Shown here: piece by piece, positions 1 through 64,000 of the stretch
Layout: each line of letters opens with the position of its first letter
How positions within the stretch are numbered: the first letter of the stretch is position 1
From: Somniosus microcephalus
Taxonomy: Eukaryota
Assembly: GCA_052327205.1 (NCBI GenBank)
Contig: CM126214.1
Span: 102,300,001 to 102,364,000, forward strand
Direction of reading: 5' to 3'
DNA length: 64,000 bases
The notes under the pieces: model-generated
What the model saw: only the letters and a program-made list of their open reading frames with translations
Told to the model about the DNA's origin: nothing
Databases searched by the model: none
Translations under genes and position numbers: made by a program

Positions 1-1573
1 TAAAACAGAAAGCAGTAATTAGGTGACATCACGTGTGAGCTTTTTAAAAAAAGGTTTAAGGCTATAGGAGGAAGGGAAACTGAAGGTTCCAAGGATTTGA
101 AATTTAGGGAAAGCACAAGTTAAACTAGGAGACAAAGAGTCATGCCTTCAGCACAGTGCAGGGAGGAGGAGGAACGTGCAGCGAGACACAAACATTTGGT
201 GCTTCTGCCGTTCAGATTGCAGGAGGCCGACGACATCCTTGCATTTACACTGCTGAAAGAAGCTTCCTTAACACGAGGGCAGAATCGGAAGGTCATAAAA
301 ATGTGGGACCATCATTCTGCTGCCTGGAATAAAAGAGCTGGTTTGGCAATTTAATGGCAGGGAGCCAGAGCACAGGCATTGATCTCCCATAGTCTGGACA
401 GAGGCGACAAACATGAAAGCATGTTAAAATAGCATGTAAAGAGTTTCGATGCGAGGAAAGTTCAAAGGAGCACTAACTTTGGTAGTATCCGGAGAACAAG
501 GTAGACTCTGGTGGAGAAAGACAGTAGTTGGAGGTGAGAGAAGAATTATATAGATCATAAGCTCCTTGTAGCAAGTCCAATTTTTTTTTTAAAGCAAACT
601 GCTGCCAGTCACAATCTAATCAATAAACATGTTACTTACACAGCCAGCACTCAAAGTAATTGAACTGATGTCAACGATGGCAGCCAATCTGTATTGCGCG
701 AAAAGCTCCTCCCCTTTGAGCAAATTCTCGGAAGCGAATCTTTCATAAAAATCAACAAACTGCCGATGTAGGCTCCATCTGCCAGCTAGGGACGGGCTGT
801 TTGCTTGTGACAAAATCAGCTTTTCTAAGGTGAAATGCAGCATGTAGTTGATATGTGAAAGCAGTCTGGATTCACATCAAACTCAAATGCTTTACCAGAG
901 TGGTGCTACACGGAAATGACTAATCATAAAGCTTGCTGTCATTTCACATTACTGTGATGAAAGGTAAGGTTTCCATTTTTAAACTCAGTATTTAAAATCT
1001 ATCAGTCTCCATCTTTGAAAGCTGGAACACTTCCTAAAACTACAAGTGCAATGTGACATGTATCCATTTAAAGGCACTGAAATGATTAAATGGGAATGTT
1101 GTATGTTAGGAAGTACTAAAAACAGCACTGGTACATTAAGCTATTGCTCCATCTGTCTGTGAACAGGAAGTGAAAAACCTCAATGTGATTAATCCAATTC
1201 TATCCAAAACTTTCCAATCACAATTAACCTGAAATGCGTCACAAAGATTAACAACCTGTCTTACAAAACTACGCCTGATTTGTCAAAGATATAAATGGAC
1301 TGGGATAGAAAGAAAATGAGATTTGAAAAAAAACTATTTAGGCTTTACTAATAATTCCATCGAACAAGTGTCGAGGCACAAAAATATACAAAAAACCAGA
1401 GCTATCACAGGAACAAAGACTACTTTTGTTGTCTTAAGGATTTCCAAAGAAAATAAATTCAGCTTACTTCTGCAGAGTCTGAACATGTCGGTTTCAACCC
1501 AAGATATTTTTAAATCAGTGCTGAATCCACAGACGTAAAGCAGACACCATTGTCTTTGCCTTCAAAGTGCACA

Positions 1574-1910
1574 GAGCACAAAAATCTAGGCTGACACCCC
1601 AGTGCAGTACTGAGGGAGTGCTGTCTTTCGGATGAGACTTTAAACCGAGACGCCGTCTGCTCTCTCAGGTAGATGTAAAAGATCCCATGGCACTATTTCA
1701 AAGAGGAGCTGGGGAGTTCTCCGAGTGTCCTGGCCAATATTTATCCCTCAATCAACCATCACTAAAAAACAGATTATCTGGTCATCATCACATTGCTGTT
1801 TGTGAGACCGTGTGCGCAAACTGGCTGCTGCGTTTCCTACAGAACAACAGTGACTACACTTCAAAAAGTGGTCGTGAAAGGCGCTATATAACTGAAAGTC
1901 TTTCTTTTTT
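1574..1910 (+). mobile_element. SacSINE1/AmnSINE1-like DeuSINE
   Basis: Deu-like core (gtgtcctggccaatatttatccctca...) and tail gtgaaaggcgctatat. Confidence 0.75.
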
Positions 1911-2334
1911 ACTGTGCTGTGAACTATGAACATTACAGGGAAAAAATTGTTTGCCTTTTCCACAACGGGGACACCCAGAAAGAACGGCACCAAACCACTG
2001 GTGGGCAGTTCAGCGAGCACATTCTTTGAATGGTCACGGAATCCTTCTTCACAGAGTGGAAGCTCAGGGCCCTCATCAATCTCAGAATCTTAGGCAGAGC
2101 ACGTTGTAAATGCCATAACCCGAGAACAGTTTTGCTCATCAACGAATCAGACTGCTTTATAACATAAAGGACCTGAATCAGCAAAAGCAATCAATAGCAT
2201 GACAGGGCTCACTGAATCTGGAGAAGGATGACTTTCCTTATTGGGCACTTCTCAATATTCCACAAAAGGGCATGCAGCAAAGGCTGAAGTGGAGCAGAGA
2301 CACTAAATCACGAATTCGACATTACAATAGTATT

Positions 2335-2895
2335 TTTTAAATTCATTTATGGGATGTGGGCATTGCTGGCAAGGCCAGCATTTATTGCACATTCCTTGTT
2401 GCCCTTGAGAAGGTGGTGGTGAGCCGCCTTCTTGAACACACTGGAGTCCATGTGGTGAAGGTACTCCCACAGTGCTGTTAGGGAGGGAGTTCCAGATTTT
2501 GACCCAGCGACAATGAAGGAACAGGGATATATTTCCAAGTCAGGGTGGTGTGTGACTTGGTGGTGGTGTTCCCATGCAACTTCTGCCCTTGTCGTTCTAG
2601 GTGGTAGAGGTCGCAGGTTTGACAGGTGTCGTCAAGGAAGCCTTGGCGAGTTTCTGCAGTGCATCTTGTAGATGGTACACACTGCAGCCACGGTACACCG
2701 GTGGTGGAGGGAGTGAATGTTTAAGGTGGTGGATGGGGTGCCAATCAAGCAGGCTGCTTTGTCCTGGATGGTGGAGAGCTTCACGAGTGTTGTTGGAACT
2801 GCACTCATCCAGGCAAGTGGAGAGTATTCCATCACACTCTTGACTTGTGCCTTGTAGATGGTGGAAAGGCTTTGGGGAGTCGGGAGGTGAGACAC
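2335..2895 (-). mobile_element. 3' fragment of the CR1/Zenon-like LINE
   Basis: Reverse-complement match to about 52825-53395. Confidence 0.85.
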
Positions 2896-3529
2896 TCGCC
2901 ACAGATGCTGCCTGACCTGCTGAGTATTTACAGCATTTTCTGTTTTTATTACAGCACAAGGACCAAGAAGGAAGTGTCAATTAGAGAGGGTGAATTCAAT
3001 GCCAAATCAGGTATTGAAAGAGAAATAGAGAGGGAAAGAAAGGTTGGATTAAGAGACAAAGGAAAAGTTAAAAAAAAATTCACATCTTTAAAATATCCAA
3101 CAGCGATTAAAACTTGAAGGAATGAGACTCCACACTTATAATAGTTAATTTTCGGTGCCAGAGGTTCATTGGCAGTAATTAACAATTAACACATTGTACA
3201 AAGAATCGGACTGCAAATCTAGGGTTAATTAAATATGCACAGACTTTAAATGTCTCCAAAACAGACTCCTTGCATCACTTCAGATCAGCTCTAACTTTCT
3301 GCAGCGAGATTAGTTCATATCTGCCATGAAAGTACAGCAACTTCACGCCGCTCAGTGCATTTCAATGGTGACCAAGATAGCGAGATGCCATTTTCACAAA
3401 GAATAGTGAGCGGAGCACCTTGGACAGCAAATTTTGGATTTTAACTGCGCATCTGCCCTCGCCAGAGGCTGCTTTAGCATTTGTGCATAAATAATTTGAC
3501 AGCAAATTATGGGTCGCTGTATTGCATTT

Positions 3530-4045
3530 GCTCTGATGATGCCACATTCAACACCAGAGCTTCTGCAAGGTCCTCCTTTTTCCTCAGCCAAGGTTTCTCC
3601 TCCATCGCGGTGGACAGGATCCTTGAATGAGTCTGTCCCATTTCCCATGCTTCTGCCCTCACCCCTTCTCCTCCCTTGCAGAACCGTGATACGGTCCTCC
3701 TTGGCGCTAACTTCCACCCAACCAGCCTCCGCATTCTAAAGATTGTCTTCTGCCATTTCCACCGCCTCCAGCACAATGTCCACCACCAAATCATCTTGCC
3801 CTCCCTCCCCTCAGCTTTCCGAGGGGACTGTTCCCTCTGACACTCTGGTTCACTCCTATTACCTGCTCTCCTCCCCAACACCTTTCCACGCAAGCACACG
3901 AGATACAACAGCTGCTCATTTACCTACTCCCACACCACTAACACGGTTCCAAACACTACTTCTGCATTAAACAGCAATTTACATGTACTTCCTCCAACCT
4001 AGTATGTTGCATTCACTGCTCACTATATCAGAGATACCAACTTCT
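3530..4045 (+). mobile_element. Degraded Penelope C-terminal/GIY-YIG region
   Basis: Frameshifted remnant of an R..L.L.FHPTSLRI..I...F..LQ-like segment. Boundaries approximate. Confidence 0.55.
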
Positions 4046-4167
4046 GTTGTCTGCAAGTGAAACCTCAGGCTTCCGGTCATTTGCTACATTGTTTCACTTA
4101 CTGCAGCAAAAGGAGAGATGCAGATTACTGTAATAGAATCATGGAAATTTACAGCACAAAAGGAGGC

Positions 4168-4397
4168 TGTGATAAAAATGCTAACTTCCGGGAAGTTATG
4201 TCATCACTTCCTGTGAACTATGAACTGTGTACATACCTCACTTCCTGTTGGACTGGTATAAATACTGGTCTGTTCAGTATTGTAAGAGGCTTCTACCAGA
4301 GGCATGGTAAAGACCTCTCTTGTATATAGTGTGTTTATAAGTTACTTAAAGCTTACTTTAAAGTTACTTGATGGTAAGTCTCCTTTTTCTTACATCA
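4168..4397. mobile_element. Solo LTR (230 bp)
   Basis: TG...CA ends, perfect TSD GAGGC/GAGGC and a TATAAA box. Interrupts a CR1 3' UTR. Confidence 0.8.
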
Positions 4398-4655
4398 GAG
4401 GCCATTCGACCCATCATGTCTGTGCCGGCCGAAAAAGAGCTATCCAGTCTAATCCCACCAACCAGCTCTTGGTCCGTAGCCCTGTAGGTTACAGCACGTC
4501 AAGTGCATATCCAAGTACTTTTTAAATGTGATGAGGGTTTCTGCCTCTACCACCCTTTCAGGCAGTGAGTTCCAGACCCCCACCATCCTCTGGGTGAAAA
4601 AAGTTCTCCTCAACTCCCCTCTAATCCTTCTACCAATTACTTTATATATCTATAT

Positions 4656-6063
4656 AAGAGAGGGAGACAGAAAACAGGAAACTATAGACCAGTTAGCCTA
4701 ACATCTGTCATTGCGAAAATGCTGGAGTCCATTATTAATGAAGTAGTCGCAGGACATTTAGAAAATCATAATACAGTCATACATGGTTTTATGAAAGGGA
4801 AATCATGTTTGAAAATTTACTGGAGTTCTTTGAGGATGTAACGAGCAGGGTGGATAAAGGGGAACCAGTAGATGTGGTGTATTTGGATTTGGATTGCAGA
4901 AGGCGTTCGATAAGGTGCCACATAAAAGGTTACTGCACAAGGTAAGAGCTTACAGGGTAATATATTAGCATGGATAGAGGATTGGCTAACTAACAGAAAA
5001 CAGAGAGTTGGGATAAATGGGTCATTTTCAGGTTGGCAAACTGTAACTAGTGGGGTGCCACAGGGATCAGTGCTGGGGCCTCAATTATTTACAATCTATA
5101 TTAATGACTTGGATGAAGGGACTGGGTGTAATGTAGCCAGATTTGCTGATGATACAAAGATAGATGGGAAAGCAAGATGTGAAGAGGACACAAAGAATCT
5201 GCAAAGGGATATAGATAGGCTAAGTGAGTGGGCAAAAATTTGACAGATGGAGTATAATGTGGGAAAATGTGAGGTTATCGACTTTGGTAGGAAAAATAAA
5301 AAAGCAAATTATTTAAATGGTGGGAGATTACAAAATGCTGCAGTACAGAGAGATCTGGGGGTCCTCGTACATGAATCACAAAAACTTAGCATACAGGTAC
5401 AGCAAGTAATTAGGAAGGCAAATGGAATGTTGGCCTTTATTGCAAGGGGGATAGAGTATAAAAGTAGGGAAGTCTTGCTACAACTGTACAGGATATTGGC
5501 GAGACCACACCTGGAGTACCGCATACAGTTTGGGTCTTCTTATTTAAGGAGTGATATACTTGCATTGGAGGCAGTTCAGAGAAGGTTCACTAGGTTGATT
5601 CCCGAGATGAAGGGGTTGTCTTTTGGAGAAAGGTTGAGCCTATACTCATTGGAGTTTAAAAGAATGAGAGGTGATCTTATTGAAACATATAAGATGCCGA
5701 GGGGGCTTGACAAGGTAGATGCAGAGATGATGTTTCCCCTCGTGGGGGAATCTAGAACTGAGGGCATAGTTTCAGAATAAGGGGTCGCCCATTTAAAATG
5801 GAGATGAGGAGGAATTTCTTCTCTCAGAGGGTCGTGAATCTGTGGAATTCTCTACTCCAGAGAGCTGTGGAGGCTGGGTCATTGAATATATTTAAGGTGG
5901 AGAGAGACAGATTTTTGAATGATAAGGGAGTCAAGGGTTATGGGGAGCAGGCAGGGAAGTGGAGTTGAGGCCAAGATCAGATCAGCCATGATCTCATTGA
6001 ATGGCGGAGCAGGCTCGAGGGGTCAAATAGCCTACTCCTGCGCCTATTTCTCATGTTCTTATG
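4656..6063 (+). mobile_element. CR1 LINE, 5'-truncated
   Basis: RT ORFs 5055-5780 and a (TTCTTATG)-type tail. Confidence 0.9.
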
Positions 6064-6100
6064 ACCCCTGGTCATTGACCTCTCTGCTAAGGGAAATAGG

Positions 6101-6276
6101 TGTTGTATCCGTGTGTTAATGAAGACACGGAATGCAGGAGTTGGTTTACAGGTGTTTACTGGACAAAGTCTGGAGGTGAACTAACAGATACAAGACAATA
6201 TACAGGCTTATGTAGCCCGAGTGGCCATTACCGGCATTACAGTACACAGGGGGCTCTTAAAGGCACATGCACCACA
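6101..6276. mobile_element. Solo LTR (176 bp)
   Basis: TGTTGT...ACCACA with perfect TSD ATAGG/ATAGG. Interrupts a CR1. Confidence 0.8.
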
Positions 6277-7287
6277 ATAGGTCCTTCCTATCCAGGCCCC
6301 TCATAATTTTGTACACCTCAATCAAGTCTCCTCTCAGCCTCCTCTGTTCCAAAGAAAACAACCCCAGTCTATCTAATCTTTCCTCATAGCTACAATTACC
6401 CAGTCCTGGCAGCATTCTCGTAAATCTCCTCTGTACCCTCTCTAGTGCAATCACATCTTTCCTGTAAACTGACCAGAACTGTGGCCTAACTAGTGTTTTA
6501 TATAGTTCAAGCATAACCTCCCTGTTCTTATATTCTATGCCACGGCTAATAACGGAAAGTATTCCATATGCCTTCTTAACCACATTATCTACCTGTCCTG
6601 CTACCTTTAGGGATCTGTGGACATGCACTCCAAGGTCTCTCTGTTCCTTTACACTTCTCAATATCCTACCATTTATTGTGTAGTCCCTTGCCTTGTTAGC
6701 CCTCCCCAAATACATTACCTCACACTTCTCCAGATTGAATTCCATTTGCCACTTTTTTGCCCACCTGACCAGTCTATTGATATCTTCCTGTAGTCTACAG
6801 TTTTCTTCCTCACTATTAACCACACGGCCAATTTTTGTATCATCTGCAAACTTCTTAATCATGCCCCCTACACTGAAGTCTAAATCACTGATGTATACCA
6901 CAAAAAGCAAGGGACCTAGTACTGAGCCCTGCGGAACTTCACTGGAAACAGCCTTCCAGTCACAAAAACACCCATCGACCATTACCCTTTGCTTCCTGCC
7001 ACTGAGCCAATTTTGGATCCAACTTGCCACTTTCCCTTGGATCCCATGGGCTTTTATTTTTCTGATCAGTCTGCCATATGGGACCTTGTCAAAAGCCTTG
7101 CTGAAATCCATGTAGACTACATCAGATGCACTACCCTCATCAACCTTCCTTGTTATCTCTTCAAAAAATTCAGTCAAGTTAGTCAGACACGATCTTCCCT
7201 TAATCCGTGTCTTTCTAAATGATGATTAATACTTTCCCTCAGAATTTGATTCAATCTCACCATGACTTGAATTCTGTATATTCACGC

Positions 7288-7778
7288 TCATAAGAACATA
7301 AGAATTAGGAGCAGGAGTAGGCCATATGGCCCTTCCAGCCTGCTCCGCCATTCAATAAGATAATGGCTGAGCTTCGACCTCAACTTACCTAGAGTCTAAA
7401 AATCTATATCTCAGCCTTGAATATACTCAACGATTCAGCATCCACAGCCCTATCAAGGGAATTCCAAAGATTCACAACCCTCAGTGAAGTAATTCCTCCT
7501 CATTTCAGTCTTAAATGGCTGACCCCTTATCCTGAGACTAAGCCCCTTAGTTCCAAACTCTCCAGCCAGGGGAAACAACCTCAGCATCTAACCTGTCAAT
7601 CCCCCTCAGTATCGTATATGTTTCAATGAGATCACCTCTCATTCTTCTAAACTCCAGAGAGTATAGGCCCAATCTATTCAATCTCTCCTCATAGGACAAC
7701 CCGCTCATCCCAGGATCAATCTAGTGAACCTTCATTGCACCGCCTCTAAGGCAAGTATGTCCTTCCTCAGATAAGGAG
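7288..7778 (-). mobile_element. CR1 3' fragment
   Basis: cataagaacataagaa tail and the CR1 3' stem-loop. Confidence 0.85.
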
Positions 7779-7811
7779 AAAGAAAGACTTGCATACAACG
7801 CCTTTCACAAC

Positions 7812-8400
7812 CACAAACTGTTAAATTGGCAGAGGGCGTCGGAAGAGTCGCGGATGTAGGTGGGAAGAGACTGGACAAGGGGAGAAAGAGAGTCGAGATA
7901 GGAAGACATAAGTTCCGTGGGGCAAGAACAGGTTGAAACGATGGGTCTACCAGGGCAGTCCTGTTTGTGGATCTTGGGAAGGAGGTAGAAGCGGGCTGTG
8001 CGGGGTTGGGGAACTATGAGGTTGGCGGCCATGGGGGAAAGATCTCCAGAGGAGATGAGGTCAGTGACAGTCTTGGAAACAGTGGCTTGATGTTCGGTAG
8101 TGGGGTCATGGTCCAGGTGGAGGTAGGAGGTGGTGTCGGAGAGTTGGCATTCAGTTTCCGCTAGGTAGAGGTCAGTTTGCCAAACAACAGCACCAGAAGG
8201 GTTTCGACCCGAAACGTTGGCTATTTCTCTCTCCACGGATGCTGCCTGGCCTGCTGAGTTTTTCCAGCATTTTCTGTTGTTATTTTGGATTTCCAGCATC
8301 CGCAGTATTTTGCTATCGTAACAACAGCACCACCCTTGTCAGCAGGTTTACTGACAATGTCGGGGTTGGATCTGAGAGAATGAAGTGCTGCAAGTTCCCT
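7812..8400 (-). mobile_element. Penelope-like RT fragment
   Basis: KPADKGGAVV..., then FYLLPKIHK...GRPIVS...LPTYIRDS. Confidence 0.85.
8196..8319 (+). mobile_element. Penelope pseudo-LTR fragment inserted in the Penelope RT
   Basis: 13-bp TSD AACAACAGCACCA (8183-8195 / 8320-8332). Starts inside a hammerhead (GAAGGGTTTCGACCCGAAACGTT). Confidence 0.8.
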
Positions 8401-8409
8401 ACTCTTGCA

Positions 8410-8660
8410 GGCATAACTCCCTACTCTTCTTCGAAATAGTGTCATGGGATCTTTTCCGTCCACCTGAGCGCGCAGACAGGGCCTCGGTTTAACGTCTTAT
8501 CCGAAAGACGGCACCTCTGACCGTGCAGCACTCCCTCAGCACTGCACTGGAGTGAGTGTCAGCCTAGATTTATGTGCTCAAGTCCCTGGAATGGGACTGT
8601 GGACCCACAACCTTCTGACTCAGAGGTAAGTGTGCTACCAACTGAGTCACAGCTGACACA
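8410..8660 (-). mobile_element. SacSINE1-like SINE 5' half (tail remnant at 7778-7810)
   Basis: Reverse-complement match to 59003-59230. Confidence 0.75.
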
Positions 8661-11129
8661 GGAAACCAAAACGGTGCACAGTACTCCAGGTGTAGTTCTG
8701 TACTATGAAATAAAGCAGCTCAACAATTCCTATCATGCCTTGTCTCACCAAGTGTTTGATTGACCACCTTCAGAAAGATTGAAGTACATGCAAAAGACAT
8801 GAATATCCAGTTCAGGTCACAAGGGAGTACTATTGCTATAACCCCGCTCCCCCCACCCCCAGTTACACAATTGTGCAAGTAGATAATGGCCTTGGGATGT
8901 TTTCTCTGTTAAAGGCCCTATATAAATGCAAGTTGTTGTTCTAGTAGATGAAGGGCACGTTGAGTCAACTCCCTTAAAAGTAAATGCCCAGACTGCTTAC
9001 AGGAGGGACTGACGTCACTAAACCCGAGAAAGTATCTAAAGCAGATCTAAATTTGTGACACCATCCTTATATGAAGGACAGCCTTCCACTGAATTCAGTG
9101 GTTACAGCTCGGTCTTTTGCTAAGCTGGGAGCAGACATCACCCTTCAAGAAATCATGAACTGTAAATAGCCAACGCAAGAAAAATTGTGGGGGTGGGCCA
9201 GTTATTGTGAAGAAACCATGGTATTCAATATAGAACAAAACCAGGTACCAGGAGTTACAGAAAGCTCGACATTTTGAGCCAAAGTAATACACGAGAAGCC
9301 TTAGTCTACAAACCAGTCTGGCAGCCTCGAATACAGATCTTCCAGCTCTTCTGTTCAAAGAATTTAACCCCTTAAGAAGAAAATTTAACTAACATTTTTA
9401 TACAAATTATACAAGAAAGACATGTTCTTTCTTTAAATTATACAAAGCTCCTTGTGGCAAAATGGCCAAAGATTCTGAAACGCGACATTTGACAAGTTTG
9501 TTTTTTATATCCGTATTGTCAACAGCCACCTCTTCAGCTGCAAAGAAGTGACATAGTTAGCAGCACACCACTGTAGAGAAAAAGCCTGCAGCGCCTCACA
9601 TAGGACTTGCTGTATAAACTGCTGGCTCCTCTAAAGTACAGGCCCTCAAACTGGGGTCTGCGAGGGGACCACAAGGTCATCACATTTCTATTGTTGAGTG
9701 ATCGGATTTTTGTATTATTTGACTTTCTGGGGCATTATTTCTGGTGCTATATACTGTTGAAGATAGTACTTTTAGGTACTATTTCCTGTTAGGTAACCGA
9801 CACTATTCCAGAAGTCAAGCGTGGGCTCACAGGAAGGTAAAATAAACAACCCCAAAATAATACTGCACACAATATTCCAGTACCACAATCAGTTTGAAAG
9901 CAGTTCTGTTTAAATAGCAATTTAAAAGAAAGGGCAATATATACTTGACCACCATTTCAATACAGATACTCTCCAACCTCCATGACTGTGCTTATAAAAG
10001 GAAAGAAGTAATGAGTCACAGAATTATGACATGTGCTTTGCAGTTAGGACCGCATGCTTTTACCGGTAGCTTTTACTGCAATCAGCCAGCACTCCTCAGA
10101 TGGTTGGCATCTTAGACAGGATAAGAAAATACCTGCGACTCTTATATGGTGGGAGCCAGCCTATACTGCCAGCACCTCTTCGTAGTTTAACTTAAGTGCA
10201 GAAAGTGCAAATAACTGCGATTTTCACATCGACACCAGGTATTTCAACTTTACAAAAAATATGTAAAGCTGCATTTGGAGAGTGTAGAACGTTTAAACAT
10301 ATTTGGGTGGCTAGAATTTGAATGAAAATTTGATTGATTACTTGGACTTGAAAGCTCTAACACAGTGGGGCACAGGTTAATTATATTGATGTACATAGTG
10401 AATTTTACAGTTCTGTTTTCAGTATATTCAACACTGCAATTGTTAACCTTGGATGTTACCAAACAATAAGCAGAGGAAAAGCTACAGAAACAAATACGAA
10501 AATCTTATCAGAGGATAAAGCAGCTACTAACAGTATACTGATCTAATTTGACACCAACAAAGGCTATTTTTCCTCTGTCCCCACGAGCATTTTCTTTAGC
10601 ATCCAATATTGTATGTGTACATAACATAAACCATGGTATCGTTCAAATATTAATCCTAAGAAAGGTTTTGTGACATTTCAGTGTGATGAAGTGCTATATA
10701 AATGCAAGTATTACTATTGAAAAAGTTGTTGAGTCCAGGAGGCACAATAAGTTGTGTAGATGGGAGCAGGTAGTTACAAAGGGACATAGACAGATTAAAT
10801 GAGTGGGCAAAACTGTAGCAAACAGAGCTCAATGTGGGGAACTATGAGGTCATCTACTTTGGATCCAAGAAAGATAAATCGGAATATTTCCTTAATGGAG
10901 AGAGACTGTGGAGGAGGAAAGGGATTTGGGTGCTGAGGTATACAAAAATCACTAAAAGCTGATGCACATGTACAGTAATCAAACAGGCTAATGGAATGTT
11001 GGTCTTTATCTCAAAGGAGGCTGGAATACAAAGGGAAAGAAGTTATACTGCAGCTGTACAGAGACTTCATCTGGAATACTGCATTCAGTTTTGGGTACTG
11101 AATCATAATAAAACCATGTTGACTCTGTT

Positions 11130-14100
11130 TGATTGTATGAAAGGGAAATTGTGTTTGACAAATTTACTAGAGTTCTTTGAGGATGTACATAAGAACATAA
11201 GAAATAGGAGCAGGAGTAGGCCAATCGGCCCCTCGAGCCTGCTCCGCCATTCAATAAAATCATGGCTGATCTGATCCTAACCGTCAATCCACTATCACAG
11301 AACCATCTCCTGAATCTAACAGAATTAGACACACGAAATAGGAGCAGGATCAGGCTACACGGCCCCTGGGCCCGCTCCGCTACCCACAGGGCCATGACCG
11401 ATCCGAACCTAGACTCATGTCCAAATTCCTGCCCCGCTCCCCGTAACCCTTAATTCCCTTTACTTCTCGGAAACTGTCTATTTCTGTTTTAAATTTATGT
11501 AATGATGTAGCTTCTACAGCTTTTTGGGGCAGCATATTCCATGGACCTGCCACCCTCTGAGTGAAGTAGTTCCTCCTCATCTCAGTTTTGAAAGAGCAGC
11601 CCCTTATTCTAAGACTATGCCCCCGAGTTCTAGTTTCACCCATCATCGGGAACATCCTCCCCGCATCCACCCGATCCAACCCCTTCACAATCTTATATGT
11701 TTCAATAAGATCACCTCTCATTCTTCTGAACTCCAATGAGTAGAGTCCCAATCTACTCAACCTCTCCTCATATGTCCATCCCCTCATCCCCGGGATTAAC
11801 CGAGTGAACCTTCTTTGTACTGACTCGAGAGCAAGTATGTCTTTTCTTAAGTATGGACACCAAAACTGTATGCAGTATTCCAGGTGCGGTCTCACCAATA
11901 CCTTGTACAACTGAAGCAATACCTCCCTATTTTTATATTCTATCCCCCTAGCAATGAAAGCCAACATTCCATTGGCCTTCTTAATCACTTGCTGCACCTG
12001 TATACTAACCTTTTGAGTTTCGTGCACCAGGACCCCCAGATCCCTTTGTACTTCAGTATTTTCCAGTTTCTTGCCATTAAGATAATAACTTGCTCTACGA
12101 TTTTTCCTGCCAAAGTGCATAACCTCACACTTTCCAGTATTGTATTCCATCTGCCAAATCTCTGCCCACTTACTTAGCCTGTCTATGTCCCCTTGCAGGT
12201 TTTTTATGTCCTCCTCACTCACTACTTTCCCTCCCATCTTCGTATCATCTGCAAACTTTGATATGTTACACTCGGTCCCCTCCTCCAAATCGTTAATATA
12301 GATTGTAAAGAGTTGGGGACCCAGCACTGACCCCTGCGGAACACCACTGGTTACTGATTGCCAGTCTGAGAATGAACCATTTATCCCAACTCTCTGCCTT
12401 CTGTTAGCCAATCCTCTATCCATGCCAGAATATTACCCCCAATCCTGTGATTTTTTATCTTAAGCAATAATCTTTTGTGTGGCAGCTTGTCAAATGCCTT
12501 TTGGAAGTCTAAATACACTACGTCCACTGGTTCCCCTTTATCCACCCTATATGTTACTTCCTCAAAGAACTCCAGCAAATTTGTCAAACATGACTTCCCC
12601 TTCATAAAACCATGCTGACTTTGTCCTATTAAATTATGATTATCCAAATGTCCTGTTACTGTCTCCTTAATAATGGACTCCAAAATTTTACCTACCACAG
12701 ATGTTAGGCTAACCGATCTATAGTTTCCAGCCTTCTGTCTACTGCCCTTTTTAAATAAGGGTGTTACATTAGCAGTTTTCCAGTCTGCCGGGACCTTTGC
12801 CGAGTCCAGGGAGTTTTGGAAAATGATTACCAATGCATCCACAATCCCTACCGCCACTTCCCTCAAGACCCTAGGATGTAAGCCATCCGGTCCAGGTGAT
12901 TTATCCACCTTGAGTCCCATTATTTTACCGAGTACCACTTCCTTAGTGATTTTGATCGTGTTTAGCTCCTCCCCCCTATAGCCCCCTGTTTGTCCAGTGT
13001 TGGGATATTCTTAGTGTCCTCTACTGTAAAGACTGATACAAAATATTCAGTGTTTTTGCCATCTCCATATTTCCCACCATTCATTTTCCGGTCTCATCCT
13101 CTAAGGGACCAACATTTACGAACAGGGTGGCTAAAGAGGAACCAGTAGATGTAGTGTATTTGGATTTCCAGACGGCATTCGATAAGGTACTGCATAAAAG
13201 GTTACTGCACAAAAGCTCTCAGTGTTAGGGGTAATATATTAGATTGGATAGAGGATTGGCTAATTAACAGAAAACAGAGAGTTGGAATAAATGGGTCATT
13301 TTCAGGTTGGCAAATTTTAACTAGTGGGGTGCCACAGGGATCAGTGCTGGGGCCTCAACTATTTACAATCTATATTGATGACTTAGATGAAGGGACCAAG
13401 TGTACTGTTGCCAAAGTTGCTGACGATACAAAGATAGGTGGGAAAGCAAGTTATGAGGAGGTCAGAGAGTCTGCAAAGGGATATAGATTGGTTAAGTGAG
13501 TGGGCAAAAATTTGGCAAATGGAGTGTAATGTGGGAAAATGTGAGGTTATCCACAGAACAATAAAAGAGCAAAATATTATCTAAATGGAGACAAACTACA
13601 GAATGCTGCGGTACAGAGGAATCTGGGCGTTCTCGTACATGACACACAAAAATTTAACATGCAGATACAAGCAAGTAATTAGGAAGGCAAATGGAATATT
13701 GGCCTTTATTGCAAGGGGGATGGAGTATAAAAGTAGGGAAGTCTTGCTACAACTGTACAGGGTATTGGTGAGGCCACACCTGGAGTACTGCGTACAGTTT
13801 TGGTCTCCTTATTTAAGGAAGGATATATTTGCATTGGAGGCAGTTCAGAGAAGGTTCACTAGGTTGATTCCTGAGTTGAAGAGGTTGTTTTATGAGGAAA
13901 GGTTGAGCAGGTTGGGCCTATACTCATTGGAGTTTAGAAGATTGAGAGGTGATCTTATTGAAACATGTAAGATTCTGAGGGGGCTTGACAGGATAGATGC
14001 AGGGAGGATATTTAACCTCATGGGGGAATCTGGAACTAGGGGACATGGTTTCAGAATAAGGGGTCGCTCATTTTAAACAGAGATGAGGAAGAATTTCTTC

Positions 14101-14338
14101 TCTCAGAGGGTCATGATTCTTTGGAATTCTCTACCACAGAGAGCTGTGGAGGCTGAGTCATTGAGTATATTCAAGGCGGAGATAGACAGATTTTTGAAAA
14201 ACAGGGAAATCAAGGGTTATGGGGAACAGACAGGAAAGTGGAGTTGAGGCCAAGATCAGATCAGCCATGATCTTATTGAATGGCGGAGCAGGCTCGAGGG
14301 GCCGAATGGTCTGCTCCTATTTCTTATGTTCTTATGTA
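11130..14338 (+). mobile_element. CR1 LINE split by the 11187-13117 element, itself inside an older CR1 (about 10740-14375)
   Basis: LEFFEDV at 11186 resumes at 13118 ([12 protein letters not shown]); tail at 14338. Confidence 0.85.
11187..13117 (-). mobile_element. Young CR1 LINE with a duplicated 3' UTR module
   Basis: RT ORFs 12381-12938 and 11380-12423 (one frameshift); CATAAGAA tail. Confidence 0.9.
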
Positions 14339-15049
14339 CTGAACCTCAGGAAGGATATATTGGTTTTGGCAGGCTTTGAATCCAGGCCCACAGACTCTTG
14401 AAGCATCACGCACACATGGACTATACCAATAGAAAAGTTTGGATGACGAAACCAAGAGTAAAAATCAATCAGTGAATGCTAGTTAAAGCACAAGGTTGTA
14501 TTGCCTCTCTGAACCAAGAGTAGTTGCAATGCTTGATTACAGCTATTTTCTGATGGCAATAGGATAGGTGGGGCAAGAGAACCTCCAGTGTATCATATCA
14601 TGTAACAGGAAGGGACAATGACAATAACACATATGTTGCTATGGTGCTGGGAAATTACATGACAATAGAAGAGGACAAATCAACCTGTGTATCAAAGTCT
14701 CTGAAAGAGGCCCAAGGAATCCATTGCCATAGTAGTGAGTGTCATCAAACTGTTCAGCCGTGAAGGCAACACAGTCCAACCTTGTCCTCACTAATATTCA
14801 TACACGCAAACGTTTGTCCAGAAGTCGCTCAATAGTTATCAGGAGGGGAAACCCTATGTTTTCCCTCCTTCACACAGGAGCATAGAGATCAGCTAACAGA
14901 GCAGAGATTGAACCTGCAATATTCCTGGCCTATATGTATCATCAGTACACCAGACAGTACATTTAGCAGAGGGAGCAGAGAAACCTGCGCTGCTTTTGTT
15001 AAATAATTGCTATCATAACATTTAGAAAATCTTACTAACAGCTATATTA

Positions 15050-16110
15050 ACTAGTATTCAGAAATGGTTTATATGAGCTAACCAGCAAGGAAATATAAAC
15101 AAACATTCTGTGAATAATTCTTTGCTGCCTGTCCCTGGTCTAAATGCTACTTTCACTCTTATTTTGGATTCGCATAACTTCTATGAATCCTCCTACCCAT
15201 CCTTTGGCATTTCTGTCTTACTTTGCTAATCATAGCTTGAAGTAATCTTGGTTAAGAACTTCCCTTCATATTCTATTCTATTTTGTTCGACAATTATGAC
15301 AGACATTAGGTTTCATTTCCTTGAGATCTGTAAGATCTTCTGCTCCCTGGACCCCAATAAGATCTCTTGTCCTGCTAGAATCATTCCACTGTCCCTACAC
15401 CTATGCTGTACCACTACTTCAATCTCTCTTGTTTCAAGTCTCTCCTTACTGGCAGTTTGATCATATTCACCATATCGGAAAAAAGATCATTAACTTTTCA
15501 AACTACCTCCTAGTGCCCTGTACTTGCTAAAGTTTTTTTTGAGGCTGCCGTAATGCTGTTACCTCCCAAATTGCCCATCATTTAAAAAACCTGGCCTGAT
15601 CCAGGACAGTTTTAGCATGGTCTTTCTACTGCTGATCCGCACCTCAGAAACTCTACTCTCAAGCTCTTTAGTGAATCGGTCATTGTCTTTGACGTGCCTT
15701 GACAGTGTGGCATGTGCATTTCTAAACAAATCATCATACAGCCTCCTAACAAGGCTTTGTTTATGAATGTCTTGATTTCTCTCAAATTCATCAATGTGCT
15801 ATGTTTGATGGTTTATCAGACTCTTTTCCCATTAACTCAGAAGTTTATCAGGATGCTGTTGTATAACTCTGCTCCTTCTTCATAGCAATGATATCATACC
15901 TAACAACACACCCTATCCTACATCTAAATCAGGATAATGTGTGACTCTTTTACTGATGCTTAAATGGCCATTGCACTGAGTAATTCCATTTACTGAAACA
16001 CTGCAATGGCTGCACCCTTCATTAAATGGGCAGAGACAGTGACTGCATTTTGCTGGAGACTGGTCAGTTAATGCTGCATCCAAATGGATTCCCCAAGGAT
16101 TTACAGTTTC
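15050..16110 (+). mobile_element. Highly decayed CR1/Zenon-like RT remnant
   Basis: Remnants resembling LDPNK..G....P..L and FD.VWH. Boundaries approximate. Confidence 0.4.
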
Positions 16111-16734
16111 CCACACTGTAACTTTTATCGAATTTCATGTTGCAGCTTCGCACAGATCATTAGCAATCTCAGCTTTACTTACAAGGGAAGTCTCAATTGC
16201 TTTTAATCCCAGGCCAAGGGATTTATTTTACCGAGCCAGTGTACCTGCCCAGTGCACTGTGGAATTGCTATTTTTCCAGTCAGTGTTTTGAAAAGACTTT
16301 GGTCAACCTTTTTTGACTTGGTGTGCAAAAACTCTCATCACCTGCAACCACAAGATGGCTTTGTTCCGAAGAGGTTATCTTGGGCTTTTAAGTACTTTCT
16401 CGGCAACACGTAGAGTTGAAAACTAAGTTTCTTATAGTACTATTGTTATTGTAGAGATCTGTAAGTCTATGCTAAGACACTGCACAGTTCATTTTACAAT
16501 GCAATCTTCCTACTCTCAACTGATTAAATTGTACTATTTAGCCAATCCAGTCAGCCAACACACAGCTAAAAGCAGAGATCAATACCTTGGATGTGAAGTA
16601 CTTAATGTGTTCCAGACAGCTAGTTTCCAATTTCAGTAATGGATTTCCTGTTAACTCTGCATCATATTAATGCCTTCCCATAGCACTCTGAAGAGGTCCA
16701 TTAACTTAACTTCAAAAGCTGCAAACATGATATT

Positions 16735-17450
16735 TTATTATTTGTTCTCAGGATGTGGGTTACGCTGGCAAGGCTGCATTCATTGCCCATCCCTAGTTGC
16801 CCTGAGATGGTGGTGGTGGGTCTTCTCCTTGAACAGCTGCAGTCCTTGTAGCGATTGTGCTCCCATGATTGTATTAGGCATAAAATTCTAGGATCTTTAC
16901 TCAGCGACAATGAAGGAATGTCGATATATGTCTAAGCAGGTTAGTGTGTGACTTGGAGGGGATGTTCCTATGACATTGCTGCTCCTGTCTTTCTCACTGG
17001 TGGAGGTTGCAGGGGAGGGTGGTGCTGTTCAAGTAACCTTGGTGAATATAGCTGCAGTGCATCCAGTAGATTGTACATACTGTAGCCACAGTCTGCTTGT
17101 GATGAATGGCTATTAAGCGCTTTCTTTAGCTGCAAAGCGCTTTGAGACGTCCTGAAGTCGTGAAAGGTGCTATATAATTGCAGGTCTTGCTTTCTTTAAG
17201 CCCAGTGAAAGAAGCGCCAATCAAACAGACCGCTTTGTTCTAGACAGTGTTGAGATTCTTCGGTATTGTTGAAACTGCACTCATCCAGGTGAGTTTTGCA
17301 TCACACTTTCTGACTCGAGCCTTGTAGGTGATGGGAGAGGCTTTGAGGGGTCAGGAGATGAGCCACTCATCGCAGAGTACCCAGCCTCTGCCCTGTTCTT
17401 GCAGTCACTGTGTTGATATGGTTGGTCCAGTTATGCTTCTGGTCAGTGAC
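16735..17450 (-). mobile_element. Diverged 3' fragment of the CR1/Zenon-like LINE, interrupted by a SINE tail (about 17110-17197)
   Basis: Similar to 2335-2895. Confidence 0.7.
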
Positions 17451-17454
17451 AGGT

Positions 17455-18830
17455 CGAGGAAGGATCTTCAGATGAAGAGAAGGATTTTAAATTGGACATG
17501 TTGTGGACTGGGACCCAGTGCAGATCAGAGAGAACAAACAGAATGCAGTGCAAGACAGGAAAAGGGGAGCATTTTTGTCTGAGTGTATGAAGCGTGAAGA
17601 ATAGGATGCCAGCAAAAAGAGCACTGAAGTAGTCAAGTCTGAAGGCATGGATAAAGGTTTCAGGGGCAAAGGTACGGAGATAGGGAAGGGGTTGGCGATA
17701 TTGCAGAGGTGGAGAAAACAGATGGGATGCGAGTTTAATGCGAAGCTCAGTAGAAACAGAACACTTAATTTGTTACTGGTCCGATTCAGCTTGAGTGAGT
17801 AACTGGGGGTGAAGGATGGAGTCAGTGGCAAGGGAGCAGAGTTTGCGACAGGACCAAAGAAGATGGCTTCAGTCTTCTCGATGTTGAGCTGGAGGAACTT
17901 GAAACTCATCCACAATTGGATGTTGGACAAGGAATGTGACAGTGTAGAGGCAGTCAAGGAGTTGAGATAAATGGTGGGGACGTAGAGCTGACTCTATGCC
18001 TGCCACGCAACCATGCAAAGGCAGTCCCATGGTGCCAAATGATGGAAAGGAGGCATTGGAAGAAGATGGTATTGTCAACTGTATTAAGTACTGCAGAAAT
18101 AATGAGGAGGACAAGAGGAGATACTGCACTACACTATGGTCATAATCACAGAGGATGTAATTTGTGACTTTAGTGGAGGCTATTTTGGTGCTATGAGAAG
18201 GATGCAAGACACGAGGGTTTTTGAACAGAGAGTTATGGATGAGATGGGCACACAGCTGGGAGTCAACAACATGTTCATGAACTTGAGAAAAATAGAACAC
18301 TGGATAACGGGGTGTAGTTGAAGAGGACTCATGGGTTGAGGGTGGGCTTTTCAGGAGGAGTGTGATGATGCTGGTTTGTAAGGGAGTGGGGTGATGCCCT
18401 TGGAAAGGGAAACACCAAACATGTCAACTAGAATGGAGACCAGCTAGGATAATTGAGTGGTTAAGCATTGGGTCAGCAAAAAATCGAGGAAGAATCAGGT
18501 GGGTCTCAAGATGAAATGACCTTGTAAAGTGTGGAGAGCAAGAGATGGGGATAATCTTAAAAATACAAGTTCAGAGCGAGACTGGGAAAACATTGGGAAC
18601 TGGGAGGAGGCAAGAAAGTGGTCTGGATCTTAGAAACAAAGAAATCCACAAGCACGCATTTGGTGTTTGAAGGCCAGAGGAAGAGGGAGAGGATTTAAGG
18701 AGGCAGTTAGTCATGAGGAAAAACAAGAGCCTAGGATTGGCCTTGCCTTCCAGGATGATCCTGGAGCAGTTGACGATTTTGGCTGAAGAGAACAATGTAT
18801 TGCACGATTCAACATGGTTGAGCATAAATT
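17455..18830 (-). mobile_element. Decayed L2 LINE
   Basis: WMS..FLQLN..KTEAI.FG and HST..A..KVTN.IL remnants. Boundaries approximate. Confidence 0.65.
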
Positions 18831-18879
18831 TTTCAGTCAGTCATTCATAAAAGACCACATTCTAGATTATATACACCCT

Positions 18880-20047
18880 CATAGAGTTTAGAGAGTCATA
18901 GAGTTTTACAGCACAGAAAGAGGCCCTTCGGCCCATCGTGTCTGCGCCGCCCATCCATCCCTGTCCAGTCTAATCCCATTTTCCAGCATTTGGTCCATAG
19001 CCTTGTATGCAATGGCATTTCAAGTGCTCATCCAAATGCTTCTTGAATGTTGTGAGGGTTCCTGCCTCTACCACCCTTTCAGGCATTGAGTTCCACATTC
19101 CAACCACCCTCTGGGTGAAAAAGTTCCTCCTCAAATCCCCTCTAAATCTCCTGCCTCTTACCCTGAATCTATGCCCCCTTGTTATTGACCCCCCTACTAA
19201 GGGGAAAAGTTCCTCTTTGTCTACCCTATCTATGCCCCTCATCATTTTGTACACCTCAATCAGGTCCCCCCTCAGCCTTCTTTGCTCCAAGGAAAACAAC
19301 CCCAGCCTGTTTAGTCTTTCTTCATAGCTGAGGCGCTCCATCCCAGGTAACATCCTGGTGAATCTTCTCTGCACCCTCTCCAAGGCAATCACATCCTTCC
19401 TATAGTGAGGCGACCAGAACTACACACAGTACTCCAGCTGTGGCCTCACCAGCGTTTTGTACAGCTCCATCATAACCTCCCTGCTCTTATATTCTATGCC
19501 TCGGCTAATGAAGGCAAGTATCCCATATGCCTTTTTAACCACCTTATCTACCTGTTCCGCTGCCTTCAGGGATCTATGTACATGTACACCAAGGTCCCTC
19601 TGACCCTCTGTACTTCCTCGGGTCCTACCACTCATTGTGTATTCCCTTGCCTTATTTGTCCATCCAAAATGCATCACCTCGCACTTTTCAGGGTTAAATT
19701 CCATTTGCCACTTCTCCGCCCATCTGACCAACCCGTTTATATCGTCCTGTAGCCTGAGGCTTTCCTCCTCGCAATTTACCACCCCACCAATTTTCGTGTC
19801 ATCTGCGAACTTACTGATCATACCTTTCACATTCTCATCCAAATCATTTATGTAGATCACAAACAACAAGGGACCCAGCACCGATCCCTGAGGTACCCCA
19901 CTGGACACAGGCTTCCAGTCACAAAAGCAACCTTCGACCATCACCCTCTGCCTCCTGCCACTCAGCCAGTTTAGGATCCAACTCGCCAAGGCACCCTGGA
20001 TCCCATGGGCTCTTACCTTCTTGACCAGTCTCCTATGCGGGACTTTC
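18880..20047 (-). mobile_element. CR1 LINE, 5'-truncated
   Basis: RT ORFs 18970-19392 and 19420-19989. Confidence 0.9.
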
Positions 20048-20180
20048 TGAACTGCCCATCTAAAAGCAAAGAGCTCACAACTTAGTTTTCAAAACTGAAG
20101 CAATCCAGAGATACCGCTACCACCACCTACTTTATCTCTTCTCAGGATCATCAAACTAATCTCTTCCACGATGTCGCAAC

Positions 20181-20471
20181 TGTAACGATCAATAACATGT
20201 CATTCTATAGTGGACACTAGGTGGAGCCGTAGAGCTGTATATAGCTGTATGTATAAGACTACACTACCCAGCTGTATATACATTAAGACTACATTACCCA
20301 TGAGGCACTAGGCTACCCACAAGGCAACAGTCAAGATGGCAGCCTGCACACAGGAGCACACATGCTGCATCTCTACAGATACTGTACCTAGAGAACGTGT
20401 ACTGAATAAATGACTAGCTAGAAGCTAGCTGTGTTCATAATAAGAATGTCTAGTTATTAATGAACATAACA
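20181..20471 (+). mobile_element. Solo LTR (291 bp)
   Basis: TGTAAC...ATAACA with TSD GCAAC/CCAAC (one mismatch), AATAAA, and ACTACA.TACCCA motifs. Confidence 0.65.
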
Positions 20472-21617
20472 CCAACTATTTGGACTCTCAACCTTCGAAA
20501 AACATCCCATTCTTAGCCCCATGCTCACAGACACCGTCAACCTCTGACAGGGTTCCCCAGCTCGTTTCAAAACCACCATCATCACTTTCCCTTGATTCAG
20601 GCACCTTTTCCTCAGAAATTCTTTCCGTAAGCGAATGCATCTTGCTACCACCCTGTCTTAAAAACCTCTTTAGGGCCTGTGCCTCTGATGTTTTGGGCTT
20701 TTTTCCCTTCCACAAAATTTCTCTCCTTGTTCTACTCAGTGACAACTTCACTATCTTGTTAAGTGCTTGAAGATTTTATTTTTTTTACTTAAGGAATGTT
20801 TTATATAGATATAATAAATTGACGTAATGATTGAACAGGTTCACTTTCTAGGTTATGCAGACATGGATCTGCTCTGCCAGCAATATTTGGTGCTAGATTT
20901 TAACCCTTGGTCATGTAATAGTAAAGTATAAACACTTTTACTGTACTTTAGGACTACAGTACACTTTAGTAGTAGGTTTAAAAAGAAACTCACCTTCAGG
21001 GCTACTTTTTAAAAATATAGTTCCTAATGCAACAATTTTTTTTAAATTGTTAAGTGTTTCCTATGGTATCCTTTTGTTGAAATTATGAGCTTCAGCATCA
21101 GAGGATACCTACTTGGAGAAGCTACTGAGCATGTTTGCGAGAGGGGATTGAAAGAACAGTGAATGACCATTAACCAAGGATACTTCAGAGATTATTCTTA
21201 CAAGTGTGTATATATTAATTCAGCTCCTCCATGCCACTAACACAAACCCCTCCATACAGGCTACATTCCCCCAGATTTCCTCCTCAGTGTTTTAATAAAA
21301 TATTCAAAAAAAAGGGTGAATTTATTTTTAAGATATCGAGTTGGGCAGCATTTAAATTTCTGAATGGCTAGGGTTCCTTTCCCCCTCCTGATTGATATCA
21401 GAGGTTCCTGCTGGAAAGTGGATGTGTGCACATGGGACCACAACAGGATCAGGCTTAGCTGTGACTCTTCCATGGTCTGCCAACCTACTGTATAGATTCA
21501 CAAACAAAGTGTGGCCACTTGGACGAGGTACTAGATGGCAACTAGTGTCCGTGAACCCATATCCCTGGAGTCAGTACCTTCAGGTTTAAAAAAAAAGGGG
21601 AGAAAAATGCCAATAAT

Positions 21618-22790
21618 GTTTCTGAAGAAAACTGCCGCACACAATTGCAGGAGTGTCACCATAATATCTTTCAAAATATCTGTGGGAAAGCAAAATAGTG
21701 ATGGGCATGTTATCCACACCAGCAGGTTTGTGAAAACACATCATCATATATGGGGAGAGGTGGCCAGGGCCAACTGAAAGGGATGTGTCAGATTCATGTA
21801 ACTATTTAGACAAATTCAACACCAATATTCATTTGTAAACAGCAGTAATGGAAGGCTGTGTGAAAAGTTCAACAGATTTTTGTTTTTCAAACTCAAAGAT
21901 GTATGTAGTCAAGCATGAAAGTGAGTATGTTGGGGGGCCAGTATTGATGTACTGTTTCTGAAGAAAACTGCCACACCCAACTACAAGAGTGTCACCATAT
22001 TGGCCCAGAAATTCGGGTCTCCGCGGGTGAGTACGCACGGGGTACTCACCCGTACACCCAATGGAAGTGCCGGTTTCCTGCATGCGCGGGAAACCGGCAC
22101 TTCCGTTCCCCTGAAAGGAGGGGTTAAGAGGTCGAACGCGTGCGCAGGAGAGGCTGCGCGTGTGCATCGAACTTCGGTCTTTTTTTTTTTAAATACAGGT
22201 TTTCCCGGGAAGGTAAGTCTCCAGAAGTTAGAAATGTAAAAAGGCAAGGTAAGTGGTGAATTAATTAAAATTAAAACATTTTTTCCACAGGTTTATTATT
22301 TTTAAATACTTTTTTAGCCACGTTAGAAAATTTAAAAAAAATTTAAAAAATTTAAATTATTGTTTAAAATAGTTATTTCATGTAATTTATAGTTTATTTT
22401 AAAAATGTGATTAAAAAAAAAAATTTATTTGAAGATTTAGTGATGTTTTGGGGCCGTAGTATTTAGAAGTCTTGACAGCACTTCCTGTCAGACTTATGAA
22501 TGGAGCATTCCCTGCTCTGATTGGCTCCCCATGGCCCACATCGAACTAACTGCGCCCCTGGGATACGCAAGCACTGCACGCCGGCAGCTGGACCAGGCCC
22601 CGGATCGGAATTCCACGGGGGCCCACAGCTCAACGGCCGGCGCGCAAGGTAAGTGCAGATCGGGGGCTTGCACCCGCGGGAAGCCCCCGACCCGAATTTC
22701 TGGGCCAATATCTGTGGGAAAGCAAGATAGTGACGGGCATGTTATCCATACCAGCAAGTTTGTGAAACCACATCATCATATATATGGGGA
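21618..22790 (+). repeat. Dispersed direct duplication of about 140 bp (21618-21757 and 21953-22001 + 22707-22790)
   Basis: Direct sequence similarity. The second copy is split by the 22002 MITE. Confidence 0.85.
22002..22706. mobile_element. PIF/Harbinger-like MITE
   Basis: Perfect 18-bp TIR GGCCCAGAAATTCGGGTC, flanks ATT/AAT, AT-rich core and internal hairpins. Confidence 0.75.
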
Positions 22791-22899
22791 TATATATTAA
22801 TTCCCTTACATCAGAACCTCAAGATTGGGACCAGATTTGATGCTGCTCAGACGGATATACTTTCCAAAGCACAAACCGGTAGAATTTATAACGTTAAGT

Positions 22900-23356
22900 T
22901 CTCCAGGATTGGAGAATTTTAGCTGTGAGTAAAGATTGTATAGGCTGGGGTTTGCTTTCCTTGGAACCGCGGAGGCTGAGGGGAGATTTAATTGAGGTGT
23001 ATAAAATTATGATAGAGTGGATAGGAAGGTCATACTACCCTTAGCAGAAATGTCAATAACCAGGGGGCATAGATTTAAAGTAATTGGTGAAAGGATTAGA
23101 GGGGAGTTGAGGAGAACTTTTTTCACCTAGAGGATGGTGGGGGTCTGGAACTCACTGCCTGAAAGGGTGGTAGAGGCAGAAACCCTCACCGCATTTAAAA
23201 AGTACTTGGATATGCACTTGAAGTGCCATAACCTACAGGGCTACGGACCAAGAGCTAATGAAAGTGGGATTAGGCTGGATAGCTATTTTTCAGCCGACAC
23301 TGACACGATGGGCTGAATGGCCTCCTTCTGTGCCATAAATGTCTATGATTCTATGA
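22900..23356 (+). mobile_element. CR1 3' fragment
   Basis: VWNSLPERVVEAE and a ctatgattctatg tail. Confidence 0.85.
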
Positions 23357-23514
23357 TATGATTATCATTCTGCCTTGGCAAGGCTGACCAGTGCTGTGAA
23401 AGTCACTGAATTATATTTACTGTAATTTCCTGCCAGTACAAATATTGCATAGAAAACATCACTTCGCCTCAACTTAGGAGTTCAGTATACAGTTCGAGAA
23501 AAAATGCAACGTCA

Positions 23515-23773
23515 GGATAAGGGAGTCAACAATTTAGAACTGAGATGAGAGAAATGTCTTCACTCAGAGGATTATGAATCTTTGGAATTCTCTACCCCAG
23601 AGGGCTGTGGATGCTCAGTCGATGAGTATATTCAAAACTGAGATTGATAGATTTTTGGACACTAAGTGAATCAAGGGATATGGGGATAGGGTAGAAGATC
23701 AGCCATGATCTTATTGTATGGCAGAGGAGGCTCGAGGGGCCATATGGCCTACTCCTGCTCCTATTTCTTATGT
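23515..23773 (+). mobile_element. CR1 3' fragment
   Basis: Similar to 14060-14338. Confidence 0.8.
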
Positions 23774-24987
23774 CAAATTATTTCCCGTCAGAACAAAGGC
23801 TATACATTCTAATCCCTAGTCAATGCGCATTAGTCTTTCCTGTGCTTGAAAAATTAAACACTCTCTTCTCCATGCAAAACATAATCCTTGTCACAAGAGG
23901 AACTTATCCACGGCGACTGACCATCCTGTTCTTTTTTCTAAAGTGAGGCCTTTAGCAGGACAAAGCTACAATCTGAAATATTTTTTCAGCAAACACTGCT
24001 GATGCACTCTTCTTAAGTTAGCTTCACTTCATCTACGCACATTCAATATGGCATACTCTGCATGGATGGTTAGAATGGATAGTTCGCTGGCTTCAAGACA
24101 GAAAGCAGAGAGTAGGGGTAAAGGGTAGCTATTCAGAGTGGCAGAGGGTGGGAAGTGGTGTTCCACAAGGATCAGTGCTGGGACCACTGTTGTTCACAAT
24201 TTATATTAACAATTTAGACTTTGGAATCAGAAACACAATTTCTAAATTTGCAGATGACACCAAATTGGTGGGGATAGTTAATACTGAGGAGGACTGCAAC
24301 AAATTTCGAGGCATCAATGAGATCATGGCGGATCATCCAAATTCAGTACCCTGTCCCTGCCTTCTCAACAAAGGTTAACAAGGCCATAAAAAAAGCAAAC
24401 CAAGCATTAGGGTTTATGTCTAGAGGGACAGAATTGAAAAGTAGTGAAGTTATGCTAAACTTGTATCGGACCTTGGTCAGACCACAATTGGAGTACTGTG
24501 TACAATTTTGGTCGCCATATTAAAAAAAGGATGTAGAGGCACTGGAGAGGGTGCAGAGAAGATTTACAAGAATGATACCAGAAATGCGAGGGTACACCTA
24601 CCAGGAAAGGATGAACAAGCTGGGTCTCTTTTCTCTTGAAAAGAGAAGGCTGAGGGGTGACCTAATAGAGTTCTTTAAAATCATGAAAGGTTTTGATAAG
24701 TAGATAGAGAGAGAGTGGTTCCACTTGTGGGGAAGAGCAAAACTGGAGCCCATCAATGTAAGATAGTCACCAAGAAATCAAATAGAGAATTCAGAAGAAA
24801 CTTCTTTACCCAGAGAGTGGTGAGAATGTGGAACTCGCTACCACAGGGAGTAGTTGAAGCGAATAGTATAAATGCATTTAAGGGGTGGTTAGCTAAGCAT
24901 ATGGTGTGGAGATGCCGGAGTTGGACTGGGGTGGACAAATGTAAGAAATCACAACACCAGGTTATAGTCCAACAGCTTTATTTGAAA

Positions 24988-25024
24988 TCACAAGCTTTCG
25001 GAGCGCTGCTCCTTCTTCAGGTGA
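24988..25024 (-). ncRNA. Minimal hammerhead ribozyme motif, mirror copy
   Basis: Exact reverse complement of 25049-25085. Confidence 0.7.
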
Positions 25025-25048
25025 AGTGGAGAAATGCATTTCTCCACT

Positions 25049-25085
25049 TCACCTGAAGAAGGAGCAGCGCTCCGAAAGCTTGTGA
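25049..25085 (+). ncRNA. Minimal type I hammerhead ribozyme motif (PLE type)
   Basis: TCAC-CTGAAGA-A-GGAGC-agc-GCTCC-GAAA-GCTT-GTGA: core CUGAnGA/GAAA, stems I and II, palindromic AGCT stem III. Confidence 0.7.
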
Positions 25086-25449
25086 TTTCAAATAAAGCTG
25101 TTGGACGATAACCTGGTGTTGTGTGACTTCTTACAGCTAAGCATATGAGGGAGAAGGGAATAGAGGGTTATACTGATAGTTAGATGAGGAAAGACAGGGG
25201 GAGGCTCGAGTTGAGCATAAACACTGGCATGGACTGGTTGGGTTGAATGGCCTGTTTCTGTGCTGTACATTCTATGTAATCTTATGTTTAACAGTTAAGC
25301 CTGTACATTGCGTGAGTGATCCTTCCTTCAATAATTGTTTGGGTTTCTTTGGCTGCTATTTAAGGTCCTATGAAAAGGGCAAAACTAAACATTCCAAACT
25401 GTACATACTTGGTAAGATTAGTGTTACAGATGGTTCTATTTTGGTAGTA

Positions 25450-26042
25450 CAGGTAGACTACCCCTTATCCGGACTTCCAAAAACCGAAACCCTCTAAAAA
25501 CCGAAGGTTTTTTCGGTCAGCGTAAGTCCAGCATAAGTCGTGCGCACGACCCACGCCGGCCCCCCCGTGGACCCCCGCCGGCCCCGACCCCCGCCGACTT
25601 ACGCTGAGCGTCAGCGTAAGTCGTGCGCACGACCCCCGCCGGCCCCGACCCCCTACGCTGAGCGTCAGCGTAAGTCGTGCGCACGACCCCCCGCCGACCC
25701 CCCCCCCCGCGGACCCCCGCCGGCCCCAACCCCCGCCGACTTACGCTGAGCGTCAGCGCAAGTCGTGCGCACGACCCCCCCGCGGACCCCCGCCGACTTA
25801 CGCTGAGCGTCAGCGTAAGTCGTGCGCACGACCCCCCGCCGGCCCCGACCCCCGCCCGTAAGTCCGCGGGGGGGGGGGGGGGGTCGGTGGGGGTCCGCGG
25901 GGGTCCGGGCGGGGGGTCGTGCGCACGACCCTCCGCCGACCCCCCCGCGGACCCCTGCCGACCCACCTTCCGAAATCCGAAATTCTCCGAAAACCGAAAC
26001 ACGGCTGGTCCCGAGGTTTTCGGATAAAGGATAGTCTACCTG
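25450..26042. mobile_element. Tc1/mariner (Tigger/pogo-like) MITE with internal palindrome array, long copy
   Basis: TA TSDs and 22-bp terminal inverted repeats (TIRs) CAGGTAGACTAYCYTTATCCG-like. Six copies of GTCGTGCGCACGAC inside. Confidence 0.85.
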
Positions 26043-27339
26043 TAATGGTAAGGTGACACAAAGGTTACATAGAATTTATAGCACAGTAACAGGCCATTCA
26101 GCCCAGCTGGCATTTATACTCCACACCAGCTTCCTTCAACTCTACTTCATCTCATCCTATCAACATATCCTTCGATCCTTTCTCTCTGATGTACTTTGAG
26201 GTGCTCCTTAAATGCACCCCCTTCAGGATGAGTTTTCTTCACTTATTGACAGATTTCCATTCCTTGCTCACTAACTCTTGGAAACTAAAAGGGAGAAGCC
26301 TGACATTAACAGAAGTCAATATTGCAAAACCAAATTTGTAGTTGCCCTTCAAATTACAAATATCTTCACCAAAAGGTCTCAGCACCTCCCATTCTTTGCA
26401 ATAACTAAAATCAATGTAGGTTTGAAATCAGCTCCGCGAGGGCTATTTCCAACACGCAGCAGGGAAGGATGGCTTTTATATAGTTTTTCCAAGTATTTCA
26501 CTCAGCTTTTTCCACTGTTGATCAGGAGGAATATTCTAGTTTGCTGCATTTTTAAAAATTAAATATTTTAAGCAGAAACAGGCAAAAGTTCCTAAATGTA
26601 AATCCCACAGATCTATGCAAAAGTTCAGCTTTTAAAAAAAGTTGCTGGCTGTTTGACAACTGCAACAATCTTTTAACTATAGTGGCTAACTAATTTTGCA
26701 AGTCACTGTGTGAATTCTGGAATCATGTCAATTTGAGACTTGAACAGACAAACATATATCACACATACTTCTACACTTTCATATTCCCCTCCCAAAAAAA
26801 TTGCAATGCTACCAATACGGTTGACTAATAATTAATCAGTAATTTCCAGTTTTGCATCTTCATCTCCATTTTATTATGGAAGGTTTGAACATTGGAATGT
26901 TGAAACTTCGAAGAGCAAAGACTTCAGTTACTGAAGGCAGGAAAAGACCTTTATCCCAACTAGTCATTCATTACGTTTCTTCTCACTGCAATGAAGCAAA
27001 TGTCAATCAATATGGTAACTTTCTGATCCCTTTAAATGCAAGAACATAGGCCAAGTACAGAATGCAGCCCTGCTGGTAACTGAATGATATTTGCTCTAAT
27101 TCATGATATACCAATGTGCAAAAATATAGCACGTTTTTTGGGGAAGACCATTGCACATGAATAATTAGCTTCTCTACAACAGCGGCTGGTCTCTTCAATA
27201 ATTTGGAGATAGAAAATGTTATTCACTAGAAATGGAGCTTAAGTCTTGCAAAATTTATATTAAATATTTGCAGTTCTAAAGAAATGTACATCATCTATTT
27301 AGACGGATATAGCAAACTGGAATAAAGAGCCGATCGTCA

Positions 27340-27690
27340 TAGTTCTGCTGCACACCCCTCAATTTTCTCACTTCTTTTCCTGAAGGTGAATACTCATACT
27401 TGGGTACAGTACCATGAATGTTGACATCCTTCACTGTCTCACACAAGTGGGCTTTCTTCATCCAAATCTAGCCACCGAGAGGCATTGGATTATTTTACCA
27501 TGGGGCAGGGGACCACAACAGAGTCAAATCCTGTCCTCACTATATCACAGAGCATATTTTCCAGTAGAGATCACTGAATAGCAGGAACCCTGCAAGATTT
27601 CCCTAGCCCGAGCACCGAGGGGAATTGTAGCACCTGAATACTACCCTGGCTGAGATCAGATAATTCAACACAATACATTGCCTTGAAATC
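27340..27690 (-). mobile_element. Old tRNA-derived SINE-like repeat (relatives at about 14560-14970, 37380-37460 and 62780-63130)
   Basis: Shared motifs (tcctgtcctc; gagatcagctaa) across four diverged copies. Family not identified. Confidence 0.45.
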
Positions 27691-27860
27691 AGTAGCAATT
27701 AACTTGTTATATTTCATATTAAAGATTAGTTCTTCATTAATTCTTTATTCCAAACAAAATCAGGCCGTTAACCCTGTTATTACTCTTTGCAGATAAATGG
27801 ACAGGAAAGCTGAAATCTCAATTGCTGCATGATCTGTGACAAGAGGGTTAAAATTCTAAT

Positions 27861-28812
27861 ATGATCAAACTTGGTGCAGTGAAATGGTACTTTATATTCA
27901 CTATTTTAATAGTTCTGGGCATACTTGTATACTTGAACAAAATTTCATATTACATTAAGGATCCTACTGTGCAAAATGGATTCCAGCATAATTTCAGCAT
28001 ATGCTGTAGTGCAATTTTAAACAGTGAAGAGAAAGCATGCCAGTTTGGAGATGTCTGCCAAAAGGAGAAGCCAGAAACATTCCACATTCAGGACCCAGTT
28101 AACTGCTCCAGAATCGTACTAGAACATCACTTCATAACAAGTTATCTGTCACAAGAAGAAGCCAGCTATCCCCTGGCTTACATTATCACTATCCACAAAG
28201 AGCTTGAACTGTTTGTAAAACTTCTGCGAGCAATTTATAGTCCACAGAATGTTTATTGCATCCATGTTGACCAAAAGTCACCAGAAGATTACAAGAGAAA
28301 GATAAAGAGCTTGGCTGACTGCTTTGATAACATCTTTATAGCTTCAAAATTGGAACATGTAGTTTATGGTGGATTCTCACGCCTGCAAGCAGACATAAAT
28401 TGTATGAAAGATCTTGTAAACTCAGCGGTCGACTGGAAGAACGTCATCAACCTCTGTGGACAAGATTTCCCAATTAAAACCAACAGGGAAATCATTTGGT
28501 ACTTAAAGAGCAAATGGAAGGGCAAGAATATCACACCAGGAATGCAGCAACCACCACATATGAAATACAGGACAGAGTACATTCACAAAGAGCAGATAGA
28601 TAATGGCAACGCCCACATTTATCGACTTAACAAGAAGAAAACTGCACCACCACTGGAGCTCACTATTTATTTCGGAAGTGCATACTACACACTCACTAGA
28701 AAATTTGTGCAATTTGTACTGGAAGATGCGCGTGCAAAAGCTCTTCTCGAGTGGTCCCGAGATACATACAGCCCCGATGAACATTACTGGGTGACACTGA
28801 ATCGCTTAAAGG
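27861..28812 (+). CDS. GCNT7: GCNT7-like core-2/I-branching beta-1,6-N-acetylglucosaminyltransferase (GT14), coding exon 1
   Basis: N-terminal TM anchor, then GT14 motifs YPLAYIITIHKE, LRAIYSPQNVYCIHVDQKS, RLQADINCMKDL, INLCGQDFPIKTN and WSRDTYSPDEHYWVTLNR. Phase-1 donor G|GTAAG after 28812; upstream acceptor ttgcag at 27791-27792. Confidence 0.92.
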
Positions 28813-31274
28813 GTAAGATCAGTAACTTCAACTCGAGTGAAAGCTAATTTGACATTAAGCGAAAGGTCTCTCATGATTAATGAAGTTGATCACAATGGGG
28901 TACATTTTAGAAACACCTCCCAGGTTTCATGCACCCCAGGAACACTAATTGGCCCTGAAGGGTAGTGTGCCCAGTTTCTAGCCCGACAAACTTTCTGTCC
29001 ATAATGGAGACACTATTGGTTGCCACTGATGTTTCTCATCTATGTGAAATGATAAATAGAAAACTCGGGTCAATAACTTGCAACTTTCTTTCAAGCTATA
29101 AGCCTAAATTTTTTACATCTGCACCAACAGCAAAGTATTCTACCCACCACATATCAGAATACACATCAGCCGTGGATGGGTAATCTCACCAGCACACACT
29201 CGGAAATTTTACTAAATAGTCAAAATTCAACTTCAATGTCCAAATTGAAACAGGGTTTTTTTGTCTCTTGTTAAGGCAAATATTTTTCCCTCTTCTCTTG
29301 AAAACTCATTATTCAGGAGAGGAAAAACTATTGAAAGAAAATTATTCAGCCTGTACATAGGGGTGCAGTTACCAAAAAGATAAAACACCAAAGCTTGACA
29401 TCAAAGTCTATTCTCTGTGCTACATAAAGGGGACCAAGTCCCTAATAGGCAATTTGTTCATAGCACCAAACTGGTACAAATTGGCACAAAGCGGGTAGTT
29501 TCAGAAAGAGAGATCAAATGCAGGAAAGAAGAATTCCCCGATGGTAAGCAGGGATATGTAATGCTGAGCAATGTGGCTTTACCCTATAGCTAGTCTGTAC
29601 TATACCTAATCCAAGAGTTACGCATGCCTGGTGCCCAAAGTGGACAGGTGTTGCTTCCCCAGTAACATCCACCCTCAACTTGATGAATACAAAAATATTT
29701 TTATTTCCTACATCTGTCCTCTCTTTCTGATCCTACCAATGTGTAACAGATTTGTATCGTTAACAAACTGCCCCTTAGGAACTAGGTTAGCATTCATTTC
29801 ACTTGGGGCCCTTTTAGCCAGTGCAGACAGGAGACTTCAATATTATGGCATGGAATTTCCTGCAATGGCGTTATTGGTGATGATTGCCACACGTAAGACC
29901 GTTCTTCACCCTAAACCTCCAGCGCTGATTCAAAGCCAAGATTTCCTGATAAACTTATCATCATACGCCATAGTGATAATAGTAGTGATCCAAAGAGCTT
30001 TAAAGCGGTGCTAGCGCTCAGTCAGACCAGCTGTATAAGACAGTGGTGCTACTGCTCAATGGGAATCCTTTTGCAGTTTATAAAACAGTAAGAAAACAGC
30101 AGCCCTTCTAAATTAACAGCCATCAAACTGCCTTGTAATATTCTTGCAGTTATATCCAGGATGTTGTTAATTCATAAATCCTCAAAGATCATGGGTAAAT
30201 CACAAGTGTAATTAGAATTTAACTGTACCTCTCTTATTGGTTCAAAAACATCTCTTGTAAATCTGAAATTAATTCTGATTCCTATCAAAGCCCACTACTT
30301 GCAATGTCTTGGTTGGCCATCGTATGAATAAAGTAAATTATCATTTTTAAAAAGAGCCCATGGAGAGTGTATAATTTTTGTACTTTTAGACTATGCATAC
30401 ACTATCTTGTCGTTGAAAGAACTGCAGTATTGCTATGGCATCATTTGATGCACTGTGTTAAATTTAATCAATTATCTATCTCATAATTGTCCCAATAGTA
30501 ACCGATTTATTGAGCCTGACTCTCGAGTGCCTTTCTGAAACAACATTCCCGCAAGTGGTGATAAAACAGGCCTAAATACAGCAAATTGGCCCTCGCCACT
30601 GTTTTCAATGGGGGGGGGGGGGGGGGGGGGGGGGTGTTGCTGCTGTGCGGAACTTACATTGCTATCCTTTCCCGGTTTTGCCGCTGGTTCCGGCAGAACG
30701 GTACTAACTCAGCAAATTATGATGTTGCTAGAACTGTGCCATTATTCACTAATGCCATAATATCCTGGGACTTCAGTGGTGATCGCAATGGCCTTCTCCG
30801 TTATTTCACCATTACTGTGGCGCTACAGCCCAGCTAATTCCGGGCCCGTCAGTCTTGGCAGGATTCAAACTCTTGCTCAGGTCTCTCCAGTCTGATGTAG
30901 TATTTTCATCTACATTCAGTAATTTTTGTAACTAGATATTCTTCCAACAACTCATTAAACAGTTTATTGCACAAATGTTTTACTGTGCTTGCGTTTGGAG
31001 GGGGCAGGAAAAATGCTTCAACTCTCCATCAGTGTTGCCTTCAATTTATTTTGGGTGCGTGGCCCATTCATGCACGGTTTTTCCCATTTAAAAGTCGGCT
31101 GCGCGAGAGCTCCAGAGCGAAGGGAACATTGCACTCTATTTTAGCTTGAAGCTCATGTCCTATAGCTTTATGGTCAGAGTAGTTGATAGATGAACTACAG
31201 TCAATGCTAAGTCATTTAAAACCTTTTTTTTTAAAAAAAGATAAGCATCTGGTTAGGAACAGAAATTAATTTTT

Positions 31275-32606
31275 GGCCCAGATTTTGCAGTCAGCGGCGA
31301 AGAGACAGCGCTCACCACTGACCGCGCAGAAAGCTGCCCACAAAGATCTCGTGATCTCTGTGGCATCAATTCACCTTTCCCGACATTATTTGATTCTGGC
31401 GCCAAATCTAGGGGATCTCTAGCATCAGAGATGTCATCAAGCAGGCTAAGCAGTCCCGAGACTTCCGATCCTGGGCCTATCCTGGTGCGCGTGCAGAGGC
31501 CCAGGTATCCCAGGGGCGCAGGAGGTTCGCAAGCGCCACGGGGATCACGTGGGCCATGGGGAACCAATCAAAGAAGGGAATCCCCCTTCACACTTTTGAC
31601 AGGTCTCTCCGCATAGATCGGTCAAAAGTATGAATGGGGATCACTTAAAGTTAAACATTAAATAATTTTTTTTAAATCACGAATTTAAAATTCGTTAAAA
31701 TTACATTAAATTAAATATTTTAAACAAAAATTAAATTTTTTGAAAAAAATTATTTTTACATGGCTAAAATAAGCTTACCTTTTTAAAAAAAAGTATTTTA
31801 AAATTACAACGGAGTGAAAAAAACATTTTTTTTTAAACTCTTATGCTGGTAAAAGCAGGCCTTACGCCTGCTTTTTACCAGGCGCAAGATTTTTAAAGGT
31901 TTTCAGCAGGCAGAGGTTGTGCAGAAAGCAGAACTCTCTGCCCGCAGAGGCCCATCTCCCGGGCAGAATTATTGACAGATTGTAAGTGCCGGGTTTTAGT
32001 TCATGCGCTTCACATGCCTGAAACCGGCACTTGCGAGGCCCCTACGGGTGCGTACACACCTCTTACGCACCTGTGGGGGGTCGGAATATTCGGCCCATTG
32101 AGGAATTCTCTCAGACTGCAAACCAGGAAGTAAATGCAGAGCATCCTTCACTTTTTATAAATTTTACAGAGAGCGAAATAAAGATTGGGACATACACATG
32201 AGATTAAAATAGAAGCTGAAATATCATAAACAAAGTTAAAAAATAATTATATTAAATATGGAATTTTTATTATAGAAAAAATTGACATTCCACAAATATA
32301 AAATTAGTTTTTCAGGACCAGAGTGGTTGTTAAGCAGTTATTATGGCTTAGAATGCCATTTAAAACACAGTTACACCTCGTTGAACAAGGCTCAACTTAT
32401 GCAGGCTTTTTAACTGCGATATTACAGCGTAAAAGTTCTCATCGGTTCAGTGATTTCTGAAAGCCTGCCTAGTGCGGGGTCTTCAACAGCATGTCCCATG
32501 GAGGAGCAGGGAATCACTGACAGAAACTTATGGATTTTCGCACTTAACAGGGTAATGACGACGAACACTGACAATTTTGTCGTCATTACTACTGAAAATC
32601 CAGGCC
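31275..32606. mobile_element. Older Harbinger-like MITE hosting 31454-32096
   Basis: Ends GGCCCAGATTTTGCAG / CTGAAAATCCAGGCC. A related fragment lies at about 2950-3430. Confidence 0.5.
31454..32096. mobile_element. Inverted, one-end-truncated copy of the 60015 MITE nested in an older MITE
   Basis: Long reverse-complement similarity to 60015-60660. Confidence 0.7.
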
Positions 32607-33155
32607 ATTAAGATATGGATGCTAAGAATTGAAGGATTTTATGGAATAGGATTGTTCCTGAGCTGATGGGATCATGGAACTTGTCACTTCAAGGATGATA
32701 GATAATGGAAATGTTTTTCTTCATTTATCTTTGCTGGGCCAGGGAGAAACTTTCTTTGGAAGACTGACTAGGTTAGGTATAAGTCACAATGAGAGTGGAT
32801 CGCACATGGTTTGTGGAAGGAACCCAGTTGATGGGTTCAGTGGCCTTTCCCTATCCATGTTTACTCTTCATTCAGATCCATTGGCTGCTGTTGTCGATCC
32901 ACTCTCTGTTGATTTCAGTTATCCTCCAGTGACTTTTGCAGGACAGCTTACTTTTTGAATCCTTGCATCTTTGGAAAAAAGTTCTTCATTGCCTTTCGGG
33001 TATACCTGACCATCTTATAGAACAACTGCATCTGGCTTTATCGACACTGTGTTTGCTGCCAACATATGTTCTTTAAATAATCATCATGTTTTTAGGGCTT
33101 CTTGGGGTATATACTGTACAAAAGAAAACCGTCTTATATATTTCTTTCTTTCCAG

Positions 33156-33251
33156 ATGCACCTGGTACAACCCCAAATCTTACATGGGAAGGCAATATAC
33201 GGGCAGTAAAATGGGCACCCCATGTAGGACCATCATTTGATGGCTGTAAAG
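33156..33251 (+). CDS. GCNT7: GCNT7 coding exon 2 (DAPGTTPNLTWEGNIRAVKW...DGCK)
   Basis: Pyrimidine tract plus ccAG acceptor (33154-55) and G|GTAAG donor. The 96-bp phase 1-1 exon keeps frame. WEGNIRAVKW..DGCKG is GCNT7-like. Confidence 0.9.
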
Positions 33252-34384
33252 GTAAGCAGCAGAGAATGCATATCCCTATTTTATTGTCAACACCTGATTC
33301 TGTGCATGTGTGCACACATGTCTCTGGTGTGTGCTTGTATATAAACAATGCCTCCACTGAATTGTAAATTAACAGCGCAGGTACACCTAAAAAAAAAATC
33401 AACAAGCTGCCCTTGCAGTAGAAAATACGGTTTTGGGCAAGATTCATAATCAGATTTCCCTAGGTCAGTGTGCTGCTAATTTGGCGGCCAGAGCAAAGAT
33501 TAGATGTCCAGTCAACAGGCATTTTTCCCTCCTTTTAATTTTTTTTTTGCAATTCCACTTCATCACTTCTAAAGTTAATGTCTTTAGTCACTTACTGTTT
33601 TGAGAGTGGGAGGACTGTAGCTTACAAAGCAACTTTTTTTTTTTTTAAGTCCAAATTTCTCCCCTCCTCTGCAGACAGCAGTGGCTCATATTGGAGTACT
33701 GTGCCACAAAGGCACAGTAGCTCAGCCATGTAAACTCAAGACAATGAGCAGTAGCAGATTATCTGATCACGCAACACATTGCAGCCAAGCAGACCTTGCA
33801 GCAGATTTTTCTCTCCCTAAAACAAGAACACAGAGCCCAACTACATCTCTCACTACTGCCCTGGCTGAATCAGCTAAACGTATCATGGACCAGGGCTTGA
33901 AAACTAACTCTGTACTGCTTATGTACCTTAGTACTGTACCTACTGAGCCAAGGGAGGAGAACTGGGAGAGCAAATTTAGTTTTAAAATTAAGTTTAAATA
34001 TCAGAGAACTCACAATAAATGAAAAGGTAACAGAAGGAGTAACTACCCATTCAGCTGCTATTTTAAGTTTGAAGAAAAACAGGCATATGCCTTTTGTAGT
34101 GACATGCACACAAATAGGTATTCCTTTCTCATTTAGTCTCAAACTGTTTCAACTGTTATTTTATTCTTAATATAACTACCAGATTATGACAACATTAGTA
34201 AGAGTAAGGGCATTTTTATATTTCCACTAGAGCATCACTATAAAGCACTTCTCATATCACTAAAATAAAATTACAGTATAGCTCTGGAGTTATGATTCAG
34301 TTCAAGGTAAGGCAGTGCAAGATCCCTGGAGCAAATGGTATTGAATTGCTGGGCTTAATACTGCCTGGAGTATAACTCCAGTAC

Positions 34385-34755
34385 CAAACGTATAAAATTC
34401 TGACAGGGCTAGACAGGCTGGATGCAGGGGGGATGTTTCCCCTGGCTGGGGGGTCTAGAACGAGGGGTCACATTCTCAGGATACGGGGTAGGACATTTAG
34501 GACTGAGTTGAGGAGAAATGTCTTCACTCAGAGGGTGCTGAACCTGTGGAATTCTCTACCACAGAAGGCTGTGGAGGCCAAGTCACTGAATATATTTAAG
34601 GAGATAATAGATAGATTTCTAGATACAAAAGGCGTCAAGGGGTATGGGGAGAGAGCGGGAATATGGTATTGAGATAGAGGATCAGCCATGATCATAATGA
34701 ATGGCGGAGCAGGCTCGAAGGGCCGAATGGCCTGCTCCTATGTTTCTATGTTTCT
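34385..34755 (+). mobile_element. CR1 3' fragment in GCNT7 intron 2
   Basis: RTRGH.LRIRG, WNSLPQ and a (TTTCTATG) tail. Confidence 0.85.
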
Positions 34756-35054
34756 ACCTGGAATATGAAGTGCTCACAGGGTCCCTTGGACACTTTTTTA
34801 ATTCATTTGGTGTTGCTTTTATGTGGACACTCCCTGCCAGTCTTTTTAAAACATTAAAATTTTAACTGTTGGGAGAGGAACTCTGCACATGAGTGCAAGC
34901 TCACACTGTGCAAGGCTATCTCTTATGGAGGAGAACTGCAGATAGAAATAAGGTACTGCCTGGCTGTAAATAATGCTGGAGCAACTAGTCTCAGACCATC
35001 AGTTTTATTGTAGTGAATATCTGTACTGTAAAATAGGATGTCTTTATTTTTCAG

Positions 35055-35251
35055 GGCATTATATCAGAGATATCTGTGTGTATGGCCTCGGAGATCTAAA
35101 ATGGATCATTCAACAACCAGCCATGTTTGCCAATAAGTTTGAACTGACTGTGTGCCCTCCGACTGTGTGGTGTATGGAGCAATGGTACAGAGATCGGATA
35201 CTTAATCAAACTTCAGCAACTATACAGCCACACTGGTACCTCCAGGACTAA
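35055..35251 (+). CDS. GCNT7: GCNT7 coding exon 3 (GHYIRDICVYGLGDLKW...FANKFE...stop)
   Basis: tttttcAG acceptor (35053-54) and GT14 C-terminal motifs ICVYG.GDL and FANKF. Spliced CDS is 952+96+197=1245 nt, i.e. 414 aa plus stop. Confidence 0.9.
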
Positions 35252-35563
35252 GGCATTTTGATATGAAGATGAAGATTCAAACAAGGAGGAAAGTTGCTCC
35301 AAAAGCAACTAATTGAAATTAATCTCAGGGGCATTCTGAAACATATTCTGTATACACTGCCACAGTTTTCAAGTGCACATCCAGCTTCATCTTAGAAGGT
35401 AGCTGTTTCTGTTCACGGGTATCATGAAGATTAATGCAAATGTATAACTGGGTGAGTGACCAGTTAGCTCCTTATGATCCATGTAAATAGTACATGCCAT
35501 TTGGGACAATTTCTACACTTTTATTTAGGATGGCTCACATGCAAGCTGTAATTTTAATTTTTC

Positions 35564-35569
35564 AATAAA
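35564..35569 (+). promoter_or_regulatory. Candidate GCNT7 polyadenylation signal
   Basis: AATAAA about 310 bp after the stop codon, followed by T/GT-rich sequence. Confidence 0.5.
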
Positions 35570-35804
35570 GAATCTTGGTATTTATATCTGGTCTTAATAT
35601 TTATATACATGCATTTATTAAAATTATCACATTTTAAAAATGAATGTATATACAATTAAACTTAATTAGTATTTCTAATGTTAAATCTGCAATTCCATTA
35701 AATGCATGTACACTCAGTGGATAATAAGCCTGAAAAGGATAAATTACAGCGGGAGATAATAGTCTGTAAACGGGGTTTCCAGAATTCAGCAATTCCATGC
35801 CTGG

Positions 35805-36162
35805 GGTCAGCTTCAGCTTACCTCCTTGGTAGCACTCTGACCTCAAAGTTAGAAGGCAGTAGATTCAAGGTCCATTCTAGAATTTGAGCACAAAACCTAG
35901 GCCGGCAGTCAGTGCAGTACTGAGGGAGTGCTGAATTGTTGAAGAGCAAGGGAGTTCTCCCAGTGTCCAGCCAACATTTATCCTTCAACTATCATCAAAA
36001 CAGATTAACTGGTCGTTTACCTTACTGCCTGTTTGTGGGGTCTTGCTGTGAACAAATTGGCTGCCATGTTTGCTTACATAACAACAGTGACGACATGTCA
36101 AGAAGTAATTCATTGGTCCGGATGATCTGAAAAGTGCAATATAAATGCAAGTTTTTTCTTTT
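35805..36162 (+). mobile_element. SacSINE1-like SINE, diverged
   Basis: Similar to 59003-59428 with internal deletions. Confidence 0.7.
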
Positions 36163-37477
36163 CAAAATAAGCAGCAGAATTTTATGTTTGGTGCATAGAT
36201 TATCTTGGACAATGGTATTAATAAACAGTGAATAGATAGTTTTGTTTAAAACTCTAGTAATAATGCTTTGGCCATCAGTAATGGCTAGTGAGAGTGTAGG
36301 TGGAGACATAGCTCCTTTGATATGCAGGTGCAGTATTATTGGCTATAGCACATCTATGACTGGAAACTGCAGAGGTATTTCCATGCAAGTGACATTGTTT
36401 GCCTTGAAGCGTTTTAAAGTAATTGGAGTAAATAGGAAATACAATACATATCACCATTCACAAGACTAACTATGCTTTATATTACATAAATATTTGTCAT
36501 CCTTCATTGCTGCTCCACAGTACATCCTCAATTTATTCAACTGGTAGCAAAATGAATGAAGCAATTATTATTAATTCAGTGATCAAATTTATCACACCGC
36601 AAGATGACTTTGGGTTTGGGACTACCACTTGCCCTTCTATCCAATTGTAGAGAAGGATCTGCTGCATTCACCCTCTGAGAAGTCTGCACTTACTGTATAT
36701 GGAACTGTACAGTAATAGCAAAAGCAAGTTTGGCAACAGACTTTAATTCGTCTTTGGATGAGTCATAATGTTACATTTTGTTGTACGGTATTTTACCCTG
36801 TTAACATGAGTGAATGTTATGAGTGAAATATAGACAATTGCTCGCAGTGGCTTTGAGACTCACTTGTCATAGCATTTGGCATTGCAGCAGCTCCAGGAAT
36901 CTAATGCTTTCGGCCTATTATGAGGATTTTGAGAGGGAAGCCTGCTACATTTGCAGAGGGAAAATGTAAGCTGCAGATCACAGGAAATAACTGTCATTAC
37001 GGGAGCAGGACAGGCCAAATGTTAATCCACCCACCACCATGATGCAGGTGGTAATGAAACATTTAAAAAGTCAGCCCAATAATGACAGAAAAATGCAATG
37101 CAAAATTCAGGATGGATGATTTTCAAAACCGAAAAATTCAAGGCTAATTACGTGCTCAGTTCATTATAATACTGATGCAGCAACAATGGAAACCAGCACT
37201 GAAATGTTTGCATTTCCTAAATGTGTTTGGTTGTATTAAAATAAAAATATTTTAAAACCTATACGACTTGCTTTTGTTTTAATGCTCTACGCCTATATTA
37301 CTAAGGGGTGCCTCCCTCATTCAAAACTTTAGAAGTACTGAATAGCTCTGCTGTTGGCTCAAATATGGAAGATCCCATGTTTTATCCCTGGGTTCTATGC
37401 CGATTTAGCTGATCTCAGCAAGAGCAGTGGTAGAGCTACAATGATTAGACTCTGGCCTCCCAAGTACGCCCAACATA

Positions 37478-37850
37478 GATTCCAAATTGTCTAAAACGCT
37501 GCTGCCCACATCCTTTCCCACACTAATCCCCATTACTGCCCCTGTCCTCACTCACTTCTATTCACTCCTCATCCCCAATCCAAAATCCTTGTCCTTATTT
37601 ATAAAGGACCTCCATGGCTTCATAGCAAACCCACCCCCACCCCCTTCCACCCATTACATACACCAGCAGTCTCCTCTAGGTCAACATCCCAGCCGCACCC
37701 TCTGCTCTTCCAATTATGGACTCCAATATATCCTCCTCCTTCTGCTCCACCTCCAGCAGCAGAGCTGCTTTCGTCCCACACTCTGGAACACCTTGCCTAA
37801 TTCCATTTCTGCTCAGTGTCCATTTTTTTCTAAGTTAAAGGCACTATACA
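37478..37850 (+). mobile_element. Decayed L2 3' fragment
   Basis: PI...L..., PTLWN.LP and an aggcactat tail. Confidence 0.5.
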
Positions 37851-38219
37851 ATATAGCACCCGTGGACCAAGGTGTGAATGGGGAGTCCTCATAGGCTATC
37901 CCAATCCCTTCCTCAGGTGAGTACAGGATCAGTACTGGATGTGATCAAACAGTCTGCCTGCACTGACTGTCCAGGACTTGTGAAAAGAGATTCATTAACA
38001 CACACAGCTTATTATCCCATTTCCTCCGATTGTCGATTGATGCAAGAACCCCCACTTTTTCACTTTGTAGCTGATCTGGGCTGTTCACCACGTGATGTTG
38101 GTGGCTGCCATTCTCAAGGTATAGATGTTATGACTCCTAGGAACTGATCCATATACAGATATCTATCTCAAAGCCTATTTCATATACCACTTACATGGCA
38201 TTATTACTTCCAACATGCA

Positions 38220-38545
38220 TAGTAGTGTAGCGGTTAAGATACTGGATGAGCAACCCTGAGTTCATTCATTCAAATCTCACCATGGCAAGCTATGAAACTG
38301 AATTCAATAAATATAGTAATTTGTGGGCTGGTATCAGTAAAAATAACCATGAAAGATGCCAAACTGATTTAAAAACCCAACTGGTTCACGAACATCCTTC
38401 GGGGAAAGGAACATGCTAGCCCTATTCGGTCTGGCCTGCATGTCACTCCAGTCCCAAAGCAGTTGACTCAATGCCCTGTAAGGTAGCCTAACAAGCCACT
38501 CACCTTGCTTGCACCACCTACATCTCAGGAATGAATAAAGAAAAT
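38220..38545 (+). mobile_element. tRNA-derived SINE sharing its head and extreme tail with the 50368 LINE
   Basis: Degenerate A/B boxes, shared ...accatgaaa...aaaaaccca.ct.gttcac segment, and tail catctcaggaatgaataaa. Confidence 0.6.
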
Positions 38546-39477
38546 GCAATGTCTGCCTGCATCTCCAATTCACCCTTTTTTATACTTTTACCAGGTTCAG
38601 ACTACTGGCACAACACTGCAATAACTCCATTCTTGCAAGATCCATGTGTGCGCGTCTGTTCAAACATCATCAATGAACTTTAAACCAGTGTTTGCAAACT
38701 AGCATTTGCAATTTCATGCTTCTGGCTGAAGACCTCCTCAATGCTGGATGAAGGCATGTACAGGCTAGCAATATAAATATCGTATTGCTGGCCAGTCAGG
38801 CAGGCCGAGATACAGGCTCACTTACAGTTACTTCCATATGCAACTTAATTTATATTACAAGGATGCCTTTGGAGACATTACTGTAATATCAATGGTGTAT
38901 TAACTGATTATATCAAGATATGGCTTTGAGATCAACTTGAAAAAGATCAAAAACAGATCAAGAAGTAAAGCTGAATGAACGGAAGGGAGAAGGCTACACT
39001 ACAACAAATTCAAGTAATAATTCATCACGAGAAAAAGGGTTGCAGAAACTCAAATCAATAACCAAGGTTCTTCAGTGAACAAATGTAAAGAGTTCAGCTG
39101 AGGAAATAATACTGAATTATAGTAACATAGGAGCAGGAGCTGGCTGGTAGTCTAACACCTCCAACAGCTCGAGGAGAGACCCAACAGAAGCTACCGCTGT
39201 TGCGGACAGAGACATCCGTCAACATTCATCAACATCCGTGCATTTCATTCAGTCCGTTCCATCGCAGGGCCCTCACCTGTCACGGGTTGTATGTCTACTA
39301 TATCTATTTCAATCGCATGTAGTATCTGATTATACTTAAAGCGTAACTCGATAATAAAAAGCCTTACAACTCCCAAGACCCTTTGGGTAATCTGTGTGTG
39401 ACCTGTGATGCAAATCTGACATTGTGTACATTTAACAAGACGTCAGTCTATTGGAGCACAGCCTTCTAATTTCCTAC

Positions 39478-39556
39478 CTTGTGGCAAACTTCAGTCTTTA
39501 TCTCTTTCATAGCACGGTCCGAGAATACACAGCCACAGGCACGGAGGTAGCAAAAT
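39478..39556 (-). CDS. RTF2: RTF2 (replication termination factor 2) internal exon, equivalent to human exon 5: FCYLRACGCVFSDRAMKEIKTEVCHK
   Basis: Minus strand reads ttccttacAG|ATTTTGC...CACAAG|GTagga, 79 bp. The peptide matches the RTF2 RING-like segment (human FCFLRCCGCVFSERALKEIKAEVCHT, from memory). Absent from the ORF track. Confidence 0.9.
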
Positions 39557-39843
39557 CTGTAAGGAAATCAGTCAGGTCACAAATGATAATCACAGTAACA
39601 GTGGACTACTTCTCAAACCTTTTATAACTTGACCTAGATTGTAAATGCAGAGGTGAGGGAGGCATGTCAGTCAGGTATCTCTTTTATGGGAGGCAACCAT
39701 CAGCTGTTTCAATGGCAACAAAACTGAATTAAAGGACCTGCTACGTTCAGGTTTCAAATGTATCGCCTTCTCTTTCAATTGTTTCACAAAACTTCCTGTA
39801 AGCGAACCTTTCCCTTTATGATCCAAAAGCTGCATCTTCTACA

Positions 39844-40860
39844 TCTATATAAGACCTGTCTGTCTGTTCTCTATATGTTCGAAAGTTATAGAGCGTACCT
39901 ACACACGCGTCACGTCAAAAGAAAGCTTACGATTACGGACCGGTCACAGGCGTATTTACTTTTCCGTCAGACAAAAATCGTGCCCACGATATCCAAAAAA
40001 CGTTCAAAATTCCGCTCATTAAATGGGAAAAGTTCCGCTCATTTGCTCATTAGCATTGAGTGACGTGAAGGTTGACCAATCGTGCGGTCGAGCGACCTGA
40101 CAGTTGACCGACGGTTGACCAATTGCTGCGTCGCGGGGGCGGGTTCATTGTGCATGCGTGCGGGCGGGCCATCCTACAGTTGAGTGTTGAGTGACTTGAC
40201 GATTGACCAATCCTACGCTTCGGTGACCTTGCGGTCGACCAATCGGTGCGTGTGTGGGCGGGCCTTATCATTCTGAACCGAGGTGAGTGGCCGCCATCTT
40301 GATTCTTCACCATTTTTTTCCTCCACACTTTCTGTGTGTTAGGGAACTAAGGAAAATAACAATTTATTTGAGTTTTAAATTGTATTAAGCAACAGTAGGA
40401 AATGAAGTGATCCCCTGCCCTTCGCCCGGAGGCTCGCCTACCTTGACGGCCGTTTCGAGCGGCTGTGCCGGCGCCGGGCTAGACCGAGCAGCCCGGGAAG
40501 CCTGGGCCTTGAGTTGCGGGCAGTGCCGGGAGCCGCCGCGCACAAAACTTCCCCGCGGCGTCAACAGCCCCGCCCCAGAGCCCGACCCAAAGCCACCAGG
40601 TCACCGGCCGCGCCGGGAGCTGCCGCGCACAAAACCGCCCCACGGCGTCAACAGCCCTGCCCCAGAGCCCGACCCAAAGCCATCAGGACACCAGCCGCGG
40701 CGGGCCGTGCCAGGAGCTGCCGCGCACAAAACTTCCCCGCGACGTTAACAGCCCCACCCGAGAGCCCGACCCAAAGCCATCAGGTGAGCGGCCGCGGCGG
40801 CCCAGTCGCTCTCTCACACTCCCAACCACTCACACTCACACTCACACTCACAGTCTCTCT
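39844..40860 (+). mobile_element. Putative Helitron-like element 5' portion (CpG-rich, promoter-like, internal tandem repeats)
   Basis: Begins A|TCTATATAAG..CTGTCTGTCTGT with an abrupt rise in CpG. Three GC-rich repeats of about 87-100 bp at 40525-40800. No 3' hairpin/CTAG end visible. Confidence 0.35.
40056..40302 (+). promoter_or_regulatory. Promoter-like motif cluster
   Basis: Four GACCAAT boxes, three GGGCGG boxes, TGACGT, a donor AG|GTGAGT and a YY1-like GCCGCCATCTTG. Confidence 0.45.
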
Positions 40861-41380
40861 CTCTCTCTCTCGCTCCCAATCTCTCTCTCACGCTCCCAAT
40901 CTCTCTCTCTCTCGCTCTCTCCTTCCATCTCTCTCTCGCTCTCTCCTTCCATCTCTCTCTCGCTCTCTCCTTCCCTCTCTCTCTCGCTCTCTCCTTCCAT
41001 CTCTCTCTCGCTCTCTCCTTCCATCTCTCTCCTTCCATCTCTCTCTCGCTCTCTCCTTCCATCTCTCTCCTTCCATCTCTCTCTCGCTCTCTCCTTCCAT
41101 CTCTCTCCTTCCATCTCTCTCTCTCTCTCTCCTTCCATCTCTCTCTCGCTCTCTCCTTCCATCTCTCTCTCGCTCTCTCCTTCCATCTCTCTCTCGCTCT
41201 CTCCTTCCATCTCTCTCTCGCTCTCTCCTTCCATCTCTCTCTCCTTCCATCTCTCTCTCTCTCTCCTTCCATCTCTCTCTCTCTCTCCTTCCATCTCTCT
41301 CTCTCTCTCCTTCCATCTCTCTCTCTCTCTCCTTCCATCTCTCTCTCTCTCTCTCCTTCCATCTCTCTCTCTCTCCTTCC
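40812..41380. repeat. Compound (CT)n / CCTTCCAT polypyrimidine micro/minisatellite
   Basis: Units of about 24 bp (ctctctctcgctctctccttccat), preceded by (CACACT)n. Confidence 0.95.
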
Positions 41381-41609
41381 AATTCCAATTCCAATTCCAA
41401 TTAAAATGCTTTATTGGCATGAAAGTTTACAGAGAACCATATTGCCAAAGCTTACATAGCAAAAAGGTACAGTTTTCCAACATTCTGTAGGTGTCAATCG
41501 ATTTGACATTTGTTGGGTACATACAATATTACTTTTAAACAATATTAATTTTAAACAGTCTTTGTACTTCATTTGGTACGTTCAATATTAATTTTAAACA
41601 GTCTTAATT

Positions 41610-44600
41610 TTAAACAGTCCTCAGGTTGTGACATGTTGTTACATATTTGGCCCCAAGGTATGGTCTGTCTCCTTCTCCTAGGACTAATCTCAATTTTGAC
41701 AGATCATCCAATTCCTTGAAATCTGGGGTTGTTTGGCTTAGCTTGTTGAATAATATGTTTCTTGATGTGTTGAATTTTTCGCATTTTAGGAGGAAATGCA
41801 TTTCTGTTTCAACCTCGCCAGCCAGACATTGATCGCATATTCTATTCTCTCTAGGCTGCCAGGATTTCTTGTATCTGCCTTTTTCAATTTCCAGTTGGTG
41901 GTCGCTTAGTCTGTACCTGGTGAGGGTCTGTCTCTGTTTTGTGTCTCTGATGGTCGTGAGGTAGTCTGCCAGTTTATATTCTCTTTTTAGGGCCCGGTAA
42001 CATTCTAATCTGCTTTGGCTTTCGGTTATTTTGTTCCAATGTTCCAGGTAGGTTTCTTTGCATTTTTTAATGATTTGGTTCACTCGGATTGGTGTTTGGA
42101 CGGCTGTGTTGGTCTGGGGCTGGTCAGGGTCCGGCTGAGTACTTAGTTTCCGTAGCAGCTGACTCAGGGGACTCTTTTCTGGGTTTAGCTCTTGGGTCTG
42201 AAAGGCTTTGAAATGAAGGGTGTCTGGGGAGCTAGATTTGAGGTGATTTAGGAAGTTTAGTGCTCGTTTTTGGATGTTTATTATCAGTGGGTATCTGCCT
42301 AGTTCGGCTCTGCATGCATTTGTTGGCGTTTTCCTTTGGGTGCGAAGGATGCTTCGGCAGAATTCTGCATGTAGGGCTTCTATTGTATGTTTTTCCCATT
42401 TAGTGTAGCTTTGGTGATTTAGCGGGCCCCATACTTCACTACCGTACAGTGCAATGGGCAGGATTATGCTGTCAAATATTTTGAGCCAGATTTTGATTGG
42501 GATTTGGATGTTGTAGAATTTTCTTTTTATTGCATATAGGGCTCTTCGGGCTTTTTCTTTTAGTGCATTCACTGCTATGCTGAAGCTCCCTGATGCTGTA
42601 ATAGTTAGACCAAGGTAGGTGTAGCTCATAGTGTGTCCTATAGTGGTATCACTGAGGGTAAACTGGTATTTGTTTTCCTGACATCTGGGCCTTTTTTGAA
42701 AAATCATGATGTTGGTTTTCTTTAGATTTACTGTTAGAGCCCAATTTTGGCAGTATTTGTCGAGTAGGTCTAGTTGTTGCTGTAATCCCTGTTCTGTGGG
42801 AGACAGCAGAACCAGGTCGTCCGCATAGAACAGGGATTTCACTTCTCCATCTAGGAGACGGAGACCTGGTGACTCGCTTTGCTCCAGCATGTCTGCTAAT
42901 TCATTTATGTATATGTTGAACAGGGTCGGGCTCAAATTGCAGCCCTGCCGGACGCCTCTTCTCTGGGTGAAGAAATCGGTGCGTTTGTCTCCAATTTTGA
43001 CCCCGCATTTGTTTTTCAGATACATTGATTTAATAAGGTCATAGACTTTGCCCCCTATTCCACATTGAAGGAGTTTATAATAGAGCCCTTCGTGCCATAT
43101 AGAGTCAAAGGCTTTCTTGAAGTCGATGAAACAGGCGAATATTTTCCCATTTTTTGTTTGGTGTATATGTTTTTCAATGAGGGTGTGAAGGGTATAGATA
43201 TGGTCGGCGGTGCGGTGTTTTGGAAGAAAGCCTATTTGGTTTTTTCTGAGGATATTATGTTTGTTAAGAAAATCAAGTAATCTACTATTTAGAATACTGC
43301 AGAATAACTTCCCTAGACAACTGTTGACACAGATGCCGCGGTAGTTATTTGGGTCTGATTTGTTTCCGCTTTTATATATGGGGGAGATTAGTCCTTGGCA
43401 CCAGATATCGGGAAAACAGCCTGAACGTAATATGATGTTGAATAATTTGAGTACCGCACCCTGCATCTCCATATTGCTGAACTTGAGCATTTCATTTTTG
43501 ATGTTGTCTGGGCCACAGGCTTTCTTTAGGTGGAGAGATTTTGTTTTTGTGGCCATTTCTTTCCATGTGATTGGGGAGTCTAGAGGGTTTTGGTTGTCTT
43601 TGATTGTTGCTTCTAATGTGTGGAGTTTTTCTGTGACCTGATGTTGACTTGGGTTTGTTTCGTTTATTGGGATGTCTTTGTAGAGGTTTTCAAAATGTGT
43701 TCTCCAGATGTCGCCATCTTGGATTGGTAATGCTTGCAATTGTGTTGTACTCAGGTTATTCCACATTTCCCAGAATTGTTTTGGGTTGGTGGAGTTTTCA
43801 ATTTCTTCTAGTATTTTGTGGGTATAGTTTTGTGTTTTGTTCCTAATGGTGTGTTTATATCTTTTGAGGGTTTCATTGTATCTAGTACGTAGGTCCGGAT
43901 TGTTTGGTTGGCGATGCTTTTGGTTTGATATTTTTCTCAGGTCTTTTCTGGCATTTTTGCATTCGTGGTCAAACCATTTCTTATTTTTATTTTGTCTTTT
44001 GTGACTCTTCCTCTTCTGTTTCACGAGGTCGGCTTTTACAGCTGCCTCATGAAAGATCATATTTATATCCTCTATGGCCATGTTTACCCCATCTCTGGTG
44101 ATCTCATATAGATTTTCTTTAAATTTTGAAATTTTACTTGTGAGATCAGGTGAATTTAGTGCTGTGATGAATTTATCTCCACTGTCTGGGGCCCATCTGT
44201 ATGTCTGGTTTATTTTATGTAGCTTACTGGGTTCCTTTTTTGTGTCTGTAGTTTGGGCAGAAAGTTTAAGGTACACATTTATTTGGTTATGGTCTGAGAG
44301 GGGGGATTGCTGCCTGACAGTGAATGCGTTGATATCGCAGGGGTCCAGGTCAGTGATTGTATAATCCACCACACTAGACCCAAGAGTTGAGGAATATGTG
44401 AGTCTCCCTAAGGAGTCCCCTCTGAACCTACCGTTAACTATGTACAGGCCTAAGGCTCAGCAGAGTTGCACTACCTCCCTACCGCTTTTATTTATTTCAC
44501 AATCGAGGTTGTTTCGGTTTGCGATGGCTGGTGTGACATATAGAGGGGTCTGGCCAAACACATGGTTGTTGCCCTGTGGGTCTATGAAGTCAGGTTCACA

Positions 44601-45089
44601 TCCTGTCCTTGCATTTAGGTCCCCACATAGTAGCACCTTTCCTTGGGCCTGGAAATGGCTGATTTCCATGTGGAGAGTGTCAAATATCTCCTCTTCAAAA
44701 TATGGCGATTCTATTGGAGGTATGTAGATCGCACATAAGTAAACATCGTTTTTTTCTATTCCTATATTTTTATCTAATTTTAGCCATACGTGTGATTTTC
44801 CCTGTTTTATCGGTGAGATGTGTTTGTTCAGTTCTCCTTTATACCACACCAGGATTCCCCCGGAGGTTCTGCCCTTGCGTGTCTTAATGTTCTTTACTGA
44901 AGGCACAATAATTTCATGGTACATTGGGGGACAGTGGGTCGGCATGTCCTTTTGGCACCATGTTTCTGTTAACACAATTATATCAATGTCTTTTATAGCT
45001 TTTAGGAATTCAGGGTCTGTACTCTTCATCCCAAAAGTTGAGGAGCGGAGGCCCTGGATATTCCAGCAGCTTATGTGGAAAGAACGCAT
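41610..45089 (-). pseudogene. LINE ORF2 (APE endonuclease + reverse transcriptase + CCHC zinc motif) with one in-frame TGA at 44457-44459
   Basis: Motifs WNIQGL, LTETW, GDLNAR, SDH, PNNYRGI, DFKKAFDS, GVRQGCNLSPTLF, YADDL and CDQC..E..HF..C. The two track ORFs are in the same frame, joined by 84 stop-free nt (ALGLYIVNGRFRGDSLGRLTY). Confidence 0.9.
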
Positions 45090-45270
45090 TTATATAGTTC
45101 AATAAAACGAAATAAAATGGACCTATTTTGTGGGATGAGTGTGGAAACACTATTTTCTATAATGCTAAATGATGATTTAGTATAAATTTCATGAGGCATG
45201 CACATATATCTATCTAATAGTAGTAATAATACTGATAAGATAACAATAATGATAATGATAAATAACAATA

Positions 45271-46344
45271 TTAATAATTTCTCCGGCTTTCTATCAGGCT
45301 GTTCAGCATCGTCATGATCTTTCTCAGTTCTTGGTCTACAGTCTGTGGTCTAGAGGGGGGTCTTGGGTTCTGTTGTTGGTTTTGTAAAGGGGGGTGGGGG
45401 ACATTGGTGGTCCTGTTTGGGTTACGGCTCCCAATGGTAGAGGGGGTGGGAGGGCTGCGTCTTTTGGCAGTGTTTATGAGGTTTTTTGCAAAGACCCACA
45501 TCCGCTGTTTGAGTAGATGTATTTCGTCATAGAGGTCCCTTGTGTTGATGTTTGGATGATGGGCCAGGTAGACGTTGGGGAAGACAGAACATCTCGTGTC
45601 GATCTCCCTGTTGGTGTTGTGGATTATATAGGCTGGGGTGTCCTTTCTGGGCAGTAGTGTGGAGATCACGATCCGCGCCTCGGGGAATTCCTTGCTGGCC
45701 TTTTCCGCCATCCTGCTCACCGCCCTAGCAGTGCCTTCCCGTAGGGTGCGTAGGTCGTTTGTGCCTGTGTGGATCACAAGCCATTTGGGGCTTCCAAGGG
45801 ATTCTTTGTTCAGGATCTTCATTGCATGTTCTGTGTTGCTGCACCATTTTTTCAGGACTTGATGACCTGGGAACAGCCTCTGGGGGTCCAGAAACTTTCC
45901 GTTGGAGTCGGTCAGCAGGACCGCCTGAGGGGCTGGTTTTTCAGACTGGGTAGCAGTAGTCTGGGCAGGACTCGACTGATGGCTGGTTGTTGGCTGGGTT
46001 TCTGGGATATGTTGTGTGGCAGGAGCGGGGTTTGAGGCTTTCGGTGTGTCCTCGTGTGGGGGGGCATCTGACGGGTTCTGCGTCCCTGTGTGTGAGGACT
46101 GGGTAGCGGTAGTCTGGGCAGGACTCGACTGAGGGCTGGTTGTTGGCTGGGTTTCTGTGGTGAGCTGTGTGGCAGGAGCGGGGTTTGTGGCTTTCGGTGT
46201 GTCCTCGTGTGGGGTGGCATCCGACGGGTTCTGTGTCCTTGTGTGTGTTGTTTTTTGGACCTTAAGAGGTTTGTGTTGCCTGCTGAGCCTTTCTACGGCC
46301 TCCGTCATTTTGTTTAGTTGGGTATGGAGTTCTTGGATCTTATT
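45271..46344 (-). CDS. LINE ORF1: coiled coil + 2x51-aa Pro/Thr repeat + SGNH esterase domain (open into the gap)
   Basis: SGNH blocks LLTDSN, IHTGTND and DEIHL. 153-bp direct repeat at about 45944/46097. Frame stays open to 46344 (NKIQELHTQLNKM). Confidence 0.8.
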   Translation of the reverse strand, partial: NKIQELHTQLNKMTEAVERLSRQHKPLKVQKTTHTRTQNPSDATPHEDTPKATNPAPATQLTTETQPTTSPQSSPAQTTATQSSHTGTQNPSDAPPHEDTPKASNPAPATQHIPETQPTTSHQSSPAQTTATQSEKPAPQAVLLTDSNGKFLDPQRLFPGHQVLKKWCSNTEHAMKILNKESLGSPKWLVIHTGTNDLRTLREGTARAVSRMAEKASKEFPEARIVISTLLPRKDTPAYIIHNTNREIDTRCSVFPNVYLAHHPNINTRDLYDEIHLLKQRMWVFAKNLINTAKRRSPPTPSTIGSRNPNRTTNVPHPPLQNQQQNPRPPSRPQTVDQELRKIMTMLNSLIESRRNY

Positions 46345-46844
46345 NNNNNNNNNNNNNNNNNNNNNNNNNNNNNNNNNNNNNNNNNNNNNNNNNNNNNNNN
46401 NNNNNNNNNNNNNNNNNNNNNNNNNNNNNNNNNNNNNNNNNNNNNNNNNNNNNNNNNNNNNNNNNNNNNNNNNNNNNNNNNNNNNNNNNNNNNNNNNNNN
46501 NNNNNNNNNNNNNNNNNNNNNNNNNNNNNNNNNNNNNNNNNNNNNNNNNNNNNNNNNNNNNNNNNNNNNNNNNNNNNNNNNNNNNNNNNNNNNNNNNNNN
46601 NNNNNNNNNNNNNNNNNNNNNNNNNNNNNNNNNNNNNNNNNNNNNNNNNNNNNNNNNNNNNNNNNNNNNNNNNNNNNNNNNNNNNNNNNNNNNNNNNNNN
46701 NNNNNNNNNNNNNNNNNNNNNNNNNNNNNNNNNNNNNNNNNNNNNNNNNNNNNNNNNNNNNNNNNNNNNNNNNNNNNNNNNNNNNNNNNNNNNNNNNNNN
46801 NNNNNNNNNNNNNNNNNNNNNNNNNNNNNNNNNNNNNNNNNNNN
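46345..46844. other. Assembly gap (500 N)
   Basis: Run of N. Different, truncated repeats flank the two sides. Confidence 1.
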
Positions 46845-47211
46845 CTAAAACTAAACTTACCTTACTGTAAATTCTTTAAAATAATAAACCTGTGGAAAAA
46901 AAAATTCTAAATTGTACTAAAAGCCCACTTACCTGTAAAACTAAGTACTTACGTCTGGTTTTTCCACACGTAAAAACCGGAGGCCTTTCCACTCGGGCAA
47001 CTCTGGGGGGGGAAAAAAAAAAGGAGTTTCAACTGCGCATAGCGCTGCCTGTGCAGTCGCACGCGTTCTGCCTCTTAACCCCTTGGGTCAGAGGACAGGA
47101 AATGCCGGTTTTCAGCGCATGCACTGTGCATGCTGAAAACCGGCAATTCCTCCGGGCACACGCGTGAGTACCCCGTCCGTACTCACGCGTTGTGACAGGA
47201 ATTACTGGGCC
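46845..47211. mobile_element. Half MITE of the 48432 family, truncated by the gap
   Basis: Collinear with about 48837-49193; ends GAATTACTGGGCC. Confidence 0.7.
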
Positions 47212-48431
47212 GATAAGTGCACAGGAAAGTCATGTACAGATAAATTTGCTGAAATAGCACCGCTGTTTAAAAAGTAGCAATCAATGTTGCTGATGCTCAC
47301 TATGTAAGTGATACTGCTGTTAAGATGTTCTATGTGATTGCTGAAAACCAATTTCTGAGGGAGAATTTTTGAAGAACTGCATGCAGAAATATTGAGGTGG
47401 AAATTCAAGTGCGTGCCATAAGCTTGGGGCTAGAGGCTTATCTGAAATTGGGCCTCAGGCCTCATTTTAATAATAGGGATGAGCTGCGCTGCATGACGCA
47501 CGTCCATTGGCAGTTCGCCCGAAGTCGACGATCAAATTTGGGCCTGCTGCATTGGTAAATCCTGTGAGGTGGGGCAGAGGAAGATGCAGGATGACCGAGT
47601 GTGGTAAGGCCGAGTGCCCGCAGTGGTGCTGTGGAGCCCAGAGAAGCACTTTCCCTGCTCTTATTTCAGCTGCCACCCGGACGTCTGTTTAGGCCACAGT
47701 AGAAATGTAAAAACTAGTTGGAGCTTGTACAGTGCATGCTCCACCTCGTTTTTCACACATTTTGCAGAAGGGTCCTGAAAAAGGTGCAGGACCCTTCTTT
47801 GCATATTTAAATTGATCTAATGCTCATTTCAGTGAGAACCAATAGTCACCGACGCAGATTAGTTGCTGGCCATCATTCGCAGAAATTGGTATACACTGCA
47901 CCCATTTTACCCCCAATAAACCGGTGAAATACACATGAATTTCTAACCCCAGTGTGTCCAAATAACTTTTGCCGAACGTGGCCCACGCCAAGTACCAGGA
48001 TGCTGGAACAGGCCCACCATGGAAATTAAGTTTTACGCCCCTGTCCTAAAGGGACTGTGTTCCAAGAGTCCCCCTTGTTTGGATAATGGCCCCAGAGGGT
48101 AAACACAAAGAAATTAGGAAGATCATATCTGATGTTTGCAGTATTACTTTGCATCCTCAGACAGTCTCGTTCTGAAATCAAAGGGATACCAATTCAAGGA
48201 AAGTCTAGAAAGACAGAGGTAAAGAAAATTAGAGAAAACATTTTGGATCACTAGTTCAGAACATATGCTCTAAATAGGAACGGGCATCTTAGTTCTTCAC
48301 TTCCTTCATTATTCTGTGTCTGATCCATAGAATGCATGTACAATGTATTCATGATGTTAGAACATTCACTTGCAAAGTGCAGTGCCTCATAGCAATAGGA
48401 CATGATAAGTGCCTGCGATTCTCTACACACT

Positions 48432-49193
48432 GGCCCAGAACTTGGTGTCGGGGGCTTGCCGCGCGTGCAAGCCCCCGATCTGCACTCACCCTGCGCGCTG
48501 ACATCTGAAGCCCGGGCCTGCTTGCATTTCCTGTCACAGGCCCGGTTCAGATGTCAGCGCGCAGTGCTTACCTGATCCAGCGGCGTAGTTAGTGCGATGT
48601 GCCGGCTGGGATCAGGTGAGCACTGTACAACCAATCGGGAGGGGAAGGTTCATTCATGAGTTTGAGAGTAAGAACTGTCAAACTCATGAAAACTACGGGG
48701 GCCCAAAACACTATTTAAACTTTAAATAAAAATTTAAAAAACATCCCAATCATTAAATTAAGTATAACTAAGTAAAAAAAATAATTTAAACAATAATTTT
48801 TTTATTTTGAAAAAAATAAATTTTTAATAAAAAGGGTCTAAAACTAAACTTACCTTATTGTAGATTCTTTAAAATAATAAACCTGTGGAAAAAAAATTCT
48901 AAATTACACTAAAACACCACTTACCTGTAAAAATAAATACTTACGTGTGCTTTTTACAAGCGTAAAGACCGGAGGCCTTTACACATGCGCAAATCCCCCA
49001 AAACAGAGGAAGTCCAAGACGCACGCGCTGCCCCCTACAGCGCACGCGCTAGCCTCTTCACCTCTTGGGCTGGAGGAGAGGAAATGCCGGTTTTCAGCGC
49101 ATGCGCTGTGCATGCTGAAAACTGGCATTTCCTCCGGCCAGACGCGTGAGTACCCCTTCCGTACTCACGCGTTTGGGGAGGAATTACTGCCCC
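48432..49193. mobile_element. PIF/Harbinger-like MITE (inverted relative of 22002-22706)
   Basis: 3-bp TSD ACT/ACT. Left end matches the reverse complement of the 22706 end. Confidence 0.75.
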
Positions 49194-50157
49194 ACTGAGT
49201 TCCCAATCTCAGTTGCGTTGTAGTGGCAATATATTGATGAAATCTAGGTCTAGATCTTTTAGTCTTGAGGAATGAGGTAAAGTCGGGGGGAGACCTTCTC
49301 CCTCCCCACCCCACCCAAATTTCCTGCCCAAACACCTTGGCGAAGGCCTGGGTGCAGGTTGACCACCTGACCTCTTGGAATGGCGCATGGTGGGAAAATA
49401 TGAATGAAAGTAAAAAGGAAAAAATTCCACAAAGGCGAGCATCATCCCAAAACAAATCACTTTTATTTGAACATTAAGGAACAGAGGTAACGGACTAGAT
49501 TCCGAGAAATATTGTGTGGGACTCGTAAATCTAGTGAAACATAGAGTGAGCCTTTTCTTGTGGAACAGAACTAGATGTCAGATGAAGGCATGCAGTTTGT
49601 TGTGGAGCCATTCAGGTTAGAGTTCCAAGTATAATGATTTGAATGAACACTAGGAAGTAGCCAAATGCTTAAGTTCTCCATAGTCACTTTTTTGCAGTGG
49701 GGTTATTGTGAGAATTCCTCCACTGAGTTGTGAATTGTGGAAGTACTTTTTGCCAATTTCTGACTGGAAGTGGAATTTTAATTTATTTTGCTGAAAAGTT
49801 TACAATAACGTATTGAAGTGAGGTTCCAGAACTGTGATATAACCAAAGAGCTGTCTTTTTTACACAAAAGGTATTTAGATTTATAAAGAGATTGTGGCAT
49901 GGAATCGATTGTCAATCGTGCTCAATTTGAGCCATTCACAGCCGTGATGGATGGAATGAGATTAATGGTATCGAGCTATGTATTTTGTCCAGGCCAAAAT
50001 TTGGATTCTGGGAAAACACATTTTCTTGGGCATAATGGTCGGCAGTGCTGAGAGCCTGTTTAATGCTCTGAATTCTATTTGTGTTGCCTGCAGATTTGCC
50101 TTGGAATGGTCTTGGATCTTTGTTCTAACTTGACTAATGTCAAATTTGGCAAATTAT

Positions 50158-50344
50158 GCACTGCCTGAAAGGATGGTCGAGGCAGATACAAACGTGGCTT
50201 TCAAAAGGGAGTTGGATAAGTACCTGCAGGGCTACGGGGAAAGGGCAGGGGAGTGGGACTAGCTGAAGTGCTCTTGCAGAGAGCTAGCACGGGCTCGACA
50301 GGCTGAATGGCCTCCTTCTATGCTGTAACTATTCTATGATTCTA
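50158..50344 (+). mobile_element. CR1 3' fragment
   Basis: attctatgattcta tail and 3' stem-loop. Confidence 0.8.
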
Positions 50345-50367
50345 ACCTAGCTCGGTGTTGCATTAAA

Positions 50368-53300
50368 GGGGATGGTAGCATAGTGGTTATGTTACTGGAC
50401 TAGTAATCCAGAGGCCTGGACTAATGATCAGGAGACGGGAGTTCAAATCCCACCACGGCAGCTGGGGAATTTAAATTCAGTAAATCTGGAATAAAAAGTA
50501 ATAGTGACCATGAAACTATCGGATTGTTGTAAAAACCCATCTTGTTCACAATGACACACCTAACCCAGTCGACCCTGCAACGTTGTCTTCACTAAAATCT
50601 GGGGACTTGTGCCAAAATTGGGAGAGCTGTCCCAGAGACAGTCAAGCAACATAGTCATACTCACAGAATCACACCTTTCAGCCAATGTCCCAGACTCCTC
50701 CATCACCATCCCTGGGTATGTCCTGTCCTACCGGCAGGACAGACCCACCAGAGGTGGTGGCACAGTGGTATACAGCCGGAAGGGAGTGGCCCTGCGAGTC
50801 CTCAACATTGATTCCGAACCCCATGAAGTCTCATGGCTTCAGGTCAAGCATGGGCAAGGAAACCTCCTGCTGATTACCACCGACCGCCCTCCCTCAGCTG
50901 ATGAATCAGTACTCCTCCATGTTGAACACCACTTAGAAGAAGCACTGAGGGTAGCAAGGGCACAGAATGTACTCTGGGTGGGGGAAATCAATGTCCATCA
51001 TCAAGAGTAGCTCAGTAGCACCACTACTAACCGAGCTGGCAGAATCCTGAAGGGCATAGCTACCAGACTGGGCCTACAACAGGTGGTGAGAGAACCAACA
51101 CGAGGGGAAAAACCTACTTGACCTCATCCTCACCAGCCTACCTGTCGCAGATGCATTTGTCCATGACAGCATTGTGACCACCGCACAGTCCTTGTGGAGA
51201 CGAAGTCCCGTCTTCATATTGAGGACACCCTCCATCGTGTTGTGTGGCACTACCACCATGCTAAATGGGATAGATTCAGAACAGATCTGGCAGCTCCAAA
51301 CTGGGCATTCATGAGGCGTTGTGGGCCATCAGCAGCAGCAGAATTGTATTCCACCACAATCTGTAATCTCACGGCCCGGCATATCCCCTCACTCTACCAT
51401 TACCATCAAGCCAGGGGACCAACCCTGGTTCAATGAGGAGTGCAGAAGATTATGCCAGGAGCAGCACCAGGTGTACCTAACAATGAGGTGCCAACCTGGG
51501 GAAGCTGCAACACAACTGCATGCATGCTAAACCGCAGAAGCAGCATGCTATAGACAGAGCTAAGCGATCCCACAATCAACAGATCTGATCAAAGTTCTGA
51601 CACACCCAGTCGCGAATGGTGGTGGATAATTAAAGAACTATCTGGAGGAGGAAGCTCCATCAATATTCCTATCCTCCATGATTGTGGAGCCCAGCACGCT
51701 GGAGCATTTGCAACCATCGTCAGCCAGAAGTGCCGAGTGGATGATCCATCTCGGCCTTCTCCTGAGATCCCCACCATCACTGAAGCCAGTCTTCAGCTAA
51801 TTCGATTCACTCCATGTGATATCAAGAAACAGCTGAGCACACTGGATACAGCAAAGGCTATGGGCCCCGACAGCATCCCGGCTGTCGTGCTGAAGAATTG
51901 TGCTCCAGAACTAGCCGCGCCTCTAGCCAAGATGTTCCAGTACAGCTACAACACTGGCATCTACCTAACAATGTGGAAAACTGCCCAGGTATGTCCTGTC
52001 CACAGAAAGCAGGACAAATCCAATCTGACCAATTACCGCCCCATCAGCCTACTCTCAATCATCAGCAAAGTGATGGAAGGTGTCGTCGACAGTGCTATCA
52101 AGCGGCACTTACTCCCCACTAATCTGCTCACTGATGCTCAGTTTGGGTTCCGGCGGGACCACTTGGCTCCAGACCTCATTACAGCCTTGGTCCAAACATG
52201 GACAAAAGAGCTGAATTCCAAAGGTAAGGTGAGGGTGACTGCCCTTGACATCAAGGCAACATTTGACCGAGTGTGGCATCAAGGAGCCCTAGAAACAGTG
52301 AAGTCAATGGGAATCGGGGAAAACTCTCCACTAGCTGGAGTCATACCTAGCACACAGGAAGATAGTTGTGGTTGTTGGTCAATCATTTTAGCCACAGGAC
52401 ATCACTGCAGGAGTTCCTCAGGGCAGTGTCCCAGGCCCAACCATCTTCAGCTGCTTCATCAATGACCTTCCCTCCATCATAAGGTCAGAAGGGATGTTTG
52501 CTGCTGATTGCACAGTGTTCAGTTCCATTCGCAATTCCTCAGAAAATGAAGCAGTCCATGCCCGCATGCAGCAAGACCTGGACGACATTCAGGCTTGGGC
52601 TGATGAATGGCAAGTAACATTCGTGCCACACAAGTGCCAGGCAATGACTATCTCTAACAAAGAGAGTCTAACCACCTTCCCTTGACATTCAACGGCATCA
52701 GCATCACCGAATCCCCCACCATCAACATCCTGGGGGGTCACCATTGACCAGAAACTTAACTGGACGAGCCACATAAATACTGTGGCAACAAGAGTGGGTC
52801 AGAGCCTGGGTATTCTGCAGCGAGTGTCTCACCTCCTGACTCCCCAAAGCCTTTCCACCATCTACAAGGCACAAGTCAGGAGTGTGATGGAATACTCTCC
52901 ACTTGCCTGGATGAGTGCAGCTCCAACAACACTCAAGCTCGGCACCATCCAGGACAAAGCAGCCTGCTTGATTGGCACCCCATCCACCACCTTCAACAGT
53001 CACTCCCTCCACCACCGGCGTACCGTGGCTGCAGTGTGTACCATCTACAAGATGCACTGCAGCAACTCTCCACGGCTTCTTCAGCAGCACCTCCCAAACC
53101 CGCGACCTCTACCCCCTAGAAGGACAAGGGCAGCAGGTGCATGGGAGCACCGTCACCTGCAAGTTCCCCTCCAAGTTACACACCATCCTGACTTGTAAAT
53201 ATATTGCCGTTCCTTCATCACTAGGTCAAAATCCGGGAGCTCCCTCCCTAACAGCACTGTGGGAGTACCTTCACCACACGGACTGCAGTGGTTCAAGAAG

Positions 53301-53397
53301 GCGGCTCACCACCACCTTCTCGAGGGCAATTAGGGATGAGCAATAAATGCTGGCCTTGCCAGCGACATCCACAACCCGTAACGAATTTTTAAAAAAA
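50368..53397 (+). mobile_element. Long CR1/Zenon-like LINE with a tRNA-derived 5' head (decayed EN + RT)
   Basis: Pol III A box 50376-50386 and B box 50438-50451. EN motif ILTESHL; RT motifs NYRPISLLS, DIKATFDRVWH and IYKAQVRSVMEY; A-rich tail. Confidence 0.8.
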
Positions 53398-54254
53398 CAT
53401 CAGATAATTTTTGTTTTCGTCCAAAGTAATCACCTGTTGTGTATTCGAAAAATAACTTTTGATAAAAATATGTATTGTCCTATTTTTTTGTTTTTATCTC
53501 GAGACATCATTCATGACCAGGAACTTCCTGCATCTTGAGCATAATGGGCAGTAACTTCGGTTCAATCTGGGAGTAGATCTGGAGTCTCTTGGACACAGAA
53601 AAACATGACACTACATGAGTATACAATGTACCTAACTCGGGCAGCCTGAAGTCAAGGCCCCCATTGCAATCGATGAAGTTGCTTCAGGGCACATGGTGTT
53701 TCTTTCCCTCAGTGAATACTCTGGAAGTGCACATGATGAGTCTCTTTTGAAGTTAAATTTATTTAAAGAATGCAAGCTACTTTTATTAATATATATTGTT
53801 GAATACAAATATGAACTACTTGTTAAAAGTTTTTCATGTAAATCTGTGGTGAACTTGCTTTATCCTAAATCGGTTTTGACTCCATGAAATATTACTTCTT
53901 CCATCGCAGATTTCTCCATAATTTCTTCACTGGCATGTGCAGCCCTTTGCTGTATTGCCCAAGTGGCTGATGGTTTGTGAGCCCAGTCAGTGAGTGTCAG
54001 CAGAAGGTACAGGTATTTTCACTGACCCCTCTGACAGCACCTCCTATAGTGCAGTGCCTCCTCAACACGGGACTGAATTAAATAGCAAAGCCTGAAAAAC
54101 AAGTACTGTAGTGAGATGAATGACCAGCTAATAACGTTTTGTTGGTGTTTGAAGGAGGAATGTTTGCTTGGATACTTGGAGAAGTCCATACCTCTCTTTG
54201 AATAGTGTAATGAGATCTTTAATGTCCACTTGAATAGGCAAATGGAGCCTCAAG

Positions 54255-54850
54255 AAGTAGGCTGATATTGGAGGATTGGAGCGTACTTACAAGGACATGG
54301 GGCTGGAGGAGATCATGGAAGTAGGGAAGAGCGAGGCCTTGGAAGACTTTGAAAGTGAAGATGAAAATCTTAGTTGATCCTGTTGGACACAAAGGCAGTG
54401 GCGGTTGACAAGAACACAGGCTGTGGCATTCTGCATGACTTGTGTTTTTTTTTAGTGGTGGATTGTGGAGGAGCTTTGGAGAAGTTCAGCCATGGATTAG
54501 AGTTCTGGCAGTAGAGTGGAACGCTAAGGGCAGAGGCAGGCAATGTCGCGAAAGTGAACAAAAGCATTTTTGGTAAATGATCAAATGTAGGGAAGGAAGC
54601 TGAGCTTGGGGTTGAGCCGTACACCAAAGTTTTGAGCTTATGGGCTTTGGTATCTGTGGAAGTCAATAATATTGCTTTGATTTTGCCATAGTGACGATAA
54701 CTATGGGATCAATAGAGGGAATGGTGAGTTACAGATGCATATGATCAGTATACATGTGAAAGCTGATACCTGTGTTCTGGGATAATATTGCCAAGTAAAT
54801 GAGGAGGAAGGGGTCCAAGATGGAATCTGCGATGAATGTGGTCATGGAAG
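54255..54850 (-). mobile_element. Decayed L2 fragment
   Basis: Similar to 17455-18200. Confidence 0.5.
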
Positions 54851-55429
54851 GAGAAACGATTAGGTGCATTATTTGCTACAATATTTTCATCATCTTCCTT
54901 ATGACACGGCACTGGAATTTTACAAAGTGGCACGATCTCTGAAAGTCTAAAGAGTCATTGATGTCATGTGGTCGTAAATGCTCCGTTTCTCAGCGCCACT
55001 ACCTATGCCAATAGGAAAGGATTCCACTCTTAGTGTGTGGCTGGCCTGCAACAGCCATAGTAATGGTGGTGCCTGCCCCTTTAAGCTGCTGTAGGCCTTT
55101 AAATCCTGCAGCAGCATGCTTTTCCCCTTCCAATCAGAGGCTGTTCTGATACATGGAGCTCGGCCGCAAATTCCAGAGGCCGACAATGAAAATTGCAGCA
55201 GGGTCAGCACAAACAGCGAGCGGGTGTGAATCGCACCCAACAAGAATATCCAGCCCCAATTGATCTCTACTACACACAAGTCTTTGTATTTCCCTTCTAA
55301 TTCAATTTTTAATCATTTAAGGTTCATTTTGCCTTCTAACAGGAAACTTCCAAGCTGCAATCCATCATCCTGACTACCAACTGTTTATAAAAATGCAAAA
55401 GGTCAGATTTGATTATTTCTAAGAAATGA

Positions 55430-55530
55430 ATGAAATAAAACAGAAAATTATAGAAATACACAGTAGGTCCATCAGCATCTCTGAAGATGAAAGACAGGCT
55501 AAATTCTTGTATGTAGACCCTTCGCCAGAA
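55430..55530 (-). mobile_element. Degraded Penelope pseudo-LTR
   Basis: Reverse-complement similarity to 59600-59705. Confidence 0.45.
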
Positions 55531-55551
55531 AAGAAACGTAGAGAATTACAA

Positions 55552-56825
55552 AAGGTAAATCATGCTTGACTAATCTACTGGAATTTTTTTGAGGCTGTAA
55601 CTGGTAGAATAGATAAGGGAGAACCAGTGGATGTGGTGTATTTGGACTTTCAGAAGGTTTTCGATAAGGTCCTGCATAAGAGACTAGCGTGCAAAGTTAA
55701 AGCACATGGGATTGGGGGTAAGGTACTGACTTGGATAGAAAACTGGTTGGCAGACAGGAAGCAAAGAGTTGGAATAAACGGATCTTTTTCCGAGTGGAAG
55801 GCAGTGACTAGTGGGGTACCGCAGGGATCGGTGCTAGGACCCCAGTTATTCACAATATATATTAATGATCTGGACGAGGGAACTAGATGTAATATCTCCA
55901 AATTTGCAGATGACACAAAGCTGGGTGGGCGTGTGTGCTGTGAGGAGGATGCAGAGAAACTCCAGTATGATTTGGAGAGGTTGGGCAATTGGGCAGATGC
56001 ATGACAGATGCAGTATAATGTGGATAAATGCGAGGTTATCCACTTTGGTGGCAAAAACAGGAAGGCAGATTATTATCTGAACGGCAATAGATTGGGAAAA
56101 GGGGAAGTGCAACGAGACCTGGGTGTCCTTGTGCACCAGTCGCTGAAGGTAAGCATGCAGGTGCAGCAGGCGGTTAAGAAGGCAAATGGTATGTTGGCCT
56201 TCATAGCGAGAGAGGATTCGAGTACAGGAGCAAGGATGTCTTGCTGCAGTTGTACAGGGCCTTGGTGAGACCACACCTTGAGTATTGTGTGCAGTTTTGG
56301 TCGCCCTATCTGAGGAAGGATGTTCTTGCCATGGAGGGAGTGCAGCGAAGATTCACCAGACTGATACCTGGGATGGCAGGAATGACATATGAAGAGAGAT
56401 TGGGTCGATTAGGCTTATATTCGCTCGAGGAAGAATGAGAGGGGATCTCATTGAAACCTATAAAATTCTAATAGGACTAAACAGACTAGATGCAGGAAGG
56501 CTGTTCCCGATGGCGGGGGAGTCCAGAACCAGGGGTCACAGTCTAAGGAAGGGGTAAGCCATTTAGGACTGAGATGAGGAGGAATTTCTTCACCTAGAGA
56601 GTGGTGAACCTGTGGAATTCTCTACCACAGAAGGCAGTTGAGGCCAATTCATTAAATATATTCAAGAAGGAGTTAGATATATTTCTTAAGGCTAAAGGGA
56701 TCAAGGGATGTGGGGAGAAAGCAGGGACAAGGTACTGAATTTGGATGATCAGCCATGATCTCATTAAATGGCAGAGCAGGCTCGACGGGCCGAATGGCCT
56801 ACTCCTATCTTCTATATTTCTATGA
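55552..56825 (+). mobile_element. CR1 LINE, 5'-truncated
   Basis: RT ORFs 55627-56438. Confidence 0.9.
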
Positions 56826-57153
56826 ATTGTTTAAAGTCCTTTTATGTTTTCCAAATGGCAGTAAGCAATTCTAGAACAAAACTAACCCTTAATTTACCAG
56901 TAAGTTTTCTGAAATTTAACTGGACCCCCTTCAAAAGTTTGCATTCTATTCCTTGCCCAAGAGACTGAATCCCCAAGATCTCCCTCAATACTTTTAATGG
57001 ACTTAAACTCAGCCATACTGAAGTGCACTTGCTCGCCCTGCTCCCAGCATTGGAAAATAAAATTATCTCTATGTCCATATCACCAGTGGCAGATTTTTTC
57101 CATGCTTGTATTAGAGAAAGGGTCTTGCTGCTCTGTAGGTAAAAGGTCCATCA

Positions 57154-58711
57154 ACCATCTTCAAGAAAGGTGACAAGTCCGATTGTGGTAATTACAGAGG
57201 AGTTTCCCTGCTGTCTGCCACAGGGAAATTCATCGCAAGAATCCTCCTCAATCGCCTTCTCCCAGTGGCCGAAGAGCTCCTCCCAGAGTCACAATGCGGA
57301 TTCCGCCCACTAATAGGCACAATGGACATGATCTTCACCGCAGGTCAATTACAAGAGAAATGCAGGGAACAGCACCAACCGCTGTACATGACCTTCTTTG
57401 ATCTCACAAAGGCCTTCGACACTGTCAACTGTGAGGGATTATGGAGTGTCCTCCTCAAATTCGGCTGCCCTCAAAAGTTTGTCACCATCCTCTGCCTGCT
57501 TCACAACGACATGCAAGTCGTGATCCTGACCAACAGTTCCACCACAGACCCAATTCACATACGAACCGGGGTCAAGCAAGGCTGTGTCATCGCACCAACG
57601 CTAATTTACAGAACAAACGGGAAACTGTTCAACCTCCGTCGCCTCCAGTCCAGATCCAAGGTCGTCCCATCCTCTCGTCAAATTACAGAATGCAGACGAC
57701 GCTTGCGTCTGCGCTCACTCGGAGGTCGAACTCCAAACCATCGTCAACACCTTCACCGAAGTGTACAAGAGCATGGGCCTTACACTAAACATCCGTAAGG
57801 CGAAGGTCTTCTACCAACCTGCCCCTGCCACACAGTACTGTCCCCCGATTATCAAAATTCACGACAAGGCCTTGGACAACGTGGACCGCTTTCCATACCT
57901 CGGGAGCCTCCTGTCAACAAGGGCAGACGTCAACGACGAAGTCCAACACCGCCTTCAATGTGCCAGTGCAGCCTTCGGTCGCCTGAGGAAGAGTGTTTGA
58001 AGACCAGGACCTCAAACCCGGCACTAAGCTCATGGTCTACAGAGCAGCAGTGATTCCCGCCCTGCTGTATGCCTCAGAGACATGAACCATGTACAGCAGG
58101 CACTTCAAAGCACTAGAGAGGTACCACCAATGCTGCCTCCGCAAGATACTGCAAATCCATTGGCAGGATAGGCGCACCAACGTCCGTGTTCTTGCTCAGG
58201 CCAACACCCCCAGCATCGAAGCTTTGACCACGCTCGATCAGCTCCGATGGACGGGTCACATTGTCCGCATGCCCGATACGAGACTCCCAAAACAAGCGCT
58301 CTACTCGGAGCTCCGGCTCGGCAAGAGAGCCCCAGGTGGGCAGAGGAAACACTTCAAGGACACCCTCAAAGCCTCCTTGAAAAAATGTAACATCCCCCTT
58401 GAAAAAGTGTAACATCCCCAACGGCACCTGGGAATCGCTGGCCCAAGACCACACAAAGTGGAGGAGAAGCATCTGGGAAGGTGCCGAACATCTCGAGAAT
58501 CTTCGCCAGGAGCAAGCGGAAACCAAGCGCAGGCAGCACAAGGAGCGCACGTCAACCCAAGCACCCCACCCACCCGCCCCTTCAACCACCGTCTGCCCCA
58601 CCTGTGACAGAGACTGTAGGTCCCGCATTGAACTCATCAGTCACCTGAGAACTCATTTTTAATGTGGAAGCAAGTCATCCTCGGTTCCGAGGGACTGCCT
58701 AAGAAGAAGGT
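57154..58711 (+). mobile_element. 5'-truncated RTE (BovB-like) LINE
   Basis: GNYRGVSLLS, LPESQCGFRP, DLTKAFDTV, GVKQGCV and C-terminal CPTC..C...H..TH. (AAG)n tail; 16-bp TSD GGTAAAAGGTCCATCA. Confidence 0.9.
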
Positions 58712-59002
58712 GGTAAAAGGTCCATCATAATTCTCAGACAGGAAGGTGTGTGGTCATGGTTTTGCATGAAACAGTTAGTAGGCCATCTGAGCAATGGCGT
58801 TTCATTCATACGATGAACTGAAAGTAAAATCATCAGCAGATCTGGACAACCCCCGATTCTGCATCAGCCCTCAAATTCAATGGAAAATTTGTGTTTTGGA
58901 TGTGGTACTTGGGGCAGAACATGAATTGATGCAGGACAAAAGCTGTATTACTACCTTTCACAGACTGCAGTGTTTCTGTTACAAAAAGTAGCAACTAAGT
59001 GA

Positions 59003-59428
59003 GGACATCGTTGTGTCAGCTGTAGCACACTCGCCTCTGAGTCAGAAGGTTGTGGGTTCAAGCCCCACAAAGAGACTTGAGCACAAAAATCTAGGCTGAC
59101 ACTCCAGTGCAGTACTGAGGGAGTGCCGTTTTTCGGATGAGACATTAAATCAAGGCCCTATCTGCTCTCTCAGGTGGACGTAAAAGATCCCATTGCACTA
59201 TTTTGGAGAAGAGCAGGGCCAATATTTACCCCTCAATCAACATCACTAAAAAACATTATCTGATCATTATCACATTGCTGTTTGAGGGAGCTTGCCGTGC
59301 ACAAATTAGCTGCTGCGTTTCACTACCTTACAACAGTGACTACACTTCAAAAGTACATCATTGGCTGTAAAGCGCTTTGGGACGTCCTGAGGTCATGAAA
59401 GGCGCTATAGAAATGCAAGTCTTTCTTT
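59003..59428 (+). mobile_element. SacSINE1-like DeuSINE, near full length
   Basis: tRNA-like head (GGTTCAAGCCCC B box), Deu-like core and L2-type tail aaatgcaagtctttcttt. Confidence 0.8.
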
Positions 59429-59569
59429 ACAATTTCAGTTAATAATCCCTGCCCCCATTTTTCATGCTGTATGATTTTGCCATTCCCATTTGCAACATTT
59501 TCACAGTATGTTCTTTCAATTTCTTCCCCCCATCCTACCCCCCCCCCCCCCCCCACTGTCTCTGCGCCT

Positions 59570-59705
59570 GCTTAATATCTGTTACATTTCCAGCTTTTTC
59601 CAGTTCTGATGAAGGGTCCCAGACCTGAAACATTAACTCTGTTTCTCTCTCCACGGATGCTACCTGGCCTGCTGAGTATTTCCAGCATTTTCTGTTGTTA
59701 TTTCT
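59570..59705 (+). mobile_element. Penelope pseudo-LTR fragment with hammerhead motif (59602-59639)
   Basis: gttCTGATGAAGGGTC-cca-GACCTGAAAcattaac, followed by the same tail as 8196-8319. Confidence 0.7.
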
Positions 59706-60014
59706 TTATAATTTGTAAGTTTATGTGGGAAGGAGCCTGTTTAATAACCACATCAGAAGCTGAACATAATACCAAAATCACAAACTGACACAGTGAAAAT
59801 AAACTTTTTAAACTTGGCTCAGCACAGGCAGCAATGTGAAGCTCATTGGGATTGACACTCCTCCTCCCTCAAATCTTAACTAAATGCAGTTCAAGTAACT
59901 TTATTTCATAATTATACCTACACAGCCTTTGTCAATGTGAAGCTGAAGCTGCATCATTTCCAATGGATGAAAGCCATAGAACAACTGGCCAGTAAAATTA
60001 GTTACAAACATACT

Positions 60015-60744
60015 GGCCCATATTTTCCGACCCCCACAGGTGAGTACAAGGTGTGTATACACCCGTAGAGGCCTCACAAGTGCCGGTTTCAGGTGTGCGA
60101 AGCGCATGTGCTGAAAACCAAGAATCCTTTTGACAGATCACCCGCCTACCCGGGAGATGGGCCTCTCCGGGCAGAGAGTTCTGCTTTCTTCACAACCTCC
60201 GCCCGCTGAAAACTTTTAAAAATCTTACGCCTGGTAAAAGCAGGCGTAAGGCCTGCTTTTACCAGCAAAAGAGTTTAAAAAAGTTTTTAAAAAAAATTTC
60301 ACTCATTTATAATTTTAAAATACTTTTTAAAAAAAGGTAAGTTTATTTTTAGCCCCGTAAAAAGCTTTAATTATTTTCTTCAAAAAATTAAATTTTTGTT
60401 TAAAATATTTAATTTAATGTAATTTTAAATACGTGATTTAAATAAAACTATTTAATGTTTTAGTGTGTTTTTTGAGTGATCCCCATTCATACTTTTGATG
60501 GGTCTACACTGAGAGACCTGTCAAAAGTGTGAGGGGGGATTCCCTTTGGTTCCCCATGGCCCACGTGATCCCAGGGACGCTTGCGAACCGCCTGCGCCCC
60601 TGGGATACCTGGGCCTCTGCGCGCGCACCAGGAGAGGCCAGGATCGGAAGTCTCGGGACCGACAGAGCCAGCAGGTAAGTTCGGAGATTTTTCCAGATCG
60701 GAGGCATCCGCACACATGAAGCCTCGAATCGGAAAATCCGGCCC
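60015..60744. mobile_element. PIF/Harbinger-like MITE, second subfamily
   Basis: TSD ACT/ACT; imperfect TIR GGCCCATATTTTCCGA / TCGGAAAATCCGGCCC. Confidence 0.75.
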
Positions 60745-60899
60745 ACTGTAATGGAAGCAGAGCTCAGGCATGTGTTGGACAATAAAATCTCCATTGTATC
60801 TTTTTCATGTAAAGCTTTAGATAGATCGAATATTGTGAATTTGAAAAAGAGACTTCAGTTTATAGTTATTTTGTCTGCTCTGACCAACCTCCCACTGCA

Positions 60900-61575
60900 C
60901 CCTCTAAAGGCACCTCACCTCAGACACCAAATGTGAGGAGCCTGTGGACTTTTTTGAGTCCGAGAATAGAGGGCATGCACTCTATTGCCTCTGCCTCCTC
61001 TGATCCCTCCCCCTCCCAACTGTCCCCTTTTTGGGTCTCTCTACCCTTATTGTATTCCATATTTTTTCCTTCATGTCTCCCCACTAACCTTATCTTGTAT
61101 ATGAAGCCCACCACTTGCTCCCTTGACCTATCTGAGCTTCTGACCACCAAGTTCCCCATCTCAGTTCCTGGTTACCCCAAGATCATGAATCTGTCCCTAT
61201 CATCTTACTTGGTCCCTACATCCTTCAAAACCACTGTCATTACCGCCCTTCTGAAAAAGCTTACTCTCAGCTGCTGCATTTTCGCAAACTAATGCCCAAT
61301 AGCCCACCTTTCCTTTCTCTAACGTCCTGGAGTGTGGTGTTGCCTCACAATTGCACACCCACCCTTCCTGTTTGAAGCTCTCCAATCAAGCTTCTGCCTC
61401 ATCCACAGCACTAAGACCTCACTGGTCAAAGTCAGCATCATCATCCTACATGACTGAGACCCCAACTAGCTGTCCTCCTTCACCTCTCTGTTGCTTTGAC
61501 ACTGTGGACTACTCCAACCTTTACAAACACTCTCCCTAACACCTCCACGGCACATCTATCTCCTGGTTCCACTAC
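60900..61575 (+). mobile_element. Decayed L2 RT fragment
   Basis: MKPTTCSLD, N.SLSS..VP.SFK...IT.LLKK and FDTVD. Confidence 0.6.
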
Positions 61576-61807
61576 TGAGTAGCTGGCTAAGATTGAGCTG
61601 CATATGTTCGCAGAGCAAGATTCAGTGGCATCCTACAGATCCTCATATAGTTACAAGGGGACACAATTCAATCACTATTAAAAACTGGAGATGCCCAGTT
61701 GCTTGGACTGGTTGCCATCAATGGTAGTAAGGAAACTGATTAAACCATAGACAGGCTGTCCCTTGAGCTTCATGGCACAGGCACAACTTACTGCTTTTAA
61801 CCAAGTA

Positions 61808-62121
61808 CAGGTAGACTACCCTTTATCCGGACTTCCGAAAACCGAAACCCTGTAAAAACCGAAGGTTTTTTCGTTCAGCGTAAGTCGTGCGCACGACCCC
61901 CCCGCCGGCCCCGACCCCCGCCGACCCCGACCGACTTACGCTGAGCGTCCGCGTAAGTCGTGCGCACGACCCCCCCGCCGACCCCCCCCCCCCCCCCGCC
62001 GGCCCCGACAACCGCCGACCCCCGCCTGGACCCCCGCCGACCCACCTTCCGAAATCCAAAATTCTCCGAAAACCGAAACTCGGCTGGTCCCGAGGTTTTC
62101 GGATAAAGGATAGTCTACCTG
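61808..62121. mobile_element. Same MITE family, short copy
   Basis: TA TSDs and the same TIRs and subterminal sequence; two palindrome units. Confidence 0.85.
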
Positions 62122-63288
62122 TACATGCAAAGTGATGCCTCAGATATGTGTCTGGCCTGCGGCTGGAAATCCCATGGATTTGCTTGAAGTTGCAAGCTCT
62201 GTCTGACATATCTGTAAGGCTAAACTAGGTAGTTTTGGTGCACTGGCCACTGAACAGTGCTGTATGCATGTGGGGCTGAACATTGCTCAGCTTCAAAGCA
62301 ATGAAAGCAAGCATAAGTTGTGCTAATCCTGCTTAAAATAAATTTTGCGTGACTGCAGGGGGTACAAAGCTCTGAAAAAGCACTTGTCTGACTATTTCCT
62401 GAGAGGTTAGCGTTTCCTCTCTGGCTGTCAGTGGTCCTAAATCAAACCCATTTACAGTTTCAAGCAAGTTCATAATTAATCCTTCATAATGACCACCCCC
62501 ACTCCCCCTTTATCCCAAGAATGCTGCCATCAAATTTGGCAATCACAGCCCATGTAGCATGGGAAAGGGCAGCTGGAACTGGAATTGAACAATGTGTGGA
62601 ACCCATGACCATGTTGTATGAAAGTTCATTCTCTGTGTGCTGCCTGCCTTGAAAGGTTGCAACCTTAGCTTTAGAAACTTGCCACATGTTCAAGCCAGTA
62701 ACTTTGAATGTACTTGTTCAGCTTTGTGTGAAATGTTTTGTTAAACCTCTCAATTTTTAAAAAGTTTTTCTTTGCCCCTCCAATTTTTTTTCTCCCATCC
62801 TCACCTGAAGACATTGATTCTTGCTGGGATGCGGTTTCCTGTGCGCTCAGTGCTCTTCCAGTCCATGGGCCAAGTGGTGTGAGCTACACTGCGAGCGGTG
62901 ATAAAACATAAGATTTTAGGGGCTGTACAGGCAAGCTTCATCCTGTCCTCGCCTGTTGTCGACGTTACTGCAGGGGAGCATAAGGATCAGGAAATCCTGC
63001 ATATTTTCCCTCTCCCCTCTCGCAACCTAAGGATGTTGAGACTGATTGTAATGCCTGTACTGGGATCAGCTAACTCGGCACCTACTGGGGATGACTGTGA
63101 TCTGTATGGTTCAGTTCTGCAGTGTAGTTTGAATTGATGAACGCAGCAGGTGGAAGAGCAGAACCTCACCGTTTTCATTGCCTGTGTAGTGTCATGTTGG
63201 CTTCAGGTCTTTGAGTTGTGAACTGCACTATATCACGTTGCTGCATATTATTTGCATGTTATGTATAACCACTTGTTTTTTTTTTCAG

Positions 63289-63343
63289 AAAGCAAAGAAA
63301 TCCAAAGCAACTGAGGCCGTTTCAAAGCCTGCACTTACCAAAG
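63289..63343 (+). CDS. RTF2: RTF2 internal exon, equivalent to human exon 7: KAKKSKATEAVSKPALTK
   Basis: Poly-T tract plus cAG acceptor (63287-88), G|GTact donor, 55 bp. Resembles human RTF2 KTKKPKAAESVSKPDVSE (from memory). Confidence 0.75.
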
Positions 63344-63871
63344 GTACTGTATACAATTTGCCACTGAAGTACACTCCATGGGTCAAAGAGCATGAAATGA
63401 ATAATTTCACATATTTTAAACTTCCCAGATGTTCCACAGATGCAGATCGTTTTTGTAAAATAAACCACAAAGCCGCTTACAACAAGCACAGTGCTCGTAC
63501 AGTTTTCCATAAAGCATCATTGCCAGATGTATGAGGTTTAATGGGCTATATTTTGGGAAGTTCCAGTCTCAGCTAGGAGGCTTGCTCAATGCAACCTGGC
63601 TAATGCATTGGTGGAAAAGGTATGGGGGATTAGTGCATGGAAAGCCCTAAACATTAATTAATTAAGTGTGATATATATGGGTTATGTGGCTTACATTTAC
63701 TATAAGGCATAGCTGCAACTTCCTTTTCAAAACTCGGGGTGGTGGGAAGGGGGAGTGGGTGGCATTCACAAATCACAAGCTCCTGATCTAATTGTTGTGC
63801 GTTAATTCAAAACTCTGGAACTAATTTTTCTGCACTCTTTTATGCTACTTCACGCAACGTCACTTCACTAT

Positions 63872-64000
63872 TGTAAGGGGTTTTCTCCGATACTGGTCCC
63901 CCGTTAGGATTTATAATAACAAAATACACACGGCACAGGGTTTTGGCTCAACCTTTGATTCGTTCGCTTATTGAACACACACAAACAATTACTTCCCCAG
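63872..64000. mobile_element. Possible LTR edge, truncated by the window end
   Basis: Starts TGTAAGGGG with a compositional shift. The other end is not visible. Confidence 0.3.

What the first reader, a model, noticed from the sequence alone, without database searches (positions are those of the whole stretch)
39478..63343. RTF2 exons on opposite strands across the scaffold gap
Seen: a 79-bp RTF2 exon on - (39478-39556) and a 55-bp RTF2-like exon on + (63289-63343), separated by 500 N. The gap edges (LINE ORF1 on the left, half a MITE on the right) do not continue each other. Known, from memory: these match human exons 5 and 7, which must be collinear. Inference: one contig is misoriented, which is the most likely explanation. 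Less likely are a true intragenic inversion or a duplicate copy. I could not find the exon 6 equivalent in the window.
Basis: partly seen in the sequence, partly recalled or inferred. Interest (0 to 1): 0.7.

Follow-up and report, generated by a model that had tools for sequence, protein, structure and literature searches.

The report
Scaffolding error scrambles shark RTF2 gene
Two exons of the DNA-replication gene RTF2 face opposite ways across a gap in this shark genome assembly, most likely because the assembly software ordered and oriented several pieces wrongly; the gene itself is probably intact and ordinary.

Summary
It is very likely an assembly artefact. The gene is spread over four gap-separated contigs, in the order exon 9(-) | exons 1-4(+) | exons 6,5(-) | exon 7(+). 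All 4 neighbouring-exon pairs inside a contig are collinear; all 3 pairs across a gap are flipped. A spliced contig from a public run joins exon 4 directly to exon 5. A decayed retrocopy has the exons in normal order. A satellite array links the start of the exon 1-4 contig to a contig 428 kb away in the opposite orientation. Relative to the flanks, the window's left contig is likely correct, while the right contig and the exon 1-4 contig are flipped and swapped. An apparent exon 4 frameshift is a base error. Not shown: reads across a gap, or the exon 6-7 joint in RNA, so a heterozygous inversion is not excluded (about 3%).

The parts
39478..39556 (-). RTF2 coding exon 5 (79 nt, AG..GT), on contig B
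   Evidence: its first 30 nt follow exon 4 in a spliced contig of run X10
63289..63343 (+). RTF2 coding exon 7 (55 nt, AG..GT), on contig C
   Evidence: sequence confirmed by a DNA-like contig of run X1
46345..46844 (.). 500-N scaffold gap between contig B (98,127 nt) and contig C (42,014 nt); likely a wrong join
   Evidence: 9 of 9 gaps seen in fetched DNA are exactly 500 N
1..46344 (.). Right part of contig B, which carries RTF2 exons 5 and 6 (minus) and GCNT7 (plus) in a coherent order; likely correctly oriented relative to the chromosome
46845..64000 (.). Left part of contig C, which carries exon 7; likely flipped and misplaced
27861..28812 (+). GCNT7 first coding exon, nested antisense in RTF2 intron 5
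   Evidence: (81-83% identity to shark GCNT7)
33156..33251 (+). GCNT7 second coding exon (96 nt)
35055..35251 (+). GCNT7 third coding exon to the stop codon
41610..46344 (-). Non-LTR retroelement (reverse transcriptase-type ORF2; ORF1 cut by the gap); family not tested
   Evidence: second copy, 90% alike, elsewhere in contig B
46845..47215 (+). Right ~370 nt of a ~780-nt interspersed repeat, cut by the gap

Best explanation
The two exons belong to one RTF2 gene whose exons lie on four gap-separated contigs, and the opposite strands most likely come from a scaffolding error, not from the animal's DNA. Shown: the assembled order is Z[exon 9, minus] - gap - A[exons 1-4, plus] - gap - B[exon 6, GCNT7, exon 5; RTF2 on minus] - gap - C[exon 7, plus]. 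Inferred mechanism: long-read contigs broke at GA/CT microsatellites, retroelements and a large satellite array. A proximity-based (probably Hi-C) scaffolder then joined the short contigs with fixed 500-N spacers in the right neighbourhood but in the wrong order and orientation. The inferred true order is Z, (exon 8, unassembled or elsewhere), reversed C, B, reversed A, satellite array, F, which puts all exons on the minus strand in order 9..1. The places of the two small contigs D and E are not resolved.
For: (1) Strand changes fall only at gaps: 4 of 4 neighbouring RTF2 exon pairs inside a contig are collinear, 3 of 3 pairs across gaps (4-5, 6-7, 7-9) are flipped; GCNT7's 2 of 2 pairs inside contig B are collinear. 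(2) A 573-nt contig of run X10 (depth 20.8, no substitutions against exon 4) runs from the end of exon 3 through exon 4 into the first 30 nt of exon 5, exactly at the splice sites. (3) A decayed processed copy on C9 has exons 1-7, a split exon 8, and exon 9 in normal order. (4) A 40-nt satellite variant occurs 70 times in the genome in three blocks only: start of contig A (10, minus), start of contig F (6, plus), and a 121-kb contig on C40 (54) whose two ends, at 500-N gaps, are both satellite. So A and F hold the only unique flanks found, which implies reversed A next to F. (5) A TFAP2 gene (probably TFAP2C) lies on minus 0.9 Mb to the left, as do exons 9, 6 and 5 (human gene order recalled). 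(6) Splice sites and phases fit one frame once the extra base in exon 4 is discounted; that base is absent from X1 (depth 28) and X10 (depth 20.8). (7) No second intact gene was found; skipping exons 5+6 (193 nt) would shift the frame; Rtf2 loss is embryonic lethal in mice (10.1101/2023.03.13.532415, figure-legend passage). (8) Misoriented short contigs are a documented Hi-C error, 4.3% of local orientations for 3D-DNA on human data (PMC7672694, passages; PMC6719893, passages).
Against: No read or contig spanning any gap was seen. In the corrected orientation the ends at the window's gap and at the A|B gap show no sequence overlap or element continuity. The exon 6-7 joint, the one that crosses the window's gap, rests on the retrocopy and on homologous proteins, not on a transcript of this species. 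The spliced contig is a single record; its run is not on record as RNA, and it shares a sample with X1, which may be the sample assembled. The A-F satellite overlap is not unique at base level (92.7% over a forced overlap). Heterozygous inversions can themselves break assemblies at their breakpoints. CSTF1 and a CASS4-like gene lie 9 Mb away on plus, so some rearrangement near this locus, real or artefactual, is unexplained. Exon 8 was not found.
Confidence: 0.95

Rival explanations
1. The sequenced animal carries a real inversion allele inside RTF2 (two nested reversals) in heterozygous state; the assembler broke at the breakpoints and the scaffold shows the rearranged allele, while the normal allele makes the transcript.
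For: Breakpoints at gaps and a normal transcript are both compatible with it. Repeats at the gap edges could seed inversions. Heterozygous Rtf2 mice are viable (legend passage).
Against: It needs two reversals with four breakpoints, all hidden in fixed-length gaps. One breakpoint would sit in a satellite whose middle piece is itself parked on another chromosome between gaps, which shows scaffolding error at this very locus. No inverted repeat pair links the two ends of contig B. Contig ends here are poorly polished (13 one-base gaps in 1147 nt), as expected from low coverage.
Confidence: 0.03
2. The inversion is fixed and RTF2 is either dead or assembled by trans-splicing from exons on opposite strands.
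For: The assembly as it stands; an apparent frameshift in exon 4 and a missing exon 8.
Against: The frameshift is absent from both runs that cover it. All eight exons found keep their splice sites and high identity to relatives. Exon 4 is joined to exon 5 in a spliced contig. The gene is essential in mice.
Confidence: 0.01
3. Exon 7 and exon 5 belong to two different RTF2 copies (duplicate gene or uncollapsed haplotype).
For: RTF2-derived copies exist elsewhere in the genome (C9, C2).
Against: Each exon occurs once on C13; the C9 copy is intronless and decayed and the C2 piece repeats its 3' end. Among contigs Z-G, matches of at least 96% identity are at most 2.9 kb and multi-copy, not haplotig-like.
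Confidence: 0.01

Closest known systems
Orientation and order errors of short contigs in Hi-C scaffolds (3D-DNA, SALSA2; PMC7672694 and PMC6719893, passages seen)
   Same: Short contigs (18-245 kb) between fixed-length gaps, in the right neighbourhood but inverted or out of order, breaking a gene model; a small flip nested inside a larger inversion resembles the two error types drawn in Fig. 1 of PMC7672694 (legend seen).
   Different: Nothing in kind. The scaffolder used for this assembly is not known; that 500-N spacers are typical of these tools is recalled.
Vertebrate RTF2 (RTFDC1; Pfam Rtf2 PF04641)
   Same: Exons cover residues 1-215 and 245-309 of Heptranchias RTF2 at about 78-92% identity, in frame.
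   Different: Exon 8 is missing from the fetched assembly; order and strands are scrambled at gaps.
RTF2-GCNT7 locus
   Same: GCNT7 lies antisense inside RTF2 intron 5 on contig B. The two genes are listed in one human locus with CASS4 and CSTF1 (PMC5446752, one table passage); the nested antisense layout in human is recalled.
   Different: CSTF1 and the CASS4-like gene are 9 Mb away in this assembly.

Membership tests
Scaffolding misorientation artefact | Strand or order changes coincide with gaps and never fall inside contigs | tested here: met
   3 of 3 cross-gap exon pairs flipped, 4 of 4 in-contig pairs collinear
Scaffolding misorientation artefact | Gaps of fixed nominal length with no sequence support for the join | tested here: met
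   9 of 9 gaps are 500 N; no continuity at the window's gap
Scaffolding misorientation artefact | Transcript follows the corrected order | tested here: met
   Exon 3-4-5 joined in one contig of X10; met for the 4-5 joint only, the 6-7 joint was not seen
Scaffolding misorientation artefact | Contig ends overlap or continue each other in the corrected orientation | tested here: inconclusive
   Satellite links A and F; no continuity for the ends of B or C
Scaffolding misorientation artefact | Long reads or Hi-C contacts favour the corrected orientation | not testable with these tools
   Only short contigs of public runs were available
Real intragenic inversion | Contiguous sequence across a breakpoint in the rearranged orientation | tested here: not met
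   Every breakpoint lies in an N gap
Real intragenic inversion | Decay or loss of splicing of the displaced exons (if fixed) | tested here: not met
   Exons intact and conserved; exon 5 spliced to exon 4
RTF2 (PF04641) | Match to the family and collinear coverage of orthologous proteins | tested here: met
MITE (repeat at 46845) | Terminal inverted repeats and target-site duplication | tested here: inconclusive
   One full copy shows internal hairpins, no clear terminal repeats; target sites not examined

The most novel reading that the evidence does not exclude
A wild shark carries a real, heterozygous nested inversion of about 430 kb that scrambles an essential replication gene, with breakpoints in microsatellite and satellite DNA; at the far extreme the inversion is fixed and the exons are joined by trans-splicing.
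Probability: 0.04. Interest if true: 0.6.

Novelty: not a real feature. Interest (0 to 1): 0.05.

Why it matters
As biology it does not matter: it is an ordinary RTF2-GCNT7 locus. As quality control it does. This stretch of the assembly has contigs out of order, a satellite piece probably placed on another chromosome, and about 1% one-base errors near a contig end. Annotation would call RTF2 fragmented or pseudogenised, and synteny studies would report false inversions. Other findings in this genome that rest on orientation across 500-N gaps, or on frameshifts near contig ends, need the same caution.

Tried and rejected
Run search: no RNA holder listed. Laying on exon 7: of 4 runs, X10 and X11 gave no record, X22 only a 35-nt repeat piece, X1 one contig over the whole 901 nt; this blank says nothing about splicing of exon 7. 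Laying on exon 4: X17 and X20 gave no record (2 of 4 runs). Overlap tests of the gap edges in flipped orientation found nothing. The missing ~410 nt of the 46845 repeat and the upstream part of the cut retroelement were not at any of 14 contig ends, 2.5 kb each. Exon 8 was not found by motif scan, tblastn, a profile of 9 proteins (which did find the retrocopy, E 1e-10), or DNA probes in 644 kb, nor in 200 kb beyond the CASS4-like gene; a genome-wide DNA probe found only the retrocopy itself. No gap and no satellite in 200 kb downstream of the CASS4-like gene. A DNA search of the genome with the satellite was not scored; a tight pattern was. A unique base-level overlap between the A and F arrays could not be resolved. 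ORF listing in the flanking contigs gave mostly transposon frames and was not scanned further. Paper search for RTF2 + shark + inversion: 0 papers. Earlier findings: 0 near this place; the 8 shown of 23 genome-wide were unrelated. Rejected: RTF2 pseudogenisation, duplicate gene, haplotig.

Full report
Observation. The window is G000:C13:102300001-102364000 of a 6.45-Gb genome; the closest protein hits are from sharks and rays. They match residues 134-159 and 198-215 of 9 of 9 shark and ray RTF2 proteins tested, at 22-26 of 26 and 12-15 of 18 identities. The short exon 7 is not a chance match: a retrocopy probe hits it at E 4e-11, and the next best hit in 644 kb is at 0.065.

Anatomy of the locus. 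I fetched 644 kb (C13:101.92-102.564 Mb). It holds seven gaps, all 500 N, which define contigs Z, A (244,565 nt), B (98,127), C (42,014), D (22,513), E (18,577), F (98,311) and G. RTF2 exons map as follows. All 4 neighbouring-exon pairs inside one contig are collinear and all 3 pairs across gaps are flipped. Contig B is internally coherent: between exons 5 and 6 it carries the three coding exons of GCNT7 on the opposite strand, with an intact frame (window 27861-28812, 33156-33251, 35055-35251). Exon 8 was not found in the fetched DNA, although the profile used finds it in the retrocopy.

Transcript evidence. In run X10 a single 573-nt contig (depth 20.8) aligns to exon 4 without substitutions. 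Its loose letters on the left are the end of exon 3, and on the right the first 30 shown are identical to the start of exon 5, which the assembly has on the other strand 95 kb away. The 109 loose letters would fit exon 5 plus 30 nt of exon 6, but only 30 are shown. The run is not on record as RNA; I infer that from the exact splice joints. It cannot be the C9 retrocopy, which is only 77-91% alike. X10 and X1 come from one sample, possibly the assembled one, and 2 of the 4 runs laid gave nothing. The second laying, on exon 7, gave no spliced contig, so the 6-7 joint is not shown in RNA. It rests on the processed copy at C9:64897067-64900900, which has exons 1-7, an exon 8 split by a 2.5-kb insertion, and exon 9 in normal order, and on the homologous proteins.

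DNA evidence for the true order. Contig A begins with 26.8 kb of a satellite and contig F begins with 17.3 kb of the same satellite on the other strand; each points into a gap. A 40-nt variant of it occurs 70 times in the genome: 10 in A, 6 in F and 54 on C40. The C40 block is a 121-kb contig that is satellite at both ends and bounded by 500-N gaps (only its ends were read). So A and F hold the only unique flanks found for this array, which puts reversed A next to F, probably with the C40 piece between them. A unique overlap could not be fixed inside the array. A TFAP2 gene 0.9 Mb to the left is on minus; if it is TFAP2C and the human order holds (both recalled or inferred), RTF2 belongs on minus, as in Z and B. 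The simplest true order is Z, reversed C, B, reversed A, F. From it the assembly is two reversals away: the block A-C (up to A-E, 428 kb) inverted, and B flipped back inside it. In the window, then, the right contig is likely the wrong one.

Base quality. Exon 4 carries one extra base that shifts the frame. Both X1 (depth 28) and X10 lack it, and X1 shows 13 one-base gaps in 1147 nt of this region, 3 kb from the end of contig A, against 1 gap in 901 nt around exon 7. With that base discounted, exon phases 1-7 fit one frame. Several contig ends are GA- or CT-rich microsatellites, where long-read coverage is known to drop (recalled).

Results against this reading. No read spans a gap. CSTF1 and a CASS4-like gene, listed in one human locus with RTF2 and GCNT7 (PMC5446752, table passage), lie 9 Mb away on plus, with no gap or satellite in the 200 kb read beyond them; this is unexplained. 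A heterozygous inversion would also give gaps at breakpoints and a normal transcript, so it cannot be fully excluded; it would need four breakpoints, all in gaps.

Comparison and verdict. Misoriented and misordered short contigs are a known product of Hi-C scaffolding: 4.3% local orientation errors for 3D-DNA on human data, worse for short contigs, hindering gene prediction (PMC7672694, passages; PMC6719893, passages). The scaffolder used here is not known. Rtf2 loss is embryonic lethal in mice (10.1101/2023.03.13.532415, figure-legend passage), and dropping exons 5 and 6 (193 nt) would shift the frame, so a fixed disruption is unlikely. A search for RTF2 + shark + inversion found 0 papers. 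Verdict: assembly artefact, confidence 0.95; not a real feature; interest 0.05. No supplements were consulted.

Noticed in passing
window 27861-35251 (+): Intact three-exon GCNT7 nested antisense in RTF2 intron 5 (83.6 kb); GCNT7 and RTF2 hits share the same longest-contig length in six shark and ray species, which suggests one chromosome.
   Followed up: yes
L050:5067-8930 (G000:C9:64897067-64900900, +): Decayed processed RTF2 retrocopy with stops and frameshifts, split in exon 8 by a ~2.5-kb insertion flanked by a 7-nt direct repeat.
   Followed up: partly
L070:3296-4337 (G000:C2:86495296-86496337, -): Second RTF2 3' fragment that shares the sequence beyond the poly(A) with the C9 retrocopy (82% over 1.1 kb), so one is a DNA-level copy of the other or both ride in a mobile element.
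   Followed up: partly
L011:4437 (G000:C13:102244437): One-base insertion error in RTF2 exon 4; about 1% one-base errors near this contig end.
   Followed up: yes
L093-L095 (G000:C40:4703297-4824578): 121-kb gap-bounded contig, satellite at both ends, of the same ~39-nt satellite as at C13:102.00 and 102.43 Mb; probably misplaced from C13.
   Followed up: partly
G000:C13:101.92-102.564 Mb: RTF2 exon 8 is absent from the fetched assembly; exon phases allow it to be skipped in frame and one skate isoform (P0006) lacks it, so a gap is likelier than, but not distinguished from, real loss.
   Followed up: partly
G000:C13:111016615-111356042 (L072 holds the 3' part): CSTF1 and a CASS4-like gene lie on plus 9 Mb from RTF2, although they are its neighbours in human; real lineage inversion or a larger scaffolding error.
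   Followed up: partly
G000:C32:39574603-39686864 (-): Five Branch-family (GCNT-like) first-exon hits with identical scores at about 24.6-kb spacing: a very young tandem array or an assembly duplication.
   Followed up: no
G000:C36:35.5-66.5 Mb: Many GCNT-like (PF02485) genes and broken copies on one chromosome, an apparent family expansion.
   Followed up: no
window 41610-46344 (-), with similar pieces in contigs A, B and D: A young non-LTR retroelement family (3' parts 96-99% alike between copies) with a GA-rich and pentamer-repeat tail sits at or near several contig ends and may cause the breaks.
   Followed up: no
window 24950-25123: Near-perfect 174-nt palindrome (87-nt arms, 99% complementary, no spacer).
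   Followed up: no

What the first reader, a model, noticed from the sequence alone, without database searches (positions are those of the whole stretch)
41377..46344. Near-intact esterase-bearing RTE-X-like LINE, one base from intact; horizontal-transfer candidate
Seen: ORF2 (1159 codons) has no frameshift and one in-frame TGA (44457-44459), plausibly a CGA-to-TGA change. ORF1 keeps Ser/GxND/DxxH SGNH motifs behind a coiled coil and a 51-aa duplication. All other LINEs in the window are truncated or decayed. Known: esterase ORF1s occur in L2/CR1/RTE-X clades (e.g. ZfL2-1). Inference: this is a recently active family. Its 3' end (ATGCCAATAAAGC..(AATTGG)n-GA repeats) reminds me of teleost elements, which suggests transfer into sharks.
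Basis: partly seen in the sequence, partly recalled or inferred. Interest (0 to 1): 0.7.

Follow-up and report, generated by a model that had tools for sequence, protein, structure and literature searches.

The report
GA-repeat-targeting shark LINE, teleost-derived
This is one broken copy of a young, abundant shark jumping-gene family whose copies sit mostly inside GA-rich repeats, always facing the same way, and whose lineage likely crossed into sharks from bony fish long ago rather than recently.

Summary
The element is real: an esterase-ORF1 LINE on the minus strand. Its TGA is private to this copy: 31 of 31 other ungapped copies read CGA. "One base from intact" is unproven, because a 500-N gap hides about 1.7 kb of 5' end, including ORF1 residues 1-228. 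The family is young and large: over 1,000 candidate hits, top copies 0.07% from majority, 25 of 39 with both ORFs open. Its ORF2 is already in nr as a Somniosus reverse transcriptase (98%). New here: (1) the GA repeats are the target, not the tail: 54 of 73 3' junctions enter GA arrays, none TC, against 2.8% background; (2) ORF1 trees place the shark family next to an icefish element inside a teleost-shaped tree (AU p 0.004-0.016), so transfer from ray-finned fish is likely but old (73-76% ORF2 identity; dS 0.20 between sister families); (3) ORF1 carries an N-terminal domain weakly resembling the TBP-like domain of RNase HIII. RTE-X membership is plausible but untested against Repbase. Other sharks and dS to teleosts could not be checked.

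The parts
40856..41375 (-). GA-rich minisatellite (TC-rich on +) into which the element inserted; host target, not element tail
   Evidence: TRF period 24, 23.6 copies; same arrangement at 31 of 36 family-A junctions, with GA also on the 5' side in 29 of those 31
41377..41402 (-). 3' tail (AATTGG)n
   Evidence: TRF period 6, 4.3 copies; same tail in other copies
41408..41451 (-). Predicted 3' stem-loop GCTTTGGCAA...TGCCAATAAAGC, likely the RT recognition signal
   Evidence: Outer stem kept in families A, B and C, inner stem differs in C (no shuffle control run); same motif in two stray contigs L144 and L148
41610..45089 (-). ORF2, 1159 codons: APE endonuclease, RT, C-terminal CCHC-type motif; one premature stop
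41781..41837 (-). C-x2-C...E-x3-H-F-x3-C motif (residues 1085-1103)
   Evidence: read from the translation; present in 11 of 13 rows compared, the other two being C-terminally short
42600..43361 (-). RT domain (residues 577-830, YADD)
   Evidence: PF00078 E 5.8e-40 on intact copy L040
44457..44459 (-). Premature TGA, private CpG transition from CGA (Arg211)
45271..46344 (-). Visible part of ORF1 (residues 229-585 of 585)
45466..45930 (-). SGNH esterase domain (residues about 367-521)
   Evidence: invariant catalytic residues; Foldseek E 1.4e-7 to PAF-AH; family profile hits ZfL2-1 esterase 4c1b at E 0.0015
45944..46247 (-). 153-bp (51-aa) tandem duplication in the disordered linker of ORF1
   Evidence: pLDDT under 50 over most of 266-358 (collected); a single unit by eye in family-B copy L100
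46345..46844 (.). Assembly gap (500 N) hiding the 5' UTR and ORF1 residues 1-228, if this copy has them

Best explanation
The window holds a copy, inactivated by a private stop codon, of a young and abundant esterase-bearing LINE family that sits preferentially and in one orientation inside GA-rich minisatellites, and whose lineage likely entered sharks from ray-finned fish in an old horizontal transfer. Shown: anatomy, intact sister copies, low divergence, oriented GA placement inside pre-existing arrays, no target-site duplication at 3 of 3 testable sites, transcription in a coded species. Inferred mechanism: ORF2p binds its own RNA at the 3' stem-loop, the endonuclease nicks the TC-rich strand, the freed end pairs with the GA at the end of the tail repeat (GGA or TGA) and primes reverse transcription. 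The GA tracts in the 5' UTR would let the 5' end join by microhomology, and host repair would leave small target deletions. ORF1p would multimerise through its coiled coil and bind membranes through the esterase, as shown for ZfL2-1. Targeting repeats would spare genes and let copies pile up in the same arrays.
For: Copy number and youth: 1033 and 1177 first-look candidates, 40 scored each; mean 2.6 differences from majority in 3480 bp over 32 copies; 29 of 39 ORF2 open and 25 of 39 with both ORFs. Selection on the lineage: dN/dS 0.14-0.16 between A, A2 and B. Targeting: GA-rich 3' flank in 31 of 36 A, 16 of 19 B and 7 of 18 C junctions, TC-rich in 0 of 73, background 225 of 7920 windows, 198 of them from one region; 24 of 31 share a locus-specific unit on both sides; 14 extra 3' ends in 11 of 39 loci, all on the same strand, and 0 in 200 kb of arbitrarily chosen regions; first flank base A in 30 of 36. 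Transfer: the named-only ORF1 tree is (eel, ((Prochilodus, Brachyhypopomus), (icefish Pseudochaenichthys, shark A+B))) with 95/91, 100/98 and 99/96 support; holding the teleosts together without the shark is rejected at p-AU 0.012 and 0.016, and holding shark plus icefish outside at 0.004; ORF2 also nests A+B among teleost rows (97 and 96 SH-aLRT); all 33 species-named ORF1 hits of 96 are ray-finned fishes.
Against: The copies were the best-scoring hits, so youth and intactness are overstated for the family as a whole. Age in years is loose: at 7e-10 per generation (epaulette shark, PMC10587355, abstract) 0.07% would be about a million generations, and 10 of 55 singleton changes are CpG transitions, so some genomic ageing has occurred; present-day activity is not shown. 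Transfer: no chondrichthyan genome other than G000 could be searched. The closest ORF2s (P0071, P0064) and ORF1 P0373 are unnamed and could be sharks. The ORF1 alignment has only 271 columns and the AU groups were named after seeing the tree. The ORF2 AU test was marginal (p 0.045). The shark ORF1 branch is long (0.44 against 0.18 for the icefish). The link between the icefish ORF1 and the unnamed ORF2 sisters is by tree congruence only. Sturgeon, Labeo and Triplophysa joined the clade but not. No dS to a teleost copy could be computed. Family C targets GA less strictly (7 of 18). The nicking and priming steps are untested.
Confidence: 0.68

Rival explanations
1. Vertical descent: several paralogous lineages of this LINE predate the shark/bony-fish split, sharks kept two (A/B and C), and slow shark evolution plus patchy loss and annotation make them look teleost-like.
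For: Two shark lineages each sit at a similar 60-65% from named otophysan or other teleost relatives. Deep paralogy is evident: salmonid ORF1s group with an eel and not with the icefish. Sharks evolve slowly (PMC10587355, abstract and passages). Transposon proteins are annotated erratically, so the lack of named shark hits is weak.
Against: It needs the teleost-shaped branching around the shark (eel, otophysans, percomorph) to be coincidence, it is rejected by AU tests at 0.004-0.016, and it needs 73-76% full-length ORF2 identity across the gnathostome split if P0071/P0064 are teleost. Chondrichthyan CR1s form their own clade (PMC13343379, passages), which this element does not.
Confidence: 0.2
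2. Transfer happened but not simply teleost-to-shark: shark and icefish each received the element from a third host, or it moved more than once in either direction.
For: The sister clade is mostly unnamed. Gymnothorax grouping with Epinephelus points to transfers among teleosts in this group. Near-identical DNA is held under 8 coded organism labels.
Against: Placing shark plus icefish outside the otophysan-eel group is rejected (p-AU 0.004), which favours a ray-finned origin of the shared ancestor.
Confidence: 0.1
3. The GA association comes from survival or from array growth after insertion, not from targeting: copies outside repeats are purged, or the insertion seeds the array.
For: 5 of 36 family-A and 11 of 18 family-C junctions are outside GA arrays. 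Some array units contain ATTGG like the tail. Only long, young copies were sampled for A.
Against: Selection would not give 54 GA against 0 TC orientations. The same locus-specific unit flanks both ends in 24 of 31 loci, which means the array was there first. 5'-truncated B and C copies show the bias too.
Confidence: 0.08

Closest known systems
nr WPH61294.1 / WPH61295.1, reverse transcriptase [Somniosus microcephalus] (P0063, P0002)
   Same: Same family: 1159 aa, 98.7% and 98.4% identical to ORF2.
   Different: A slightly diverged subfamily (18 substitutions to P0002); the record gives no clade, target or origin.
RTEX (RTE-X) clade of non-LTR retrotransposons
   Same: Two ORFs, SGNH esterase behind a coiled coil in ORF1 (PMC3905857, passages and section 13; PMC5408684, passages), APE plus RT in ORF2, short-repeat tail. 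The C-terminal CCHC-type motif as an RTEX trait is recalled, not from a call.
   Different: Placement against Repbase or Dfam references not tested. Oriented GA targeting and an N-terminal folded ORF1 domain were not seen described for RTEX in the papers searched.
ZfL2-1 (L2/CR1 group) ORF1p esterase, PDB 4C1B
   Same: Coiled coil plus SGNH domain with the Ser-Asp-His triad and oxyanion Asn; family profile hits 4c1b at E 0.0015.
   Different: The RT falls outside this genome's CR1-like RTs. ORF1 is 585 aa with an extra 130-aa N-terminal alpha/beta domain; the block-II Gly of SGNH was not among the invariant columns.
Microsatellite-targeting non-LTR elements (Tx1 and R1 clades; Togen, HERO)
   Same: Insertion into repetitive 'safe' targets.
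   Different: PMC4640811 (passages) assigns most target-specific families to RLE clades, Tx1 and R1. This family is in none of these by anatomy, its preference is loose (39-86%), and it shows no target-site duplication at 3 of 3 testable sites.
Horizontal transfer of TEs among vertebrates (PMC7070016)
   Same: Transfers involving ray-finned fishes are common: at least 975 events in 307 genomes (listing and passages).
   Different: The words shark, cartilaginous and Chondrichthyes do not occur in that main text (supplements not read). The case here rests on protein trees, not on the dS criterion.

Membership tests
RTEX clade | RT groups with Repbase RTEX references | not testable with these tools
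   No reference set is held. A rough tree puts it outside 9 CR1-like RTs and one L1/Tx1-like RT of this genome (my labels), with the deep nodes unresolved.
RTEX clade | ORF1 with SGNH esterase preceded by a coiled coil | tested here: met
   the feature is shared with CR1/L2 and Penelope elements, so it is not sufficient
RTEX clade | ORF2 with APE endonuclease and RT | tested here: met
   PF03372 and PF00078; WNIQG, GDLNAR, SDH and YADD motifs
RTEX clade | C-terminal CCHC-type motif (recalled trait) | tested here: met
   CDQC...ETEMHFLLKC at residues 1085-1103
CR1/L2 (ZfL2-like) | RT groups with CR1-group RTs | tested here: inconclusive
   Separate from this genome's CR1-like RTs at about 25% identity; no L2 or ZfL2-1 RT was available
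Sequence-specific Tx1/R1-type elements | Insertion at one defined site of a repeat | tested here: not met
   Arrays differ in unit from locus to locus and 5 of 36 family-A sites are non-GA: a preference, not site specificity
Horizontally transferred TE | Tree incongruent with host tree | tested here: met
Horizontally transferred TE | dS lower than host orthologues | not testable with these tools
   No teleost coding DNA was recovered
Horizontally transferred TE | Patchy distribution in the recipient clade | tested here: inconclusive
   No chondrichthyan but Somniosus among species-named hits (9 of 61, 4 of 120 listed of 1417, 33 of 96); most hits are unnamed
TBP-like domain (RNase HIII N-domain, PF11858; RnlA N-domain, PF15935) | Significant profile or fold match | tested here: inconclusive
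   PF11858 in 17 of 46 members at E <= 0.01, best 3e-4, below cut-off and over about 20 residues; Z 5.5, rmsd 2.2 over 66 residues to 3vn5, tied with KA1 and helix-grip folds at Z 5-6.4; no Foldseek hit at E <= 0.001; Atlas 0.87 to an RnlA-type cluster, lead only

The most novel reading that the evidence does not exclude
An esterase-bearing LINE lineage has crossed from ray-finned fish into one shark lineage twice (families A/B and C; their monophyly is rejected at p-AU 3e-12), homes to GA arrays by pairing its tail with the nicked TC strand, uses a TBP-like ORF1 domain to hold the RNA or RNA/DNA hybrid, and is still jumping in the germ line of a very long-lived shark. That would add a repeat-targeting APE lineage outside Tx1 and R1, supply the structured nucleic-acid-binding domain that esterase ORF1s were reported to lack, and link membrane-binding ORF1s to transfer between hosts.
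Probability: 0.2. Interest if true: 0.72.

Novelty: new variant of a known kind. Interest (0 to 1): 0.5.

Why it matters
A near-intact LINE copy is ordinary. What matters is the family. It gives a testable case of fish-to-shark LINE transfer, a direction little covered in the surveys read. It shows a strand-specific repeat preference in a LINE group not listed among target-specific ones. It offers at least 25 naturally intact copies for a retrotransposition assay of the esterase's role, which is still open. Because retrotransposon expansion has been proposed to interact with DNA-repair evolution in Somniosus (bioRxiv 10.1101/2024.09.09.611499, passages), a young, transcribed family with a safe-harbour bias is a concrete candidate for how such a genome tolerates its load.

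Tried and rejected
Searching for teleost DNA to compute dS: metagenome scan gave 1 unrelated locus at 32%; viral contigs gave nothing; prokaryote genomes gave 10 pattern matches, of which I read 2 short stray contigs holding only the 3' end; the other 8 were not examined. Contigs X11 and X12 hold pieces at about 99.6% but low depth; their host is unknown. The first ORF2 AU test grouped salmonids with otophysans; the ORF1 tree later showed salmonids to be a different paralogue, so that test (p 0.045) is not the right contrast. AU tests include unnamed rows and those include Labeo and Triplophysa, whose place is unstable; I rely. The careful ORF2 tree did not finish; quick trees are used. The idea that the LINE lies in an intron of the neighbouring glycosyltransferase gene was rejected: the last coding exon motifs are near 35,100. 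A target-site duplication was sought at 4 non-repeat sites: 3 had empty-site paralogues and showed deletions of 12 and 1 bases and a near-flush join with extra bases; L040 had none; L071 was not tested. Foldseek and VIA found no clear fold for the ORF1 N-domain. Paper searches for prior description; none listed a paper on this family, its target or its transfer, but Repbase Reports and subscription journals are not in the library. Read only as passages with nothing on the family: PMC5753468, PMC3747384, PMC9004415, PMC12127037, PMC11203168, PMC3597702 (no mention of transposons), PMC12527291 (an RTE-X element is annotated in icefishes). No supplements were opened; those of PMC3905857 and PMC7070016 may bear on RTEX ORF1 architecture and on shark transfers. 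Earlier scan notes: none by sequence or words; 8 of 22 shown by genome concern other LINEs.
Full report
Observation. The element lies on the minus strand at 41377-46344. ORF2 (41610-45089) is 1159 codons with one TGA at 44457-44459 and carries APE and RT domains. ORF1 is visible for 357 residues, then a 500-N gap begins at 46345. The 153-bp duplication and the (AATTGG)n tail are as described. Other RT-bearing frames in the window are 209-350 aa.

The family. Two DNA searches of G000 gave 1033 and 1177 candidates, of which 40 each were scored. I fetched 39 of the 39 non-self copies. They show an element of about 6.65-6.8 kb with two alternative 5' heads, a GC- and GA-rich 5' UTR, a 585-aa ORF1 and a 1159-aa ORF2. 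ORF2 is open in 29 of 39 and both ORFs in 25 of 39. Over 32 ungapped ORF2 sequences the mean distance to the majority is 0.074%, one copy equals it, and codon 211 is CGA in all 31 others. The stop is a CpG transition private to this copy. These are the best-scoring copies, so the figures describe the youngest layer. None of 20 arbitrarily chosen 10-kb regions held families A, B or C (one short 5' hit of the C locus is to another repeat).

Relatives in the same genome. Subfamily A2 is at dS 0.06, family B at dS 0.20 (92.7% ORF2 identity) and family C at saturated dS (54.6%); dN/dS is 0.12-0.16 throughout. B and C are also young, with 98-99% identical copies and 2022 and 1663 candidates, 40 scored each. 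So the A/B lineage has lived in this genome long enough to diversify under purifying selection.

Host and expression. nr holds two Somniosus microcephalus reverse transcriptases at 98.4-98.7% identity, so the host is inferred to be a sleeper shark or near relative. Two RNA runs of coded organism B gave 25,901 of 16.65 million and 26,377 of 14.40 million reads on the element at 85% likeness, across all 30 bins, mostly in the orientation expected for sense RNA if the libraries are stranded. These reads mix subfamilies and may include read-through from host transcripts.

Target preference. Scoring 100 bases after the tail, GA-rich flanks follow 31 of 36 A, 16 of 19 B and 7 of 18 C junctions; TC-rich flanks follow 0 of 73. 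Junctions were parsed for 36 of 39, 19 of 20 and 18 of 20 loci. Background is 225 of 7920 windows, 198 from a single region. Of the 31 A loci, 29 are GA-rich on the 5' side too and 24 share a locus-specific unit on both sides, so the arrays came first. Extra copies stack in the same arrays in the same orientation: 14 against 0. The base after the tail is A in 30 of 36, continuing the tail repeat, which fits GA microhomology. Three testable non-repeat sites show no duplication. A 3' stem-loop is predicted in A, B and C. The priming model in Best explanation is inference from these patterns and from general knowledge of target-primed reverse transcription.

Origin. Species-named relatives other than Somniosus are ray-finned fishes at 52-69% for ORF2, with unnamed proteins at 72-75%. 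In ORF2 trees A+B join two unnamed proteins and then otocephalan elements; C falls in a separate teleost-rich clade. The ORF1 search gave 96 hits, 33 with species names, all ray-finned fishes, two of them sturgeon records flagged as possible contamination; the best named hit is the icefish Pseudochaenichthys georgianus (taxonomy). Trees on the N-domain plus esterase put A+B with the icefish group (97/99; 99/96 with named rows only), then two otophysans, then an eel, which is the teleost order of branching as I recall it. I used 91 rows, 27 of them and 19, chosen by hand to span the clades. Constraints that keep the shark outside are rejected at p-AU 0.012, 0.016 and 0.004, and monophyly of A, B and C at 3e-12. 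Against this: short alignment, post hoc groups, unnamed sisters, deep paralogy, no dS and no other shark genome. I put transfer of the A/B lineage from ray-finned fish at about 0.7-0.75, and it predates the A/B split. C is a second candidate with an unresolved position.

ORF1 structure. AlphaFold2 on a 46-row alignment gives an N-terminal alpha/beta domain (about 14-144), a long helix (173-265), a disordered linker with the duplication, an SGNH domain and a C-terminal helix. The SGNH fold is clear. The N-domain folds confidently alone (pLDDT 87.7) and draws several weak, sub-threshold leads to TBP-like domains of RNase HIII and RnlA. PMC3905857 (section 13) states that esterase ORF1s in Repbase had no known structured RNA-binding domain, so this lead is worth testing, but it is not established. 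The domain is not visible in the window copy.

Verdict. A real but individually unremarkable dead copy of an active-looking family. RTE-X-like by anatomy, membership untested. The worthwhile results are the oriented GA-array preference (strong), an old fish-to-shark transfer (likely) and the ORF1 N-domain (lead). Interest 0.5.

Noticed in passing
window 27852-28811, about 33150-33240 and about 35040-35300 (+): Three-exon Core-2/I-branching glycosyltransferase gene (GCNT-like): PF02485 E 4e-50 for exon 1 with a GT donor near 28812, and downstream exon motifs near 33200 and 35075-35130. The LINE lies about 6 kb past the last coding exon, antisense.
   Followed up: partly
window 40525-40800: GC-rich 87-97-bp tandem repeat directly beside the GA array; resembles the repeat-rich 5' UTR style of a LINE head but was not identified.
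   Followed up: no
L107, L121, L119 (family C, G000): A second young esterase LINE family, 55% identical in ORF2, with intact ORF2 copies; it sits among cyprinid, characiform and percomorph elements and may be an independent transfer.
   Followed up: partly
L048, L053, L071 versus L058, L059 and others: Family A has two different 5' heads on the same body, suggesting promoter replacement; the 5' UTR also holds about 100-bp GC-rich monomer repeats.
   Followed up: no
L028-L030, L042, L047, L055, L063, L065: Tandem or nested copies and apparent A/A2 chimeras (A body with the GAACT tail in L047 and L055), pointing to recombination or template switching between subfamilies.
   Followed up: no
window 44315-46269 and 43025-43639: RNA reads in both runs join across these stretches (27 and 44 reads; 10 and 14 reads), non-canonical ends; may be internally deleted non-autonomous copies.
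   Followed up: no
L144 (1-507) and L148 (1-323): Short contigs in two bacterial assemblies carry this LINE group's 3' end, one followed by GA-rich sequence; likely animal contamination of those assemblies.
   Followed up: partly
P0441 with P0392, P0431: A moray eel ORF1 nests among grouper ORF1s at short distance in the fast tree, a possible transfer between teleosts.
   Followed up: no
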